NCBI GenBank assembly: GCA_963804165.1 | Contig: CAWDPO010000033.1 | Location: 32,001 to 96,000 of the forward strand | Direction of reading: 5' to 3' | DNA: 64,000 nucleotides | Origin: an uncultured delta proteobacterium | GTDB taxonomy: Bacteria; Desulfobacterota; Binatia; UBA9968 | In this document: positions 1-64,000 of the stretch, in pieces | How positions within the stretch are numbered: position 1 is the first letter of the stretch | Layout of the letters: the number at the start of each line of letters is the position of its first letter | Translations under genes and position numbers: made by a program | Notes under the pieces: generated by a model | Seen by the model: the letters and a program-made list of their open reading frames with translations, nothing else | Database searches by the model: none | Told to the model about the DNA's origin: nothing

Positions 1-998
1 CCTTCCGCTTCGATCACGACGTTGCCCAGGCGCGGCCCCGGTGGAATAGGGATCTCCAAATCTTCGCGCCGCTTCTGCGATTCCTGGTCGAGCAAAGATT
101 CATACGCCGTGATGCGCGCCTTGCCTTTGGCGCGACGCGCTTTCGGCGACATGCGGATCCATTCGAGCTCGCGCTCGAGCGTCTTCTGCCGCTCGCTTTC
201 CGACTTTTCCTCGCGGCGCAGGCGCTCTTGCTTCTGTTCCAACCAAGACGTGTAGTTGCCTTTGAACGGGATGCCCTGGCCGCGATCCAGCTCCAATATC
301 CAACCGGCGACGTTGTCGAGAAAATAGCGATCGTGGGTCACGGCAATGACCGTCCCCGAATAACTTTGCAAGTGCTGTTCGAGCCACGCGACCGATTCCG
401 CGTCGAGGTGATTGGTCGGTTCATCGAGGAGAAGGATATCGGGCTTTTGCAAGAGCAAGCGGCACAGCGCAACGCGGCGGCGTTCGCCGCCGGACAGAAT
501 CTTCACTGCAGTGTCCGACGGCGGGCAGCGCAGGGCATCCATCGCCATCTCCAGTCGCGCATCGAGATCCCAGGCGTCCTGATGGTCGAGCTTCTCCTGC
601 ACCTCGCCTTGCCGCTCGAGCAGCTTGTTCATGTCGTCGTCGGACATGTCTTCGGCAAACTTGGCGTTGATCTCTTCGAACTCCTTCAGCAGGTTGACGG
701 TCTCTTGCACCGCTTCTTCGACAACTGCGCGCACGGTCCGCGAGTCGTCGATCAATGGTTCCTGCTCCAAGAAGCCGACCGTATAACCCGGCGAGAGAAC
801 AGCCTCGCCGTTGATCTCCTTGTCGGCGCCCGCCATGATGCGCAGCAGCGACGACTTGCCCGAGCCGTTGAGACCGATCACGCCGATCTTGGCGCCGTAG
901 AAGTAGGAGAGGTAAATATCTTTGAGAACGGCGCGCTTGTCATAATACTTGCTGACGCCGACCATCGAATAAATAACTTTGTTGGGTTCAGTGGCCAT
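1..998 (-). CDS. ettA: Energy-dependent translational throttle ABC-F ATPase (3' part runs off the window)
   Basis: Manual translation from ATG at 998: [53 protein letters not shown]...[40 protein letters not shown]...[20 protein letters not shown]. Not in the ORF track because no stop lies inside the window. Confidence 0.93.
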
Positions 999-1053
999 GA
1001 TTCTAAATTGACTACCTGGAAAATAATATTTGACTCTTAGAACTTCGGCGTGA

Positions 1054-1129
1054 TTCACCGCGGCGGCGCCCATGGCGCGGAGTAGAGTCACTAGAAAAAC
1101 CTCTGCGAACTCCGCGTCTCTGTGGTGAA
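1054..1129. repeat. Imperfect inverted repeat (TTCACCGCGG...CTGTGGTGAA), REP-like
   Basis: Complementary termini flanking CTCTGCGAACTCCGCGTCTCTGTGG-type units in the intergenic space. Confidence 0.45.
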
Positions 1130-1306
1130 TCCTTCTTTACGCAGCTCAAGAATAATAACGCTAACCTGTCAGCTTGGAATGTGCAAGAAAGGCACCTTTG
1201 TCTAGATGTGGAACTGCTGAAGAAATTCAGCCGTCGCGTCGGCCAATAAATCTGTCCCGCTCAATTAGAGCATTTCCATAAATTCTCCAGCTGATTCCGG
1301 CCGAGC

Positions 1307-2617
1307 TCATAGCTGCTCTTCGACCGGGAAGGCGAACAGCTCGAAAAACTTTTCTTTTAAACCGCGCGCATCCCATTCCTCATAGGTGATTTTGCGCGAG
1401 TGGCGCAAGTCTTCGGCAAAGATCGCCTCGAGACTTTGCGCCAGCGTCCTGTCGTAGAGAGTCAGATTCAACTCTTCGTTCAAAGCGAAGGAGCGATTAT
1501 CGAAGTTAGTGCTGCCGATGGTCGCCCACACGCCGTCCACCACCATCGTCTTGGAATGCAAGAGCGCAGGCGAATACTCGTAAATTTGGATTCCGCCGAG
1601 CAACATCTCGCCATAGTGTCTTCGGCTGGCGCGATAGGTGATCTTGAAATCGATCTTGCCGGGGACGAGCACGGTGACGCGGACTTTGCGCGCCACCGCG
1701 TCCAGCAGAGCTTCGGTCATTCGATCGTCGGGAATGAAATAAGGATTGGTGATCAGGATCGATTTTTTCGCCGATGTGATCGACAGCAAATAGAGCAGGT
1801 AATTTTGAAAGCTGCCGCCGACCGGCGAGCTCTTGACGAACTGGAGCGATACGTGGCCGCGCGCTTCGAGGCGGGGGAAAAATTCGCCGCCGCCGAGAAT
1901 ATTTCCCGTGGTCTCAAGCCAGCTATCGGTGAAAGCGGCTTGCAGGTATTTCACCGCCGGCCCTTCGACGCGCACATTGGTGTCGCGCCAGTGATCCGCC
2001 GTGCGGCCGTCGCCCAGCCAGGCGTCGCTGACGCCATAGCCCCCGGTGAAACCGATTCGGCCGTCGATGACAAGGACACGGCGGTGATTGCGATAGTTAT
2101 ATTGCAGGAGTTTCCACGGCAGGATGACTTGGGGCGCTCTGACCCGACGAAAATGTTCGATCTGGCAGCCGGCCCCCTGCATGATATCCAGAATCTCGCC
2201 GGGGGCTTCGCTGCCATGATCATCCAACAGGATATAAACTTTGACGCCGGCTTGGCAGCGGTCGGCGAAACTCTGGGCGAGCTCTCGAGCCAGAGTACCG
2301 CCTTTGAATAAGTATTGCGCGAAGGTGATCGTCGATTTGGCGCTCTTTATATCGCGCAGCATCGCGGGAAAGAGCTCGTCGCCATTCTGAAGGATGTCGA
2401 TCTTGTTGCCGCCGATGATCGGCGCGTCGGCGAAGGCTTCGATGGTCGGAAAAAAGTCAGCGTCGCCAAGCTGGATCTCCGGCACGTCGGTGATCGCGCG
2501 CACTTTGGCGCAACCGATGAGCAGCGCCAAGATCAAGCAAAGTACGCCGCGTTTCATGATTCGCAATTTTCGTTCAAACTCTTTGCGATTCACTGGCAAC
2601 GCCGTGTTAGGATTCAA
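1307..2617 (-). CDS. cls: Cardiolipin synthase (ClsB-like phospholipase D family)
   Basis: Two PLD motifs, RNHRRVLVIDG and LHSKTMVVDG, plus WRDTNVRVEGP and GSTNFDNRSFALNEE. Start may be ATG 2557 (MKRGVL). Confidence 0.88.
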   Translation of the reverse strand: MNPNTALPVNRKEFERKLRIMKRGVLCLILALLIGCAKVRAITDVPEIQLGDADFFPTIEAFADAPIIGGNKIDILQNGDELFPAMLRDIKSAKSTITFAQYLFKGGTLARELAQSFADRCQAGVKVYILLDDHGSEAPGEILDIMQGAGCQIEHFRRVRAPQVILPWKLLQYNYRNHRRVLVIDGRIGFTGGYGVSDAWLGDGRTADHWRDTNVRVEGPAVKYLQAAFTDSWLETTGNILGGGEFFPRLEARGHVSLQFVKSSPVGGSFQNYLLYLLSITSAKKSILITNPYFIPDDRMTEALLDAVARKVRVTVLVPGKIDFKITYRASRRHYGEMLLGGIQIYEYSPALLHSKTMVVDGVWATIGSTNFDNRSFALNEELNLTLYDRTLAQSLEAIFAEDLRHSRKITYEEWDARGLKEKFFELFAFPVEEQL

Positions 2618-3302
2618 AGCGGCGTTTTAGCCAAACGGTGCCGATGATGGTGATCGTGATCAAAACCGCCAAAACGAGAACTACGCCAATCCCGGGGTCG
2701 CGGATCGCTCTGGCAAACTGATGGGCGAAGAGGTTCGTAATGAGAATACCCGGCACGAGTCCCAGCAACGATCCCAGAAGGTAGTCACGCAGCGGTACTT
2801 TGAACGCGCCGGAGACGACATTGACGACGGTAAAAGGGGCGATCGGCAACAAGCGCAAAGTCGCGACCGCCACGATGCCGGTTTGCTCGATTTTTTTCTC
2901 TAGACGACGCCATTTCGCTCCCGCGATCTTGCGGACAAAATCCTGGCCGAGAAAGCAGCCGATGGCATAGGTCACTACGGCCCCCGCGAGGCTGCCGGCG
3001 ATGGAATAAAGCGAGCCCATGACGGGACCGAAGATAATCGCGGTGACGAGGATCAGCACCGTGATCGGAACCAGTAAAATACTGCCGATGATGTAGGCGC
3101 CGAGCAGATAAAAATGGCGCGCCGGGCTCTGGCGCAGCGACGCCGCCCAACCGGAAAGTCGATGGATGTCGATCAAATCCGCGAGCGGTGTCCACTTCCA
3201 GGCCGCCGCTGCGGCAAAAAGCAAAAACAGAACGATCACGCCTATCCATATGCGCCGTTTTTGACTTTCAGTCTTATTCTTCCGAGAGACCGTCATAGTC
3301 AA
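2607..3302 (-). CDS. TVP38/TMEM64 (DedA/VTT-domain) membrane protein
   Basis: Multiple TM segments and the LRLLPIAPFTVVN...LLGSLLGLVPG signature; adjacent to cls. Confidence 0.85.
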   Translation of the reverse strand: MTMTVSRKNKTESQKRRIWIGVIVLFLLFAAAAAWKWTPLADLIDIHRLSGWAASLRQSPARHFYLLGAYIIGSILLVPITVLILVTAIIFGPVMGSLYSIAGSLAGAVVTYAIGCFLGQDFVRKIAGAKWRRLEKKIEQTGIVAVATLRLLPIAPFTVVNVVSGAFKVPLRDYLLGSLLGLVPGILITNLFAHQFARAIRDPGIGVVLVLAVLITITIIGTVWLKRRFES

Positions 3303-3734
3303 ATCTAAGTGTAACGTGCCGCCACATGCGTTTCATCAACCTGCCACAAAAATTCCTCGGAGAGGCGCACTGGTGGAAAGGTGACATGGCAGTCAGGCAA
3401 TTGAGACAGGCGCGCGCAAGCGAAATTCGCGCCTATGAAGACGCGCGCATCGATTACATCGTTTACGATCTGTGTTTTCGTCTATGCCGATTAGCTGGAG
3501 CAGATCGATCTCTTGGGGAAAGAAGTATAAGAAACTTAGGGGCGACCGGCTGGTTGCTGACGAGAAAATAGTGTGGGGCTGCATGTGAAAACTTTTCAAA
3601 TCAATGGGTTAGGGTTGGAGAATCGGACTGTTGGACCGAAGATATACCGGACGGAGACGGGTTTCCAACCGATGTTTCGAGGGGCGCGTCTTTCTCCGTC
3701 TCCCGTGTAGCCTGACGAAGCAAAAAAGATATTT

Positions 3735-4505
3735 TTAACCGGCCGGTGACTTCGGAGTGGGCGCTATACCCGTCGCGACTATAAGACCGTCGGTGCCGAC
3801 TCGTTCGAGGACCACAAGCTCTATGCGAATTGGAGGGTGAAGGCTTTTAGCATTGTCTTTTTCATTGGTCATTACGAAATCATGAGTCACTCGCTCTCCC
3901 AACCTGGTCGGCGGCTTTATTTCCATGCGGCGATCGTGAAGCGTCCGGACAACTCTGCCTGCCAGTTCCTCCTGTATCTGAGCTCGCAAAATCAAGTTTC
4001 CTCCTAGGAAGCCTTCTATCGTGCATGTGACGAAAAACTCACTCTTGTTCGAAGCGCTTTTAGAGGCTGTGGAAATCCTATTAAGAGAAGGAAGGACCAC
4101 TTTAGATGTCGGAGTTACGTAAGCGACCTGGATGGCCCGGGCGTTAAGGATTTTTTCGGCTTGAGCTTTAGAATCTTGCAGCCTGTGTCCGATAAGAAAA
4201 TCCACTTTCTTTTCCAGGTCGGTCATGGTCGTTTCTATCTTGACGACCCTTTCGCCGGACTCGGTCCGCAATTGTAACGTGCCAAAGTAAAATGCACCTA
4301 CGCCCACTAGAGATATCAAAGAGATGCCCACGGTTAGAACTGTCCCCCAGCGACCCACCAGTTGATGATCGCTTTGTGGCTGCTTGTTGCCGGTGCTACG
4401 ATTTCTCGGTGGCTGCGCCAATTCCGCCTCGTTAATCCAAACCAAATTCAATGTCGGTCGGCTCATATCAGAACTCTTGCGGATTTGCGAGGCTGAGCGG
4501 ATCAC
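3735..4505 (-). CDS. Hypothetical single-pass membrane protein
   Basis: 256-aa ORF with one hydrophobic segment (WGTVLTVGISLISLVGVGAFYF) followed by a short coiled coil. Visibly more AT-rich than its neighbours. Start uncertain. Confidence 0.5.
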   Translation of the reverse strand: MIRSASQIRKSSDMSRPTLNLVWINEAELAQPPRNRSTGNKQPQSDHQLVGRWGTVLTVGISLISLVGVGAFYFGTLQLRTESGERVVKIETTMTDLEKKVDFLIGHRLQDSKAQAEKILNARAIQVAYVTPTSKVVLPSLNRISTASKSASNKSEFFVTCTIEGFLGGNLILRAQIQEELAGRVVRTLHDRRMEIKPPTRLGERVTHDFVMTNEKDNAKSLHPPIRIELVVLERVGTDGLIVATGIAPTPKSPAG

Positions 4506-4854
4506 CGGCTGAATTTGCCCCCCCCCCGAGCATTATGACAAGTCCGGCTGCGCCGATAGTGTCCGCCTGTCTTTCGTGTGAGCAGCGTCAAATTATCCCC
4601 GCTGAGAGGAGGCCCGCGCATCTCCCACATGATATCCTGCCACCACAAACCTTGCCCGCGCTGCACCTGTTCCAGATATTTAGTCTACCCAACAGATTCC
4701 AAGTCGGCGAATTCGCAACAGTCGCCTGCAGATGCCCTCGCGCAAAGACGCGACGGCCGGAACGACGTATGAACACCGGAGGTCGCTAGTGGATCTGATT
4801 GACTACCGCAAAGAAACAATTCAAATGGTGGGTTCGGAGAAATAATTGTAACGG

Positions 4855-5854
4855 ATGAAAGCGATGAAACAAATTATTCGTCTCCTTTTGCCGGTAATTA
4901 TCTGCTTTAGTGCGACAACCGGCTGGGCTCTCGATAAAATTCGCATCGGTATGGGCGCGTTCAGCCCGACCAATAGCGCGATCTGGGTCGCCGAGGAGCG
5001 CGGTTTCTTCAAAAAGCACGGTATCGAGGCCGAGGCGATCTTCATTGGTGGCGGCGCCGCCCGCGAGCGTCAATGCACTGCTCGCCGGCGATATTCAGTT
5101 CGCCACCGCCGGTGGCGGCGCCGTGATCACGTCGGTGCTCAAGGGCGCCGATGTTGTCATTGTCGCGGCGCAGAACAACAGAGGCGTTCACCGCATTCTT
5201 GTCCGCCCGGAGATCGATACGCCCGAGGCGATCAAAGGCAAGAAGATCGCCATCACCACATTCGGCTCGTCATCCCATCAGGTCTTGACCATGGTTTTGG
5301 ACGTTTGGAAGATCCGGCCCGACGAGTTGCAAATACTGCAGGTCGGCTCGTCGCCGACCATGCTGATCAGCCTGCAAAAGAAACTGGTCGACGGCGCGGT
5401 GCTGACCGACCCGTCCTATTTTATCGCCGAAGATCTCGGCTTTCGCGTGATCGCCGATCTCGCCAAGATGAACATCCACTATTTACAGAGCATGATGGTC
5501 TCGACGCGGAGTTATTTGCGCGCCAACCGCGACCAGGCGACGCGGGTTATGCGAGCATTTGTCGAAGCCATCGCCTACTTCAAGAAAAACAAGAAAGACA
5601 GCGTTCAAATCATTTTGAAAAAGATGCGGATGAACGCCGATCAAGCAAAATACGCCGAGCGCACTTACGATCAGTACGCAAATACCTATTTCGAGCGGAT
5701 ACCTTATCCATCGGCGAGCGGAATCAAGACGGTTCTGGAAAGCCTCGTGAAAGAAAATCCCAAAGCCAAAGGCGCCGATCCTGCTTCCTTCGTGGATGCG
5801 AGTATTTTAAAGTCGCTGGAGGACAGCGGGTTTATAAAAAGCATGTATGATTAG
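4855..5854 (+). CDS. ABC substrate-binding protein, SsuA/NMT1-like (frameshift near 5065)
   Basis: Signal peptide and WVAEERGFFKKHGIE in the frame of 4855; continues as VNALLAGDIQF...LEDSGFIKSMYD in the frame of 4910. Confidence 0.85.
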
Positions 5855-5883
5855 GTCTAGTCCGTAAAGTCCAGACTCATGCC

Positions 5884-6010
5884 TGACCCTCACTCCTTCA
5901 TGACCCTCACTCCTTCACTCACTCCTTCACTGACCCTCACTCCTTCATGACCCTCACTCCTTCACTCACTCCTTCACTGACCCTCACTCCTTCTCCCTCA
6001 CTCCTTCTCC
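5884..6010. repeat. Higher-order tandem repeat of TGACCCTCACTCCTTCA (core CTCACTCCTTC x8)
   Basis: Units of 17+17+13 nt form a 47-nt block repeated twice (5884-5930, 5931-5977), followed by partial copies. Confidence 0.9.
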
Positions 6011-6113
6011 AATATTCCGCTTCGTTCTTCTGCCAGTCCGGATGGATTCGTCTAGCAATTTCCGGAGGCAAACCTTCGATTAAGCTGCGTACGGATTGTC
6101 CTGAGTTGCCCAT
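5937..6113 (-). pseudogene. Truncated small protein resembling DUF5678-type proteins, interrupted by the tandem repeat
   Basis: MGNSGQSVRSLIEGLPPEIARRIHPDWQKNEAEYW, then reads directly into repeat-derived SEGEGVRVSEG. Family assignment is from recalled similarity only. Confidence 0.45.
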
Positions 6114-6152
6114 GTCGGAATTGTACACAGACGTAGACTGGAATCGAACCCC

Positions 6153-6184
6153 AAAAAAGAAAGGGCGACCGTATGGTCGCCCTT
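6153..6184 (-). terminator. Rho-independent terminator after the Mo-hydroxylase operon
   Basis: Perfect 10-bp stem AAGGGCGACC-gtat-GGTCGCCCTT next to AAAAAAGA (a U-tract on the minus strand), about 30 nt past the stop at 6216. Confidence 0.75.
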
Positions 6185-6215
6185 GGAGATGCGCCTTTTC
6201 CTCGCAATGCTTCGG

Positions 6216-8507
6216 CTACGCCTTCCCCGCCTCCTTCAACCCGCGCAGCACGTTCTCCGGGCTCAGCGGCAGTTTGTTGATGCGCACGCCGGTGGCGTTG
6301 AAGATGGCGTTGGCGATGGCGGCCATGGGCGGGACGCAGGCGATTTCACCGGCGCCTTTGGCGCCGTAGGGGCCGGAGCCGGGGTAGCCTTCAACCAAAG
6401 TCGTTTCGATGCGCGGCATCATGTTGATGGTCGGCATCAGAGTAATCGACGAACGATGGGTTCATCGTTCTGCCGTTCTGGTCGAAGACGACTTGCTCGC
6501 AGAGCGCCTGGCCGATGCTCATGGCGGCGGCGCCTTCGATCTGGCCTTCGGCGGCGGCTCGGTGGATCGGCTGGCCGATGTCGTGGACGGCGACGTATTT
6601 CAGGATCTTCACGTTGCCGGTGTCCGGACTCACTTCGACGATGCAGGCATGCGTAGTAAACGGCTGGGAACTGCCGTGGGCTTTTTCTTCGGCCATCAGT
6701 TCCAGGTTGTCGCAGTAACCGCGGCCGATGACTTCGCCGATGACGTTGTGCGCGTCGGTGGCGACGGTGGCGAGAGCCACCGCTCTTTGCCGGCGTGCCT
6801 TTGACCCGGATCTGCTTGTCGACGATCTCCAGATCCTCCGGGCTCGCTTCGAGTTTGCGCGCGGCCATTTTGAAAATCTGATTGCGCGCGTCGATGGCGG
6901 CGAGCCGGGATGCGCCGCCGGAAACCAGGATGCCCCGGCTGCCGACCGTGCCTGCGTCCCATGGGCTGGCGTCGGTGTCGACATTGACCACAGTGACATC
7001 GCTCACCGGTATGCCAAGCTCTTCGGCGACGATCATTGGAATACCGAAACCGGGGATGGTGCCCATGTCGATCTTGCCGATGTGCACTGTCACCGAGCCG
7101 TCTTCGTTCACTTTCACTATCGAGCCGCCGCCGGGGCCGGCGCTCTCGATCCATGAGCCGGTGGCGATGCCGATACCCTGGTTCTTTTCCAGCTTTACTT
7201 TGCCCCAGCCGATCTTTTCCTTGGCGATGCGGATCGTTTCACCGAGCGAAACATCGCGCAGCTTGGGCACGCCGACGATCTTGTCGCCGGCTTTAGGCAT
7301 GTTCTTAAGGCGGAATTCCGTCGGATCCATGCCGAGCTTGGCGGCGATGGAGTCCATGTGCGATTCAACGGCAAATGCCGCCTGCGGGCCGCCGGGGCCG
7401 CGCACCGGGCCGCAGACCTGTTTGTTGGTGTAAACGAAATAGCCGTCGATATGGCAGTTGGGCATCAAGTACCAGCCGCCGAGCATGTTGGTGCAGCGGC
7501 CGCCGGCCTGCACGCCGAAGCCGGAGTAGCCGCCGGCGTCGTAAAATACTTTGCCGGTGCGGGCGACGATGGTGCCGTCTTTTTTCACGCCGGTCTTGAT
7601 GTACATTTTTGCGCCGGCGCGGATCGTCGTCGAGATGGTTTCCTCGGCCTTGTCGAGGACGATCATCACCGGCCGCTTGGCTTTGATCGCCAACAGGCCG
7701 CAGATCGGCTCGACGGCGGCGCCCGAGGTGATGCCGCTGCCCTTGCCGCCGAAGCCGCCGCCCAGGCCGGCGGAGATCACGCGCACGTTGTTGAGGGACA
7801 GCCCGAGCGTCTTCGCCGTTTCTTGGCGCACCGGGAAAGGTGCCTGGGCGTTGGCCCAAACGGTGAGACGGCCGTTGGGCTCCATCTGCGCCGCGGCGAT
7901 GCGCGGCTCGAGATACTGCGGGTGGATCATCTTGGTTTCGTAAACTTCGTCGACGACGATATCCGCTTCGGCCATCGCCTTTTCGGCGTCGCCGACATGG
8001 ACGACCGCATGGCCGCAGATATTTTTAAGCCCTGCGTCCGCCGGAATAGTTTTCGGCAGCGGCATGTCTTCATGCAAGGTCGGCGCATCCGGCTTGGTCG
8101 CTTCTTCGGGATCGATGAGCCACCGGCAGCGGTTCGTAGACGACTTTGATTTTTTTGAGCGCCTGCTTGGCGATGGCTAGCGATTCTGCGGCGACGGCCG
8201 CGACCGGGTCGCCCATGAAGCGGACTTTATCGCGCGCGAGTATATAGCGATCGATATAGCTGCGGCCGTAACGCACGTCCGGAGCGTCGGCAGCGGTGAC
8301 CACGGCATGGACGCCGGGAACTTTTTTTGCTTCGCTGGTGTCGATGCTGACGATCTTCGCGTGGGCGTACTGGCTGCGCAGGATCACGCCGTGCAATTGG
8401 TCTTTGAGCATCAAGTCGATGCCGTAAACGCCTTTGCCGACGACGCGCTCGACGCCGCCCATGCGCGCCGGGCTGGAACCGATAATTTTGAGTTCAGCTT
8501 TTGCCAT
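6216..8507 (-). CDS. Xanthine dehydrogenase-family molybdopterin-binding (large) subunit; frameshifts near 8118, 6785 and 6441
   Basis: ILRSQYAHAKI, HPQYLEP, LGGGFGGK, CGPVRGPGGPQ, DAGTVGSR, GQIEG and GAKGAGE motifs, spread over ORFs 8070-8507, 6437-8077, 6391-6999 and 6216-6437. Confidence 0.88.
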
Positions 8508-8510
8508 GAC

Positions 8511-8987
8511 TCATGCCCTCCCTGCGATGCGATCGGCGGCGAGATGGATCGCGTCGACGATCTTGTTGTAACCCGTGCAGCGGCAAATGTTGCCGGAGAC
8601 CGCTTCTTCGATGTCTTCCGCCGTCGGTTTGGTGGTGCGGTCGAGCAGCGCTTTGACGGAAATAATGTAGCCCGGCGTGCAATAACCGCACTGCACCGCG
8701 CCGGTGTCGATGAACGCTTGCTGCACAGGATGCAGCTTATCGCCGTCGGCCAAGCCTTCGATCGTCGTGATCTCGGCGCCGATGGCGTCGGCGGCCATGG
8801 TCACGCAGGAGTTGATCGGCATGCCGTTGTAAATGATCGTGCAGGCGCCGCACTCGCCGGTGTTGCAGCAGAGCTTGCTGCCTTTCATTTCCAAGGTGTC
8901 GCGCAGGAATTCCAGCAGCGATGTCGACGCTTCCGCGCTGGCGCTCACGGCCTTGCCGTTGATTTTGGTGTTAATGGTGAGACTCAT
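8511..8987 (-). CDS. (2Fe-2S)-binding small subunit of the Mo-hydroxylase
   Basis: MSLTINTK start with an AGGAGGT RBS; CNTGECGAC...C and QCGYCTPG...NICRCTGY motifs. Confidence 0.9.
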   Translation of the reverse strand: MSLTINTKINGKAVSASAEASTSLLEFLRDTLEMKGSKLCCNTGECGACTIIYNGMPINSCVTMAADAIGAEITTIEGLADGDKLHPVQQAFIDTGAVQCGYCTPGYIISVKALLDRTTKPTAEDIEEAVSGNICRCTGYNKIVDAIHLAADRIAGRA

Positions 8988-9857
8988 TATGCTACCTCCT
9001 TGCCGGTGGCGGCTTTCCAGGTTTGTTCGCAGTCCGCGGCGGGTCAAAGCTTCGACGATCCAGCGGCGATTCTCCGCGCTGCTGCGCTGATCGCTGATCG
9101 GACTCGCTTCCGATGCAGCCAGGGCCGCGGCTTCTTTGAGCAGCGCCGATCTGAGCGGTTTGCCGCGCAGCAGCGCTTCGGTCTTCGGAGCACGGATCGG
9201 CGTCGGCGCGACTGCGCCCAAGCCGATGCGGACGTCTTGCATCTTGTTCTTTCCGGCGTCGGGCGTGATCAGACACGGCAACGCCCACCATGGCGATATC
9301 CATGGCGCCGCGCACCGCGTGTTTCAGATAGACGCTTTTGCTCCCCGCCGACGGATAGGGAATCTCGATTTCCGTCAATAGACCTTTCACGCCGGCACTG
9401 CTCTTCCCCGGGCCCTGAAAGAAGGACGTGAACGGTTCGGTCTTCTCACCGTCGGCAAAGACGAGCTTGCCTTTCGCTTCCAACACGAGCAGCGGCGCTA
9501 GGGTTTCGCCCGACGGCGAGCGCGGCAGATGTTGCCGCCGATGGTCGCCGTGTTGCGCACCTGTAGCGACGCGAACTGGTGGCACGATTCCCACAGCACC
9601 GGCAGCTTCTCGCGCACGAGAGCGCTGGTTTCGATCTCGCGGATCGTCGTCAACGCGCCGATGCGCAGGCTGGCGCCGTTTTCAGTGATGCCGGTCAGTC
9701 CGGGGAGCTTCTTTATATTGACCAGTGAGCCCGGCTCTTCCTTAAACTTTATATCCACCATCACATCCGTGCCGCCGGCGATGACCTTAGCTTCGGCGCC
9801 GTGTTGCGCGAGCACGGACAACGCTTCGCTCACCGTTTTGGGTTCGAAATAATCCAT
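8987..9857 (-). CDS. FAD-binding medium subunit of the Mo-hydroxylase; frameshifts near 9520, 9285 and 9030
   Basis: IAGGTDV, IGALTT, QVRNTATIGGNIC, IGLGAVAPTP and PISDQRSS motifs. The corrected frame ends at a TAA overlapping the small-subunit ATG. Confidence 0.85.
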
Positions 9858-10074
9858 AGTCCCTGCCTCTTGTTTGGATTTTTTGCCGCGTTGGAATTCG
9901 CTTCCGTCTTAGCCCAAGTCGCGTGACGATGGCAAGGGGTGCAGCGTTGTTCGCGAAAACTGCTCTGCTTGACGCCCGTCACAGGTTCATTGTACGAACA
10001 TCGAAGCAGTGTTTGCGCCGAGGAACACGCGCGGGGACGCCGTCTAGAAAAAACCACACGCGGAGGCCATAAGC

Positions 10075-11703
10075 ATGGACCAAGAGCTGATAACGATCGT
10101 GACTCCGACCGCGCGTCGAGCGGTCAAGCGAACCAAGCTCTCTTCCAGGAAATACGCGAGCTTGAATAACCGGCGGATTGGTCTGCTGGATAACAACAAA
10201 CCCAACGCCGACCGGTTTCTGGAATATGTGGGCGCGTTGCTGAAGGAACGGTACGAAGGCGTCGAGCTGATCGCCAGAAGAAAAATGACCCGCACCGGAG
10301 CGGATTGTCTGGAGGAGCTGATCGATCGGTGCGACGTCGTCATCAATGCGTTTGCCGATTGAGGCTCGTGCACGTCGTGGAGTGTCCACGACGCCGTCCA
10401 GCTGGAAGACGCGGGCGTTCCCACCGCCACGGTGGTCACGGATGAGTTCATGACCCTCGCCAAGACGGAATCCTCCACGCGCGGCTTGAGCGGGTTGCCG
10501 CTCGTCGAGGTTCCTCATCCAGTCGGTTCGGTTTCTCTCGACGTGTTGCGTGCGCTAGCGCAGTCGACCCTAGGTTCGGTCGTTGCTGCGTTGACTGCCG
10601 GTAACGTTCACACGAATTTGCCCCTGAACGAGGAAGTTGAGTGCGGTGTCGAGTGCCCGACGATTGAGGTGCCGGCGGATCCGGGTCTCATGTTTCAATA
10701 CTTCATCAACCGGGGTTGGTCGGATGGGCTACCGGTGCTGGCGCCGACGCAGGCTGCGGTCAATCAAATGATCGGCGGCAGCGGGTGGGAAAGGGATGCC
10801 GTGCTGGGGGTTATCCCTCCTCTCAATGGGATCGCTACCGTCGAGAGAGTCGCCGTCAACGCCGTTATGGCCGGCTGTCTGCCCGATTATTTGCCGTTGC
10901 TGATTGCCGCCGTCCATGGCGTCCTGCAGTCGGGCTTCAACCTCGACGGCGTGCAAACAACGACTGGCAACGTCGCTCCTCTGACGATCATCAACGGCCC
11001 GTGCCGAAATTCTCTGCAGATCAATTACGCCAGCAACGCGTTGGGACAGGGATGGCGCGCCAACTCGACCATCGGCAGAGCGCTACGGCTCGTGCTTTGC
11101 AATATCGGCGGCGCGACGCCGGGCATGTATGATAAATCGACTCTCGGTCAACCGGCCAAATACACTTTTTGCATCGCCGAAAACGAGGAGGAGAATCCCT
11201 GGGAGCCGTTGCATGTCGAACGTGGGTCTGCACGGGACACGGACGCCGTCAGTGTTTTCGGCTGCTCGGGCGTGAATAGCGCCGTCGATATGGCAAGTCA
11301 GACCGCAAAGGGGCTTCTCAAAACGTTCGCCCTCACCATGATCGGTGGATTCACCGCCGGCGTGACCTCGACCGAGACGCTACTGGTTATTTGTCCCGAG
11401 CACGCGGCGATTTTGTCGGCTGGCGGATACTCCAAAGCGGACATTCGCAACGAGCTGTTCAATTTGGCGCGGGTGCCGCACGAAAAAATCTCCGACGAGA
11501 ATCTACAACTGCTGGCCAATAGACGACCGCGTTGGTTTCCGGCCCATCGTTCCGAAATCCCCGTGATAGACCGGCCCGAAGACCTCTGGATCGTCGTTGC
11601 CGGAGGCAAGGGGGCCAAGTCAGCTTATATCCCCGGTCGCACCGGCACCCATCTGCAAACGACAGGCGTGGAAAATCATGCGACGGTGAGTTGCCGTTGT
11701 TAA
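10075..11703 (+). CDS. Probable UGSC-motif selenoprotein (Sec at TGA 10360-10362) fused to a DGLPV..PT-type domain, 542 aa
   Basis: ORFs 10075-10362 and 10432-11703 are in frame. Read-through gives VINAFAD-U-GSCTSWSVHD. GGAGG RBS upstream, SECIS-like hairpin directly after the TGA, and C-terminal SCRC. Confidence 0.85.
10373..10393 (+). promoter_or_regulatory. Bacterial SECIS-like stem-loop
   Basis: CGTCGTGGA-GTG-TCCACGACG: a perfect 9-bp stem with a G/U-containing apical loop about 19 nt after the in-frame UGA. Confidence 0.75.
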
Positions 11704-11707
11704 AAGC

Positions 11708-12727
11708 ATGAGAGACGGAAACGGAGCAGGTATGCTTATGCGTCGTTCGATTGATTGTTTTCTGGCTGGAACGTTGGTGCTGTGCTTAATGGCCGGCTCC
11801 GCCGCAGCGCAGAGCAAATCCATCATTGTTGGGGAAGGCGTTCGCGGCGCCATGTTTTTGCCGGCTTATATCGCCGAGGACAAGGGTTTTTTTAAGAGAA
11901 AAGAACTTGATTCCAAGATCGTAACCTTCAGCCGCAGCAACGACATCAATGCGCTGGTCTCGGGCGACATTCAGTTCGACCAAACCTCACCGGATAAGGT
12001 CATCCACAGCGCTCTCGGCGGCTTCCCTGTTAAAATGGTCATGGCCACCACCAGCGGACTGAATCTCGCCCTAGTGGTACACCCATCGATTAAGTCGGCA
12101 TCGGATCTAAAAGGGAAGTCGGTTGCGATCACCAGCTTTTCCGGAATGCCGTACACCGGCCTTCTTCTCTGCTTGAAGGAACTCGGCATGACCAAGGAGC
12201 AGGTGGTACCGCTCAACATCGGCGGCAAGGCAGCTCGTTTCGAAACTCTGCTCAACGGCAAAGTGGCCGCCGCGATTCTCGATCCGCCTTACACGACCAT
12301 GGCTGCCAAGGAAGGATTCAAACTGCTGGTCGATCTCACGCCTCTCGAAGTGCCCTATCTCCGAAATGTCGTTGCGGTGTCCGAGAGATCTCTGCGCGAG
12401 GATCAACGCACGGTCGCGAAGTTTGTCGAAGCTCTCGCGGAAGGCATGCAGTTCTATCGTAACAAAGCGAACAAAGAAGAAAACCTGAGGATCCTGGCCA
12501 AGTATCTTCGCGTTCCAATGGACAAGAATCGCGCGATGATCGAAGAGGGATACGAGACTTATAGGGAGATGCTTCTCAGCAAACCGTACGCCGATCCCAA
12601 GGCCATGAAGATTCTCGTGGACGTAATTGCCGAATCGAACCCGAAGGTGAAAAATTTGAACCTGGCCACTCTCATCGATTCTTCTTTCGTCGATCGAATG
12701 GATCGGCAAGGGATTTTCGGCAAATAG
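11708..12727 (+). CDS. ABC substrate-binding protein, SsuA/NMT1-like
   Basis: Signal peptide ending SAAAQ; YIAEDKGFFK, ALVSGDIQF, DLKGKSVAI. Confidence 0.85.
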   Translation: MRDGNGAGMLMRRSIDCFLAGTLVLCLMAGSAAAQSKSIIVGEGVRGAMFLPAYIAEDKGFFKRKELDSKIVTFSRSNDINALVSGDIQFDQTSPDKVIHSALGGFPVKMVMATTSGLNLALVVHPSIKSASDLKGKSVAITSFSGMPYTGLLLCLKELGMTKEQVVPLNIGGKAARFETLLNGKVAAAILDPPYTTMAAKEGFKLLVDLTPLEVPYLRNVVAVSERSLREDQRTVAKFVEALAEGMQFYRNKANKEENLRILAKYLRVPMDKNRAMIEEGYETYREMLLSKPYADPKAMKILVDVIAESNPKVKNLNLATLIDSSFVDRMDRQGIFGK

Positions 12728-12984
12728 GAAAACGCCGCAGTCAATCTCGCGCTCGCATCTCGTCGTTATCGTCGAAGTCGAACCATTCATCTTCGTTTTT
12801 ATCTGCCACGCAACACTCAATAGTACCTTCAACACGTCTCGGTGCTCCTTCGAAATTCGTTAAGGTCTAAACGAACTTCGTCTTGACGCGCCAACACCCG
12901 CAGCATATACGGAGTGCTGTGAAGCAGCCTTTGCGGTTGCCTTGTCACAGAGCCGCGAACAGGACTAAACGGAGCAAATATTTC

Positions 12985-14022
12985 ATGAGACTGCCGCACC
13001 GCGATCCGATTCAACTGGGTCCAACGCCCTACGAGGCGTTCCAAGCAAAGGAGGGGATTCCTTCCGTTACCGGATTTTTTGTCGAAGACTTGATGGACGT
13101 TGAGGTCAAACCGTGGGCACGGATGGGGGCGCTGGGTTCGTATCTGAACATGGGCGAGCAGCAGGAGAACGACGCTTACATTTGTGAAATTCCCGCCGGC
13201 AAACAGACCGAGCCTCAGCATCATATGTTCGAGACGCTCGTGTACATACACAAAGGCCGCGGCGCCACCACGGTTTGGTTCGAGGGCGATGCGAAGCAGA
13301 CTTTCGAGTGGGCCGCCGGGGCGATTTTCGCGATTCCTTTGAACGTTTCATATCAGCACTTCAATGCTTCCAACGAGCCGGTGCGTTTTCTTGCCGGCAC
13401 CAACGCCCCGCACGTGATCAATCTATTTCACAACGAAGACTTTATTTTTCGCAATCCGTTTCAGTTTCGCGACCGCTTCAGACCGGATCGTGAATTTTTC
13501 AACGAGAACAAAAAACTGACGATCCGTTCGTGGGAAAGCAACTTAGTGCCGGATGTGAATGAATTCGCCCTCGACGACTACCCGATGAAGGGCAAAGGCG
13601 TGAAGATCATGCGCTTCGGGCTCGCCGGCACGACCTACGGGTGCCATATTCAAGAATTTCCCGCCGGAAGCCGGAGCACGTTTCATCGCCACGGCCCCGG
13701 CGCGATCGTTTGCGTGACCAAAGGCGAAGGATTCGCGATGGTGTGGCGTGAGGGCGGGGAACGCACGCGCTTCGAGATCAAATCCGGCTCGATCTATTCG
13801 CCCGGCGATTTGATGTACCACGGACACTTCAACACCGGTCACGGTGTACTGCGCCATTTTGCCATGCGCGGGCGCAGCCCAAAGTTCAGCCAAGACCGCT
13901 TTCGCACCAAACTGCACGAGATGATTCCGTTCGACGAGGAGCCGGCGGATATTCATCCGATGTTTTTGGGAGAGTTGAAGAGGAAGTGTGTGAAGTCGGA
14001 AATATCGGTGGTGCAAGAATAA
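12985..14022 (+). CDS. Bicupin protein (gentisate 1,2-dioxygenase-like)
   Basis: Two cupin motifs: QHHMFE...YQHFN and FHRHGPG...YHGHFN. Start taken at ATG 12985. Confidence 0.75.
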   Translation: MRLPHRDPIQLGPTPYEAFQAKEGIPSVTGFFVEDLMDVEVKPWARMGALGSYLNMGEQQENDAYICEIPAGKQTEPQHHMFETLVYIHKGRGATTVWFEGDAKQTFEWAAGAIFAIPLNVSYQHFNASNEPVRFLAGTNAPHVINLFHNEDFIFRNPFQFRDRFRPDREFFNENKKLTIRSWESNLVPDVNEFALDDYPMKGKGVKIMRFGLAGTTYGCHIQEFPAGSRSTFHRHGPGAIVCVTKGEGFAMVWREGGERTRFEIKSGSIYSPGDLMYHGHFNTGHGVLRHFAMRGRSPKFSQDRFRTKLHEMIPFDEEPADIHPMFLGELKRKCVKSEISVVQE

Positions 14023-14056
14023 GAGTCGTTCAAGGTTCAAGGTTGGGAGAAAAAAA

Positions 14057-15514
14057 ATGTCCGAGCTTGCTTATCACGATTTTAGGAGTTTCGTCGAAGA
14101 AGCGAAGAAGATTAGCGATTACCGGATCATTGAAGGCGCCGATTGGGACGCCGAGATCGGCGCGCTGGTCGAATCGACGGCCGAGCTGGTGCCGCAGCCA
14201 CCGATGTTGATCTTCGACAAGGTGAAAGGTTATCCGGCGGGATATCGAGTTTGCAGCTTGCCTTACGCGGCCTATCGCCGGGTTGCGCTCGCGTTGGGAT
14301 TACCCACCGACAAACCGAAGTTGGAAATACTCCGGCTGGCGGCGCGCAAGGTGAAAAACGCAGAGCCGATCGCGCCGAAGGAAGTCAGCACGTCACCTCT
14401 GTTCGAAAACAAGTTTACGGGTAGCGACGTTAACCTGCTTAAATTTCCCGCCCTGCGTTTTCATGAGAACGACGGCGGGCGTTACTTCGGTCCGGGCGGC
14501 GGGTTGATCAACCGCGATCCGGATTCCGGTTACATCAACACCGGCACTTATCGCATGCAACTCCACGATCGGAATACGCTTGGTTTATGGATGAGTCCGG
14601 GGCAAAACGGCCGGCAAATTTGCTCGAAGTATTGGGAGCAGGGAAAGAGCTGCCCGGTAGTGGCAAGCTACGGGCAACATCCGCTGGTCTTCATGCCCTC
14701 GTACACGAAGTTCCCGTATGGCCGCTCCGAGATGGAAATATCCGGTGGACTGATCGGTAAGCCGCTGGAAGTTTTGCGCGGGCCGATTACCGGACTGCCG
14801 ATTCCCGCGTCGTCCGAAATTGCCATCGAGGGCGAGATTCCGCCGCCGTCCGAAGAAGCGCGGCCCGAAGGACCGTTCGGCGAATGGCCGGGCTATTATT
14901 CCGGTGGCACGGGCGGCACGGGAGAAAATCAGCCGATCATTCGAGTCAAGGCGATTTATCACCGCGACGATCCGATTCTCGAAGATGAGGCGCCGCTCTG
15001 GCCGGGCGCGGTGAAAATGGATTTGCATATCTCGGCGGGCGTGCTCTGGGATCAACTGGAAAGCGCCGGCATTCAGGACATCGTCGGGGTGTACAATCAC
15101 ACTTCCTATCTCACCGTCGTTTCGATCAAGCAAAAATACGCCGGGCATGCCAAGCAAGCGGGTACGGCCGCGCTCAGCTGCGCCGCGGCAAATCGCAACG
15201 GCCGCTACGTCGTCGTGGTCGATGAAGATATCGACCCGACCAACGTGAAGGAAGTGCTGTGGGCGATGATGACGCGGGTCGATCCGCCGACCAATATCGA
15301 TATCATCGACGGCTGCTGGAGCACGCCGCTCGATCCGCGCATGCCGCCGGAAAAGAGAGACAACAAGGACCACACCAACGGCCGGGCGATCTTCTATGCG
15401 GTGCGCCCGTTTGCTTGGAAGGACAAGTTTCCTAAAGTCAGCCGCTCGAGCCGCGAGCTGCGCGAGAAAACTATCGCAAAGTTTAAGGGCATTATTCCGT
15501 TTCCGGGGGCATGA
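14057..15514 (+). CDS. UbiD-family prFMN-dependent decarboxylase
   Basis: GADWDAEIG, NTGTYRMQ, EGPFGEWPGYY, VVVVDEDID...VLWAM, STPLDP. Confidence 0.9.
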   Translation: MSELAYHDFRSFVEEAKKISDYRIIEGADWDAEIGALVESTAELVPQPPMLIFDKVKGYPAGYRVCSLPYAAYRRVALALGLPTDKPKLEILRLAARKVKNAEPIAPKEVSTSPLFENKFTGSDVNLLKFPALRFHENDGGRYFGPGGGLINRDPDSGYINTGTYRMQLHDRNTLGLWMSPGQNGRQICSKYWEQGKSCPVVASYGQHPLVFMPSYTKFPYGRSEMEISGGLIGKPLEVLRGPITGLPIPASSEIAIEGEIPPPSEEARPEGPFGEWPGYYSGGTGGTGENQPIIRVKAIYHRDDPILEDEAPLWPGAVKMDLHISAGVLWDQLESAGIQDIVGVYNHTSYLTVVSIKQKYAGHAKQAGTAALSCAAANRNGRYVVVVDEDIDPTNVKEVLWAMMTRVDPPTNIDIIDGCWSTPLDPRMPPEKRDNKDHTNGRAIFYAVRPFAWKDKFPKVSRSSRELREKTIAKFKGIIPFPGA

Positions 15515-15530
15515 GGACTGGCGCAAGTCG

Positions 15531-15621
15531 AGATTCTTCGCTTCGCTCAGAATGACAATCCTGATGAGCCATACCGAAACTTTAGTTTTTAGGTGTCATC
15601 CTGAGCGTCAGCGAAGGATCT
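15531..15621. repeat. REP-like inverted pair (TGTCATCCTGAGC...GAAGGATCT family)
   Basis: AGATTCTTCGCTTCGCTCAGAATGACA and TGTCATCCTGAGCGTCAGCGAAGGATCT are near-complementary. Relatives lie at 38910-39002, 44158-44281 and 56365-56447. Confidence 0.75.
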
Positions 15622-15689
15622 CTTCCGAAAAAGAGTTCTTGTAGTGCAATGACCTGACAATATACCCACGATTTGCGAGGAAAGTTTCC

Positions 15690-16967
15690 ATGATCAGCAA
15701 AGAAGAGAACGATCTTCTAACTCAAACCGGCCCGGGCACACCGGCGGGCGAGTTGATTCGCCGTTATTGGCAACCCGTGGCGCTCGCCGAAGAGTTGCCT
15801 GCGGGTGGCGCGCCTTTGAGCGTGCGGATTTTGGGTGAAGATCTGGTCCTGTTTCGCGATCAACACGGACGAGTAGGATTGCTAGGGATTCACTGCTCGC
15901 ATCGCGGCACGGATCTTAGCTACGGGCGGATCGAGGACGGCGGTTTGCGCTGTCTCTATCACGGTTGGCTTTACGATATTAACGGCCGCTGTCTCGAACA
16001 GCCCGGCGAGCCCGGCGGCGGCGAACATCGCGATCAGATTCGCCATCGCGCCTATCCGTGCAAAGAAGTAGCGGGAGCGATCTTTACTTACATGGGCCCG
16101 GGAGAGCCGCCGCTCCTCCCCAATTATGATTTTCTCAAAGCGTCGCCCGATCATCTTTACGTGTGCAAAATTTTTCACGAGTGCAATTATCTCCAAGCCA
16201 ACGAAGGCAACATCGATCCCGTTCATCTTTCCTTTCTCCATCGATTTCTTGAGAAGCGCGACGAGAGTTATCGCGGAGTACGCGGCGCCGAGGAGTCGCA
16301 CTATAACCTGGTGGCGAGAAATTCGGCGCCGATAGTGGACGTCGAGCTGGCGGATTTCGGCGTGCGCATTTACACGGTGCGAACCCTCGAAGACGACAAA
16401 TCGTATTTGCGGGTTTCGTACTTCATTCTGCCGAACTTCAGCGCTTTCCCGGGACAGACCGGCGGCGAAGGCTACTCGGTCAATTGGCATGTGCCGATCG
16501 ACGACACGCATCACTGGAAGTACACGTTTGTCTATAGCGCGGGCGCGCCGCTGCGCAAGGATTTGGTCAACCGCGAGCGCTCGGAGCTCGGTCCGGATTA
16601 CCGCTTGGTCCGCAACGGGGCCAACCGCTTCATGCAGGACCGTGACGCAATGCGGGACAAAACTTACGCGGGAATGGGCTCGGGCTTTCAGGCTCATGAC
16701 GCGTTCGCCACGGCGAGCCAAGGCCGGATCCAAGACCGCGGCGAGGAGCGGTTGGTGTCATCGGACAAGGCGATCGTCGCAGCGCGCAAGCTGATGGAGA
16801 AAGCGATTCGCGACGTGCAGGACGGCAAAGATCCGCCGCATGTCATTAGGAACGCCAACGAAAATCGTTTTCCTCATTTTATGGTGCTCTCCGACATGAT
16901 CCCGAGCAGCAGCGATTGGCGGCAGTACGCCAAAAATCTCGAAACCCAAGCGAGGGCAAAAGTCTGA
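15690..16967 (+). CDS. Rieske non-heme iron oxygenase alpha subunit (phthalate 4,5-dioxygenase-like)
   Basis: CSHRG...CLYHGW Rieske motif; NEGNIDPVHLSFLH Fe site; HDAFAT. Confidence 0.9.
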   Translation: MISKEENDLLTQTGPGTPAGELIRRYWQPVALAEELPAGGAPLSVRILGEDLVLFRDQHGRVGLLGIHCSHRGTDLSYGRIEDGGLRCLYHGWLYDINGRCLEQPGEPGGGEHRDQIRHRAYPCKEVAGAIFTYMGPGEPPLLPNYDFLKASPDHLYVCKIFHECNYLQANEGNIDPVHLSFLHRFLEKRDESYRGVRGAEESHYNLVARNSAPIVDVELADFGVRIYTVRTLEDDKSYLRVSYFILPNFSAFPGQTGGEGYSVNWHVPIDDTHHWKYTFVYSAGAPLRKDLVNRERSELGPDYRLVRNGANRFMQDRDAMRDKTYAGMGSGFQAHDAFATASQGRIQDRGEERLVSSDKAIVAARKLMEKAIRDVQDGKDPPHVIRNANENRFPHFMVLSDMIPSSSDWRQYAKNLETQARAKV

Positions 16968-18151
16968 CTCAGATTCTTCGTGTGGGCATGGCCGGCCTCG
17001 GCGTGGCGAGCACGCAGATCATGCCGCCGATCGCCGCGTTGCCCTATATTAAAATTACCGCCGCCGCGGACACGCGCACCGATGCACTGGCGAAATTTCG
17101 CGAGACTTACCACGGCGAAGCATTTGCGAGCGTCGAAGCGATGTGCGAGAGCGCCGACGTCGACGCGGTTTACGTCGCCACGCCGAACCAGTTGCACGTC
17201 AAGCATGTGATCGCGGCAGCCGAGCGCGGGAAGCACGTCATCGTCGAAAAGCCGATGGCGACGTCGATCGCGGAGTGCGACGCCATGAACGAAGCGGCTG
17301 AGAAATATGGCGTCAAGCTGCTGTGCGGCCATACGCACAGCTTCGATCCGCCGATCCGAAAGATCCGCGAGATCGTCAAGAGCGGCGAGCTCGGCAAGCT
17401 CTGCATGATCAATACCTGGAACTACAACGAGTTCATGTACCGGCCACGCATGAAACACGAATTGGCCATGAGCCGCGGCGTGGTGCTCAACCAAGGGCCG
17501 CATCACGTCGACATCGTGCGCCTGATCGGCGGTGGCAAGGTGCGGAGCGTGCGTGCCATGACCGGCGTCTGGGACAAGGCGCGTGAGTGGGAGGGCAGCT
17601 ATACCTGTTATCTCGAATTTCAAGACGGCACGCCCGCGACGCTGGTTTATAGCGGTTACGGTTTCTTCGATACGGCAGAGTTATTCAACTGGGTCGGCGA
17701 GGGCGGACAGTACCGAGCGCCGGAAACCAATCTCGACGTCAGAAAAAAGCTGCGCGAAGTGCGCACGGTCGAGGAAGAAGAACAGCTCAAAGAAGGCATG
17801 CGCTTCGGCGGCAAGCGCGAGGGCGAGTTCAGTCATGTCTGGAACGGCGAGCGAAAACAGCCGTTTTTCGGATTCACGATGGTCAGTTGCGAGAAAGGGG
17901 ATATTCGCCAGACACCCGACGGGCTTCGCATCTATGGCGAAACCGAGCAGCGCGAAGTTTCCTTGCCTGCGGGCGCACGCGGACGCGAAGCCGAAGTCGA
18001 AGAGCTCTACAACGCCGTCGTGCACAAGCGACCCGTGTTCCACGACGGGCGCTGGGGCGCAGCGACGTTGGAAGTGTGCCTAGCGATGCTCGAGTCGGCG
18101 GAGAAGCGCAAAGAAATTTTCCTCTCGCATCAGGTGCCGAGTCCGGCGTAA
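16964..18151 (+). CDS. Gfo/Idh/MocA oxidoreductase (cis-dihydrodiol dehydrogenase-like)
   Basis: GMAGLG, DAVYVATPNQLH, KHVIVEKPMA, NQGPHHVD. Follows a Rieske gene, as ophB follows ophA2. Start uncertain (CTG 16964). Confidence 0.85.
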   Translation: MTQILRVGMAGLGVASTQIMPPIAALPYIKITAAADTRTDALAKFRETYHGEAFASVEAMCESADVDAVYVATPNQLHVKHVIAAAERGKHVIVEKPMATSIAECDAMNEAAEKYGVKLLCGHTHSFDPPIRKIREIVKSGELGKLCMINTWNYNEFMYRPRMKHELAMSRGVVLNQGPHHVDIVRLIGGGKVRSVRAMTGVWDKAREWEGSYTCYLEFQDGTPATLVYSGYGFFDTAELFNWVGEGGQYRAPETNLDVRKKLREVRTVEEEEQLKEGMRFGGKREGEFSHVWNGERKQPFFGFTMVSCEKGDIRQTPDGLRIYGETEQREVSLPAGARGREAEVEELYNAVVHKRPVFHDGRWGAATLEVCLAMLESAEKRKEIFLSHQVPSPA

Positions 18152-18207
18152 GGCAATGTCTAGCGTTTCGTGTCTAGCGTTTGGGGGTTGATCCGAATTA
18201 CATTGCG

Positions 18208-19344
18208 ATGAACATGTTCGTCGGGCATTTACTTGTCAGTTTCGCAATTTGCTTGGCTTTCGGCGTTGCGGCGGATGGTGCTGAGTCACCGCCGGCGTGG
18301 CAAACGGAGTGGGAGCGGACGGTCAAAGCGGCGGAAGCGGAAGGACAGCTGACTGTTTATATGTCCGGCTATAGCTCGGTCATCGAAGCGGGGGTGTTTC
18401 AAAAGGCTTTTCCGAAGATCAAAGTCACCATCGTTCCGGGAACGGGCTCGCAGCTGGCGCCGCGAATCGTCGCCGAACGCCGCGGTGAAAAATTTCTCGC
18501 CGATGTCTACAACGGCGGCGGGACTTCGCTGTATCAGGTCCTCTATTTGGGCAAGATGCTCGATCCGATACGGCCGGCGCTCATGCTTCCCGAGGTCACG
18601 GATACCTCGAAGTGGTGGGAAGGCAAACATAAATACGTCGATCGAGAAGGTAGCTACATGTTTGTCTACGAGGGCAACGTGTCGTCGGGCGGCTCGCCGG
18701 CTTACAATACCCAGCTGATCAGTCCAAAAGATTATCGATCCTATTGGGATTTTCTCAATCCCAAACTCAAGGGCAAGATCGGTTCAATCGATATTCGCAA
18801 AGTCCGTGGGATCGGACCCTCGATGCAGTATCTGTACTATCACCCGGAAATCGGCGTAGAATTTCTCCGCCGATTTTATCAGGAGATGGACGTCAGCATG
18901 AGTGGCGACTTTCGACAGGCTATGGACTGGCTGGCGGCCGGCAAGGTCGCAGTCCTCCTACCGATGCAGAGTTCAGGGACGGCGAAGGCGAAGGCGCAGG
19001 GATTGCCAGTGGATGAATTCGCTACAAATCAGTTCAAAGAGGGCGTGAACATTTCGTCCGCCTTCGGCCAGGTGGCGCTCATGAACCGGGCGCCGCATCC
19101 CAATGCCGCCAAAGTCTTCGTCAATTGGCTGCTGTCGCGCGAGGGCCAGGCCACGTTGCAAAAAACTATGAGCACGCCCGGCGATCCCAAGAACTCACGC
19201 CGCGTGGACGTTCCTAAGGATCACATTCCAACCGCGGAACGGCGCCGTGATGGCATGAAGTACTTTGACATCGACGACCGCGAAACCAAGGATATCAATC
19301 CGGCAATCAAGTTAATCGACGAGATTTTTGCCGGGACGAAATAG
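18208..19344 (+). CDS. Extracellular solute-binding protein, Fe3+/polyamine ABC class (paralog 1)
   Basis: Signal peptide; WQTEWERTVKAA, AERRGEK, SYWDFLNPK, APHPNAAKVFVNWLLSREGQ. Confidence 0.85.
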   Translation: MNMFVGHLLVSFAICLAFGVAADGAESPPAWQTEWERTVKAAEAEGQLTVYMSGYSSVIEAGVFQKAFPKIKVTIVPGTGSQLAPRIVAERRGEKFLADVYNGGGTSLYQVLYLGKMLDPIRPALMLPEVTDTSKWWEGKHKYVDREGSYMFVYEGNVSSGGSPAYNTQLISPKDYRSYWDFLNPKLKGKIGSIDIRKVRGIGPSMQYLYYHPEIGVEFLRRFYQEMDVSMSGDFRQAMDWLAAGKVAVLLPMQSSGTAKAKAQGLPVDEFATNQFKEGVNISSAFGQVALMNRAPHPNAAKVFVNWLLSREGQATLQKTMSTPGDPKNSRRVDVPKDHIPTAERRRDGMKYFDIDDRETKDINPAIKLIDEIFAGTK

Positions 19345-19413
19345 CCGAGGATAGAGGATGGAGTATTAAGGATGGCATGAGTACCGGAGATAGCCATAGA
19401 AGAGGAGCGTAAA

Positions 19414-20583
19414 ATGTTGACCGCAGAAGAAAACGAAATGCTCACAAGGGTCGGCCCGGGAACGCCGGCGGGCGAATTGCTGCGCCGTTATTGGCATCCT
19501 GTCGCGATTGCCGCCGACTTGACGCCGGAAAATCCGACTAAGTTCGTCCGTATCTTGGACGAGAATTTAGTATTGTTCGTGACGCCCAAAGGCGAGCCTG
19601 GCCTGCTCCACGATCGCTGTTCGCACCGTGGCGCCTCGTTGTCGTATGGTCGTGTCGAAGAGCGGGGCCTCGCGTGCGCTTATCACGGCTGGCTTTATGA
19701 CCCGAAAGGCAACTGTTTGGAAACGCCGGCGGAGCCTGCCGACAGTAAGTTTTGCCTCACCGTCAAACATAAAGCTTATCCGGTGCAAAAATTGGCCGGT
19801 CTGTATTGGGCCTATTTCGGACCTCAGCCCGCCCCGGTCATTCCGAAATATGATGTTTGGGCGCGTACCGACGGCTGGCACTGGCTGCGCGCACTGCCGC
19901 AGCTCGACTGCAACTGGTTGCAAGCGATGGAAAACTCCGTGGACACGGCCCATCTGCACATCCTCCATCAGGAGCTGGTGACCGACGGTTTCAAGGTCGA
20001 GAGCACGACCCGCGGCACGATCGACAATCTGGTCAAGTATGAGATGGAGGAGTTTACCCACGGCATTCTCAAGCGGCGGGTTTTCCGCGACGGCAAGGTG
20101 GAGGAACATCCGCTGCTTTTCCCCACGGTCTTGCGTCAAGCTAACCGCACACAGATCCGCGTGCCGATCGATGATACCCATACTTGGATCGTCTACGTTC
20201 ACTTTGTGCCCGATTCGGCCGAGCCGCGAGCGAACAAAGACGAAGTGCCGGTTAATTACCGCAAGCCTTTCAAAAATCCACTCGGTGCGCGCCATCCTTT
20301 TACCAAGTTCCGCCTTGATGAAGTCGACGCTCAGGATTTCATGGCATGGGAAACACAGGGGCCGATTCTCGACCGCACGCGCGAAAGGCTGGCTGCGTCA
20401 GACCGCGGCGTGGTGATGTATCGCGAGATGCTGGCACGGGAGATTAAGAAAGTGCAGCAGGGAGTCGATCCAATGAACGTTTTTCGCGATCCCGATCACG
20501 CGATCATCGACACCCAAATGGAAAGCTCCCTGGAAGTCGGGAAGGCGGGATCGGTGCGCTACCACGTGCCGCCGGCACTATAG
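19414..20583 (+). CDS. Rieske oxygenase alpha subunit
   Basis: CSHRG...CAYHGW; MENSVDTAHLHILH; QDFMAWETQG. Confidence 0.9.
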   Translation: MLTAEENEMLTRVGPGTPAGELLRRYWHPVAIAADLTPENPTKFVRILDENLVLFVTPKGEPGLLHDRCSHRGASLSYGRVEERGLACAYHGWLYDPKGNCLETPAEPADSKFCLTVKHKAYPVQKLAGLYWAYFGPQPAPVIPKYDVWARTDGWHWLRALPQLDCNWLQAMENSVDTAHLHILHQELVTDGFKVESTTRGTIDNLVKYEMEEFTHGILKRRVFRDGKVEEHPLLFPTVLRQANRTQIRVPIDDTHTWIVYVHFVPDSAEPRANKDEVPVNYRKPFKNPLGARHPFTKFRLDEVDAQDFMAWETQGPILDRTRERLAASDRGVVMYREMLAREIKKVQQGVDPMNVFRDPDHAIIDTQMESSLEVGKAGSVRYHVPPAL

Positions 20584-20642
20584 AGGAAAACTAAGTTGCA
20601 GTCGTGGAAACCGTGCCTTCACCGTCGCTGCCAGGATAGATT

Positions 20643-21770
20643 GTGAAGCGATCGGGTCAATTCATTATCATTACATTGGTGCTCGGACTCATCGGAGTTG
20701 CCAATGCCGCCGAATCCCAACCCAATTGGCAACGCGAATGGGAGAAGGTCCTCGAAGGCGCGAAGCGGGAAGGCGAGGTGCGACTCTGGGGTGAACAAGA
20801 AATCACGCATCTCGACATCATTGCGGCATTTACCAAAGAATTTCCTTTCATCAAAGCCGTCAGCGTAAGCGGGCGGGTTGGGGATTTGATGCCGCGCATC
20901 GTCGCCGAGCGGCGTGCCGCGAAATTTCTGGCCGACATTTACAGCGGCGGTTTGGGCGGACGATCGTTTTTTGATTTCCACAAAGCCGGCGTGCTCGATC
21001 CACTCAAGCCGGTGTTGCTTCTTCCCGAAGTCGTCGACGGCTCGAAGTGGCTGAACGGCGAGCATTACTATGCCGACGGAGAAAAGCAGTTTGTCTTTAT
21101 GTATGAGGGCAGCGTCGCTGGCGTTGGACTGCACTACAACACGGGTCTCGTCGATCCCAAGGAATTCAAGTCCTACTGGGATCTGCTCAATCCAAAGTGG
21201 AAGGGCAAGCTTCTGCTCTTCGAACGACCCGGGGTGGGCTCGCCGAGTGTGATTCGCTACTTTTACAACACGCAGCTGGGGCCGGATTTCGTCAAGCGCT
21301 TATTCAGCGAGATGGAGGTTACGGTTTCGCAGGACCGACGCCAATCGAGCGACTGGTTGGCGTCAGGTAAATTTTCCATCTGCATCGACTGCGGCGACAC
21401 CGACCGGGCAAAGCAGCAAGGATTGCCCGTCGATGAATTTCCCCATGCGAACCTCAAAGAAGCGAGCTATGAAATCAGCACAAGCGGCAACAGCGGTTTG
21501 GCGCTCATCAACAATCCGCCGAATCCCAATGCGGCGCGGGCATTTATCAACTGGTTTCTTTCGCGCAACGGCCAGACGGTGTGGCAGAGCGTCATGAACA
21601 CCAAGGTGCAGGAGCCTTCCGATTCCATGCGCGTCGATATTCCCAAGGACAAAGTTGGCGCGCCGGCAAAGCGCGAAGAGGGCAAGAAATATCGCGTCAG
21701 CGGATTTCTCGATCCCGATCCGCCGACGAAATTGTTTAGAGAACTAGTGAGTAAAGAGAAGCGCAAATGA
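20643..21770 (+). CDS. Extracellular solute-binding protein (paralog 2)
   Basis: Signal peptide ending ANAAE, family scaffold motifs, CIDC motif. Confidence 0.85.
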   Translation: MKRSGQFIIITLVLGLIGVANAAESQPNWQREWEKVLEGAKREGEVRLWGEQEITHLDIIAAFTKEFPFIKAVSVSGRVGDLMPRIVAERRAAKFLADIYSGGLGGRSFFDFHKAGVLDPLKPVLLLPEVVDGSKWLNGEHYYADGEKQFVFMYEGSVAGVGLHYNTGLVDPKEFKSYWDLLNPKWKGKLLLFERPGVGSPSVIRYFYNTQLGPDFVKRLFSEMEVTVSQDRRQSSDWLASGKFSICIDCGDTDRAKQQGLPVDEFPHANLKEASYEISTSGNSGLALINNPPNPNAARAFINWFLSRNGQTVWQSVMNTKVQEPSDSMRVDIPKDKVGAPAKREEGKKYRVSGFLDPDPPTKLFRELVSKEKRK

Positions 21771-21805
21771 CCCCAACAAAGTATTGCACTGTGGCAGTGT
21801 AGAGA

Positions 21806-21890
21806 TGTCATTCCGGCGGAATCCAGATCCCCATCCCCGCCTGGATTCCGGGTCGCCCCCGGCCTTCGCCGGGGTTGCCCGGAATGACGG
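21806..21890. repeat. CGTC/TGTC-type REP-like palindrome
   Basis: TGTCATTCCGG...GGAATCCAG...CTGGATTCCGG...CCGGAATGACG. Confidence 0.7.
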
Positions 21891-21939
21891 CTAATCATGT
21901 AACGATTGAATAGACGAGCAGACCTTTTGGGAGTCAGTA

Positions 21940-22894
21940 ATGGCAGCGACGACTAACTACGAACCCATCGAGATCAACGCATACTTCCGTTCACATACAC
22001 ACCTGCCGCTTTGGGAGATACTCGACAAGGCTGGTTTCTGGAAACAGGTCGCGATCAAGGTCAATTTTACGTACTGCGATAGTTCTTCCGAGGCAGAGGC
22101 GGGATTGTTTAGCGGGAAAATCGATTTGATTTCCGGTAACCATATTTCGCCTTACGCGCTCGTCGCGCGCGGCAAGCCGATCGTCTCGTTGGCTTCGCCG
22201 ACCAACGGTGTGACCGATCGCGTGGTGTCACGCGAGCCGATCAAGTCGCTGGCGGAAATCCGCGGCAAGCGCGTCGTCGACACGACGATTCTCGATAACG
22301 GTGGCGGCTATAATCACATCCGCGGCAACCATATGCTTTATATACTGGAAGCCGGATTAGAGCTTAGCGACGTCAAATGGATCGAGATCACCGACAAAAT
22401 GTCGAGCGAGTTTCGCGCCGCGCAATACGAAGCGATGAAAGCCGGCGAGGGTGATGTGACCTTGGTGACCGGAGATACAAAAAGATATGAGCAGGCTGGT
22501 TTTCACGTTCTACAATTACCGCGACTGCCGATGATCAACGGGCCGACGCTCACAACTACCGTTACGGCGCTCAATAAGTACGATCGATTTGGCGAGCGGC
22601 TGGTGCTCGCGCAAGTGCTCGGCATTCACTTCGCGCGCACGCGTAGGGAAGAGACTGAAAAAATTCTCGAAGGATTGAAGAAACGCGAGCCCGAAGCGCG
22701 CGGCGTGTCGTACAACAGCGTGGCCAAGCTGGCGATAAAACCGTACCCGGATCATTCAAGCGGTCGCCAACGCGTATCGGCTCTGCTGCATGAAGGCGCC
22801 GGAAGCGAATGAAATGAGTCCGCTGGCGATGTGGGATTTGCATTACTTGCGCCAACTGGATCATTCCGGGTTTATCGATCGATTGTATGAGTGA
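21940..22894 (+). CDS. Signal-less NMT1/SsuA-fold protein (frameshift near 22756)
   Basis: No signal peptide. Motifs RSHTHLP, SGNHISPY and HIRGNH. The shifted frame continues QAVANAYRLC...SGFIDRLYE* (stop 22892-22894), matching paralog 35378. Confidence 0.75.
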
Positions 22895-22950
22895 AGTGAA
22901 CGAGAATACATGCACATGCGCACTAATTGAGACTCGTGTTTCCGAGCTTC

Positions 22951-23050
22951 TTCCCCCTCGACGGGGGAAGAATGAGATGGGGGTGAGTCTGAAAATCAAG
23001 ACTATCCCTTCCTTGTTCCTTCGATATTAGCTCTCCCAGTCGAGGGGGAG
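22951..23050. repeat. Purine/pyrimidine REP-like hairpin pair (CCCCTCGACGGGGGAAG type)
   Basis: CTTCCCCCTCGACGGGGGAAG and CTCTCCCAGTCGAGGGGGAG. Relatives lie at 35237-35337, 45351-45434 and 50745-50795. Confidence 0.6.
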
Positions 23051-23051
23051 G

Positions 23052-24192
23052 ATGGGGAAAAGGGAAACTGTTCACGGGAATTTCAGGCTTCCTTCTGGTT
23101 GCCTTTTGGGTTGCGACGGCCAACGCCGCGGAATCCAAACCCAATTGGCAAACCGAATGGGAGCGGACGGTTAAGGCGGCCGAGGAGGAAGGGCAGTTGA
23201 CGGTCTATGTCTCGGGCTACGGCGCGTTGATCGATTCCGGGATCTTCCAGAAGGCCTACCCGAAAATCAAAGTGACCAGTGTCACGGGCTCCGGCACTCA
23301 GCTCGCGCCGCGCATCGTCGCCGAGCGGCGCGGCGAAAAGTATCTTGCCGATGTTTACAGCGGTGGCGGCACTTCGCTCTATCAGAATCTTTACCTCGGC
23401 AAGATGCTCGATCCGATCAAGTCGGCGCTGATCTTGCCCGAAGTCGTCGATCCGTCGAAGTGGTGGGAGGGCAAACAAAAATACGTCGACCGCGAGGGGC
23501 GCTATATTTTTGTTTTCGAAGGCAACGTGGCGGCCGGTGCGAGTCCGGCGTACAACACCAATCTGATCAATCCCAAGGACTACAAGTCGCTATGGGACTT
23601 TTTGAATCCCAAGTTGAAAGGCAAGATCGTTTCCCCTGACATTCGCAAAGTGCGCGGTTCCGGTTTATCGGTGCAGTATCTTTACTATCACAAGGACCTT
23701 GGACCTGAGTTCATTCGGCGTTTTTACGGAGAAATGGACGTGACTTTGACCGCCGACGTGCGCCAGGCGGTGGATTGGCTCGCGGTGGGCAAGTTTGCGC
23801 TGTCGATGCCGACGCAGAGTTCTTACACCGCCAAAGCCAAGGCGCAGGGATTACCGGTGGACGAATTCGATCCGCATCATATGAAAGAGGGCGCCAGCCT
23901 CGCCGTGGCGTTCGGCCAACTCGCGCTCATGAACCGCGCGCCTCATCCCAACGCGGCCAAGGTGTTTGTCAATTGGTTGCTTTCGCGCGAAGGGCAAAGC
24001 GCCTTCCAACGCGTCATCAGCACACCGGGAGACGCGAAAAATTCGCGGCGTATCGACGTGCCGAAGGATCACATTCCGACGTCCGAACGGCGCGGCGAAG
24101 GCGTCAAGTATTTTGACGCTGACGACCCGGATACCAAGGATATTACGCCGGCGATGAAATTAATGGACGAAATCTTTGCCGGGAAGAAGTGA
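23052..24192 (+). CDS. Extracellular solute-binding protein (paralog 3; indel near the start)
   Basis: ATG 23052 after GGAGG is one base out of frame with the signal peptide KLFTGISGFLLVAFWVATANAAE. Very similar to paralog 1. Confidence 0.82.
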
Positions 24193-25346
24193 CGGCTATG
24201 AGTCGAGGATTTATGAATCTTCTTACGCGAGCCTTCAGCCTTCTCGTCGTTACCTTCTGGACTAGCGCGTCTTACGCCGCCGAAGCCAAACCCAATTGGC
24301 AAGCCGAATGGGAGCGGACGGTGCAGGCGGCGAAAAAGGAAGGCTCGCTGTCGCTCTATCTTTTCCAGGGCGAGGGCGAGCTTAGCGCTGTGGCGCAGCT
24401 GTTCCAGAAAAAGTATCCCGAGATCAACGTGGCGGTGACCCCGGGGCGGGGTAACACGTTTGCGCCCAAGATCATGGCAGAGCGGCGCGCAGGCAAGTAT
24501 CTCGTCGATGCTTATATCGCCGGGGCGACGACTGCCTATGAAGTTCTTTATCGCGCGAAAATCTTGGACAGTGTGCGCGCGACGCTGATCCTGCCCGAGG
24601 TCATCGATGAGTCCAAATGGTGGCTCGGGCAGCATCACTACATCGATCCCGAGAGTCGATATATCTTCGTCTATTTGGGCAACGTCGGCGAGTATGTGTC
24701 CTACCATACCAAGTCACTGGACGCGGGTGAGATTCGTTCCTATTGGGATTTTCTCCAGCCTAAGTGGAAAGGAAAAATTCTCTCACGTGATCCGAAGATT
24801 TCCGGCAGCCAGCGCATTGGTCTTCGAGGATTTTATCATACACCGGAGCTGGGCGCCGAGTTCATTCGCCGTCTTTACGGCGAGATGGATGTGACGCTGA
24901 CTCAAGAAATCCGTCAAGCAACCGATTGGCTAGCGCACGGGAAATTCGCCATCTGCTTTTTTTGCTCTGAGATTCTGAAAGTCAAGGCACAAGGGCTTCC
25001 CGTGGATGAATTTCGCACGGCGCAATGGAAAGAGAGCCGGGTGATTTCCGCGGGCAACATGGGTTCTATAGCTCTGCCGAGCCAGCCGCCTCACCCGAAC
25101 GCCGCGCGCGTATTCGTCAATTGGTTGCTCTCACGCGAAGGCCAAATGGCGCTCCAGCGCACGACCAATACGCCGTACAATTCCGAGGAATCGCTGCGCA
25201 CCGATGTCCCCAAGGACGTGGTGCGGAGCGAAGTACGCCGCATCGACGGCGTGAAGTATTTGCTGGTGGATAAGCCGGAATATATCGACATGGCGCCGAT
25301 CTATGACATCGTCGAAAAAGCATTGGTGCAGGCGAAAAAGAAGTAG
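24189..25346 (+). CDS. Extracellular solute-binding protein (paralog 4)
   Basis: Signal peptide, family scaffold motifs, CFFC motif. Confidence 0.85.
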   Translation: MTAMSRGFMNLLTRAFSLLVVTFWTSASYAAEAKPNWQAEWERTVQAAKKEGSLSLYLFQGEGELSAVAQLFQKKYPEINVAVTPGRGNTFAPKIMAERRAGKYLVDAYIAGATTAYEVLYRAKILDSVRATLILPEVIDESKWWLGQHHYIDPESRYIFVYLGNVGEYVSYHTKSLDAGEIRSYWDFLQPKWKGKILSRDPKISGSQRIGLRGFYHTPELGAEFIRRLYGEMDVTLTQEIRQATDWLAHGKFAICFFCSEILKVKAQGLPVDEFRTAQWKESRVISAGNMGSIALPSQPPHPNAARVFVNWLLSREGQMALQRTTNTPYNSEESLRTDVPKDVVRSEVRRIDGVKYLLVDKPEYIDMAPIYDIVEKALVQAKKK

Positions 25347-25402
25347 GGGCAACCCCCTGTGGTTGCCTCTTTCGGAGGGCAGGCACAGGGGCCTGCCCCT
25401 AC
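25343..25402. repeat. GTAG-type REP doublet
   Basis: GTAGGGGCAACCCCCTGTGGTTGCC ... GGGCAGGCACAGGGGCCTGCCCCTAC, inverted. Confidence 0.8.
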
Positions 25403-25455
25403 AAGAAACACGATGGATGATAAATTGGCGCTAACGAAACCTGACGGAGTCAAAC

Positions 25456-26583
25456 GTGGGTAGATCGACGGCGAATTTTTGGGACAACAAGACGGCCTAT
25501 GAATACTGGATCGAATCGACCGGCGCGCCGATTCATCGCGGTTATTACATCGAAGACTGCCGCACGTTGGAGCTTGGCTATTGGGCGGAGCGTGAGTGCG
25601 ACGCGGCGTTTATTCAGCTCGTCGGTCAGGAAGGTGTGACCGGCGCTTACGTCACGGAGATTCCACCGGGAAAGACCTTGCCGTCGTTTCGCGTCGCGGT
25701 GGACGAGGTTGTTTACGTCTTAAAAGGCCGTGGCGTGGCGAGCATCTGGGCCGGCGAGCGCGCCAAGAAGATCTTTGAATGGCAAAGCCACGCGATGTTT
25801 TTGATTCCGGGCAACTACCATTGCCAGTTGAGCAACATGCAAGGCGACCAATCGGTGAAGCTGTTGCATTGCAGCTACTTGCCGCTGGCGATGTCGGTGC
25901 TGCCCGATCCGGACTATTTCTTCAACAATCCGCTGGTCGATTACAATTTGCTTTACGGGCAAGGATCGCGCGAGGTTTACTCCGAAGCTAAAGTCGTGAC
26001 GCTGAACGAGCCCGGCACCGCGCGTGACGGGCGAAACATCTGGTTCGGCAATTTCTTTGCCGATATGAGGGCGTGGGACCGGCTCGATCATTTCGAGCGG
26101 CGCGGCGCCGGCGGCCACGTCGTGTGGGTGGGATTTCCCAGCTCGCCGATCTCTGCCCATATGTCGGTCTTTCCCGCGCGCACCTACAAGAAAGCCCATC
26201 GCCATGGCCCCGGCTATCTGATCGTTATCCCCGCCGGTGAGGGCTACTCGATCATGTGGCCGGAGGGCGGCGAGAAAATTATCATCCCGTGGCACGAAGC
26301 GAGTTTGTTCGTGCCGCCCAATCGTTGGTTTCATCAGCACTTCAACATCGGCGGCGCGCCGGCGCGTTATCTGGCGATTCATCCGCCGCGGGGGCTCAAC
26401 GGCATTAGCGAGAAAGTCGAAGACCGCGCGCGCGATCAGATCGAGTATACCGACGAGGACCCGATGATTCGCGAGAAATTCGAGTCCGAGCTGTCGCGCA
26501 AAGGATTGGAATCGGTGATGCCGGATGAGGCGTACCGAAATCGTGACTACGAGTGGAGCTACACGCAGAAAAAAGCGAGCTAA
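25456..26583 (+). CDS. Bicupin protein
   Basis: C-terminal KAHRHGPG...WFHQHFN. The N-terminal cupin site is degenerate (SFRVAVDE). Confidence 0.78.
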   Translation: MGRSTANFWDNKTAYEYWIESTGAPIHRGYYIEDCRTLELGYWAERECDAAFIQLVGQEGVTGAYVTEIPPGKTLPSFRVAVDEVVYVLKGRGVASIWAGERAKKIFEWQSHAMFLIPGNYHCQLSNMQGDQSVKLLHCSYLPLAMSVLPDPDYFFNNPLVDYNLLYGQGSREVYSEAKVVTLNEPGTARDGRNIWFGNFFADMRAWDRLDHFERRGAGGHVVWVGFPSSPISAHMSVFPARTYKKAHRHGPGYLIVIPAGEGYSIMWPEGGEKIIIPWHEASLFVPPNRWFHQHFNIGGAPARYLAIHPPRGLNGISEKVEDRARDQIEYTDEDPMIREKFESELSRKGLESVMPDEAYRNRDYEWSYTQKKAS

Positions 26584-26595
26584 GGTGAGCGAAAG

Positions 26596-27753
26596 ATGAT
26601 TTGCCTAGACTGGAAAACGCGAATGACAGTTACGATAGCTTGGGTTGCTGGTTTTGTGGCGATCGCCGCAATCGGCACTTGTCCGCGCGCCACACATGCC
26701 GCCGACGCTAAACCGGCGTGGCAAGGCGAATGGGAAAAAGTTTTAGCCGCTGCGAAGAAGGAAGGCCAAGTCGCCGTTTATATTAGCGGCTACGAGGAAG
26801 TGCTGCCGGATTTTCAAAAGGAGTATCCGGAAATCAAGGTCAACGCTGTAACCGGCCGCGGCTCCCAGGTCGGCCAGCGTTTGCTCGCCGAGCGGCGCGC
26901 GGAGAAATTCATCGCCGACGTGGTCAGCGCGGGCGGCGTGACGACGTTTCAACAGTTACATCCCGCCAAGGTATTCGACCCGATCAAGCCGGCATTGATT
27001 CTTCCCGAAATCACCGACCCCGCCAAGTGGTTTGAGAGTAGGCATCACTATGCCGACCCGGAGAAGCAATACATTTTCAGTTACGTCGGTACCGCGACTT
27101 ATGGCTCGGTGAGCTACAACACTAAGTTGGTCGACGTGAAAGACTTCAAATCTTATTGGGACCTGCTCAATCCCAAGTGGAAAGGGAAAATAATTTCTCG
27201 GGATGTTCGAGTGCCGGGCCCCGGTTCGGGTAACGCGCGCTTGTTCTACTACCTGTCGGATGTCGGGCCATCGTTTATTCGCAAGCTCTACGGCGAAATG
27301 GACACAACTTTGTTTCGCGACTACCGCCAGGGAAGTGACTGGCTTGCGGTTGGCAAGGCGGCGATCTGCTTTTTTTGCGAAGTCGATGTGTCCAAGCAGC
27401 AGGGCCTGCCAGTGGACACCTTTGGCCCAGGAGTGTTTAAGGAAGGCGCCGGCCTAGTGCAGCAATTCGGTACCCTCGGGCTAGTAAACCGCGCGCCCCA
27501 TCCCAACGCTGCGAAAGTTTTTATCAACTGGTTGTTGTCGCGCAAAGGCCAGATCGCCCTGCAAAAAAATATGCTCAAAACCGAGAATCCCACCGATTCG
27601 CTGCGTATCGACGTTCCTAAAGACGAGATACCGACTTTGCAACGCCGCTTCGAGGGTGTGAAATACCTCGACACCAGTAGGCCAGAGTGGCAGGAGATGA
27701 AACCGATTTTAGATGTCATGAACGAAGCGCTCAAGGCGGCGGGGAAGAATTAA
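26596..27753 (+). CDS. Extracellular solute-binding protein (paralog 5)
   Basis: Signal peptide, family scaffold motifs, CFFC motif. Confidence 0.85.
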   Translation: MICLDWKTRMTVTIAWVAGFVAIAAIGTCPRATHAADAKPAWQGEWEKVLAAAKKEGQVAVYISGYEEVLPDFQKEYPEIKVNAVTGRGSQVGQRLLAERRAEKFIADVVSAGGVTTFQQLHPAKVFDPIKPALILPEITDPAKWFESRHHYADPEKQYIFSYVGTATYGSVSYNTKLVDVKDFKSYWDLLNPKWKGKIISRDVRVPGPGSGNARLFYYLSDVGPSFIRKLYGEMDTTLFRDYRQGSDWLAVGKAAICFFCEVDVSKQQGLPVDTFGPGVFKEGAGLVQQFGTLGLVNRAPHPNAAKVFINWLLSRKGQIALQKNMLKTENPTDSLRIDVPKDEIPTLQRRFEGVKYLDTSRPEWQEMKPILDVMNEALKAAGKN

Positions 27754-27874
27754 ATGGCGTGCTCGTCTCTCGTGCTCGTGATCGGATGAGGACGGAGGCG
27801 GGACAAAGGCCGGATGCACAGAGGGCCGATCTTCGGCGGGCGCGCTAGGCTATCCAACTTAACAAAAGACTAAA

Positions 27875-29017
27875 ATGAAGTTTAAATGTCGGTCCCCGCT
27901 GTTGGAACAGCTTTTCTTTGCCGCGGGGATAATTCTTTTGTGCGCCGGTCATCCAACCACTGCCGCTCAGCTCAAGCCGGTGTGGCAACAGGAATGGGAG
28001 AAAATTCTCGAAGCCGCCAAGAAAGAAGGACAAGTTGTTGTCTACATTAGCGGTTATGAGGCGGTGTTACCATATTTCGAAAAGGAATTTCCCGAGATCA
28101 AAGTTATCGCCGTTACCGGGCGCGGCAATCAGCTCGGGCCGCGCTTGCTGTCGGAGCGGCGCGCGGAAAAATTCATCGCCGACGTTTCCAGTACCGGCGC
28201 CAACCCGAACTATCAACAGTTTTACACCGCCAAAGCACTCGATCCGATCAAGCCGTCGTTGATTTTGCCCGAAGTGACCGATTTATCGAAGTGGTACCAG
28301 AATAAACATCAGTACTCCGACCCCGAAGCGCAATACGTTTTCAATTACGTCGGCTCTGCAACATACGGCGCGATCCACTACAACACCAACCTTGTCGACG
28401 AGAAGGAATTCAAATCCTATTGGGACTTGCTCAATCCAAAGTGGAAAGGCAAGATCGAAGCGCGAGACATCCGAGAAGCTGGACCTGGAGCGGGTAATAC
28501 GCGGTTTTTCTACTATCACACAGAGCTAGGGCCAGCGTTCATTCGCAAGTTGTTCGGCGAGACGGATGCGACCCTCTTTCGCGATTTCCGTCAGGGTCCG
28601 GATTGGCTGGCCGCGGGGAGGTTCGCGATCTGTTTTTTTTGCGACGCAGACACGTTGAAGAAGCAAGGATTGCCCGTGAATGCTTTCGGCCCGCGGGTCT
28701 TTAAGGAAGGCGGCGGATTGGTGCAGCAATTCGGTACCGCCGCGATCGTCAATCGCGCGCCGCACCCGAATGCGGCCAAGGTTTTTATCAATTGGCTCTT
28801 ATCTCGCCGTGGCCAAATCGCGTTGCAAAAAAGCCAGGCCAACGCAGAAAGCCCCGCTGATTCACTGCGCGTCGATGTTCCAAAGGATGAAGTGCCGGTT
28901 CTCAACCGGCGCTTAGACGGGATCAAGTATCTCGATACCGGAAAGCCGGAATGGATCGAGATGAAACCGATCCTCGATGTGGTCAATGAAGCGCTGAAGG
29001 CGGCGGGGAAGAACTAA
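27875..29017 (+). CDS. Extracellular solute-binding protein (paralog 6; tandem duplicate of paralog 5)
   Basis: Near-identical C-terminus to paralog 5 (EMKPILDV.NEALKAAGKN); CFFC motif. Confidence 0.85.
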   Translation: MKFKCRSPLLEQLFFAAGIILLCAGHPTTAAQLKPVWQQEWEKILEAAKKEGQVVVYISGYEAVLPYFEKEFPEIKVIAVTGRGNQLGPRLLSERRAEKFIADVSSTGANPNYQQFYTAKALDPIKPSLILPEVTDLSKWYQNKHQYSDPEAQYVFNYVGSATYGAIHYNTNLVDEKEFKSYWDLLNPKWKGKIEARDIREAGPGAGNTRFFYYHTELGPAFIRKLFGETDATLFRDFRQGPDWLAAGRFAICFFCDADTLKKQGLPVNAFGPRVFKEGGGLVQQFGTAAIVNRAPHPNAAKVFINWLLSRRGQIALQKSQANAESPADSLRVDVPKDEVPVLNRRLDGIKYLDTGKPEWIEMKPILDVVNEALKAAGKN

Positions 29018-29106
29018 AATCGTGTTCGTGACTCGTGCTCGTGAGCGGGTGCGCATGAGTGCGACCAAGCGAAAAGCGCAGCGCTCGCGCGAAACGGAGA
29101 GATAAG

Positions 29107-30542
29107 ATGCCGACAACTTCATCGCTAGTGTACAAAGATCTGCGCGGCTACCTCGATGCGGCCGGCAGACTCGGTGAATTGCGCAAAGTTGACGGCGCGG
29201 ACTGGGATTTGGAGATTGGCGCGATTACCGAAGTGGCGGCGCGGGCGGCTAATCCCAAAGTGGTTTTGTTCGATAACATCAAAGATTACCCCAAAGGATT
29301 TCGCGTCGTGACCAATCCGGTCTGTTCGCCGCCGACGACGGCGTTGGCTTTTGGTCTCGATCCGAAGCTCGCCGGCCTCGATATCATTCGCGCTTGGAAG
29401 GAAAAACTCGGCAGTCAGAAGCCGCTCAAACCGGCGCAGGTTTCGCTGGGCCCGATTACGGAAAATGTCGACAGTGGTGACAAAGTGGATTTGCTCAAAT
29501 TTCCGACGCCGCGTTGGCACGCGGATGATGGCGGTCGCTATATCGGCACGGGCTGCATGGTGATCATGGAAGACCCTGACGAAAAGTGGACGAACGTCGG
29601 CACGTATCGTGTTTGCGTGCATGATAAGAATACACTCGGTATCTGGATTTCTCCCGGCAAACACGGCCGGCTCATTCGTGAAAAATATTGGGCGCAAGGA
29701 AAACCTTGTCCGGTCGTGATCAGCTTCGGTCAGGATCCGATTCTCGCCAAAGTGGCCAGTTGGTACGAAGCCTGGGGCGTGTCGGAGTTGGAAATCGCCG
29801 GTTGGCTGTTCGGCGAGCCGGTCAAAGTTATTCGCGGCGAGCAAACCGGCTTGGCGATTCCCGCAACATCAGAGTTGGCGGTCGAAGGCTTTATTGTGCC
29901 GCCGAGTGAAGACAGCCGCGCGGAAGGGCCATTTGGCGAATGGACTGGCTATTATGCTTCGGGCACTCGCAACGAACCCGTAGTGAAAGTCAAAAACGTT
30001 TTTTATCGAAACGACCCGATCATATTCGGCATGCCGCCTGGTATCTCCGGCAAGTCGGTGCCGCTCAGCGCCGCGAATGTCTGGCTTGCGCTGGAGAAAG
30101 CGGGCGTGACCGACGTGCAAGGCGTGTGGGAGTACTGACGCGCTATATCACGGTTATCTCGATCAAGCAGAAATACGGCGGGCATGTGAAGCGCGCGGCG
30201 ATGGCGATGCTCGGCTCAACTTACGGGTATCACCGGCGCTTCGTCATCATCGTCGACGACGATGTCGATCCTTCGAATATCGATGACGTGCTGTGGGCGC
30301 TGGCGACGCGCTGTGACCCCGCGACGGCGATCAACGTGATCAACGAAGCCTGGAGCACGCCGCTCGACCCGCGCATCACGCCGGACGCGCGCGCGGCGCG
30401 CAACTTTACCAATTCGGTTGCGATCATCAACGCGTGCCAGCCGTACCATTGGAAAGACCAGTACGCTAAGACTTGCTACTTCCCGGAGGAGACGCGCAAG
30501 AAGACGTACGACAAGTGGAAAGATGTACTAAGGTTGGAGTGA
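29107..30542 (+). CDS. UbiD-family decarboxylase (frameshift near 30135)
   Basis: GADWDLEIG, NVGTYRV, EGPFGEWTGYY; continues TRYITVISIKQKYGGH...STPLDP in the frame of 29940. Confidence 0.87.
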
Positions 30543-30587
30543 TGGAGTGATTGGGGAATGGAGTACTGGAGTATTGGAGTGATGGGT
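30536..30587. repeat. Short tandem repeats (GGAGTGAT/GGAGTATT-like)
   Basis: ggagtgatggagtgattggggaatggagtactggagtattggagtgatggg; overlaps the UbiD stop codon. Confidence 0.65.
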
Positions 30588-31752
30588 GATGAAAAACAGA
30601 AAGCTTACACCGTGGAATCGTAGCGTCTGGTTCGTGATCGTGTTCGTGGGCGTGTTGGTGGCTCATCGGCTACCATTGGCTGTTGCGGCCGTGGCGGAGT
30701 CTTGGAAAGCGGATTGGGAACAAACTTTGGCCGCGGCGAGAAAGGAAGGGCAGCTTACGCTTTATGGCAGCCCGGATTTCGAGGGGCTATTCGGCGAGCT
30801 TCACAAGAAGTATCCGGAGATCAAGATCACCGGGGTGTTCAATCGAGGCGCCGATGTGGCGAAGCGTCTGATGGCCGAGCGGCGCGCGGACAAATATCTT
30901 GCCGACTTATACGTCAACGGGATGACGACCGGGTACAATGTTTTTTACAAAGCGAAAGCGCTCGATCCGATTCCACCACAGCTCGTGCTTCCTGAAGTTA
31001 GCGACGCGTCGAAGTGGTGGCGCGGCAAGCTTCATTACGTCGATCCGGAGAACCAGTATCTACTCAACATCAACGGTGAAAATCGGATGGTCGTTGCCTT
31101 CAATACCAAGCTGGTTAACCCCGCCGAAATCAAATCGTACTGGGATCTGCTCAATCCCAAGTGGAAAGGCAAGATCGTTGCCTACGATCCGACGCTTGGT
31201 GGCTCGGGCGACGCCATGCGTTTTTTCTATCACAGCAAGAGTCTAGGGCCGGAGTTCATCAGACGGATTCTCACGGCGACGGATATTGTGATCAGCACCG
31301 ATACGCGCCAGATGGGCGACTGGTTGGCAGGTGGAAAGTTCGCGTTTTCAATATTTGGGCCGGTCTCGCGCATGGACTTGGACTTGATGCAAATCCAGGG
31401 ACTTCCGGTCGGTTGGTTCAGACCCGATCAATTGAAGGAGGGAACGTATATCACCGGCGGATCCGGCGGCGTGGCGCTGATCAATAAAGCGCCGCACCCG
31501 AACGCGGCCAAGATCGGGCTTAACTGGCTGCTTTCGCGCGACGGACAGATTGCCTATCAGAGATTGTTTACCCAGGGCAATGATGGCCCAGATTCGTTGC
31601 GCATCGACATTCCGAAAGACAATGTGCCGCGCGGCAATCGCCGTCCGGAAGGCGATGAGAGTCGCTATCCCTTCGTCGATCGTGCCGAGTGGATGGATCA
31701 GGCGCCGATCAGTAAGTTTGTAAAGGAAGTGCTGGAGCAGCGGAAAAAATAA
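30586..31752 (+). CDS. Extracellular solute-binding protein (paralog 7)
   Basis: Signal peptide and family scaffold motifs. Confidence 0.85.
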   Translation: MMKNRKLTPWNRSVWFVIVFVGVLVAHRLPLAVAAVAESWKADWEQTLAAARKEGQLTLYGSPDFEGLFGELHKKYPEIKITGVFNRGADVAKRLMAERRADKYLADLYVNGMTTGYNVFYKAKALDPIPPQLVLPEVSDASKWWRGKLHYVDPENQYLLNINGENRMVVAFNTKLVNPAEIKSYWDLLNPKWKGKIVAYDPTLGGSGDAMRFFYHSKSLGPEFIRRILTATDIVISTDTRQMGDWLAGGKFAFSIFGPVSRMDLDLMQIQGLPVGWFRPDQLKEGTYITGGSGGVALINKAPHPNAAKIGLNWLLSRDGQIAYQRLFTQGNDGPDSLRIDIPKDNVPRGNRRPEGDESRYPFVDRAEWMDQAPISKFVKEVLEQRKK

Positions 31753-31865
31753 TTTTAGATTTTCGATTTTGGATTGGAGCAACAAAACATGAATGTGCAA
31801 TTTCAGGTTCGATGGCTGGATTCTATTTCCCGCAATCGAAAATCGAGAATCCAAAATCTAAAATC
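31753..31865. repeat. Inverted heptamer arrays (TTTTAGA/TTTTCGA ... AAAATCG/AAAATCT)
   Basis: ttttagattttcgattttggatt ... aatcgaaaatcgagaatccaaaatctaaaatc. Confidence 0.7.
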
Positions 31866-32832
31866 GGCAGGAAGCGTTGTTCTCGTTGTCACCCTCGCAA
31901 TGTGCGGAGCGGTCGCCGAGGCGCAGCAGTCGCGAAAGCTTCCCACCATCGGGATGCTCTACCCCGACTCGAAGCCTGGGGTTTGTCCCGACGGATTCGT
32001 ACAAGGAATGCGGGAACTAGGCTATGTGGATGGGCAGAACATCGTCATCAAATTCCACTCCGGTGAGTCGAAGCCCGAGCGGTTCCGGGAGGTCGCTGCC
32101 GATGTAGTCCGAAATGCGCCCGATGTGATCTGGACGCACGGAATCGCCACTCTTCTCGCGGCTAAACAGGCGACCACGACGATTCCCATCGTCGCTGGAG
32201 TTTCCCGCGATCTGGTTGAACAAGGGATTGTGTCCAGTTTAGCGCGTCCTGGCGGCAACATCACCGGGATGGAGTTGCGGGACCTAGAGATCATCGGAAA
32301 ACGGCTGGAGATCCAAAAGGAAACGGTACCCAAGGCCGCCCGCGTGGCGGTGCTAATTGATACCAACGATCCTAGCCACGCCAGTATCCTAAAAAAAATC
32401 GAGCCGGAAGCCCACGCATTGAACGTACGTCTTCAGCGCGTGGAGGCGAACTCTGATAAGGCCTTGGACAAGGCATTCTCAACCATGATGCAAGGCGGCG
32501 CCGGCGCGCTTTTAATCCCGGAAAATGCCATGTTTTCGGCAAACCGACAACGCATCGCTGAGCTGGCGATCAGCAAGCGACTGCCAGCCGCAGGCGGTGG
32601 TTCGCATTTTGCCGACGCCGGAAGCTTGCTGTCTTACGGCGCCAACGTTGGCGACCTGTGCCGGCGCTCCGCTACTATTGTGGACAAGATCCTGAAAGGC
32701 AGAAAGCCGGCAGATCTGCCGTTGGAACGGGCCGAGAAGTTCGAGCTCGTCGTCAATTTGAAAACGGCAAGGCAAATCGGCGTAACGATTCCGCCGACTG
32801 TACTGGCGCGGGCGGATCGAGTCATTAGATGA
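31774..32832 (+). CDS. ABC substrate-binding protein (ABC_sub_bind / putative Trp-Tyr binding type)
   Basis: LGYVDGQNI, SLARPGGNITG, GSLLSYG, KILKGRKPADLP, LARADRVIR. Confidence 0.85.
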   Translation: MEQQNMNVQFQVRWLDSISRNRKSRIQNLKSAGSVVLVVTLAMCGAVAEAQQSRKLPTIGMLYPDSKPGVCPDGFVQGMRELGYVDGQNIVIKFHSGESKPERFREVAADVVRNAPDVIWTHGIATLLAAKQATTTIPIVAGVSRDLVEQGIVSSLARPGGNITGMELRDLEIIGKRLEIQKETVPKAARVAVLIDTNDPSHASILKKIEPEAHALNVRLQRVEANSDKALDKAFSTMMQGGAGALLIPENAMFSANRQRIAELAISKRLPAAGGGSHFADAGSLLSYGANVGDLCRRSATIVDKILKGRKPADLPLERAEKFELVVNLKTARQIGVTIPPTVLARADRVIR

Positions 32833-32878
32833 CAGTGGTCAGTTATCAGTTACCGGCTGACAACACGGGAGCGAACTA

Positions 32879-33862
32879 ATGGGCGGAAAAATCATAGTCT
32901 GGCTACTGACAACTGTCTTGCTGAACGCCGCTCTTTTCGCCGAGGCGCAGCAGCCAGCTAAGATCCCGCGGATCGGAATCCTAATTGGCAGTTCACCTTC
33001 CGCCAACGCAGCCCGCATCGAGGCATTCCGGCAGGGTCTGCGCGAGCTTGGATACGTGGAAGGAAAAAATATTTTCATTGAATTTCGGTCGGCGGAGGGA
33101 AAATTCGATCGGCTGCCCGACCTTGCAGCCGAACTGGTGCGTCTCAAGGTAGACGTCATAGTCACGACAGGTCCGATTATTAACCGTCCTGCCAAGGAAG
33201 CAACTTCTATGATTCCCATTGTCATGGGGTTTGATAATGACCCCGTTAGCAATGGGTTCGTCGCCAGCCTTGCACGGCCCGGCGGTAACATGACTGGATT
33301 GTCCACCCTCGCCCCGGAGATAACCGGAAAACAACTGGAGCTTCTGAAGGAGGTAGTCCCCAGACTTTCCCGCGTGGCTGTCTTCGGAAACTCGAAAGAA
33401 CCGGCGACCGCGCAAATACTAAAGGAGATCGACCTCACCGCCGGAGCGTTGGAAATGAATTCTCAACACCTAGACGTGCTAAGTCCCAAGGATATCGAGA
33501 CCGCATTCCGCGCTGCAAGAAAGGGACGTGCGGAGGCAGTTCTCGTCCTGGGAGCCTTTTTTTTCAATCCTCACCGTGCGCAGATTGCCGAACTCGCGGT
33601 GGGGAGCCGGCTTCCGGCCATATACAACGCGGTAGAATGGGTGGAAGCCGGAGGGCTCATGAGCTATGGCACCAGCTTCCCGGACTTGTTTCGGCGCGCC
33701 GCCACCTATGTAGATAAGATTTTAAAAGGCGCCAAGCCCGCCGATCTCCCCGTGGAGCAGCCGAAGAAGTTCGAGTTGATCATCAATCTGAAAGCGGCAA
33801 AGCAGATCGGCCTGACGATTCCGCCGAACGTGCTGGCCCGGGCGGATAGAGTGATCAAATGA
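32879..33862 (+). CDS. ABC substrate-binding protein (ABC_sub_bind type)
   Basis: LGYVEGKNI, SLARPGGNMTG, GGLMSYG, KILKGAKPADLPVEQP. Confidence 0.88.
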   Translation: MGGKIIVWLLTTVLLNAALFAEAQQPAKIPRIGILIGSSPSANAARIEAFRQGLRELGYVEGKNIFIEFRSAEGKFDRLPDLAAELVRLKVDVIVTTGPIINRPAKEATSMIPIVMGFDNDPVSNGFVASLARPGGNMTGLSTLAPEITGKQLELLKEVVPRLSRVAVFGNSKEPATAQILKEIDLTAGALEMNSQHLDVLSPKDIETAFRAARKGRAEAVLVLGAFFFNPHRAQIAELAVGSRLPAIYNAVEWVEAGGLMSYGTSFPDLFRRAATYVDKILKGAKPADLPVEQPKKFELIINLKAAKQIGLTIPPNVLARADRVIK

Positions 33863-35109
33863 TTTTTGATTGGAGAAGAGAGCGCACGCAGCGATATTCG
33901 CTTGACGATCTTAGGTTCAATGCTCGTTCTAATCGTCATTCCGGCCAAGCTGGCAATAGCTGGCGAGAGCCGGGATCCAGACGATTTCTCAGAACCTGGA
34001 TTCCCGCGCGCGCGCAAATGACATTGCTGGCGTACGCGATTCTTCCACTGCTCCATGTGATTGCAATTGCCGCTGAGGTGCCCAAGTGGAAAGAAGAATG
34101 GACGCGGGTGGTGGATGGCGCCAAGAAAGAAGGGCAGCTGTCGCTTTACGGCGGACAAGAGATCACGCATCCAGATATCACGTCCGCCTTCAACAAAGAA
34201 TTTCCGTTCATTAAGATTACCTCCGCGAGCGGACGTGCCGCGGATATGATGACGCGGATCGTCGCCGAGCGTCGCGCGGACAAATATCTCGCCGATCTGA
34301 CTGCCAGTGGGCCCAATGGACCGCGCATGCTTTATTTGAACAAGATGCTCGATCCGATCACGCCAGCCTTTATCCTTCCGGAGGTTACGGATACGTCGAA
34401 ATGGTATGGCGGGAGACATTGGTACGCGGACCCGGAGAACAAATATATCTTCATGTTCGAAGGCACGATCGTGACCACGGGCCTCTCTGTGAATACCAAG
34501 TTGTTGAATGCTGACGAGATCAAGTCCTATTGGGACTTGCTTCAGCCCAAATGGAAAGGAAAACTTCTCGGCCAAGACCCTCGCGGGGCGGCTTTGCTGA
34601 CACCGGTGCTGATTCTCTATCATCGCGCCGGACTCGGTGTCGATTTCGTCCGGCGGCTTTACACGGAGACCGACATCACTCTGTTTCGCGATCGGCGCCA
34701 GGGAACCAATTGGCTGGCCACGGGCAAATTCCCGGTGTGTCACTTGTGCCGCGAGATCGACAAGGCGGCGCAGCAAGGTCTGCCGGTCGAAGATATTCCT
34801 CCTGAAAAATTGAAGGAGGGTGGAACCATCGGGGGCGGCGGCAGCAGCGTTTTGGCGCTGATCAATCGTGCGCCGCATCCGAACGCGGCGAAGGTTTTCA
34901 TCAATTGGTACTTGTCGCGCCAAGGACAAATGGTTTGGCAGAACGTGATGAACAAGAAGGAAGTCGAAGCGTCGGATTCGATGCGCATCGATATTCCGAA
35001 GGATGACGTGTTGGCCGACGGCAAGCGAGTGGCGGGCCGGGAGTATCAAGTGATCGGTTTTCTCGATCCCGAGCCGGTGCAGAAACTGTTGCAGGAGATT
35101 TTGAGGTAG
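33859..35109 (+). CDS. Extracellular solute-binding protein (paralog 8); start at 33859 or 34018
   Basis: Family scaffold motifs, QEITH shared with paralog 2, CHLC motif. The N-terminal extension contains a REP-like element. Confidence 0.83.
   Translation: MIFDWRRERTQRYSLDDLRFNARSNRHSGQAGNSWREPGSRRFLRTWIPARAQMTLLAYAILPLLHVIAIAAEVPKWKEEWTRVVDGAKKEGQLSLYGGQEITHPDITSAFNKEFPFIKITSASGRAADMMTRIVAERRADKYLADLTASGPNGPRMLYLNKMLDPITPAFILPEVTDTSKWYGGRHWYADPENKYIFMFEGTIVTTGLSVNTKLLNADEIKSYWDLLQPKWKGKLLGQDPRGAALLTPVLILYHRAGLGVDFVRRLYTETDITLFRDRRQGTNWLATGKFPVCHLCREIDKAAQQGLPVEDIPPEKLKEGGTIGGGGSSVLALINRAPHPNAAKVFINWYLSRQGQMVWQNVMNKKEVEASDSMRIDIPKDDVLADGKRVAGREYQVIGFLDPEPVQKLLQEILR
33934..34023. repeat. CGTC REP-like element within the 5' end of an SBP ORF
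   Basis: CGTCATTCCGGCCAAG...GGATCCAG...CTGGATTCCCGC...AATGACA; a sister copy is intergenic at 40244-40318. Confidence 0.72.
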
Positions 35110-35377
35110 TCATTGGCGTTGACCACGAAGCGCACGAAGGTCACGAAGTTAAAAAATTCGGATCGGAATTTTGCCGCAGAGACCGTATGCAAAGTCGGGA
35201 TCGAGTACCGCGATGTTCGAAATCGATTTCCAGTTCCTTCCCCCATCGATGGGGGAAGGTTAGGATAGGGGTGATCCGTTGATCACGACCGATGCGCTGC
35301 ACCCCCACTCTAACTCTCCGCCGTCGAGGGGGAGAGAATAAGATTCTGGACGCGGAAATTCGCAGAAGGAGACTCAT

Positions 35378-36319
35378 ATGTCGGAACAAGAAACGATGGA
35401 GATTCGCGGTTTGTTCCGCTCTCACTCTCACCTGCCAATTTGGGAAGTGATGGAGAAAGCGGGGATCTGGGAACAAAACGGTCTCAAAGTCAGCTTTGAA
35501 TTTTGCGATAGCTCGGAGGCGGCGGAGAAGGCGCTTTTCGGCGGCGATGTCGATTTCGTTTCCGGCAATCACATTTCGCCGTATCTTTTGGTCAAACGCG
35601 GCAAGCCGATTGTATGTCTCAGCTCGCCCTCGAATTCCGTAAACGACCGGTTGGTGACGCGCTCGCCGGTGAAGCAAGTTTCGGAGCTGCGCGGCAAGCG
35701 GATCGGCGACACGACGCTCGTCGACTCCATCGGCGGTTATCATCATCCGCGCGGCAATCACATGCTCTATGTAATGCGCGGCGGATTGAAATTAGACGAA
35801 GTAGAGTGGGTCGAACTGTCTGAATCGAACAACGAGTTCAAAGCGATGCAAATGGACGCCCTCAAATCCGCCAAAGTCGATGCCATCTTCGTTACCGGTA
35901 ACACGGACAAGTTCGAGCAAGCCGGATTACATGCGCTGGCGTTGGATCGGCTGCCGATGATCAACGGTCCAACATTGACTTCAACATTGACCACACTGGA
36001 GAAGAAAGAAGGTTTGGCGGAACGGCTGGTTAAAGCGCAGTTAATGGGTATTCATTTTGCGCGCACCCGCAGAGGAGAAACCGAACAAATTCTCGAAGGC
36101 CTGCGGCAGCGCGAACCGGAATGCAAAAGCGTCCAATACCGAAGCGTATCAAAGCTGTTGCCAAAACCTTATCCGGATCATGAAGCGGTGGCGAACGCCT
36201 ACAGATTGTGCTGCTTGAAAAATCCCGAGACGGAAGAGCAAAGCCCGATGGCGTTGTGGGACTTGCATTATCTCAGGCGCTTGGACAACTCGGGATTTAT
36301 CGACGATTTATATAAATAG
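35378..36319 (+). CDS. Signal-less NMT1/SsuA-fold protein (paralog of 21940)
   Basis: GAGGAG RBS, no hydrophobic leader; RSHSHLP, SGNHISPY, HHPRGNH, SGFIDDLYK. Confidence 0.8.
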   Translation: MSEQETMEIRGLFRSHSHLPIWEVMEKAGIWEQNGLKVSFEFCDSSEAAEKALFGGDVDFVSGNHISPYLLVKRGKPIVCLSSPSNSVNDRLVTRSPVKQVSELRGKRIGDTTLVDSIGGYHHPRGNHMLYVMRGGLKLDEVEWVELSESNNEFKAMQMDALKSAKVDAIFVTGNTDKFEQAGLHALALDRLPMINGPTLTSTLTTLEKKEGLAERLVKAQLMGIHFARTRRGETEQILEGLRQREPECKSVQYRSVSKLLPKPYPDHEAVANAYRLCCLKNPETEEQSPMALWDLHYLRRLDNSGFIDDLYK

Positions 36320-36456
36320 ATTCATTGTTTAACCATTAAGTATCGCGGCGCTAACATGTGGATTTTGGGTTGACTTCAATCTTCCTATGAGGAAATATCC
36401 AAATGCTTCGGGCGGGTCGATGTTGCTAAAGTGACGCGAGAACGTTGGGAGACTCG

Positions 36457-37590
36457 ATGATTGGCTTTTCAAAAACAGCGAAGCTCTGGTTCGCGCTGCT
36501 TACCGTTGCGAGCGTCTTGTCATTGGCAGCGACGGTTAACGCGGCACAAGCCGAGTAGAGTAAAGAGTGGGAGCAGACACTTGCTGCAGCGAAAAAAGAA
36601 GGACAAGTCACCATCTACATTTACCGCTACGAAGGTCTGCTGCACGATTTCAAGCGCGAATACCCCGGCATCAATGTCGTATGCGGTTACCGGCAGGGGT
36701 AACGACTTGACGACTCGCATCATGGCGGAGCGGCGCGCGGGGAAGTTCATCGCCGACGTTTATAGCGGCGGGACCAACAGTCTCTTCAACATCCTATATA
36801 AAGGTAAAGCGCTCGATCCGATCAAACCGCTTCTGCTGCTTCCCGAGGTGACGGATCTTCTAAGTGGTATGGCAACGAACATCGCTACGCCGACCCGGAA
36901 GGCAAATTTATCTTCGCCTTCATCGGTTCTGCGAGCAATGCGCAGCTGGCGTACCATACTAAGATGGTCGATCCGAAGGAATTTAAATCTTACTGGGACG
37001 TCACCAATCCGAAATGGAAAGGCAAAATCGTTTCCCTCGACCCGAGAGATACGGGACTGGGCGCGACGATGCAGTTTTATTATTATAGCCCGGAGATCGG
37101 TCCAGAGTATCATGAAGAAGTTTTTGGCGGCATGGATATTACCTATGTCAAGAACTTCCAGCAGATGACGAACTGGCTGGCGCAGGGAAAATTCGCTATT
37201 TGCATGGGCTGCAAAGATTCCATGCGAGCAAAAAACCAGGGATTGCCGGTGGACGATTTCGACACCAATCGATGGAAAGAAGGCTCGAGTTTCTCCGCGG
37301 GCGGCGGATCCATGGGCTATATGAATCAGGCGCCGCACCCGAACGCGGCGAAAGTATTTATCAACTGGTTTTTATCGCGCAAAGGACAGATGGCCCTCCA
37401 AAGGCTGGGCGACGTGGACGACCCTGCCAACTCGCGGCGGATCGATATTCCGAAGGATGATATACCGCCGGACAGTCGGTTGCAGTCGGGAATTAAATAT
37501 TTCGACGTTGTCAAGCCGGAGTATGGCGACATGAAGCCAATTTTCGATCTAGCAAAAGAGATTATGGCCACGGCGGAGAAAGGGAAGTAA
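36457..37590 (+). pseudogene. Extracellular solute-binding protein (paralog 9), disrupted
   Basis: ATG 36457 starts the signal peptide MIGFSKTAKLWFALL.... An in-frame TAG at 36556 sits where paralogs have Trp, and frameshifts occur near 36681 and 36860. CMGC motif. Confidence 0.7.
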
Positions 37591-37694
37591 AAGAGATTGC
37601 CGTTCATGTTCTAGGTTCAGGGTTCAAAGTTTGCCCGGAAAGTAGCTGAGCCTTGAGCCTTAAACTTTGAAAGCGGAACAGCGAGGGAGTTTAT

Positions 37695-38861
37695 ATGCTC
37701 ACACGGGAAGAAAATGACATGCTCACCCAAGTCGGTCGTGGCAAACCGGCCGGCGAAATGCTGCGGCGGTACTGGATGCCGGTTGCGTGCGCCGGCGAGC
37801 TCACCGACGAGAAGCCGATCAAGGCATTTCGGCTGCTGGGTGAAGATCTCGTCGTCTATCGCGACAGGAGGGGGCGTTACGGAGTTGTCGGTGAACAGTG
37901 CCCGCATCGCAGCGCCTCGCTGGCGTTCGGCCGTGTCGACGAAGAAGGCATTCGCTGCCCGTATCATGGCTGGAAGTATGACTGCACCGGAAGATGCATT
38001 GAGCAACCCGCAGAGCCCGAAGCGGGTGGATTCAAAGACAAGATCAAGCATATTGCGTATCCGGTTGAAAAAATGGGCGGCTTGTTATGGGCGTATCTGG
38101 GACCGGAGCCGAGGCCGTTGTTGCCGCGCTGGGACGTATTGTGCTGGGAAAACGGCAAGCGCTGGATCGAAAAGCACGAAGTTTATAACTGCAACTGGCT
38201 CCAGCCGATGGAAAACTCGGTGGATCCATCGCATCTGTTCTGGCTGCATGGCGAGACGGCGCACCTGGTCGGCGTCGTCGATAAATATGAGGAAGAGCAC
38301 AACTTCATCCCGTTCGAATATGGAATTCTAAAGCAGCGCCGAACCCCCGGCAGGAAGCCCGGCGAAGGTCCGCAACTCGATCAACATCCTTTACTCTTTC
38401 CAATCACCCTGCGCCACGTGTTTCGCACTTTGAAGACGGACGGGCTGCTGCGCCATAACGTGCAGATCCGCGTGCCGGTGGACGACGCACATACACAGGT
38501 CTTCGTCGTATTTTTCACGCCCACTGATACGGACCACTCACCGGCGGACGGCGACACGCCGTGGGAGTATTTTCCCATTAGGGATGACAAGGGCGAGTAC
38601 CGGCTCGAGCATGTGCTCGTGCAAGACGCGATGGCGTGGGAAACCCAGGGAGCTCCCACGGATCGCACGCGGGAGCATCTCGGAGTTGGCGATGAAGGCA
38701 TCATTCTACTGAGAAAACTCGTGCGCGAGCAGATCGAGATCGTCAGAAAAGGCGGCGAGCCGTTGGGCGTGGTGCGCGACCCCAGCAAGAATGGGCTGAT
38801 TGAGTTCGACGTGATTAACGAGCGTGTGGGGCTATTCGGCAAGCAGCAGAAGGTGGCGTAG
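37695..38861 (+). CDS. Rieske oxygenase alpha subunit
   Basis: CPHRS...CPYHGW; MENSVDPSHLFWLH; QDAMAWETQG. Confidence 0.9.
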   Translation: MLTREENDMLTQVGRGKPAGEMLRRYWMPVACAGELTDEKPIKAFRLLGEDLVVYRDRRGRYGVVGEQCPHRSASLAFGRVDEEGIRCPYHGWKYDCTGRCIEQPAEPEAGGFKDKIKHIAYPVEKMGGLLWAYLGPEPRPLLPRWDVLCWENGKRWIEKHEVYNCNWLQPMENSVDPSHLFWLHGETAHLVGVVDKYEEEHNFIPFEYGILKQRRTPGRKPGEGPQLDQHPLLFPITLRHVFRTLKTDGLLRHNVQIRVPVDDAHTQVFVVFFTPTDTDHSPADGDTPWEYFPIRDDKGEYRLEHVLVQDAMAWETQGAPTDRTREHLGVGDEGIILLRKLVREQIEIVRKGGEPLGVVRDPSKNGLIEFDVINERVGLFGKQQKVA

Positions 38862-39077
38862 TCTCGAGAGAAAGACTGGAGATTTTCTTAGCTCCCATTG
38901 ACTCGCTGTTGTCATTCTAAGGCCCTTCGCTGTGCTCAGCATAAACTCCGCCGGAGAATCTGGACCGATAAGACGAGATCCTTCACTTTGTTCAGGATGA
39001 CACCCGTAATAGGTCGCGGATTACAAGTAATTCCAGGCTATGTGATGATCAGCTAGTATTTTCAGGAGGATTCCCCA

Positions 39078-40181
39078 ATGGCGGAAATGGTGGCACCGAG
39101 CGATCCGGGTCTGAAACCAGAGCGCATCGACACTTATAAAACTTGGCAGGCGGAGCAGAAAATTCCGGTTGTGCGCGGTTTTTTCGTCAGGGATGTGAAC
39201 ACGCTCGAGCTCGAACACTGGGATCTGAAGGGCGTGCCCTGTTCGATGGTTGTGCTCGACGGCACCGGCGGCACCAATGATGCCTACGTGTGTGAAATTC
39301 CGGCCGGCGGCAAAACCAAGCCGCAGCGGCATATGTACGAAGAGATGGTGTACATCACCAAAGGTTACGGCGCGACCAGTGTGTGGCAGCGCAACGGCAA
39401 GAAGCACACCTTCGAGTGGGGACCGGGAAGCATGTTCGCGATGCCGCTCAACGCCGACTATCAGCACTTCAACGCCAGCGGCAGCGAGACGGCGCGCTAC
39501 TTTGCCGTGACCAACTGTTGCTTCGTGATGAATCTGTTTCACAACCCGGACTACATTTTTAACAGCGACTACGCTTTTCTCGACCGCTTCGATCCGCACA
39601 CCGAAGGTTATTTTAGTGGCCAGGGAGAATTGACGGGGCGGTTTTTCTTAACGACGAATTTCGTGTCCGACACCCATACCCTCAAACTCACCGACTACAG
39701 CGAGCGCGGCAAGGGCAGCACGAACATGAAATTCAACCTGGCCAAGAACACCATGGGGGCGCATATCTCCGAGTTCCCGGTGGGCACGTACAAGAAAGGA
39801 CATAAGCACGGCCCCGGCGCGCATGTGATCATTCTTTCCGGCCAAGGTTATTCGGTTCTCTGGCCCGCGGGCGAAACGCCGCAACGGGTCGATTGGGGAC
39901 CGGGCAGTGTGGTCGTACCGCCGGATCAATGGTTCCATCAACATTTCAATTCCGGTGCGGCGCCGGCACGCTACTTGGCGCTACGTTGGAACAACTGGCG
40001 CTACAAGTTCATGCGCTCGCAGGACGGCGAAGGAAGCACTTTCACCAGCGTCAAACTCGGCGGCGGGCAGATCGAGTTCGAAGACGAAGATCCGCAGATC
40101 CACAAAGACTTCGAAGCGGCGATGAAAGCCGTAGGGGCGCGCTGCAACATGCCGTATCATCCAGGTTGCACGGTTGGTTGA
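39078..40181 (+). CDS. Bicupin protein
   Basis: QRHMYEE...YQHFN; GHKHGPG...WFHQHFN. Confidence 0.8.
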   Translation: MAEMVAPSDPGLKPERIDTYKTWQAEQKIPVVRGFFVRDVNTLELEHWDLKGVPCSMVVLDGTGGTNDAYVCEIPAGGKTKPQRHMYEEMVYITKGYGATSVWQRNGKKHTFEWGPGSMFAMPLNADYQHFNASGSETARYFAVTNCCFVMNLFHNPDYIFNSDYAFLDRFDPHTEGYFSGQGELTGRFFLTTNFVSDTHTLKLTDYSERGKGSTNMKFNLAKNTMGAHISEFPVGTYKKGHKHGPGAHVIILSGQGYSVLWPAGETPQRVDWGPGSVVVPPDQWFHQHFNSGAAPARYLALRWNNWRYKFMRSQDGEGSTFTSVKLGGGQIEFEDEDPQIHKDFEAAMKAVGARCNMPYHPGCTVG

Positions 40182-40370
40182 CGGGCAATGGTGTCCGTGA
40201 AATGAAACAAGAAGCGCGAATGTGGCCTCGCGATCGATTCGATCGTCATTCCGGGCACGCTGGCTATAGCTGGCGTGACCCGGAATCCAGGCGATTCAGA
40301 ATAACCTGGATTCCCGCCTATAAGATAGTCGCTACGAATTTAAGATTGATTCTCTAGGGAGGGCACACCA

Positions 40371-41474
40371 GTGACGGAAACTAGACAACAGCCTGCCGAT
40401 CTTAAGCCGGAACGAATCGATAGTTACCGTGAATGGCAGGCGGCGCAGAAAATTCCTGTAGTCAAAGGGTTCTTCGTCGAGGATGTCAATAAAGTCGAGC
40501 TCGCGCCGTGGGATCTCAAGGGCGTGCCTTGCTCGTTCGTGGTTCTCGACGGCACCGGCGGCGTAAACGACGCCTACATCTGCGAGATTCCGCCGCAAGG
40601 CAAAACGAAACCTCAGAAACATCTCTATGAAGAGATGGTCTATGTGACCAAAGGCTACGGCGCCACTTCGGTTTGGCAGAAGGACGGGAAGAAGCATACG
40701 TTCGAGTGGGGACCGGGCAGCTTATTTGCGGTACCGATCAACGCGCACTACCAACATTTCAACGCGAGCGGCAGCGAGGCGGCGCGTTATTTCGCCGTGA
40801 CTAACTCTTGCTTCATGATCAATCTATTTCACAATGTCGATTTCATTTTTGACAACGATTATGCGTTTCTTGACCGCTTCGATCCGAGCACCGAAGGCTA
40901 CTTCAGTGGTCAGGGCGAAGTCACCGGCCGCTTCTTCATGACGACGAACTTCGTGCCGGACACCCACACCATTGGCCTGGCCGACTACAGTGAGCGCGGC
41001 AAGGGCAGCACGAATATGAAGTTCAATCTCGCCAAGCAAACCATGTGCGCGCACATCTCGGAGTTCCCCGTCGGTACTTACAAGAAAGGGCACAAGCATG
41101 GTCCCGGCGCGCACGTCATCATACTCAGCGGACAGGGTTATTCGATTTTGTGGCCGGACGGGGAGCCGATGCAGCGTGTCGACTGGAAGCCCGGCAGCGT
41201 TGTCGTGCCGCCCGATCAGTGGTTCCACCAGCATCTGAATTCCGGCGCCAAGCCGGCGCGCTATCTAGCGCTACGCTGGGGCAGCTGGAAGTTCCGCTTC
41301 ATGCGCATGCAGGACGGTGAAGGCGGCACCTACACCAGCGTGAAGCAAGGCGGCGGTCAGATCGAATTCGAAGATGAAGATCCGCAGATCCATAAAGACT
41401 TCGAGGCGGCGATGAAAGAAGTCGGCGCCGAATGCAATATGGGCTCGTATCATCCCGGCTGTACGTATAAGTAA
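40371..41474 (+). CDS. Bicupin protein (tandem duplicate of 39078)
   Basis: Same length (367 aa) and long identical stretches shared with the preceding gene. Confidence 0.8.
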   Translation: MTETRQQPADLKPERIDSYREWQAAQKIPVVKGFFVEDVNKVELAPWDLKGVPCSFVVLDGTGGVNDAYICEIPPQGKTKPQKHLYEEMVYVTKGYGATSVWQKDGKKHTFEWGPGSLFAVPINAHYQHFNASGSEAARYFAVTNSCFMINLFHNVDFIFDNDYAFLDRFDPSTEGYFSGQGEVTGRFFMTTNFVPDTHTIGLADYSERGKGSTNMKFNLAKQTMCAHISEFPVGTYKKGHKHGPGAHVIILSGQGYSILWPDGEPMQRVDWKPGSVVVPPDQWFHQHLNSGAKPARYLALRWGSWKFRFMRMQDGEGGTYTSVKQGGGQIEFEDEDPQIHKDFEAAMKEVGAECNMGSYHPGCTYK

Positions 41475-41535
41475 TTCTCGCTTCGCTAGGCGTCACCGGA
41501 CGATCGTGGTGACCTTCGCTTCCATGCGGTGCTGA

Positions 41536-42645
41536 GTGAAACTGCGCGACCTGATCGGACTCTTGGTTGTCGTTCTAACTCTTGCTGGGGCCGCAAGCGG
41601 TCGGAGCGCGGAAACGACTTCCGGCTCGGAGCAAGAGTGGGAGCGCACCGTCAAGGCCGCCGAACAGGAAGGGCAGGTCGTCGTCTACAAAATCGCCCAC
41701 GATGCGGAATGGCTTGCCTTTCAAAAAAGATTTCCCAAGATCAAAGTTGTTTTAATCCAAGGCAACGCGGCGCAGATCCAACAGCGGCTGCTCGCTGAAC
41801 GCAGAGCGGGAAAATTTCTCGCCGACGTCGTGCGCCTCGGCGGCGGCACGTCGACGTCGCTTTACAAAGCGAAGGCGCTCGATCCCGTCGCACCCGCGTT
41901 GATGCTTTCCGAAGTCAAAGACGTTTCGAAATGGTTCGACGGCAAACATCACTACAACGACATCGATAACCAGTATGTCTTTGTCTACGCGGCCTTCCCC
42001 TTGCACCTGCTCGGGTACAACCAAAAATCGGTGGACCCGAAAACATTGACGAGCTATGGGGATCTCCTCGAGCCCAAGTGGAAAGGTAAGATCACTCTCA
42101 AAGACCCGAAAGAGCCCGGCGGCCAAAGCCCGTTGCTCTTTCTGTATCACAACCCCCAGCTTGGCCCGGATTATCTTAAAAAACTATTCAGCCTGGCCGG
42201 ACCCACGCTCGTGCGCGATGACCGGCAGCAAACCGACTGGCTCGCTGCCGGTAAATTCCCGCTGACGCTGACGTCCAAAGCGACCGAAGTCGAGGAGGCG
42301 AAGAATCAAGGTTTGCCGGTGGATGTCCTCGACGCTCATGCGTTCAAGAAGGACGGTGTCGGTCTTGAAGCCGGCGGTACGATGCTGGCCTTGATGAATA
42401 AGGCGCCGCATCCCAATGCAGCCAAGGTGCTGATCAACTGGTTTCTCTCCCGCGAGGGGCAAATGGCGGTTCAAAAAACCGGCGTCAACGAGCCGGGACA
42501 AAATTCGCTGCGCGAAGACATTCCCAAAGAGCAGTTGTCTGGTTCGTTGCAACGGCAGAAGGGCGTTAAGTACGTCCGTCTTTGGGGAACCGAGGTGTGG
42601 GACAGGGAATCGGTCACTAAGTTCGTCAATGAGCTGGTAAGGTGA
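41536..42645 (+). CDS. Extracellular solute-binding protein (paralog 10)
   Basis: Signal peptide and family scaffold motifs. Confidence 0.85.
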   Translation: MKLRDLIGLLVVVLTLAGAASGRSAETTSGSEQEWERTVKAAEQEGQVVVYKIAHDAEWLAFQKRFPKIKVVLIQGNAAQIQQRLLAERRAGKFLADVVRLGGGTSTSLYKAKALDPVAPALMLSEVKDVSKWFDGKHHYNDIDNQYVFVYAAFPLHLLGYNQKSVDPKTLTSYGDLLEPKWKGKITLKDPKEPGGQSPLLFLYHNPQLGPDYLKKLFSLAGPTLVRDDRQQTDWLAAGKFPLTLTSKATEVEEAKNQGLPVDVLDAHAFKKDGVGLEAGGTMLALMNKAPHPNAAKVLINWFLSREGQMAVQKTGVNEPGQNSLREDIPKEQLSGSLQRQKGVKYVRLWGTEVWDRESVTKFVNELVR

Positions 42646-42770
42646 TCATGGCGACGATGCGACCGAGTCATAACCCCGTTCCGGCCTCGGTTCTTCACCT
42701 TCGCTCAGGACTGGTTAGGCTCAGCTCGAACGGAGGAGAATATGCGAACCGACAATAGAGGAGACATCTC

Positions 42771-43982
42771 ATGATTAAGCCGAGCGACCTTACCTGGGAT
42801 CAGATCGTTCGAGTCGGAGCGGACACGCCGGGCGGGAACTATCTGCGGTGTTTTTGGTGGCCGGTGGCGCTGGCCGACGAAGTCAAAGATATACCGGTGC
42901 CGGTGAAAATCCTCGGCGAAGAGCTGGTGCTCTTCCGCGATCTCTCCGGCGAGCTGACGCTATTGGGAGCCTACTGCTCGCACCGCCGGGCGTCGCTCGA
43001 ATACGGCATTATTCAGACCGAGGGGATTCGCTGTGCCTACCACGGCTGGTGCTATGACCGGCGCGGCCGGGTCGTCGACCGGCCCGCCGAGCCGATCAAG
43101 ACCGCGCCCCACATTCAGCATCCGTGGTACCCGGCAAAGGAATTAGGCGGGTTTGTGTTCGCTTACATGGGAAAGGATAAAGAGAGCCCGCCGCCGCTGC
43201 CGCGATACGATGTGCTGGTTCAGGACGGCTATCGGGTCGTCGAGCGAGGCGACAGCGATACCGGCAAAGCCTACAACTGCAATTGGCTGCAGGGCGTGGA
43301 GAATACAACGGATACCACGCACCTGACTTATCTGCACAGAATTTACGACAAGTGTCCGAGCTTTAAGGCGGTGGAAGGCGAATACGGTGTTAAATTGTAT
43401 ATTCTCGAGCCACGCGCAAAAGCCAATCACGTCGCGTTGAGAAAAAGAGGCACCGTGCTGCCGACCATTAACCGCAAGTCGCGCGAACTGCGTCCGAAAA
43501 ATCCTGAGGAACCTCAAGTGACGCTCCAGCAGGCGATCTGGATCGTGCCCATCGACGATACGCACTGCGAGGAGATGCGCCTCACGGTTTATCCTGAAAA
43601 ACCGAAGGAGCGCAGATATCACGGCGCCTTCGTGGATCAAGCCAAGGAGCGGGAGAGAAAACCGTACGACCGGCGCTTTTACGGCGAGATCAAGGGCATC
43701 GTTCCTCTGGAGGACAAAGCGATGGTGGAAAGCCAAGGACCGATCGTCGATCGCGCGCTGGAACATCCCGGCTACGGCGACAGGGCGATTCTGCTCTTAC
43801 GAAAGATGATTCGCGACGGCATCGCCGAGGTCGCCAACGGCGGCGCGCCGAGAGGTGTGCTGAAAGAAGACCTGTCTATGGTCGATCTCGACATCGGTGT
43901 CGAAGAATATCCGGTGGGTCAAGTGCCTGAGCCAGCGAAAGGATTGATTGCCGAGCTACAGCAGCAGGCGGAGCACATATGA
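42771..43982 (+). CDS. Rieske oxygenase alpha subunit
   Basis: CSHRR...CAYHGW; VENTTDTTHLTYLH; EDKAMVESQG. Confidence 0.88.
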   Translation: MIKPSDLTWDQIVRVGADTPGGNYLRCFWWPVALADEVKDIPVPVKILGEELVLFRDLSGELTLLGAYCSHRRASLEYGIIQTEGIRCAYHGWCYDRRGRVVDRPAEPIKTAPHIQHPWYPAKELGGFVFAYMGKDKESPPPLPRYDVLVQDGYRVVERGDSDTGKAYNCNWLQGVENTTDTTHLTYLHRIYDKCPSFKAVEGEYGVKLYILEPRAKANHVALRKRGTVLPTINRKSRELRPKNPEEPQVTLQQAIWIVPIDDTHCEEMRLTVYPEKPKERRYHGAFVDQAKERERKPYDRRFYGEIKGIVPLEDKAMVESQGPIVDRALEHPGYGDRAILLLRKMIRDGIAEVANGGAPRGVLKEDLSMVDLDIGVEEYPVGQVPEPAKGLIAELQQQAEHI

Positions 43983-44145
43983 AAACTGAAAGCTGTTACT
44001 TCGATCGCATCGACCTCTGCGCGATATTAGTTTGGCTGCAATAGATAGGATTCAGTTCATTGTCAAAAACAAAGAGCATCCGTAATTTGGGTAAGAGTGA
44101 GGGTGCCATTCGAATCACCCCTCATCCTTATCTTCTCCCGCAAGA

Positions 44146-44312
44146 GGTTGTGTCGCAATGTCATTCTGAGGAGTGGAGCGACGAAGAATCTGCTTTTTGG
44201 TTTTGTAGTCTCGAAACGTCAACGCCGAATCGACACGAGTGCGGAAGAAAAGCAGATCCTTCGCCAAGGCTCAGGATGACACGGGCGCAATTTTTCGGAT
44301 TGCAACACAGTC
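44146..44312. repeat. MITE-like element containing a TGTCATTCTGAG...CTCAGGATGACA REP pair
   Basis: Outer imperfect IR GGTTGTGTCGCAAT / ATTGCAACACAGTC, with the inner palindrome at 44158-44281. Confidence 0.55.
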
Positions 44313-44405
44313 ACCAAGCGGTGAAGGAATCTCGGAAGGACGAATCGGTTACGGCCAGCGACTTGTCGCTGATTCAACCGATGCAAGTCTATTGGGACCA
44401 AAACG

Positions 44406-45281
44406 ATGAAAACAAATAATTCGACAGCTCCTTTTGAGCGCCTCGGCTTTATCGGCTTGGGCAATATGGGCGGCGCCATCGCGCTGCGTCTTCTGCGCGC
44501 CGGTTATCCGCTGACGGTTCTCGATCTCGACGACGAAAAGATGCAGGCGCTGAAAAAAAATGGCGCCGGCGTCGCGGCGACGCCGAAGGAAATTGCCGAG
44601 CGATCGACGATGGTCCTGGCATCGCTCCAGCCGGGCGATGTGGAAAAGGTCACCTGCGGCGAAAACGGCATCGCCGAAGCGAACAATGAAAACTTGGTCT
44701 TCGTCGATCTGAGCAGCACGGCGCCGGAGCTGGCCGTCAAAGTATCCGACGCCCTGCGCGCGCGCGGCGTCGAGATGCTCGATGCGCCGCTGAGCGGCGC
44801 GGATATCGGCGCCACCAACGGCAACCTGACGATTTTTGTCGGTGGCAGCTATGAGGCGTATCAACGTTGTCTGCCGGTGCTGCAACATGTTGGCCGCATG
44901 GTTACGTACTTGGGCAAGAACGGCAACGGGCAGATCGGCAAACAGATCAATCAGGTGATGCAAGCTTTGTCAGAGTTGGCGATCTACGAAGGCCTGCTGT
45001 TGGCAAAAAAATCCGGCCTCGACTTGAAAATGTTTGCCCGCGCGGCCTCCGGCGGCTGCGCGCAGTCGTGGCGCTTGGACGAGCTGGTCGACAATGTCTT
45101 CAACAAGGGCGACAAGACTTATAAACTCGGCATGCGCCCGGGCCGTACCGGGCATGCGCTGAAGATGGCCGAGAAGCTCGGGCTAGATCTGGCGGGAGCG
45201 AAGGCCGCCGAGCAAATGTTTTCGCGCCAGGGTTGGCAGGTGGAAATCGATTTTGAGCGCAATGACGTTCCGAACCCTTAG
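44406..45281 (+). CDS. NAD(P)-dependent beta-hydroxyacid dehydrogenase (3-hydroxyisobutyrate / tartronate semialdehyde reductase family)
   Basis: GFIGLGNMG, VDLSST, DAPLSG, and the catalytic GQIGKQINQ segment. Confidence 0.87.
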   Translation: MKTNNSTAPFERLGFIGLGNMGGAIALRLLRAGYPLTVLDLDDEKMQALKKNGAGVAATPKEIAERSTMVLASLQPGDVEKVTCGENGIAEANNENLVFVDLSSTAPELAVKVSDALRARGVEMLDAPLSGADIGATNGNLTIFVGGSYEAYQRCLPVLQHVGRMVTYLGKNGNGQIGKQINQVMQALSELAIYEGLLLAKKSGLDLKMFARAASGGCAQSWRLDELVDNVFNKGDKTYKLGMRPGRTGHALKMAEKLGLDLAGAKAAEQMFSRQGWQVEIDFERNDVPNP

Positions 45282-45282
45282 T

Positions 45283-45487
45283 CTAGTGTGGCGTCTCAGA
45301 AGTTCGTTTAAAAAGTTCAAACGATGGCAGCCACTGAAGTTGAACTCAAATCCCCCTTTGTCCCCTTTTTCAAAGGGGGAATTTTCTCCGTGCGATTCTC
45401 ACCCCTCTTTGCCAAAGAGGGGAAGGGGAGATTTTCCGACGGAATGAGGTGGGAATTATGTCGCGAACTTCTGAGACAGGACACTAG
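45283..45487. mobile_element. Non-autonomous MITE-like element with 24-bp CTAG-ended TIRs
   Basis: CTAGTGTGGCGTCTCAGAAGTTCG vs CGAACTTCTGAGACAGGACACTAG (21/24 complementary); internal hairpin pair. Confidence 0.65.
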
Positions 45488-45617
45488 CAGGGTACTGAAA
45501 AAACGTCGGAATGCTTCGACACGCTCAGCATGAACGGAAAAACATAACCATCTTAATGTGTCCGTTCGTCCTGAGCGACGTCGAAGGAGTTATAAAAGGT
45601 GTTTTAGCGACCTGCTA
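45485..45617. mobile_element. Second abutting MITE-like element (TAGCAGG...CCTGCTA)
   Basis: Imperfect TIRs enclosing CTTCGACACGCTCAGCATGAACGG / CCGTTCGTCCTGAGCGACGTCGAAG. Confidence 0.5.
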
Positions 45618-45618
45618 A

Positions 45619-46794
45619 GTGAAATTGTCGATTCGTTCAGCAAAAATGTTCCACGCAAAAAATTTGATCGCCGCGCTGATGTTGTTCTCGACATTGGCGA
45701 TCCCCATTCCGCGCGCCGGCGTTGCGGCAGAGGTTAAGGTGTCATGGCAGGAAGAGTGGGAAAAAACGGTCAAGGCGGCGGAGCAAGAAGGACAAGTCGT
45801 TTTGTATAGCCTTTCCGAAGTCGGCGACGCGATCGCTAATACCGGTTTTCAGAAAAAGTTTCCCAAGATCAAGATTTCCGTCGTGACCGCGCGCGGCGGC
45901 GAGCATGTTTCCCGGGTCATGGCCGAGCGCAGAGCGGGAAAATTTCTCGCCGACATCGGTAACCTAGGCAATACTTCGCCTTATACCCTGTATCAGAGCA
46001 AGACGCTCGATCCGATTGCGTCGGCTTTTATTCTACCCGAAGTCAAAGACGAGTCGAAGTGGTGGCAGGGCAAGCAGCAGTTCATCGATCCCGAGGGAAA
46101 GTTCATACTCGTCTATGTCGGCGCGCCGCTTTTCCTGGTGGGGTACAACAGTAAGATCGTCGATCCCGGCGGATTCAAATCCTACTGGGACCTCCTCGAT
46201 CCCAAGTGGAAGGGAAAGATCGTCGCGTTCGATCCTAAGGCGGGGGGATTCGCAGCGACCCGTGACCGCTTTTTTTATCACAACCCGGAGTTGGGGCCGG
46301 TCTTTCTGCGCCGGTTGTTCGGCGAAATGGCGCTGACACTGTATGCCCGTTATCCTCAAGGCGAAGACTGGCTTGCCGCGGGTAAGTATTCCATTTGCCT
46401 GTGCCGCCACCAGTCGATCAGCGAAGCGAAGACGCAAGGGCTTCCGGTCGATCTGATCGAGCCGTCGTCGTTTAAAGAAGGCGTCGGCGTCGAGACGCGC
46501 GCGAAGACTTTGGTGTTGATGAATCAGCCGCCGCATCCCAATGCCGCCAAAGTATTTCTCAACTGGTTTCTTTCGCGCGAGGGGCAAAGCGATTTTCAGA
46601 AGACTTCGGCCAAGTTTATCGACGCGGGCGCGGAAGGCTCGCTCAGAATGGATATTCCCAAGGACGATATCCCGCCGCGCAACCGGTTAAATCCCGGGGT
46701 GAAATACTTGCCGCAATGGAACGCCGATTACTTTGACATGAAGCCGATTTCCAAGTTAATCAGTGAAGCGCAAAGTGAAGCGGGGAAGAAGTGA
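45619..46794 (+). CDS. Extracellular solute-binding protein (paralog 11)
   Basis: Signal peptide (start possibly 45646), family scaffold motifs, GNTSPY shared with paralog 13, CLC motif. Confidence 0.85.
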   Translation: MKLSIRSAKMFHAKNLIAALMLFSTLAIPIPRAGVAAEVKVSWQEEWEKTVKAAEQEGQVVLYSLSEVGDAIANTGFQKKFPKIKISVVTARGGEHVSRVMAERRAGKFLADIGNLGNTSPYTLYQSKTLDPIASAFILPEVKDESKWWQGKQQFIDPEGKFILVYVGAPLFLVGYNSKIVDPGGFKSYWDLLDPKWKGKIVAFDPKAGGFAATRDRFFYHNPELGPVFLRRLFGEMALTLYARYPQGEDWLAAGKYSICLCRHQSISEAKTQGLPVDLIEPSSFKEGVGVETRAKTLVLMNQPPHPNAAKVFLNWFLSREGQSDFQKTSAKFIDAGAEGSLRMDIPKDDIPPRNRLNPGVKYLPQWNADYFDMKPISKLISEAQSEAGKK

Positions 46795-46931
46795 ATAGTG
46801 AATAAGGGACTTTTAACCACGAGTGATTCATGACCTCACGCTCGCCCACAGAGAATGAAAATGGAGGGATGAGCTAGCCCGGGTTTGACGGACACCAAGA
46901 AAAGGGTCAAAAGCCCTGAAGGAGGTGTTCG

Positions 46932-47225
46932 ATGACGAAGCGCAAGGGATTTAGCGGCGAGTTCAAACGAGAAGCGGTGCGGTTATTAGAGACCTCGCAG
47001 AAGCCCCCGTCAGATCTCGCCCGCGAACTGGGAGTGCGGCGCAATCAGCTCTACAAGTGGAAAGAGCAGATGAGTAAGCGTGGCGAAGGAGCTTTCCCTG
47101 GATCAGGACGAGGATCGGGCGGCAACGATGAGGTGGCTCGACTGCGCAAGGAGCTGGAGAGAGTCAAAGAGGAGCGCGACATCTTAAAAAAGGCAGCCGC
47201 GTACTTTGCCAAGGAGCTCAAGTGA
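46932..47225 (+). CDS. IS3 transposase OrfA (HTH)
   Basis: FSGEFKREAVRL...ARELGV...LYKW...ERDILKKAAAYFAKE. Confidence 0.9.
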   Translation: MTKRKGFSGEFKREAVRLLETSQKPPSDLARELGVRRNQLYKWKEQMSKRGEGAFPGSGRGSGGNDEVARLRKELERVKEERDILKKAAAYFAKELK

Positions 47226-48088
47226 AGTACGCGTTCGTGCGAGCTAACCGCCAAGAGTTTCACGTCACACGGATGTGCCAAGTGTTACAGGTCAGCCGCA
47301 GTGGGTATTACGACTGGCAGGTGCGTAAGGAGTGTGAGCGCAGCCGCCAGGATGGTGTTCTGCTCAAAAAGATCCGCAAGATCCACCTGGAGATGAAAGA
47401 GGCTTATGGTGCAACTAAGACGTGGCGGACCTTACAGCAGTCCGGGACGATCTGTGGAAAGCATCGCGTCGCCCGGCTCAGGCGAGCGGCAGGGATAGAG
47501 GCGCGGCGCAAACGCAAATTTAGACTGGCCTATCAGGCCCGTAACACGGCGCCTGTACCGCCCAATCTTTTACGCTGGCCTTTCACAGCCGCTTACCCCG
47601 ATCAGATCTGGGTGACCGATGTAACCTTCATCCCAACGCGCTCGGGCTGGTTATACCTGGCCGTGATGATCGACCTGCATACCCGTTTAGTGGTGGGTTG
47701 GTCCATGAAGGATCGTCCAAACCAGGAGCTAGCCAATGAGGCACTGATGATGGCGGTGGAGCAACGCCGGCCCAAGCCAGGGCTCATTCATCACAGTGAC
47801 CAGGGGATTTTGTACTCCAGTGGGAGTTATGTGGATCTGCTGAAAAAACACGGGATGCTGCGCAGCATGAGCGGCAAGGGCAACTGCTATGACAACGCGG
47901 TCGCTGAAAGCTTCTTCAGTTCACTAAAGAACGAGATCGTTCACCACCGCGACTATCACACGCGGGATCAAGCTCGATCGGAAATCTTCGAGTACATCGA
48001 ACTGTTTTACAATCGCAAACGAATTCATCAGTCATTGAATTATCAAACGCCGATGCAGTACGAGTCGGTCAAACTGTCTACTAATTAA
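47222..48088 (+). CDS. IS3 transposase OrfB (DDE)
   Basis: WVTDVT, HHSDQG, CYDNAVAESFF. Confidence 0.92.
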   Translation: MKYAFVRANRQEFHVTRMCQVLQVSRSGYYDWQVRKECERSRQDGVLLKKIRKIHLEMKEAYGATKTWRTLQQSGTICGKHRVARLRRAAGIEARRKRKFRLAYQARNTAPVPPNLLRWPFTAAYPDQIWVTDVTFIPTRSGWLYLAVMIDLHTRLVVGWSMKDRPNQELANEALMMAVEQRRPKPGLIHHSDQGILYSSGSYVDLLKKHGMLRSMSGKGNCYDNAVAESFFSSLKNEIVHHRDYHTRDQARSEIFEYIELFYNRKRIHQSLNYQTPMQYESVKLSTN

Positions 48089-48171
48089 CTGTCCGTTAAA
48101 CCGGGGGCACCTCAGGATGTCCCTCCACGTGATGCTCTCTCTTCGATCCGTCATTCCCGCGCACGCGGGAA

Positions 48172-49205
48172 GGTGGATTCACATTTCAAGTGCAACAGGT
48201 TGTGGCAGAAAACCTCTGCCGGGGTTTTGTAGTTGAGACACTTTCTCGGAGTGTGATTATAACAACGAACCAAACGAGCAAACGGTTATCGGATAATGTG
48301 GCCAAGTCAGTCTTCCTCGGCAGTCCTCGGCGCATTCGTCCGATGGCGTTTTCAATACCGCCTTTTTGCCACGGCGCATGAGGATCACAGAAAAACGTGC
48401 GCATCGAGAGTTTATGGAGTCGGTAGTGATAGGCGAACTCAGTGCCGTTATCGAAGGTGATCGTCCGACGTAAGAGCTTGGGTAAAGATCTGAACAGATC
48501 CGTGAGCTTTTTAGCCACCGGCTCGGCAGCCTTGCTGGGCTGTCGACTGACCAGGAGCAAACGAGAGCGTCTTTCATGAGTGACCAAAACAGCCTGACCG
48601 TACTTGGCAAACAACATCAAGTCCGCTTCCCAATGCCCCGGTTGTCGGCGCTTATGGATGTAGGCCGGACGCTGATTGATCGGTACTCGGTCTGGATATG
48701 ATCCACTGGGCTACCGCCTTTGTGCCCACGCCAACCCCGCTTGCTTTTTCCCCGGGGAAGGTAGTGGCGCCAACTATAGTCCTGAGTACGGCGAATCTGG
48801 GAGTCGATAAAGCGATAGATCGACTCATAGCTGATCACTGTAGCTCTTTGTTCCTTTTTCAGTCGTCCGGCGACTTGAGCCGGCGACCAACCCTGTCCCA
48901 GGCCTTGGAGCACCTCTTGCTGAAGATCAGGCTTACGCAGCAACCGGCTTCCCCGCCAACGCCGGCTTTTAGTCGCTGCTCGGCGTAGGCCGGCTGATAA
49001 CCGACTTGAGTGCCGCTGTTGCGTTTAAGCTCACGCGCTATAGTCGATGGCGCGCGATCCATAGCTGTCGCGATTTGGCGGATTGTTTTCCCGGCTTGGC
49101 GATGCCGGGCAATCGTGCAACGTTGTTCCAATGAAAGCTGTTCATAGTGCTGTCCCATCGCAACACCTTATACAAAAAGTGTTGCACTTCGTTTGTGAAT
49201 TTAGG
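48172..49205 (-). mobile_element. IS30-family insertion sequence inserted in a REP
   Basis: Imperfect ~26-bp TIRs sharing ATTCACA....AAGTGCAACA; GAA (up to GGGAA) is duplicated on both flanks. Confidence 0.85.
48186..49158 (-). pseudogene. IS30 transposase, split by several frameshifts
   Basis: MGQHYEQLSLEQR...STIARELKRN, WSPAQVAGRL...SYESIYR, GHWEAD, TITFDNGTEF and CDPHAPWQKGGIEN, spread across three frames. Confidence 0.8.
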
Positions 49206-49426
49206 GAATCCAGGTTTGCTCCAGCCGAATTAGCCTGGCTACCCGCTTTCGCGGGTATGACGACCCAGGCAGCCTCTATTCGTTCTCATTTTCGAACAGG
49301 TATTTTCAAAGGAGGTCACGAAAAACACGAACTTTGATTCGATAAGTGTCGAACCCCTTCGTGTCCTTCGCGCTCTTCGTGGTGAAGATGAAGTTCCTCG
49401 ATTGAGATCTCATGGAGAAATGACCT

Positions 49427-50674
49427 ATGCTGAGCCGTGAAGAAAACGAGCTGCTGACTAAAGTCGGGCGTGGCACGCCGATGGGCGAATTGCTGCGCCG
49501 CTACTGGTATCCGATCGCTGCGTGCTCTGAACTCATTGAGAAACCAACTAAGGGTGTGCGGGTGCTCGGCGAAGACTTGGTGCTCTATCGCGACAAGCAG
49601 GGGCGGCCGGGTCTCATCGGCTCGCAGTGCGCGCACCGGCGCATGGCGTTGGTTCTGGGGATTCCGGAAAAGGACGGCTTGCGCTGTCCCTACCATGGCT
49701 GGCTGTACGATCGAAACGGTAAATGCCTCGAACAGCCTTATGAACAGGCCGAGGATCCCGAAAGTACGTTTAAGGATCGCATCCGCATGCCGGCGTATCC
49801 GGTCGAGGAGCTAGGCGGTCTGATTTTCGCCTACCTCGGCCCGCAGCCCGCGCCGCTATTGCCGCGCTGGGAATTGTTCGTGCGCGACGGTGTACTGCGT
49901 GATATCGGCGCGGCGGTGATCCCGTGTAATTGGCTGCAGATCATGGAGAACTCCCTCGACCCGGTGCATGTCGAATGGCTGCATCAGCATTTTTTCAACT
50001 ACGTGCAAGAACGGCTCGGGCGCACGGATTTCAAAGGCGAGCCGGTGCGCCACAAAAAGATCAACTTCAGAGAGTTCGAGCATGGCATCATCAAGACTCG
50101 GATGCTGGAAGGCGAGAGCGAAGACAACGAAGACTGGCAGGTGGGGCACCCGGTGCTGTTTCCGAATATTCTCCTGAGCGGGAGCACGAGCCGACCGACT
50201 TTTCAGATCCGCGTGCCGCTCGATGACACGCACACGCTGCACCTCTGGTACACTTGCTATCCGCGCGGCGATGCCAAGGGGCCGCAGGAAGTGATTCCGT
50301 TTTACAACGTGCCGGTGCCGGGCGTCGACGCCGCCGGCGAGCCACAGTGGTCGCTGCTCGACAACAACAGCGGCGAAGACATGATCGCGTGGATTACCCA
50401 GGGCGGAGTCGCGGATCGGACGCAAGAATCGCTGGGTCTTTCCGACAAAGGCATCATTCTCTACCGTCGCCAGCTCAAGGAGCAGCTGGAAAAAGTTCAG
50501 GCCGGGCAAGACCCGATCAACGTTCTTCGCGATCCGGCAAACAATGTGAATATCAAGGTCCGTCTTGAAGACAGCAAGCTCAACAGCGGCAGTTTTCGCT
50601 CCGGCCCGCGCCGCCAGGGCGGTGCAACGAAATATAGTCCGATTCTTAATGAAGAGGAGCGGACGAGAAAATGA
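49427..50674 (+). CDS. Rieske oxygenase alpha subunit
   Basis: CAHRR...CPYHGW; MENSLDPVHVEWLH; EDMIAWITQG. Confidence 0.9.
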   Translation: MLSREENELLTKVGRGTPMGELLRRYWYPIAACSELIEKPTKGVRVLGEDLVLYRDKQGRPGLIGSQCAHRRMALVLGIPEKDGLRCPYHGWLYDRNGKCLEQPYEQAEDPESTFKDRIRMPAYPVEELGGLIFAYLGPQPAPLLPRWELFVRDGVLRDIGAAVIPCNWLQIMENSLDPVHVEWLHQHFFNYVQERLGRTDFKGEPVRHKKINFREFEHGIIKTRMLEGESEDNEDWQVGHPVLFPNILLSGSTSRPTFQIRVPLDDTHTLHLWYTCYPRGDAKGPQEVIPFYNVPVPGVDAAGEPQWSLLDNNSGEDMIAWITQGGVADRTQESLGLSDKGIILYRRQLKEQLEKVQAGQDPINVLRDPANNVNIKVRLEDSKLNSGSFRSGPRRQGGATKYSPILNEEERTRK

Positions 50675-50828
50675 ACGTTCAAAACGTTCAGGCCGTTCAA
50701 CCGCTCCGCGGAGCCTGTCCTGAGCAAAGCCGAAGGGTTCAAATCCCCTCCTTCGTCCTCCCCCGCGTCGCAGGGGAGGAAAGAGGTGGGGGCTTGAGCG
50801 ATTTGAACGGCTTGAACTACTTGAACGG
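50674..50828. repeat. Inverted 9-mer arrays (GTTCAA-rich) enclosing REP-like hairpins
   Basis: gttcaaaacgttcaggccgttcaaccgctc ... gagcgatttgaacggcttgaactacttgaac; related arrays at 55070-55118. Confidence 0.6.
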
Positions 50829-50853
50829 AATTGATGTCTGGAGGTAGCGACAG

Positions 50854-52030
50854 ATGGCTTTGGTTAAAATCGGCCTCGTCGGTCTCGGCACAGCGGGAAG
50901 ATCGCTGCCGCAAGCGATCGCCAAGACGACGGGATTCTCCTTCGTCGCGGGAGCCGACCTTCGAGAAGAGGCGCGCGCGCAGTACCGCGCCGAGTTTGGC
51001 ATTCAGACCTTCGACAGCGTCGAGTCGATGTGCGAGCTCAAAGAGCTGGACGCCGTCTACGTCGCCACGCCGAATCCCTATCACGCCGAACATGCCCTCA
51101 CGGCCCTGGAACACGGCAAGCATGTGATGGCCGAGAAGCCGATGGCATTGACTCTGGAAGATTGCGACCGGATGATTGCAGCGGCGGAAAGAAATCACGT
51201 CAAGCTCATGGTCGCGCATACGCGCAGTTTCAATCCGCCGATCCGCAAGATGCGCGAGATTATCAGCAGTGGCAAGCTTGGGCGGGTAACCCAAGTTCAT
51301 ACGCTACGATATTCGCCCTGGCTGTTGCGGCCGCGCGAGCCGGTGGAAATTAATACTGAGTTCGGCGGCGGCGTTTGCTACCGTCAGGCGCCGCACCAGG
51401 TCGATATCGCTCGTCTATTGGGCGGCGGCATGGTGCGCAGCGTGCGCGCCCACGCGGGCCGCTGGTCGGCAGAAAATTCTACGGAAGGAAACTATTCCGC
51501 GCTCTTGGATTTCGACGGCGGTGTGACCGCAACTTTGATCTATGACGGCTATGGCTATTTTGACGATCGCGAGTTGATTGAGGGCGACGTATTTGGCGGG
51601 GACGATCAACTTGGGCCCGGCCAGAGATTGAGAAAAGCACGCGCCGAAGGAAGGCTTAACAAAGATACCAGCCGCTCGGGCGTCAGCTTTTGACATCGAG
51701 CGCGGCGACGGCGATGGCGAGCAGGCAGGCCGCGCCAGCCGTTTTTCGGCATTACGCTTAGTCAGTTGCGAGCGCGGCGCGCTGCGGCAGTCTGCGGACG
51801 GGGTTTTCATTTACGACGAGCACGGCAGAACTGAAGTGCCATGTCCGGACTGGAGTGGTCCGCTCAAGGTGGAACTGGAAGATTTTTACCAAGCCGTGAC
51901 CACTGGCGGGAGCGTCCCCCATGACGGGAAATGGGGCAAGGCGACTCTGGAGGTTTGCCTGGCGATACTTCAGTCGAATGAGCACAAGCGCGAACAACTG
52001 GTCACCCATCAGGTGCCGAGCCCGTACTGA
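50854..52030 (+). CDS. Gfo/Idh/MocA oxidoreductase (frameshift in the T-run near 51690)
   Basis: GLVGLG, DAVYVATPNPYH, EKPMA, RQAPHQVD. The shifted frame gives VSCERG...HDGKWGKATLEVCLA...HQVPSPY, matching paralog 16964. Confidence 0.85.
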
Positions 52031-52121
52031 CCGGTGGATCGTAAGATCTGTTGCTGTTTTTTAGTCTTGAACTTCACACAGCGACGCGATAGAAACTCGC
52101 TGGCTTATAGAGGGATTCAAT

Positions 52122-53859
52122 ATGGCTAAAACCGAGACACTGAGCCCTGTATCCGTCAGCCGTTCTTGGCTCCCCCCGATGGACGGCGGCACGGCGCTCA
52201 TGGCCGTGCTGATCGGCTTTATGGGCTTCTACGTGCTCTACCCATTGACCCTGATTGTCGTCAACAGTTTCAACACCGCGACGATCGCCGAACCGCCGGT
52301 CTACGGCCTCAAGGCCTGGCGCGAAGCATTCAGCGAGTATGGGATCTGGCGCTCGCTGTGGAACAGCGTGAAGATCGGCATCGTGCTGCAAGTCGATCGC
52401 GCTACCGCTGGGAATTTTCATTTCTTGGTTGCTCGCGCGCACCAATATCTTCTGCGCCAACGCGTTGGAGTTCGGCTTTTGGATTTCTTTCTTTCTGCCG
52501 GGGTTGGCGACCACGTTTGGTTGGATGCTGATGCTCGATCCGAGCACCGGATTGATAAACTCGTGGTTGCGTCAGATACCGTTTTTAAGCGGGCTTAATT
52601 TCGACATTTACACCTTCGCGGGGATTATCTGGGTTCATTTGGTTAGCAACGGTATTTCCACCAAAGTGATGTTGATGACGCCGGCGTTCCGCCGCATGGA
52701 CGCATCGATGGAAGAAGCGAGCCGGATGTCCGGCGCCAGCGCGCTCACGACGATGTTGCGAATCACCGTTCCAGCGATGACTCCGGTGATCGTTGTTGTT
52801 TTCTTACTCAGCGTGATCCGCATCTTCAGCAGCTTCGAGATCGAGCTGTTGCTCGGCGTGCCGTGGAGTTTTTATGTGTACTCGACAAAAATTGTCGATC
52901 TCGCGAGGCAGGAACCGCCGTTGGTGAATCAAGCGGCGGCGCTGGGGAGCATCATTCTGCTCTTTCTCGCCGCTTTTATTCCCCTCCAGCGCAGATTAAT
53001 CACGCGCCGGCAATTCACGACCGTCACGGGGCAATTCAAACCGAAGATCATCGATCTTGGCGTGTGGCGTTACCCGGCGACGGCCTTTGTTGCTTTGGTT
53101 ATTTTCGTCCTGGACGTTGTGCCGCTCTTGAGTGTCTTGGGCGGCAGCTTCATGACTCGGTTCGGCTTTTTCAATCTGCCGAAAACATGGACGCTGGAGT
53201 ACTGGAGGATGGCGTTTAGCGATCCGCGTATTCTCCATGGCTTGCATAATACGCTGATCGTCGCGGTCAGCGCCGGACTAGTCGGCGCTCTGGTTTTCTC
53301 TTTGATTGGTTACGTTCTGGTGCGGACCAAACTTCCCGGCCGCTCATTGCTCGATACTATTTGCTGGCTGCCGTCGGCGATCCCCGGCGTGTTGGCCGGG
53401 CTTGGCTTATTGTGGATGTTTCTTGGCACGCCGTTTTTCCGGCCGTTTTACGGCACAATTTTTCTCCTGGTCATCGCTCAGGTTCTCGGCGGCATCACGC
53501 TGTCGACCCAAATACTCAAAGCTAATTTCGTCCAATTCGGAAAAGAGCTGGAGGAATCATCGCGCATGTCGGGCGCGGGCTTTTGGCGCACCTATTTTCG
53601 CATCGTGTTTCCGCTGATGGCGCAAACGATGGTGTTGGTGGGCGTGATTAAATTCATGTTCGCCGCGCAGCACAATTCGGCGATCATTCTTCTCGCGACT
53701 TCGGAAACCAGAACTTTGTCGCTGCTCGCCCTTGATCAGGTGGCGGCGGGATACCGCGAAGTCGCGAGCATTACCATCATCATGGTGACGTTACTCACGC
53801 TCGGGTTGGCCATCGTCGCGCGATCGTTCGGTCTTAAAGTCGGCATTCGAGCGGATTGA
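52122..53859 (+). CDS. ABC permease, FbpB/ThiP-like double MetI domain (frameshift near 52396)
   Basis: Two EAA loops (MEEASRMSGA, LEESSRMSGA) and many TM helices. Confidence 0.87.
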
Positions 53860-53952
53860 CGACAACTCGAAGAAGAAAATTGAAAGATTGGCCAATCCTC
53901 GGTCCTCGGTAGTAATTGAGGCATTTTCAGCGGTACGGCAAGGATAGATCAC

Positions 53953-55068
53953 GTGAGCTTTTTACGCATTGAAAATCTCTACAAAACCTTCGACCGAGTG
54001 GTGGCGGTTAATCGCATCAATCTCGAGATCAAAGAAGGCGAGTTCTTTACCCTGCTCGGCTCCAGCGGTTGCGGCAAAACGACGACGCTGCGCATGGTCG
54101 GCGGACTGGAAAAACCCGACGGCGGCGCGATTTATCTTGCCGACCGTTGTCTGGTTTCCGACGCGCAAAAACTGTTCGTCAAACCGGAAAAGCGCGACAT
54201 GGGCATGGTGTTTCAATCCTACGCGCTGTGGCCGCATATGACGGTCTATGAGAACGTCTCGTATCCGCTCAAACTTCGCGGCATGAAAGGCGCCGAAGCC
54301 AGCAACAAAGTCGCCAATGTTTTGGCGCTCGTCGGTCTTTCCGGACTGGAAGAGCGGCCGGCGCCGGCACTGAGTGGCGGGCAACAGCAGCGAGTCGCGC
54401 TCGCCCGGGCGCTGGTATTTTCGCCCAAGGTCTTGTTGCTCGACGAACCGTTGAGCAATCTCGACGCCCAATTGCGCGAAGAAATGCGTCGCGAGCTCAA
54501 GGCCCTGCAGCAGCGGATCAACGTCACAGTGATATTCGTCACCCACGACCAGATCGAAGCGCTGAGCCTATCCGATCGAATCGCGATTATGAAATTCGGC
54601 GTGCTCGAACAGGTCGGAACCCCGGAGGAGGTTTACTATACACCGGCGACGCCGTTCGTGCGTGACTTTTTGGGTAAGACGTTTCTTCTTTCTGGAAAGG
54701 TGGTTGGCGTTTCCGATCAGCACGTGCAAGTCGAAGTCCAAGGAGTCGGCGCATCTTCGCTCACGCTGCAACGGAATAATGTGATTTCATCCGCCAACGG
54801 ATTCCCCACCATCGGCCAGTCCGCGATGGTCGCCATCCGGCCTGAAAAAATGATTCTCTCGGATCGCGGCTGTGAGGGACAGGGCAACGTCGTCGAAGGA
54901 ACTTTGCAAGCGACGCAATTCCTCGGCGATCGTTACGAGTACACCGTGACTCTCGGCTCAGAAACCCGGGTGATCGTGTCGCCGGAAGCCAAGCTCCTCA
55001 AGCAGGGCGGCAAAGTTTTTCTCGAGCTCAAGCCCGAGGGCGTCACTCTCTGGCCGCGCGAACCGTAA
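53953..55068 (+). CDS. ABC ATPase, FbpC/PotA-like with TOBE domain
   Basis: GSSGCGKTT, FQSYALWPHMTV, LSGGQQQRVALARA, LLLDEP. Confidence 0.92.
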   Translation: MSFLRIENLYKTFDRVVAVNRINLEIKEGEFFTLLGSSGCGKTTTLRMVGGLEKPDGGAIYLADRCLVSDAQKLFVKPEKRDMGMVFQSYALWPHMTVYENVSYPLKLRGMKGAEASNKVANVLALVGLSGLEERPAPALSGGQQQRVALARALVFSPKVLLLDEPLSNLDAQLREEMRRELKALQQRINVTVIFVTHDQIEALSLSDRIAIMKFGVLEQVGTPEEVYYTPATPFVRDFLGKTFLLSGKVVGVSDQHVQVEVQGVGASSLTLQRNNVISSANGFPTIGQSAMVAIRPEKMILSDRGCEGQGNVVEGTLQATQFLGDRYEYTVTLGSETRVIVSPEAKLLKQGGKVFLELKPEGVTLWPREP

Positions 55069-55142
55069 TTCGAACCGTTCAAGCCGTTCAAATCGTTCAA
55101 ACAGTTCAAGCCGTTCGAAAATTACAGTAAAAGGTTGCCATC

Positions 55143-56277
55143 ATGGCGATGTTGGTCATGCAACGCTTTCCCTGCGCGGTAGTTGGCGCATGGCTTTGTT
55201 TGTTTGCTAGCTCGTACCTATCCGCTGCCGAAACGAAAATCGATGCGGAGTGGTCGGGCACAGTTGCGGCTGCCAGGAAAGAGGGCAAAGTCAGCGTTTT
55301 TCTTTACCAGCGGGAGAACATCGAGGCGGCGGTTAAAGCCTTCGAGAAAAAATTTCCCGATATTCAGGTCATCACAGCGAGTACGTCCGCGGCGGAGACG
55401 GGACCGCGCCTGATGGCGGAACGGCGCGCCGGCAAGTTTCTCTGGGATGTTTGTTTGTGCGGACCGACGACTCCGTTCGTAGCGCTTTACCCGGCCAAAG
55501 CTTTGGATCCGATCAAGCCGGCGTTGCTGCTGCCGGAAGTGACCGACGCGACGAAATGGTGGGAAGGCAAGCATCAATATATGGATCCGGAAGGAAGCCA
55601 TATCTTCGTATTTCATCGGCAGCGTCGATATGCCCAATCTCTTCTATAGTAAAAATGGAGTCGACCCCAACGAATTCAAATCCTACTGGGACGTGATCAA
55701 AGCAAAATGGCGCGGCAAAATCGTCGCCGTGGACCCGCGCCAGCCCGGCCGGCCGCGGGTCGGCACACGCGTCCTTTACAATATTCCCGATCTCGGAGAA
55801 AAATTTTTGACCCGGCTGTTCTTGGAAATGGACATTGTCCTTAGCCGCGATGACCGCCAAGCGCTGGACTGGCTCGCGGTGGGAAAGTACGCGCTCTGTT
55901 TATTTTGCGGCAATATCGAAGCGGCGCGAGCGCAGGGTTTGCCCGTCGAGGAGTTTGAAACCTATCGCTGGAAAGAGACTCCGGCGATCTCCTCGGGCAG
56001 CAACGGTTCGATCGCGCTGATGAATCAGGCGCCGCATCCCAATGCCGCGCGGGTGTTTATTAATTGGCTATTATCGCGCGACGGCCAGGTCTCGTTTCAA
56101 AAGATCATGAATTCCGCCGACCTGTTGGTGGAATCGATGCGCGTCGATATCGCCAAAGATCCCATTCCCATGCCGCAGCGACGAGTGGGGGGAGTGAAGT
56201 ACATCATCATGGATACTGCGGAGCGAAGCAATCAAGAGCCGGTGAATAAGCTGTTGAAAGAGATCATCAAGAAATGA
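55143..56277 (+). CDS. Extracellular solute-binding protein (paralog 12; frameshift near 55612)
   Basis: N-terminal half 55143-55649 and C-terminal half 55630-56277; CLFC motif. Confidence 0.82.
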
Positions 56278-56501
56278 TCGACGCAGAGACCAAGTTCTTA
56301 GTGAGATGGGGACGTATCGTTCGCACCCAGATAGTCCTCTCCCCTCGAGCGGCTGTGCGCTGATGTCATTCTGAGCGTAAGCGAAGAATCTCGCTTTTCC
56401 TGCTGTCGACGAAGGCGAGATCCTTCGCCTATTGGCTCAGGATGACATCTATCTATGGAGTCTTGGGGTTGCGACAGAGACTTCCGTGGTGAGAAAAACA
56501 T

Positions 56502-57626
56502 ATGATCACGCGTATTCTGATTATTCCTCTTTTTGCTCTCTTGGGTTCGGTCTCCGCGGCGCCTGCCGCCCAGTTAAGTGTCGCTGCTGCCGCATGGCAA
56601 ACCGAGTGGGAGCGCACGGTCAAAGCGGCGGAGCAGGAGGGCGAAGTCTCCTATTACACGGTCGGTGAGTTTAACTTTCTGACCGAGTTCGAAAAGAAAT
56701 TCCCGCGCATCAAAATCAAAGTCGTGCAGGGTAGAGGCAACGAGCTGCTGGTGCGCATCATGACCGAGCGACGCGCCGGGAAATACCTCGCCGACGTGGC
56801 GCGCATCGGCAACACTTCGCCTTACGCGCTGTATCAGGCTAAAACGCTGCAGCCCATCGCCGGCGCATTCATTTTGCCGGAAGTCAAAGACGAGTCGAAA
56901 TGGTGGTCGGGGAAACATCAATACGTCGATGCCGAAGGCAGATACATCTTCGTTCCGGTCGGCAGCGTCTCGGTGAATATGGTCGCGCACAACAGCGAGC
57001 TGGTGGCGCCGGCGGAACTCAGCTCGTTTTGGGATCTCTTGCAGGAGCGATGGCGCGGCAAGATCGTCGTCATCGACCCGCGCGCCAGCGGCTACGGCAG
57101 GAGCGGTGCGCGCACGGCTTACTATCATCCGCAACTGGGCGAAGAGTTTTTGCGCCGGTTATTTAGTCAACAAGTCGTGATGATATCGCGGGATTACCGC
57201 CAGGCGATCGATTGGGTGGCGCAGCGGCGCTTTTCGATCCTGCTATTCGGCAACGGCGACGATGTCCTGCAGGCGAAAGCGCGGGGCTTGCCGGTCGACG
57301 TCTTCGATAACGCTTCCTGGAAAGAGGGAGGCGCGTTGGAACCGGGCGCGTTCACATTTGCATGGTTGGATCGATCACCGCACCCCAATGCGGCCAAGGT
57401 TTTCATCAACTGGCTGCTCTCACGCGATGGGCAAATGGCGGTTCAGCGCGATGGGCAGATTCACGACTCGCTGCGCGTGGATATTCCAAAAAACGAGCTG
57501 CGCCCGATGGCCCGACGCAAAGAAGGAGCGAAATATATGGTGACATGGAAGGCGGAGTGGATGGACGCCGAGCCCATGCAAAAAGTAGTGAGCCAGGCGC
57601 TGGCAAAGAGTGCCAAGAAGCCATAA
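56502..57626 (+). CDS. Extracellular solute-binding protein (paralog 13)
   Basis: Signal peptide and family scaffold motifs. Confidence 0.85.
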   Translation: MITRILIIPLFALLGSVSAAPAAQLSVAAAAWQTEWERTVKAAEQEGEVSYYTVGEFNFLTEFEKKFPRIKIKVVQGRGNELLVRIMTERRAGKYLADVARIGNTSPYALYQAKTLQPIAGAFILPEVKDESKWWSGKHQYVDAEGRYIFVPVGSVSVNMVAHNSELVAPAELSSFWDLLQERWRGKIVVIDPRASGYGRSGARTAYYHPQLGEEFLRRLFSQQVVMISRDYRQAIDWVAQRRFSILLFGNGDDVLQAKARGLPVDVFDNASWKEGGALEPGAFTFAWLDRSPHPNAAKVFINWLLSRDGQMAVQRDGQIHDSLRVDIPKNELRPMARRKEGAKYMVTWKAEWMDAEPMQKVVSQALAKSAKKP

Positions 57627-57663
57627 CTTGTCGTCATAGGCGATCACGAAACGGGAGTAGAGC

Positions 57664-58902
57664 ATGATCAGCAAAGAAGACAACGAACGCCTCACCCAGG
57701 TCAAAGCGGGCACGCCGGTGGGAGATCTGTTGCGCCGTTATTGGTATCCGATAGCGGCGGTTTCGGAACTGGCGCGTCATCCGACCAAGTTCGTCAAGGC
57801 TCTCGGCGAAGAATTGGTGTTATTTAAAGACACGCAAGGAAGGCTGGGTCTGATCGACGCCCACTGCCCGCATCGCCGGGCGAATTTGGCTTACGGCATG
57901 GCGGAAGAAGATGGTTTGCGTTGCGCTTATCATGGCTGGAAATTCGATCGCACCGGGCGCTGCTTGGAGCAGCCATTTGAAGAAACCGTCAAGCCCGGCG
58001 GCTTCAAAGACAAAATTCAACTGGCGAACTATGCCGTCGAAGAATTGGGCGGCATGATCTTCGCCTATCTCGGGCCCAAACCGGCGCCCCTCGTGCCACA
58101 CTGGGATTTGCTCGTCGAAGACAATTTCTGGCGCGAAGTCGGTTACACGATGACTGCCGCCAACTGGCTACAGACCGTCGAGAATATTATGGATCCCGTG
58201 CACGTCGAATGGTTGCACGGTGTGTTTCGCAATTACGCCGCCGAGCGGACGGGAAACGCCGACTTGAAACGCAAACGCGTGCGCCACCAGAAAATCGGTT
58301 TCGATTTGGCCGAGTACGGCATTATCAAACGGCGCATTCTGGAAGGTGAGAGCGAAGAATCCGACGATTGGAAGGTCGGTCACTGGCTAGTTTTCCCGAC
58401 GATTCAAAAAGGGCCCGATATGCTGCGCTTTCGCGTGCCGGTGGACGAGACCCACACGGCGCAATGGTATTACTCGATCCATCCATTCGGCGAAGGTGAG
58501 GGACAAACGGCGGAGGAAATGCCGCTGTATCATATGCCGTCGCCCGAGCTCGACCGCCACGGACAGCCGCAGTTTCAATTCCTCAATAACGACGTCGATC
58601 CGCAGGACAACGCCATCTTTGTTTCGCAGGGAGCGGTTTACGACCGCACGAAGGAGCTCCTCGGCGAGTCCGATCACGGTGTCGTGCTTTACCGCCACCT
58701 CCTCGACAATCAGATTAAAATTATCGCCGCGGGTAAAGATCCGATGAATACCTTTCGCGATCCGGCGAAGAATATCCGCATCGACCTGCCGACGGAGAGC
58801 AGAGATAGATTTCTGACGGGACGGATGGGCGCGCAAGGAATGCGGCGGCGCTATTCGCAACGCTTTAAACCGCTCGGCGATAAAGACAAGCTGCTGCCCT
58901 GA
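57664..58902 (+). CDS. Rieske oxygenase alpha subunit
   Basis: CPHRR...CAYHGW; VENIMDPVHVEWLH; QDNAIFVSQG. Closest to 49427. Confidence 0.9.
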   Translation: MISKEDNERLTQVKAGTPVGDLLRRYWYPIAAVSELARHPTKFVKALGEELVLFKDTQGRLGLIDAHCPHRRANLAYGMAEEDGLRCAYHGWKFDRTGRCLEQPFEETVKPGGFKDKIQLANYAVEELGGMIFAYLGPKPAPLVPHWDLLVEDNFWREVGYTMTAANWLQTVENIMDPVHVEWLHGVFRNYAAERTGNADLKRKRVRHQKIGFDLAEYGIIKRRILEGESEESDDWKVGHWLVFPTIQKGPDMLRFRVPVDETHTAQWYYSIHPFGEGEGQTAEEMPLYHMPSPELDRHGQPQFQFLNNDVDPQDNAIFVSQGAVYDRTKELLGESDHGVVLYRHLLDNQIKIIAAGKDPMNTFRDPAKNIRIDLPTESRDRFLTGRMGAQGMRRRYSQRFKPLGDKDKLLP

Positions 58903-59127
58903 CGGGTAATTTTGGGATGTTGAGTTTCTAGTTCCGGCTTGATGAAGATTCGAAAATACTGTGCTGCATTCCTTCTTCAGCCGCTGATTTTTCGCGTTAA
59001 TCTGTCTGGCCGATGATTGGGGCCCTTGTCACCGATGCCGCGCTAGCGCCAGAAGTCGTAGTCACGATGCACCGGTCTCAAATTGCGATTCTCCAGACCG
59101 ACAATACGCATTATCTTTGGTGTTCCG

Positions 59128-60375
59128 TTAATTTTCGTCCCAGCGAAATTTCGGAATTGCCGGAACTTTAAACGCTGTGATCAAAGTGACTGCGGATACC
59201 ACCAAGCCGCCTAAGACCGTTGCCGCCGGCGCGCCGATCAAGGGAATGATCAGGCCGGATTGAACTTGCCCGAGAGGATGGAGGCCGCGGTTGCTCAACT
59301 GAAAAACTCCCATCACCCGGCCGCGAAAACTATCGGGTGTGGTCATCTGAAGAATAGTGCCGCGCGATGCGCCCCAAATGGTGTCTGTGGCGCCGACAAA
59401 TGCCATGAGCAAGAGCGACAACAAGAACGACTGCGAAATACCGAAAAGGGCAAAAGCGCCGCCATAGAGGATCGCCGAGACAAAAAGAATTTTGCCCTGA
59501 TGCGGGCGCTGCCCGATGCCGATATAAAAACTCGAGCCGATGACGGCGCCGAGGCCACGCGCGGATTGAAGAAGTCCGAAGCCGTGAGCGCCGACGCGCA
59601 AAACGTCACTGGCGAAAATGGTCAACATCGTGTGGTTTAGGCCGAATAATGACGCCACCGCTTCCATTACCATCACGCCGAGGACGATAGGCCGCGAGAC
59701 GATATAGGAAAAGCCCTCGGTAGTTTCGCTGAGCAGGCTGCGCTGCTTGGAGTTGCCCTTGGGAATTACACGCATCATCAAGATGGCGCAGACGACGACA
59801 ACATAGGTCGCGGCATTGGCGTAAAAAGCGCCCGCCGTTCCCATCCAACTGATCGCAACTCCGGCGAGAAACGGACCCACGAGCGCCGATCCCTTCCACA
59901 ATAGAGAATTGAGCGCCACCGCGTTCGGCAAGACGGCGCGCGGGACTAAATTTGGAAACAGCGCCTGGCGCGCCGGCCCATCCAAGGATCCCACAGAAGC
60001 ATTTAGGAATGTGAACGTATAGATATGCCACGGTTCAATACGGCCGGAATGATCCAAAACGCCAAGACCGAAGGCCAATAGTCCGGAGGCCACTTCACTC
60101 CAGAGCATGAGCTTGCGGCGATCGTAACGATCGGCGAAGGTCCCACTGATGACGCCGAGACCGATGGCTGGAACCGCGCGGAAGATTCCATTCAAGCCCA
60201 GCAAGACGGGCGAACCGGTGAGCTGGTACAGAAGCCAGTTCGTCGCAGTCATCTGCATCCAGGTGCCGATGTTGGAAACTAATAGGCCGGTCCAGAAGAG
60301 GCGAAAATCGCGGTAGCGCAACGCCGCGAGGCGTCCTACGGCTTGTGGGTCGGGATCGTTAGCTTCGGTGGTCAT
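59128..60375 (-). CDS. MFS transporter (MFS_3/EntS-like)
   Basis: About 12 TM segments; DFRLFWTGLLVSNIGTWMQ, ADRYDRRKL, PDSFRGRVMG. Confidence 0.88.
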   Translation of the reverse strand: MTTEANDPDPQAVGRLAALRYRDFRLFWTGLLVSNIGTWMQMTATNWLLYQLTGSPVLLGLNGIFRAVPAIGLGVISGTFADRYDRRKLMLWSEVASGLLAFGLGVLDHSGRIEPWHIYTFTFLNASVGSLDGPARQALFPNLVPRAVLPNAVALNSLLWKGSALVGPFLAGVAISWMGTAGAFYANAATYVVVVCAILMMRVIPKGNSKQRSLLSETTEGFSYIVSRPIVLGVMVMEAVASLFGLNHTMLTIFASDVLRVGAHGFGLLQSARGLGAVIGSSFYIGIGQRPHQGKILFVSAILYGGAFALFGISQSFLLSLLLMAFVGATDTIWGASRGTILQMTTPDSFRGRVMGVFQLSNRGLHPLGQVQSGLIIPLIGAPAATVLGGLVVSAVTLITAFKVPAIPKFRWDEN

Positions 60376-60486
60376 TAAAAAAACTCAAGCCAACCCTCAT
60401 CCTTCCTCATAAGAGAGAAGAAAGAGAAAAAGATATCTTGCTGCTTGATGGCGGCGGGGTCGATTTGAAACGAATGCAACGATTGC

Positions 60487-61391
60487 TCAGTTTAAATCCC
60501 AGTGTGCAAAACCCATGGCGCAGCCGACACCGGTGCTTGTGCGATAGAGCGGCTGATAGTCGATCATCGTACCGGGTCGATTGGCCGCCGCGGCGGTGAC
60601 GATCCAATTGCGGATTTCCGAAGTGCCTTCGACCAAAATTTCGGCGGGCATAGCGCTCATGCTATTTTAGATCGTTTTGCCGGAGTGCCTGGATGAAATC
60701 CTGATCCAGCTTTTCATCGATCTTGGTATGGCTGAGGCCGCCGGAGCCGACGATGACGACGCGTTCGTCGCCGGGTATTTGTCGTAACACTTGCGCGAGC
60801 GCGCGGCCGAAGTGCGCGCAGCGCTTCGCCGACGGCGCCGGCGGATAGTAGGTGTTGACCATCACGGGAACTACGGCGTGCTTGGCCTGCGGGCTCACGA
60901 ACTTGAGCACGCGCGCGAAGGCGTGGCCGAGCCCGCCGTCGTAGCGGGTTTTCTTGGAATAAGACGGATCGAAGCCTTCATCCATCAGGCCGTTCACAAG
61001 GCCTTCGGCGAGGTTGGCGTCGACGCGATACTTGGTGCGATTTTCCGACTTGGGCTGATTCAAATAGCGCAGGCTGAGGCTCGCTTCGACTTCCTCGCCC
61101 ATGAAGATCGTAAACGGCGGCATGTTGTCGTCGACGAGATTTTCATGCTGATCGTCGCCGACGACAACGAGAACGTCGGGATCAAAAGCTGCGATCTTTT
61201 CCCGCAGCTTGCCAATCGCCTCCATGCAGCCGTTCCATTTGGCCCATTTGACTTCCAGAGTTTCCTTCTCCAGTCCCGGCTTATCAGGCAGGTGCTCGCT
61301 CTGCGCGCGTATTCAACAGATGCCAGTTGTCGGGATTGAGCATCAACTGCGGCGCGTGCGACATGGCCGCGCAGCCGACTAGATTTGCCAT
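60487..61391 (-). CDS. Class III extradiol ring-cleavage dioxygenase (LigB/MhpB-like); frameshifts near 61300 and 60662
   Basis: MANLVGCAAMSHAPQL..., GDDQHEN, GLGHAF, GSGGLSH, and a downstream frame reading EGTSEIRNWI...GCAMGFAHWDLN*. Confidence 0.8.
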
Positions 61392-61453
61392 AGGTTTTTT
61401 CGTTCCGAGTTCAACGTTCAAAGTTCAAGGTTTGTCTCCCGCATGTGACCGGC

Positions 61454-62498
61454 CTACGCGCGCGCGGCTTTCATATCGGAAAGCTCCGGCACCGATAGGT
61501 TCAGCTTGAACCAGCTGCTGCCGCTGTCGTCGCTGCCGAACAGATCGCCATTTCGCTGCGCGGCGTACATGCAATCGGCGTTGGCCGGATCGAAGGCGAA
61601 GCTTTCGACGAAACTCCGGTTCGCTTGGGACACCGCGCCGTCGAGTTTTTTCCAGCTTTGGCCGCTGTCGGTGGATTGAATGAGAAACGCTTCGGCGCCG
61701 GTGTTGCGCTTGCGCCATTGCCCGGGCTGGCCGTTGGCGACGGCGGAATAAAGCACGTTGTGCTTCTTTGGATGAATCGTCAGCGGCACCGAGTATTCTT
61801 CTTTGAACTCCATGGCCATCGGCGCCCAGTTTTTGCCGCCGTCGCTGCTGGAATAAAGCGCGCGGCCCGGGGCTTTACCCGCCCGGCAGTCGTGGCCGCC
61901 GGTGGCGATGAAAATTTTGTTGCTGTCTTCGGGATGGAGCACGATGGTGTGCACGTCGCAGTCGAGGTTCTTGTTGAGCAGCTCCCAATTCTTGCCGCCG
62001 TCCGTGGTCTTGAGCATGTAGCCGACTTGCAGCGCCACGTACATAGTTTTCGGATCTTTGGGGTCGATGGTGATGTCGCGCACGTGCGGCTCGACGGTGG
62101 CGACAGGATAAGTGATCGTCGATACCCAGGGAATATTCCAAACCGAATCGAGGCGCTCCCAGCTCTTCGCTTCATCGCGGCTGACAAAGACATCGATGGG
62201 TTCGGTCCCGGCGTAGAGCGTGTTGGCATCGTGCGGATCGAAGGTCAAGCAACGCACTTTGCCCGGGCCGCGTTTGCCGTAGCAGGGCTTTTTCCAGCTC
62301 GCGCCGAAATCTTCGCTGACCCAGACGCCGTCGCCGCGCGTTCCGGCGAAAACTTTGTTCGGCGCATTCGGCGAAACCGCGACTTCCGGAATCTGCCCAA
62401 TCTTTTAGCCCGTGATGTTCTTGTTTCCAGCTGTGGCCGTCTTCGCTCTTGAGCGTGACCACGCCTTCATCCGTCGCAACGTAAAGGATCGATGCCAT
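61454..62498 (-). CDS. BNR/Asp-box repeat beta-propeller protein (frameshift near 62394)
   Basis: Repeated S/T-x-D-x-G-x-x-W boxes (SEDGHSW, TTDGGKNW, SSDGGKNW, STDSGQSW, SDDSGSSW); no signal peptide. Confidence 0.8.
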
Positions 62499-62664
62499 GG
62501 CTTTTTCCTCCCGTGTTTATTGATGGGTCAATATCTACTACAGAACTATTGGGGCGACAAGGCGAAGAGAACTGCTGATCGTTGCTCACGCCGTTCCGCC
62601 ACCAATATATGCACGGCCTTCGCGGATTTTAATATCGCTAAATGTTGCAGGTCTGCTGAGGTTT

Positions 62665-63617
62665 TCAGTAGCCTAGTTCTTTGTCGACAGATTTTGCAGC
62701 GGCTCGCCAGCGAGAAAGCGGCGAAGATTCTCCGCAAAGACCGGCAGCAGCGCTGACCATTTTTGGCTGGTGATGCCGGCGATGCGCGGCGTGATGATCA
62801 CGTTGGGCAAGGTCCATAGTTCCGAATCCTCCGCTAGCGGCTGTTTGGCGAACGCGTCGAGCACGGCGCCGGCGATCCAGTGCTCCTTCAAGGCGCGCAC
62901 GAGCAAGGGTTCTTCTATCGCGCGTCCGCCGGTGAGGTTGATCAGATAGGCGCTTTTCTTCATCGCGCGCAATTCATTTTCGCCGATTATGTTGAACGTC
63001 GACGGTACCGATGCCAAGAGCAAGACGACAAAATCAGATTGCATGAGCAACTGCGACAGGAATTCCGCCGTGCCCAATTCGTCGACGTAATCCGGTTTTG
63101 CCGTCGCGGTTCGTTTGGTTGCGAGAACGCGCATGCCGAGAGCTTTTGCTTTACGGGCCAATTCAAGTCCGACGGTGCCGAGCCCGACGATGCCGATGGT
63201 TTTCCCTTCGATCTCGAAGGGCGCGAATTTTTGCCAACGTTTCTGCTTCTGGGCGTCGATGCACTCCGGCAATTTTTTTGCGAGCATAAAAATGCCTGCA
63301 AGGGCGAATTCTGAAAATACCGTGCCGTGGATGCCTTTGGAGCCGGTTACTTGAATCGGGCGAGACTTCACCGTTGGTGTAAGATAGGCATTGACGCCGC
63401 CGCGCGTGACATGGAGCCACTTGAGATTCGGCATTTGTTGGATCAACGTGTCGGGCAGCGGTGCTTCGGTAAAAACGCCATTGACTTCGCTGATCCATCG
63501 GGGATCCATCGCGTCGTCGTCATCGCCTTGGCGTAGTTCACATTGCGGCGCGCTCTGCTTAAGCGCGGCTAATTCTTCATCGGGTAACTTAACTCGGAGC
63601 CAGATCTTGAACGACAT
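62665..63617 (-). CDS. D-2-hydroxyacid dehydrogenase-family protein with an atypical active site (indel near the 3' end)
   Basis: GIVGLGTVG Rossmann motif; the corrected C-terminus reads NLVDKELGY*. TPRIAG replaces the usual TPH. Confidence 0.8.
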
Positions 63618-63746
63618 ATTGGAGAGATAACGTGAGGCTATAAGAGTGTCAATCGAGAGATCGCTTCGTTGACGCCGATCAGAGCGCATGTTAGGTAGCG
63701 CGATAGTGTTGCGACTTGGTTCACATGTTCGAGGTTCAAAAGTTCA

Positions 63747-64000
63747 ATGCAAAGCAAGCCAAAAAATCAAAAAAGGCAGATTGAGAATTTGAAGCGCCGT
63801 CTGGTCGAGGGCATAGGCGTCATTACCGGCGAAGGCGTGCTTTCGGGATCGGGGCATTTGAGCGCACGCATTCCCGACACGGAAACTTTTTTGATTAACC
63901 CTCGTTTTGCCGGCGTGCTCGCCGATCCAAAGGATATTTGCATCGTCGGTTTCGACGGCAAGCGCATCGCCGGCGCGGGGCCGATTCCCTCGGAGACGCC
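63747..64000 (+). CDS. Class II aldolase/adducin-family protein (N-terminal part, truncated by the window)
   Basis: MQSKPK...GVLSGSGHLSARIPDTETFLINP...DICIVGFDGKRIAGAGPIPSET. Confidence 0.7.
   Translation, partial: MQSKPKNQKRQIENLKRRLVEGIGVITGEGVLSGSGHLSARIPDTETFLINPRFAGVLADPKDICIVGFDGKRIAGAGPIPSET

Follow-up and report, generated by a model that had tools for sequence, protein, structure and literature searches.

A predicted UGSC-family selenoprotein of an uncultured Binatia bacterium, fused to a widespread partner domain

What is lost when a gene is taken to end at its first TGA? The question is raised by two plus-strand open reading frames in the window, the 64,000-nt stretch of DNA from an uncultured Binatia bacterium that we analysed. 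The calls under translation table 11, 10075-10362 (95 aa) and 10432-11703 (423 aa), share a frame. The initial annotation had taken them for one frame interrupted by a single TGA at 10360-10362, with the read-through D-U-G-S-C-T, and a direct reading of the sequence bears this out. When TGA is translated as selenocysteine (Sec, U), 10075-11703 gives 542 residues with a single recoded codon in the context A-D-U-G-S-C-T, or more widely ...FAD-U-GSC-TSWSVHD..., and the frame closes at a TAA stop (11701-11703). A GGAGG ribosome-binding site, as read from the sequence, is found at 10062-10066, 8 nt upstream of the ATG. The single coding sequence so obtained consists of a UGSC domain, a linker and a partner domain. 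TGA is an ordinary stop in the window, where it terminates 16 of the 34 long ORFs, and an alternative genetic code was rejected on that ground. Is the TGA at 10360-10362 then a Sec codon, and if so, what might the protein do?

Full-length frames with one TGA, 540-546 aa long and 61-63% identical to the query, are present in six sister genomes (G002, G004, G007, G010, G014 and G021); in G001 the orthologous frame runs off the end of a contig, and in G003 and G018 it is split. Gene callers as a rule truncate these genes at the TGA, as they have done in every one of the best 120 database relatives, which have lengths of 322-447 aa and a query coverage of 63-80%.

The UGSC domain and its Sec column

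Residues 7-174 (10093-10596, plus strand) form a UGSC domain. Pfam UGSC (PF24696) matches at 165 bits against a cut-off of 25 (2.3e-48), and the match takes in profile positions 1-171 of 172, so that it continues through the TGA without a break. NCBIfam NF041046, 'UGSC family (seleno)protein', matches at 140.3 bits against a cut-off of 125. The protein is thus above both curated cut-offs, and it has the D-U-G-S-C-T motif with Sec or Cys at that position in relatives. Judged by its sequence, the gene is a real UGSC-family selenoprotein gene, hidden as the initial annotation had supposed, and it belongs to a family that is known and uncharacterised. UGSC proteins were reported in 2007 as selenoproteins of no known function, and UGSC is treated as a major GOS family in the relevant part of the 2008 paper by Zhang and Gladyshev (PMC2398784). 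The entries for the family in reviews of 2022 and 2026 list it still without a function, which agrees with what had been said of it at the outset, and we found no functional study of UGSC in the literature under the family names, PF24696 or NF041046.

What do relatives carry at residue 96? Full-length fusions were gathered by an exhaustive profile-free search and then aligned. Among the 15 with a UGSC-type N-domain, 12 have Cys at the Sec column, the other three have Ile, Ser and Ile, and none has Trp or Arg; the proposed check for Cys aligned to the TGA thus came out in favour of Sec. A broader sample comes from other phyla, in which 74 of the 76 partner-adjacent UGSC domains, drawn from 78 loci of many phyla, could be aligned. 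Of the aligned domains, 72 have TGA at the column, one has Cys (Natrialba asiatica) and one has Ser. Cys99 (10369-10371), the second residue of the U-x-x-C motif, is Cys in 70 of these 74 domains and invariant in our alignment A4. Closer to home, 38 of 41 related genomes have a match, a tally that takes in the unpublished genome G005, and among the matches listed there none spans residue 96 without an in-frame TGA.

The AF2 model of the whole protein has a pLDDT of 94.2 and a pTM of 0.94, and this pTM for a two-domain model suggests a fixed packing of the domains. U96 is located in the model between a strand (88-94) and a helix (97-112), and the junction of a strand with the start of a helix is the usual site of redox-active CxxC motifs. 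Residues 28-180 are predicted to form a three-layer alpha/beta sandwich, to which many flavodoxin/Rossmann-like families correspond at Z 9-11. No thioredoxin-fold entry is found among the best 50 fold matches of these residues, an absence that does not exclude a thioredoxin fold. Such a fold was suggested for UGSC, as thioredoxin-like, in the section of the 2008 paper that deals with the family (PMC2398784). Foldseek with the whole model returned weak and mixed matches only, and the UGSC profile found nothing below E 0.1 among PDB sequences. In the ESM Atlas the matches were to clusters without names, apart from an automatic 'thioredoxin family' label, and no usable match came from its named clusters.

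A hairpin beside the TGA, and the Sec machinery

Bacterial Sec insertion calls for a signal next to the UGA. The hairpin at 10373-10393 on the plus strand, CGUCGUGGA-GUG-UCCACGACG, pairs perfectly over 9 bp and starts 10 nt downstream of the UGA, and its GUG loop begins 22 nt after the U of the UGA. The perfect 9-bp hairpin at SECIS distance that had been described at the outset is thereby confirmed. By the rule for bacterial SECIS elements the apical loop lies 16-37 nt from the UGA and has a G in it, and the present hairpin agrees on both counts. Just eight perfect 9-bp hairpins with loops of 3-8 nt occur in the 64-kb window, so that about 0.004 would be expected to begin in any given 30-nt span. 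Folding energy does not set the region apart: the 66-nt stretch has no greater stability than its shuffles (z -0.87), 41 of which, out of 200, reach its energy or a lower one. Rfam found no family in 10000-11800, its one match being a chance miRNA hit at E 7.5.

The codons of the stem are more telling. The 28 distinct homologous stretches compared here, with L039/G005 left out, were selected on a peptide motif, so that their amino acids are fixed by the choice and their codons are not. ACG is kept in 27 of the 28 stretches, and TCG, AGT, CAC and GAC are each kept in all 28. Outside the hairpin, Gly and Asp residues that are just as conserved are spelled by two to four codons; the Gly at +1 uses four, and the Asp at -9 is GAC in 16 and GAT in 12. 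On contigs of four metagenome runs, the similarity to the query is confined to about 10354-10395, with unlike flanks on both sides, and this stretch is the same island of nucleotide conservation as the hairpin codons. By this codon evidence, the hairpin is under constraint at the nucleotide level. The stem shows no covariation because it does not vary. We infer that the hairpin is a SECIS element, which would be bound by SelB together with Sec-tRNA. None of the metagenome contigs examined proved to be a contig of this organism across the TGA.

Does the genome have the means to read the codon? Of the Sec genes that were to be looked for, selA, selD and the tRNA-Sec are present, and selB is there with an interrupted frame. 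Contig C16 carries selA (610 bits), selD (385 bits, itself with one in-frame TGA) and the N-terminal part of selB (357 bits, positions 2-346), and contig C24 carries a tRNA-Sec (76 bits, anticodon TCA); selA, selD and the tRNA-Sec all score above their cut-offs. The frame of selB, at about 140.9-142.9 kb of C16, is broken in this draft into ORFs of 423 and 177 aa, with a further piece in a third frame. In 18 sister genomes selB is intact, at 637-668 aa, and a tally of 21 of 25 also takes in G005. Further genes of this draft likewise appear frameshifted, and for that reason we read the selB break as an assembly error. This is an assumption, and Sec insertion in this very organism depends on it.

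One might argue instead that translation truly ends at the TGA, or that the TGA is a lesion, so that the locus would make two products, of 95 aa and of 423 aa from the GTG at 10432, or would be dead in a cell whose selB is broken. The interrupted selB of this assembly fits such a view, as does the fact that gene callers divide all of the best 120 relatives at the same place. Against it, the UGSC profile runs straight through the TGA, the TGA and its hairpin are kept in every paralogue and orthologue, and the other frameshifted genes of the draft point to assembly errors. We regard a true stop or lesion as very improbable indeed, and take the gene in what follows to encode a selenoprotein.

The partner domain and its pairing with UGSC

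The C-terminal part of the protein is an enzyme-like domain of about 350 aa, residues ~196-535 (10660-11679, plus strand), of no known family or solved fold. Its most conserved Cys is Cys268 (10876-10878), in the motif NAVMAGC, which is Cys in 20 of 20 sequences of alignment A1 and in at least 90% of those of A2 and A3. Cys366 (11170-11172), in FCIAENE, is nearly invariant, being Cys in 18 of 20 and Val in two in A1, and Cys in at least 90% in A2 and A3. Other conserved residues are DGLP..PT (217-225, within SDGLPVLAPT at 216-225), NGP (307-309), IGRA (333-336), Glu369, and P441/H443. The protein terminates in SCRC, to which the initial annotation had drawn attention. This tail is found in none of nine other fusions compared and has a pLDDT below 50 in the AF2 model; it was rejected as a redox motif for its lack of conservation. 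The fusion to a DGLPV..PT domain, the other half of that claim, is real, with a domain of about 350 aa and the same arrangement in six sister genomes.

With E allowed up to 1, neither Pfam nor NCBIfam places residues 185-542 in a family, and the sole sequence match in the PDB (E 0.48) is due to chance. The domain is nonetheless common: 4892 representatives are related to it at E<=1e-3, 1225 of them at E<=1e-30, and in one-per-species genomes at least 609 places were confirmed from 610 candidates. Going by the titles of their records, these are spread over Binatia, Rokubacteria/Methylomirabilota, Chloroflexota, Beta-, Gamma- and Alphaproteobacteria, Actinomycetota, Acidobacteriota, Nitrospirales and Poribacteria, with one Bacillaceae isolate and one haloarchaeon. 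The AF2 model of the domain alone is confident (pLDDT 93.2), and it resembles no solved fold closely, with a best Z of 4.2 and none of 48161 PDB chains at Z>=5. That best match, a weak one, is to a class I (Fe-S) fumarate hydratase (7xky_A, rmsd 5.3 over 191 residues), and the best Foldseek match, 6mso_A, stands at E 1.1e-3 and TM 0.22. Kinship with the hydro-lyases is unsupported, because Z is below 5, TM is 0.22-0.28, identity is 4-10% and the three-Cys cluster motif is absent.

How regular is the association of this domain with UGSC? The present genome has four UGSC genes, each with a TGA and each fused to or adjoining a partner domain. A second fusion, on contig C11, has the motif H-U-S-T-C, and two stand-alone UGSC genes on C17 are each followed by a separate partner-domain homologue. 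The 78 loci of many phyla hold 90 partner-domain matches, and for 76 of these a same-strand UGSC domain is found no more than 1.5 kb away, upstream in 50 cases and downstream in 26. Counted by locus, the two are paired in 66 of 78, in either order, fused or separate. The 12 loci without UGSC comprise six with a shortened variant (profile positions 1-283 only), four on short contigs or at a contig edge, and two with full flanks. Strict single-ORF fusions with exactly one TGA number 12 pairs, one of them in Robertmurraya sp. 2P01SA; reversed fusions, with the partner first and then UGSC, occur in P0142, P0182, P0189 and P0247 and are cut at the TGA; and tandem partner-partner proteins also occur. 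In two proteins the partner is fused not to UGSC but to an AhpC/TSA redoxin domain, with CxxC in P0264 and CxxT in P0269. The sources of such redoxin-partner fusions call them 'peroxiredoxin' or 'redoxin domain-containing protein'. UGSC is thus fused to the ~350-aa domain in reality and repeatedly, and elsewhere the domain is mostly encoded by a separate gene directly beside the UGSC gene.

The pairing itself has been seen before. A 'UGSC/Unknown_1' fusion is noted in the 2008 paper (PMC2398784), and in the '#UGSC-containing' GOS reads of its Dataset S1 the UGSC motif is followed by GW[TS]DGLP[IV]VPPT, AVNGVMAGCRPEYMP and AENE. Our equation of the partner domain with 'Unknown_1' rests on those reads. 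The present gene shares with that fusion the UGSC motif and the C-terminal motifs, and differs in nothing essential; it comes from a soil-type lineage, its nearest named relatives being Candidatus Binatia MAGs. As this type of fusion was already published in 2008, ours is one more member and no new system.

Possible chemistry of the pair

Do the neighbouring genes suggest a substrate? An NMT1/THI5-like solute-binding protein gene (11708-12727, plus strand; PF09084 at 1.9e-21) begins 4 nt past the stop codon, and such a gene lies downstream of the UGSC-partner unit at eight of nine in-genus loci examined; Amidohydro_2 genes lie upstream at six of the nine. The initial annotation looked further along the strand and proposed that the protein serves an aromatic pathway. 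Within the window the gene does head a same-strand run that includes cupin (12883), UbiD-like (14057, 29059) and Rieske/LigXa-like (15690, 19414) genes, and a redox helper dedicated to such a cupin dioxygenase, UbiD and Rieske oxygenases could be imagined from this arrangement. The orthologues in G004, G014 and G021 (61-63% identical) keep different company, however: the NMT1-like gene comes next and then rhamnose-synthesis (rml-type) sugar genes, with no cupin, UbiD or Rieske gene beside them. Paralogous loci are set amid Amidohydro_2, TPP-enzyme and binding-protein genes. In the 78 loci the commonest neighbours are TctC binding proteins (11 loci), luciferase-like monooxygenases (10), CoA-transferase III (7) and enoyl-CoA hydratase (7); no third conserved family occurs in more than 11 of the 78 (599 neighbouring ORFs searched), and the 18 most recurrent annotated neighbour families include no Rieske, UbiD or cupin cluster. 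The comparison of UGSC neighbourhoods that had been proposed as a check therefore went against the aromatic helper, which we consider quite improbable. Taken over all phyla, the context is a loose pointer to the catabolism of carboxylic acids or acyl-CoA, and does not single out aromatic-ring enzymes.

What, then, might the two modules do? The account that we favour, with somewhat better than even confidence, is a two-module selenol/thiol-dependent enzyme in which a C-terminal enzyme domain is joined to a UGSC relay. The C-terminal domain, with its invariant Cys268 and conserved Arg335, Glu369, Asn330 and Cys366, would be the substrate-handling part. The UGSC module, with U96-x-x-C99 at the start of a helix, would be a built-in selenol/thiol redox relay that switches between the selenol/thiol and the selenenylsulfide. 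Its target would be a Cys-based intermediate of the C-terminal domain, which the relay would reduce or resolve, to be re-reduced in turn by a cellular thiol system. We favour this arrangement because a redoxin may take the place of UGSC, because the U-x-x-C sits at a helix start, and because Cys268 is invariant. The AhpC/TSA-partner fusions suggest, by analogy, that UGSC may fill the role of a dithiol reductant, even though the best 50 fold matches of the UGSC model are flavodoxin/Rossmann-like and include no thioredoxin-fold entry. Thiol/selenol redox chemistry, as first proposed for the protein, is thus still the best guess as to what it does; its service to an aromatic pathway finds no support, since the orthologues lack those neighbours. 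The three full-length fusions of 15 that lack both UGSC redox residues (Ile, Ser and Ile at the Sec column) retain Cys268, so that the relay would be dispensable in some members.

It is also conceivable that UGSC is itself catalytic and no relay, with chemistry like that of GrdB and PrdB: Sec96 would attack a substrate held on the C-terminal domain, with reductive cleavage of a C-N, C-O or C-S bond, and Cys99 would then form a selenenylsulfide to be reduced by an outside thioredoxin-type system. The systems have in common the U-x-x-C, a weak and repeated similarity around the Sec, and a partner in the form of a second protein. Partner subunits of the GrdE/PrdA type carry a pyruvoyl group. TIGR01917 matches weakly in 20 of 30 UGSC domains (best E 0.0021) at model positions 332-402, although these 20 are not independent, given the relatedness of the 30 sequences; TIGR01918 matches seven of the 30. 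The Sec of GrdB presumably falls within positions 332-402 of TIGR01917. The near-exclusive preference for Sec, at 72 to 1 against Cys, would suit a nucleophile, and PrdB is entered with the same U-x-x-C motif in the table of the GOS paper that lists it (PMC2398784). The scores are however far under the cut-offs (15.7 bits against 602.2 for TIGR01917, and 11.6 against 65.45 for TIGR01918), Pfam GRDB (PF07355) matches none of the 30 domains, and the partner has no detected likeness to known families. One would also not expect a catalytic UGSC to be exchanged for a redoxin domain before the same partner, or to lose both redox residues in some fusions. GrdB-like chemistry seems to us rather unlikely. 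Less likely again, and in our view improbable, is a metal site or iron-sulfur centre between the two domains, with U96, C99, Cys268 and Cys366 as its ligands, which would make the protein a metalloenzyme with a selenium ligand. Two conserved Cys on either side would provide for such a site, and the weak fold matches that recur for the partner domain are all to Fe-S dependent hydro-lyases, L-serine dehydratase (Z 2.7-2.9) being found along with the fumarate hydratase and Foldseek matches given above; these are nevertheless within the tool's own stated noise range. The proposed ligands are not constant either, Cys366 being Val in two of 20, the UGSC motif being lost in three of 15, and one redoxin fusion having CxxT only. 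The three fusions without UGSC redox residues count against all three, the relay, GrdB-like chemistry and the metal site, as universal rules.

What would these genes mean for the family? A bolder possibility, which we hold tentatively and think doubtful, is a widespread two-component selenoenzyme with a catalytic domain unlike any solved fold, in which Sec would be directly catalytic, as nucleophile or metal ligand, in the turnover of small carboxylic-acid metabolites by soil and aquatic bacteria. If this is true, Sec would act as it does in glycine and proline reductase, or at an interface metal site. Whatever the chemistry, the ~350-aa 'Unknown_1' domain regularly accompanies UGSC in the genomes of many phyla, and there are cultured carriers, Robertmurraya sp. 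2P01SA with a Sec fusion and Natrialba asiatica DSM 12278 with a Cys pair. Together with the exchange of UGSC for a redoxin and a partner fold unlike solved structures, this companionship and these carriers make the function of the family approachable by experiment.

The TGA and hairpin in environmental sequences

The short stretch that holds the in-frame TGA and the SECIS-like hairpin (window 10354-10395) is the sole matching stretch in 13 contig pieces among the matches listed from four metagenome runs (X1-X4), and the flanks of those pieces are unrelated. Since the TGA and hairpin match despite the unrelated flanks, the element is common, at the nucleotide level, to numerous distinct UGSC genes from environmental samples.

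Neighbouring genes and further UGSC-partner pairs

Downstream of the UGSC-partner fusion, the forward strand carries at least 11 solute-binding-protein genes at an unusually high density (window 11708-36319; NMT1, SBP_bac_1/8/11 and ABC_sub_bind), among which lie a cupin gene, two UbiD-like genes, two Rieske/LigXa-like genes and one GFO/IDH/MocA gene. Elsewhere in the genome, two pairs of separate UGSC and partner genes (L055 and L056, G000:C17:354000-386000) lie 13 kb apart, both with Amidohydro_2, TPP-enzyme and NMT1-like genes as neighbours. The block of TPP enzyme, Amidohydro_2, UGSC-partner and two NMT1 genes is seen again in a related genome (G018, L061).

Interrupted genes in the draft genome

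On the reverse strand of the window, molybdenum-hydroxylase genes look fragmented (6437-9857): MoCoBD domains at 6437-8077 and a FAD_binding_5 domain at 9498-9857 that ends at profile position 117 of 170 are separated by several mutually overlapping ORFs. This fragmentation suggests indel errors in the draft assembly. The UbiD gene at window 29059-30138 is without its C-terminal domain. Outside the window, selB (L001, G000:C16:140279-144367) is broken into ORFs of 423 and 177 aa, with an extra C-terminal piece in a third frame; in 18 sister genomes selB frames of 637-668 aa are unbroken. The adjoining selD has an in-frame TGA of its own, and therefore SelD is itself a selenoprotein.

Partner-domain variants and cultured carriers

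A shortened partner domain, covering profile positions 1-283 only, occurs at six loci, for the most part Candidatus Poribacteria records (L072, L074, L081, L085, L097 and L114), with no UGSC domain found within 6 kb. Five proteins of 709-741 aa (P0163, P0204, P0217, P0242 and P0263) contain a tandem pair of partner domains, and a short Chloroflexota contig (L104) has three consecutive partner genes and no UGSC gene. Two carriers of the system have been cultured. The haloarchaeon Natrialba asiatica DSM 12278 (L111) has a Cys-type UGSC gene (GDCGSCTSW) adjoining a partner gene, and the Bacillaceae isolate Robertmurraya sp. 2P01SA (L122) encodes a Sec-containing UGSC-partner fusion in one ORF. 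Both are candidate hosts for experiments.

Follow-up and report, generated by a model that had tools for sequence, protein, structure and literature searches.

A candidate multi-receptor ABC importer for (hetero)aromatic carboxylates in an uncultured Binatia bacterium

The closest described uptake systems combine substrate-binding receptors and membrane units in different ways. In Comamonas, the available text of PMC8556258 places tphC in the tph operon, apart from tpiA/tpiB, and the available text of PMC5812351 counts 76 Bug genes versus two tctAB sets in B. pertussis. Pseudomonas aeruginosa has paralogous solute-binding proteins (SBPs), DppA1-5, with distinct substrate profiles, all feeding one ABC permease (as described in the accessible part of PMC12728205). 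Phthalate-type ABC uptake by PatDABC (Rhodococcus jostii RHA1) and OphFGH (Burkholderia) is encoded beside phthalate catabolic genes (PMC10973024).

We analyzed a 64,000-nucleotide stretch of DNA (hereafter the window) from an uncultured member of the Binatia (Binatota) group, a soil bacterium. The window encodes 13 paralogous SBPs on the + strand (18208-57626), alongside a single fused ABC permease and a single ATPase; this array is the core of a ~46-kb co-directional catabolic supercluster (12.9-58.9 kb). The initial annotation had described 13 homologous SBPs, one permease and one ATPase; all 13 of its SBP start coordinates correspond to SBP-type + strand reading frames, and its count of transporter parts agrees with ours. 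It had left uncounted three SBP-type genes of other families: two PF04392 ABC_sub_bind SBPs (31774-32832 and 32879-33862), found as a pair or as single members also in L002, L007, L026 and L042, and an SsuA-like gene upstream (11708).

We infer that the SBP ligands are (hetero)aromatic carboxylates and that several SBPs share the permease at 52122; taken together, the array appears, at slightly better than even confidence, to encode a multi-receptor ABC importer for these compounds. In the periplasm, each SBP would bind a single (hetero)aromatic carboxylate or a small range of them, and would dock on the fused FbpB/PhnU2-type permease. A PotA/PhnT2-type ATPase would power import, and neighboring cytoplasmic enzymes would break down the imported substrate. 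Each paralogue is a lineage of long standing, conserved on its own beside particular enzymes, the candidates adjoining the SBPs being phthalate-dioxygenase-type Rieske oxygenases, dihydroxyphthalate-dehydrogenase-type Gfo proteins, PhdA-type UbiD proteins, bicupins and NMT1-like proteins. The array thus probably allows a single importer to take up many aromatic acids.

Pfam SBP_bac_1/6/8/11 models passed the gathering cut-off for 11 of the 13 SBP genes; SBP2 (20643-21770) and SBP12 (55143-56277) gave sub-threshold scores, and both align with their paralogues along their length. The 11 genes that have a single long frame share 37-72% pairwise identity – SBP9 and SBP12 were omitted because both are in pieces. 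All four scaffold motifs highlighted by the initial annotation (WxxEW, AERRAxK, SYWDxLxPKWKGK and APHPNAAKVFxNWLLSRxGQ) are present in the array SBPs and almost invariant. Judged by eye, every intact SBP has an N-terminal hydrophobic segment ending in A-x-A, and the 13 genes are predicted from sequence to encode Sec-exported periplasmic SBPs.

The surrounding enzymes bear on the likely substrates (features lie on the + strand unless stated otherwise). A CUPIN-UBID-RIESKE-GFO module begins with a bicupin metalloprotein (12883-14022; Pfam Cupin_2; synteny in L001, L002, L003, L007 and L042). Next comes a UbiD-family (prFMN) aromatic-acid decarboxylase (14057-15514; Pfam UbiD_N/UbiD/UbiD_C), whose best solved relative is 7pda – PhdA, a phenazine-1-carboxylate decarboxylase (E 5.5e-112, residues 7-481). 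It is followed by a LigXa-like Rieske oxygenase alpha subunit (15690-16967; Pfam Rieske and LigXa_C, 2-291 of 304 positions) and a cis-diol dehydrogenase-like Gfo/Idh/MocA dehydrogenase (16916-18151), which from 16976 to 18151 matches 7wzd, a 4,5-dihydroxyphthalate dehydrogenase (E 4e-96, residues 1-383). Downstream of SBP1, a phthalate-dioxygenase-like Rieske oxygenase (19414-20583) resembles 7fjl/7fhr, a putative phthalate 4,5-dioxygenase alpha (E 2e-52). Sequence relatives acting on phthalate, dihydroxyphthalate and phenazine-1-carboxylate thus point to (hetero)aromatic carboxylates as the probable substrates, in line with the aromatic acids and heterocycles proposed earlier. The phthalate- and PhdA-type enzymes of the cluster carry no signal peptides, so their substrates must be imported.

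Further Rieske oxygenases were assigned by Pfam at 37695-38861, 42771-43982, 49427-50674 and 57664-58902, the last being the final gene of the co-directional block; between 10.4 and 58.9 kb we found neither a reductase/ferredoxin partner for the six Rieske oxygenases nor a regulator. The cluster also encodes a second UbiD-family decarboxylase (29059-30542; Pfam, frame analysis), a second Gfo/Idh/MocA dehydrogenase (50854-52027; Pfam, family search) and an NAD(P)-dependent dehydrogenase of the 6PGDH/3-hydroxyisobutyrate dehydrogenase type (44406-45281; Pfam NAD_binding_2, NAD_binding_11). One bicupin (25456-26583) is sub-threshold for Pfam Cupin_2 and scores 580 bits with a family HMM. For the tandem bicupins (39078-40181 and 40371-41474; Pfam Cupin_2; AF2 pLDDT 85.5), Foldseek matched generic bicupins only (MncA, oxalate decarboxylase, vicilins), and structure comparison found no tie to ring cleavage. 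An NMT1/SsuA-like protein without an N-terminal hydrophobic signal (21940-22812; Pfam NMT1) is a partner of the SBP2/8 clade by adjacency in relatives; a second NMT1-like protein (35378-36319; Pfam NMT1) likewise has no signal sequence, and a sequence search for its solved relatives returned none.

To place the array in context, we collected 64 related loci (L001 etc.), mostly from Binatia MAGs. Modules that combine an SBP with a Rieske oxygenase, Gfo-type dehydrogenase, UbiD decarboxylase or bicupin recur among them: GFO-SBP1/3-RIESKE, SBP5-SBP6 and SBP8-NMT1 occur in six loci each (SBP8-type/NMT1 adjacency in L008, L016, L021, L026, L044 and L047), and the order SBP-RIESKE-CUPIN(-PERM-ATPASE) is found in 6 of the 64 loci. 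The order SBP4-CUPIN-SBP5 is shared with L002 and L007. The SBP array is conserved among Binatia (Binatota) genomes, and its conserved micro-synteny with particular catabolic enzymes bears out the earlier suggestion that SBPs are tied to enzymes.

Of the 11 full-length SBPs in the window, ten have an exclusive orthologue clade elsewhere. Orthologues were identified for SBP1 (18208-19344; Pfam SBP_bac_1/8/11/6; 87% in L025), SBP2 (67-70% in L021 and L044), SBP4 (24189-25346; Pfam, alignment; 87% in L007), SBP6 (27875-29017; own clade, 7 loci), SBP7 (30586-31752; Pfam, alignment; 80% in L016), SBP8 (33859-35109, true start probably near 34018; Pfam, alignment; 73-74% in L026, L016 and L008), SBP10 (41536-42645; Pfam; L029 and L023) and SBP11 (45619-46794; Pfam; 83% in L029, 79% in L023). 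The body of SBP3 (23052-24192) is 93% identical to L013, homologues of SBP5 (26596-27753) reach at most 91% identity, and SBP13 (56502-57626; Pfam) has no orthologue in the 64 loci.

Ongoing duplication, read by the initial annotation from close pairs, is not supported. Two of those pairs are indeed close (SBP1/3, 72%; SBP5/6, 68%), but 2/8 (51%) and 11/13 (47%) are not, and 10 of the 11 testable paralogues are more similar to an orthologue in another genome (66-93% identity) than to any window paralogue (45-72%). With their own orthologue clades, these SBPs therefore derive from old duplications.

The membrane unit consists of a fused two-domain ABC permease of the FbpB/PhnU2 type (52122-53859; NCBIfam PhnU2, Pfam BPD_transp_1) and an ABC ATPase with a TOBE domain (53953-55068; Pfam ABC_tran, TOBE_2; NCBIfam PhnT2/PotA-like below cut-offs). 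Of the other window ORFs, only those for an MFS protein and a DedA/VTT protein have four or more TM-like segments. SBPs far outnumber membrane parts, as previously noted, both here (13 versus 1+1) and across the 64 loci, where 149 SBP ORF pieces compare with 4 ATPases, 7 permease matches scoring 400 bits or more and 6 scoring 103-184 bits; in L016 and L019, 4-5 SBPs lie upstream of a single PERM-ATPASE pair. The claim of one transporter holds for the window only: on the complete Binatia chromosome OZ244621.1, two of the five stretches sampled (L024, L063) carry related permeases, which makes at least two. Distantly related fused permeases also occur in L008, L028 and L046, so additional permeases may exist in the source genome.

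A less probable but still credible alternative is that the SBPs are orphan receptors, most of which use other permeases elsewhere, serve sensors or stand alone instead of using 52122. Many related SBPs have no permease within 10 kb (e.g., L009, L014, L017, L018 and L027, and further L045, L049, L051, L057 and L059), the six distant permease matches lie near arrays, the window permease is frameshifted, and structural relatives found by Foldseek that act without a transporter include IbpS (6fjl) and the two-component-system partner 6lkg. However, the permease/ATPase pair sits inside a same-strand array in the window and in L003, L016, L019, L028 and L054, and a Pfam search of the window found no sensor kinase or chemoreceptor genes.

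Complex modeling also argues against orphan receptors. The L016 permease and an L016 SBP (80% identical to SBP7) gave a docking score of 0.64 (runs 0.64, 0.55 and 0.65) versus 0.00 for the best of three controls; among solved complexes, 116 of 157 reach that mark, against 2 of 215 mismatched pairs. Between runs, at least 83% of contacts are in common, with partner pLDDT of at least 82, and the ERRAxK, RQxxDWxAxGK and QGLP motifs fall in the predicted interface. Because solved structures of SBP/type-I importer complexes exist, this score may stem from resemblance to them; with that qualification, the model supports docking of SBP on permease. The 'conserved docking face' of the initial annotation is not supported, as the 54 predicted interface residues are conserved to the same extent as the rest (0.588 vs 0.585, P = 0.50).

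The array SBPs belong to a subfamily, expanded in Binatota, of the two-lobed 'Fe3+/thiamine/polyamine/phosphonate' ABC receptor fold. Compared with the PDB by Foldseek, a model of SBP5, the paralogue chosen for modeling (AF2 pLDDT 94.6), was closest to the MctA Mg/citrate binders (best 7f6k; E 1e-17, TM 0.59-0.73), followed by FutA/FbpA, AfuA (sugar phosphate), PhnS, P5PA and PotD. Structural neighbors such as MctA and AfuA indicate that relatives with this fold bind organic anions. We compared six SBP5 positions (64, 66, 113, 207, 243 and 263) equivalent to mutated residues of MctA. Four of the six lie within ±1 of a paralogue-specific position (P = 0.04), but only one is strictly paralogue-specific (five of six at a looser threshold picked post hoc), a weak indication that variable residues line the pocket, and 'diversified pockets' stand only to that extent.

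That the SBPs are redundant ferric-iron or metal-chelate binders supplying metal to a cluster with many iron enzymes (Rieske, cupins) is very improbable. Close homologues carry the source name 'iron(III) transport system substrate-binding protein', FutA/FbpA are among the structural neighbors, and the nearest, MctA, binds a metal-citrate complex. Yet no curated iron-SBP model matched: of the 10 SBPs scanned, none passed an NCBIfam cut-off, the best match being phnS2 at 22-50 bits versus a cut-off of 393. The iron binders share no more than 16-20% identity with the modeled SBP, and a Pfam search of the window found no TonB-dependent receptor or siderophore genes. Ten paralogue lineages are each kept across genomes beside a specific enzyme, unlike what is expected of redundant iron carriers. 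We regard the database iron-carrier names as mislabels.

As sequenced, several frames are broken, a point absent from the initial annotation. The SBP3 reading frame breaks directly after its ATG (23052), which is out of frame with the gene body, open from 22993; in SBP9 (36457-37590), a TAG replaces the first W of the paralogues' WxxEW, with two frameshifts besides. Single frameshifts occur in SBP12 (near 55630), the second UbiD (near 30135) and the permease (near 52400, seen by alignment with intact orthologues of L016, L019, L028 and L054), and the second Gfo gene is split over two frames. Two insertion sequences lie within the cluster, an IS3-family element (46932-48088; orfA 46932-47225, orfB 47222-48088; Pfam HTH_Tnp_1, rve) and an IS30-like transposase on the - strand (48186-49158; three frame pieces; Pfam HTH_38, HTH_32, weak rve). 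Because lesions also lie beyond the cluster proper, in a Mo-hydroxylase (6391-8077) and the IS30 element itself, assembly error fits as well as decay. We infer that sequencing or assembly errors account for most of the broken frames, though SBP9, which has three lesions, probably represents a true pseudogene. A decaying, largely non-functional remnant under relaxed selection, with pseudogenes and IS invasion, is the least probable reading: at least 10 window lesions and the two IS elements favor it, but genes outside the cluster are also hit, split family genes recur in related MAG loci, long-read and short-read alike, and ten SBPs are intact with 66-93% identity to orthologues.

Overall, the observations of the initial annotation are partly confirmed and its interpretation is partly supported. 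Among known systems, MctA (Thermus ABC transporter, 7f6e/7f6k) is closest in both solved structure and sequence (profile E 6e-20); it shares the C-terminal HPNAAK...LLS..GQ with the array SBPs and, per PDB titles, binds an organic polycarboxylate. Identity is only 19-20%, however, and the MctA residues mutated according to those titles (S26, D28, S79, S164, T199 and Y221) are not conserved in the array. FbpA/FutA/HitA with FbpB-type permeases have the same fold class, one fused two-domain permease and one ATPase, but differ in identity (16-20%), whereas the array has a catabolic context and 13 paralogues. DppA1-5, as far as described in the source available, are five peptide receptors not interleaved with matched enzymes, unlike the 13 interleaved ones here; PatDABC and OphFGH, likened by the available description rather than by sequence, have one SBP per system versus 13.

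The claim of an 'undescribed system' was overstated, because the same logic is known from tripartite tricarboxylate (TTT) transporters. In the accounts available, TTT uptake (TphC with TpiA/TpiB; the 'orphan' Bug SBPs in Bordetella) likewise combines many receptors with few membrane units, and its receptor genes lie within catabolic operons beside Rieske dioxygenase genes, as in the array. TTT ligands are described there as aromatic or aliphatic carboxylates, and those of the array are probably similar. The protein families differ, with no TctC/Bug Pfam match in the array and SBP_bac_1/6/8/11 receptors instead, as does the energy source – an ABC ATPase here, a secondary TctAB carrier in TTT. 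The array also holds its membrane unit inside it, whereas the TTT transporter genes are described as lying away from the receptor genes. By this analogy, the array system is best read as a putative ABC equivalent of TTT uptake (TphC/TpiBA, Bug proteins).

We observed that a co-directional block of genes occupies the + strand from ~10.4 to 58.9 kb, based on the ORF table and translations. The initial annotation placed 13 paralogous solute-binding protein (SBP) genes in this block, and all 13 starts (SBP1–SBP13, at 18208, 20643, 23052, 24189, 26596, 27875, 30586, 33859, 36457, 41536, 45619, 55143, and 56502) sit on homologous frames. All 13 proteins could be aligned over their full length, and the four motifs quoted for them were found. 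Eleven of the genes score above the Pfam gathering score for SBP_bac_1/6/8/11 – SBP2 and SBP12 gave sub-threshold matches only – and the 11 SBPs with one long frame share 37–72% pairwise identity. Every intact copy, read by eye, has a hydrophobic N-terminus closing in A-x-A, and the AlphaFold2 model of SBP5 (26596–27753) contains an N-terminal helix at residues 6–27. A fused two-domain ABC permease (52122–53859, + strand, one frameshift) and an ABC ATPase with a TOBE domain (53953–55068, + strand) are, as had been claimed, the sole ABC membrane and energy parts within the window.

Several frames in the block are broken as sequenced. The ATG of SBP3 at 23052 is not in frame with the gene body, SBP12 carries a single frameshift, and a UbiD gene and a Gfo gene are each interrupted too. 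Lesions in the block map to 23052–23075, ~30135, 36555, ~36690, ~36860, ~51650, ~52400, and ~55630. In SBP9 a TAG replaces the first Trp of the WxxEW motif and two further frameshifts are present; with three lesions within 1.1 kb, SBP9 is probably a true pseudogene. Frame breaks are not limited to the SBP cluster, since a xanthine dehydrogenase-family molybdenum hydroxylase (6391–9594, − strand) is split between frames, its pieces matching MoCoBD_1/2, Fer2_2 with CO_deh_flav_C, and an FAD_binding_5 fragment. The lesions outside the cluster fall in this hydroxylase, at 6391–8077, and in an IS30-like gene. Family genes are likewise split in related loci from both long-read and short-read metagenome-assembled genomes (MAGs), and the frame breaks other than those of SBP9 may reflect either error or decay. 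Long-read error as the only cause of the frameshifts was dropped as unproven, given the split family genes in short-read loci (L020, L026, and L042). Two insertion sequences at 46932–49158 separate SBP11 from the Rieske gene that follows it: on the + strand an IS3 that looks intact, with orfA and orfB, and on the − strand an IS30-like transposase broken into three frame pieces. GC content is even across the window (0.52–0.62) and gives no sign of an island, and recent horizontal transfer of the block was rejected.

We scanned species-representative genomes with a 7-row SBP alignment as the query and recovered 64 related loci (L001 onward), for the most part from Binatia MAGs. Using HMMs made from the window’s own proteins, we identified 149 SBP ORF pieces, 41 Rieske, 34 cupin, 19 UbiD, 18 Gfo, and 13 NMT1-like hits within these loci. 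Only 13 hits were to the permease, of which 7 scored 400 bits or more and 6 scored 103–184 bits, and 4 were to the ATPase. Receptor genes are embedded in catabolic modules, and module order is kept across loci. The order CUPIN-UBID-RIESKE-GFO-SBP-RIESKE-SBP recurs in L001, L002, L007, and L042, while L003 has the same enzymes without an SBP between GFO and RIESKE. The order SBP4-CUPIN-SBP5-SBP6 is present in L002 and L007, and SBP-RIESKE-CUPIN, in some cases followed by PERM-ATPASE, in L003, L016, L019, L025, L026, and L029. An NMT1-like gene adjoins an SBP8-type gene in six loci. In L023, CUPIN-CUPIN-SBP10-RIESKE-SBP11-RIESKE reproduces the window order minus the two insertion sequences. The array is a real, conserved feature, and one that is probably misnamed in the databases.

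We also observed the same modules, some with near-identical gene order, in eight MAG loci labeled as other than Binatia (L003, L016, L020, L022, L026, L042, L043, and L055), the labels being Chloroflexota, Udaeobacter, Nitrospinota, Blastocatellia, Verrucomicrobiia, and Acidiferrales. These are either mis-binned Binatia contigs or instances of horizontal spread.

Close pairs within the array had been read as evidence of ongoing duplication. The relationships to other genomes contradict this: for 10 of the 11 testable SBPs, the nearest sequence lies in another genome (66–93% identity for the best match) and not among the window paralogues (45–72% for the best). A FastTree phylogeny built from 143 sequences puts each of those ten in an exclusive clade with members from 1–14 other loci, and SBP13 alone lacks an exclusive orthologue clade. 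Even the closest pair, SBP1 and SBP3 (72%), have separate orthologues – at 87% in L025 for SBP1 and 93% in L013 for SBP3. The closer orthologues and exclusive clades indicate that the duplications, including the one separating SBP1 from SBP3, are older than the divergence of the genomes. The SBP copies are maintained lineages and do not stem from ongoing duplication.

We examined the enzymes encoded beside the receptors. A phthalate-type module is represented by both a phthalate-family Rieske oxygenase and a Gfo-type cis-diol dehydrogenase: the Rieske gene at 19414 has its matches among alpha subunits of putative phthalate 4,5-dioxygenase (E 2e-52), and the Gfo gene (16976–18151) gives a full-length match to 4,5-dihydroxyphthalate dehydrogenase (E 4e-96). 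The UbiD gene at 14057 matches the phenazine-1-carboxylate decarboxylase PhdA (7pda, E 5.5e-112), and the Rieske gene at 15690 encodes a full LigXa_C domain. The neighboring enzymes lack signal sequences. From their chemistry, the likely substrates are aromatic and N-heteroaromatic carboxylates, compounds that would need import. The ORFs scanned from 10.4 to 58.9 kb include six Rieske alpha subunits and no reductase or ferredoxin partner, and no transcription regulator was found among the ORFs scanned in this 48-kb co-directional block. Assignment of the bicupins as gentisate-type ring-cleavage dioxygenases was dropped, as they had no PDB sequence match and resembled only generic bicupins by fold (TM ~0.5); the models describe them as bicupins by fold and nothing more specific.

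Other binding-protein-like genes lie among these modules. Two NMT1/SsuA-like proteins without a signal sequence (21940–22812 and 35378–36319) have genes that consistently adjoin SBPs of the SBP2/SBP8 clade, as seen in six related loci. A search for solved relatives of the NMT1-like protein by sequence returned none, and these proteins may represent an enzyme or a binding protein that has the SBP fold and resides in the cytoplasm. Further periplasmic SBPs include a tandem PF04392 pair (31774–33862), which L002, L007, L026, and L042 also contain, and, upstream, an SsuA-like SBP (11708–12727); no matching permease for either was found in the window.

The solved relatives of the array SBPs are remote by sequence, and the confident SBP5 model (pLDDT 94.6, from a 137-row alignment) was compared by fold. 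It has the two-lobed periplasmic-binding-protein fold; no fewer than 500 PDB entries match it at E ≤ 0.001, and the matches listed were all SBPs of the Fe3+/thiamine/polyamine/phosphonate class. The nearest among them was MctA, the metal-citrate-binding SBP of a Thermus ABC transporter (7f6e/7f6k; E 1e-17, 19–20% identity, TM 0.59–0.73). Next among the matches listed were FutA and FbpA, which bind iron, AfuA and VcA0625, which bind sugar phosphates, PhnS, P5PA (pyridoxal phosphate), IbpS, PotD, and a two-component-system partner SBP. HPNAAK...LLS..GQ, the most conserved motif of the array SBPs, is common to MctA and reads as a mark of the wider fold, not of the array. The MctA residues mutated in deposited entries, according to PDB titles, correspond to SBP5 positions 64, 66, 113, 207, 243, and 263 and are not kept: five of these positions vary among paralogue groups (4–7 modal residues each), and position 113 is an invariant Gly in the array versus Ser in MctA.

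Database names place the family with iron transport. Homologues of SBP5 reach 91% identity, and the close ones carry the name ‘iron(III) transport system substrate-binding protein’ or originate from MAGs of Candidatus Binatia or ‘Deltaproteobacteria’; most of the nearest Atlas clusters belong to Candidatus Binatota. An exhaustive search at E ≤ 1e-30 returned 834 subfamily representatives at the 50% identity level, and the source names for members are iron(III) or generic solute-binding protein only. None of the 10 SBPs scanned reached the cut-off of a curated NCBIfam model, with no iron-binder model among the matches listed, and no TonB-dependent receptor or siderophore gene was found among the window ORFs scanned.

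We modeled docking with the intact permease of L016 and an SBP that is 80% identical to SBP7 and encoded on the contig of that permease, alongside three controls. The pair scored 0.64 (runs 0.64, 0.55, and 0.65), versus 0.00 for the best of the three controls. Of 157 solved complexes, 116 reach that mark, and of 215 mismatched pairs, 2 do. At least 83% of contacts were common to the runs, with partner pLDDT of at least 82. SBP/importer complexes of this type have already been solved, so the pass may reflect likeness to them. The model tested one SBP and is silent on which paralogues dock. The predicted interface contains the ERRAxK, RQxxDWxAxGK, and QGLP motifs. The proposal of a conserved docking face fared poorly: conservation was 0.588 for the 54 predicted interface residues versus 0.585 for the other 300 (P = 0.50), and columns conserved at 90% or more accounted for 9/54 interface positions versus 60/354 columns, buried and surface residues being pooled throughout.

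The accompanying proposal of diversified pockets was weakly supported. We defined specificity positions as those conserved within, and different between, nine orthologue groups; in SBP5 they cluster in segments 63–74, 90–94, 111–120, 167–171, 202–214, 240–243, 260–266, 288–293, and 359–366. At the strict threshold only one of the six MctA-equivalent positions is itself a specificity position (P = 0.54); four are at most one residue away from such a position (P = 0.04), four of six are found within two residues (P = 0.12), and a looser threshold set post hoc gave five of six (P = 0.007). The location of variable residues near the ligand pocket is thus suggestive only.

Receptors outnumber membrane units, at 13 to 1 in the window and 149 SBP ORF pieces to 13 permease hits across the 64 loci. 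The claim of only one permease holds within the window but not beyond it: the sampled stretches of a complete chromosome, OZ244621.1 (five loci, nine SBP pieces), contain two related permeases. The true SBP:permease ratio is likely several to one, not strictly thirteen to one.

Two further loci flank the array or lie at its edges. An ORF at 10075–11703 (+ strand) has an in-frame TGA at 10360–10362 that, read as selenocysteine, gives ...FADUGSC... and continues into the frame at 10432–11703. The latter frame has matches to the C-terminal region of Pfam UGSC (profile positions 117–171) and to NCBIfam ‘UGSC family (seleno)protein’, and the ORF is likely a selenoprotein gene fused to a ~400-residue domain. 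A candidate SECIS-like element, a 9-bp hairpin that starts 13 nt past the TGA, folds no better than shuffles (z = –0.8) and was rejected. Just beyond the block, 59128–61225 (− strand) encodes a transporter of the MFS_3 type, together with a short piece of a LigB-type extradiol dioxygenase (187 aa, covering profile positions 32–192 of 269); this piece may be another truncated gene.

Receptor genes within catabolic modules, a cognate permease and ATPase nearby, and SBP-permease docking predicted in a complex model bear on function. We think it somewhat probable that the array, taken as a full mechanism, is an ABC uptake system with multiple receptors for aromatic carboxylates, set within a modular catabolic supercluster, in which several SBPs would use one permease and the ligands would be aromatic carboxylates. 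A broader proposal, which we hold only tentatively and expect is rather more apt to fail, is that a Binatota-specific subfamily of the ‘iron-type’ ABC receptor fold has become a plug-in receptor library for aromatic and N-heteroaromatic carboxylates – possibly bound, like the MctA ligand, in chelates with Mg or Fe – with each receptor tied to a degrading module and all feeding one fused permease. Binatia are abundant in soil and uncultured, and their diet is little known. If true, the receptor-library proposal would add a new ligand class for the SBP fold and provide a gene-neighbor code for the substrates of an uncultured soil phylum. Were the SBPs aromatic-acid receptors, the iron annotation would be wrong family-wide, and SBP/enzyme pairs would predict substrates such as lignin-, humic-, or plasticizer-derived acids. 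They might also supply specific biosensor or uptake parts, comparable to TphC for terephthalate (PMC8556258).

The initial annotation put the array forward as the best candidate for an undescribed system in the window. This stands for the SBP subfamily, its link to aromatic-acid modules, and its Binatota expansion, none of which was found described in the PMC open-access and bioRxiv literature, where the papers listed as naming Binatota concern hydrocarbon-degrading enzymes and di-iron monooxygenases. It does not stand for the many-receptor logic, which is known from tripartite tricarboxylate transporters (TTT; TphC/TpiBA, Bug). ABC precedents include DppA1-5, a system with several SBPs (PMC12728205), and the phthalate importers PatDABC and OphFGH, with one SBP each (PMC10973024). 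TTT systems likewise have many paralogous periplasmic receptors, encoded in catabolic operons, and few membrane units: tphC lies in the terephthalate operon beside dioxygenase genes and away from tpiA/tpiB (PMC8556258), and Bordetella pertussis has 76 Bug genes versus two tctAB sets (PMC5812351). The array SBPs differ from these receptors in sequence family, with no Pfam match to TctC/Bug listed among the 35 proteins scanned. The principle of many receptors for one transporter is established in TTT systems, and what this array would add is a family and a class of ligands that are new, rather than a new concept.
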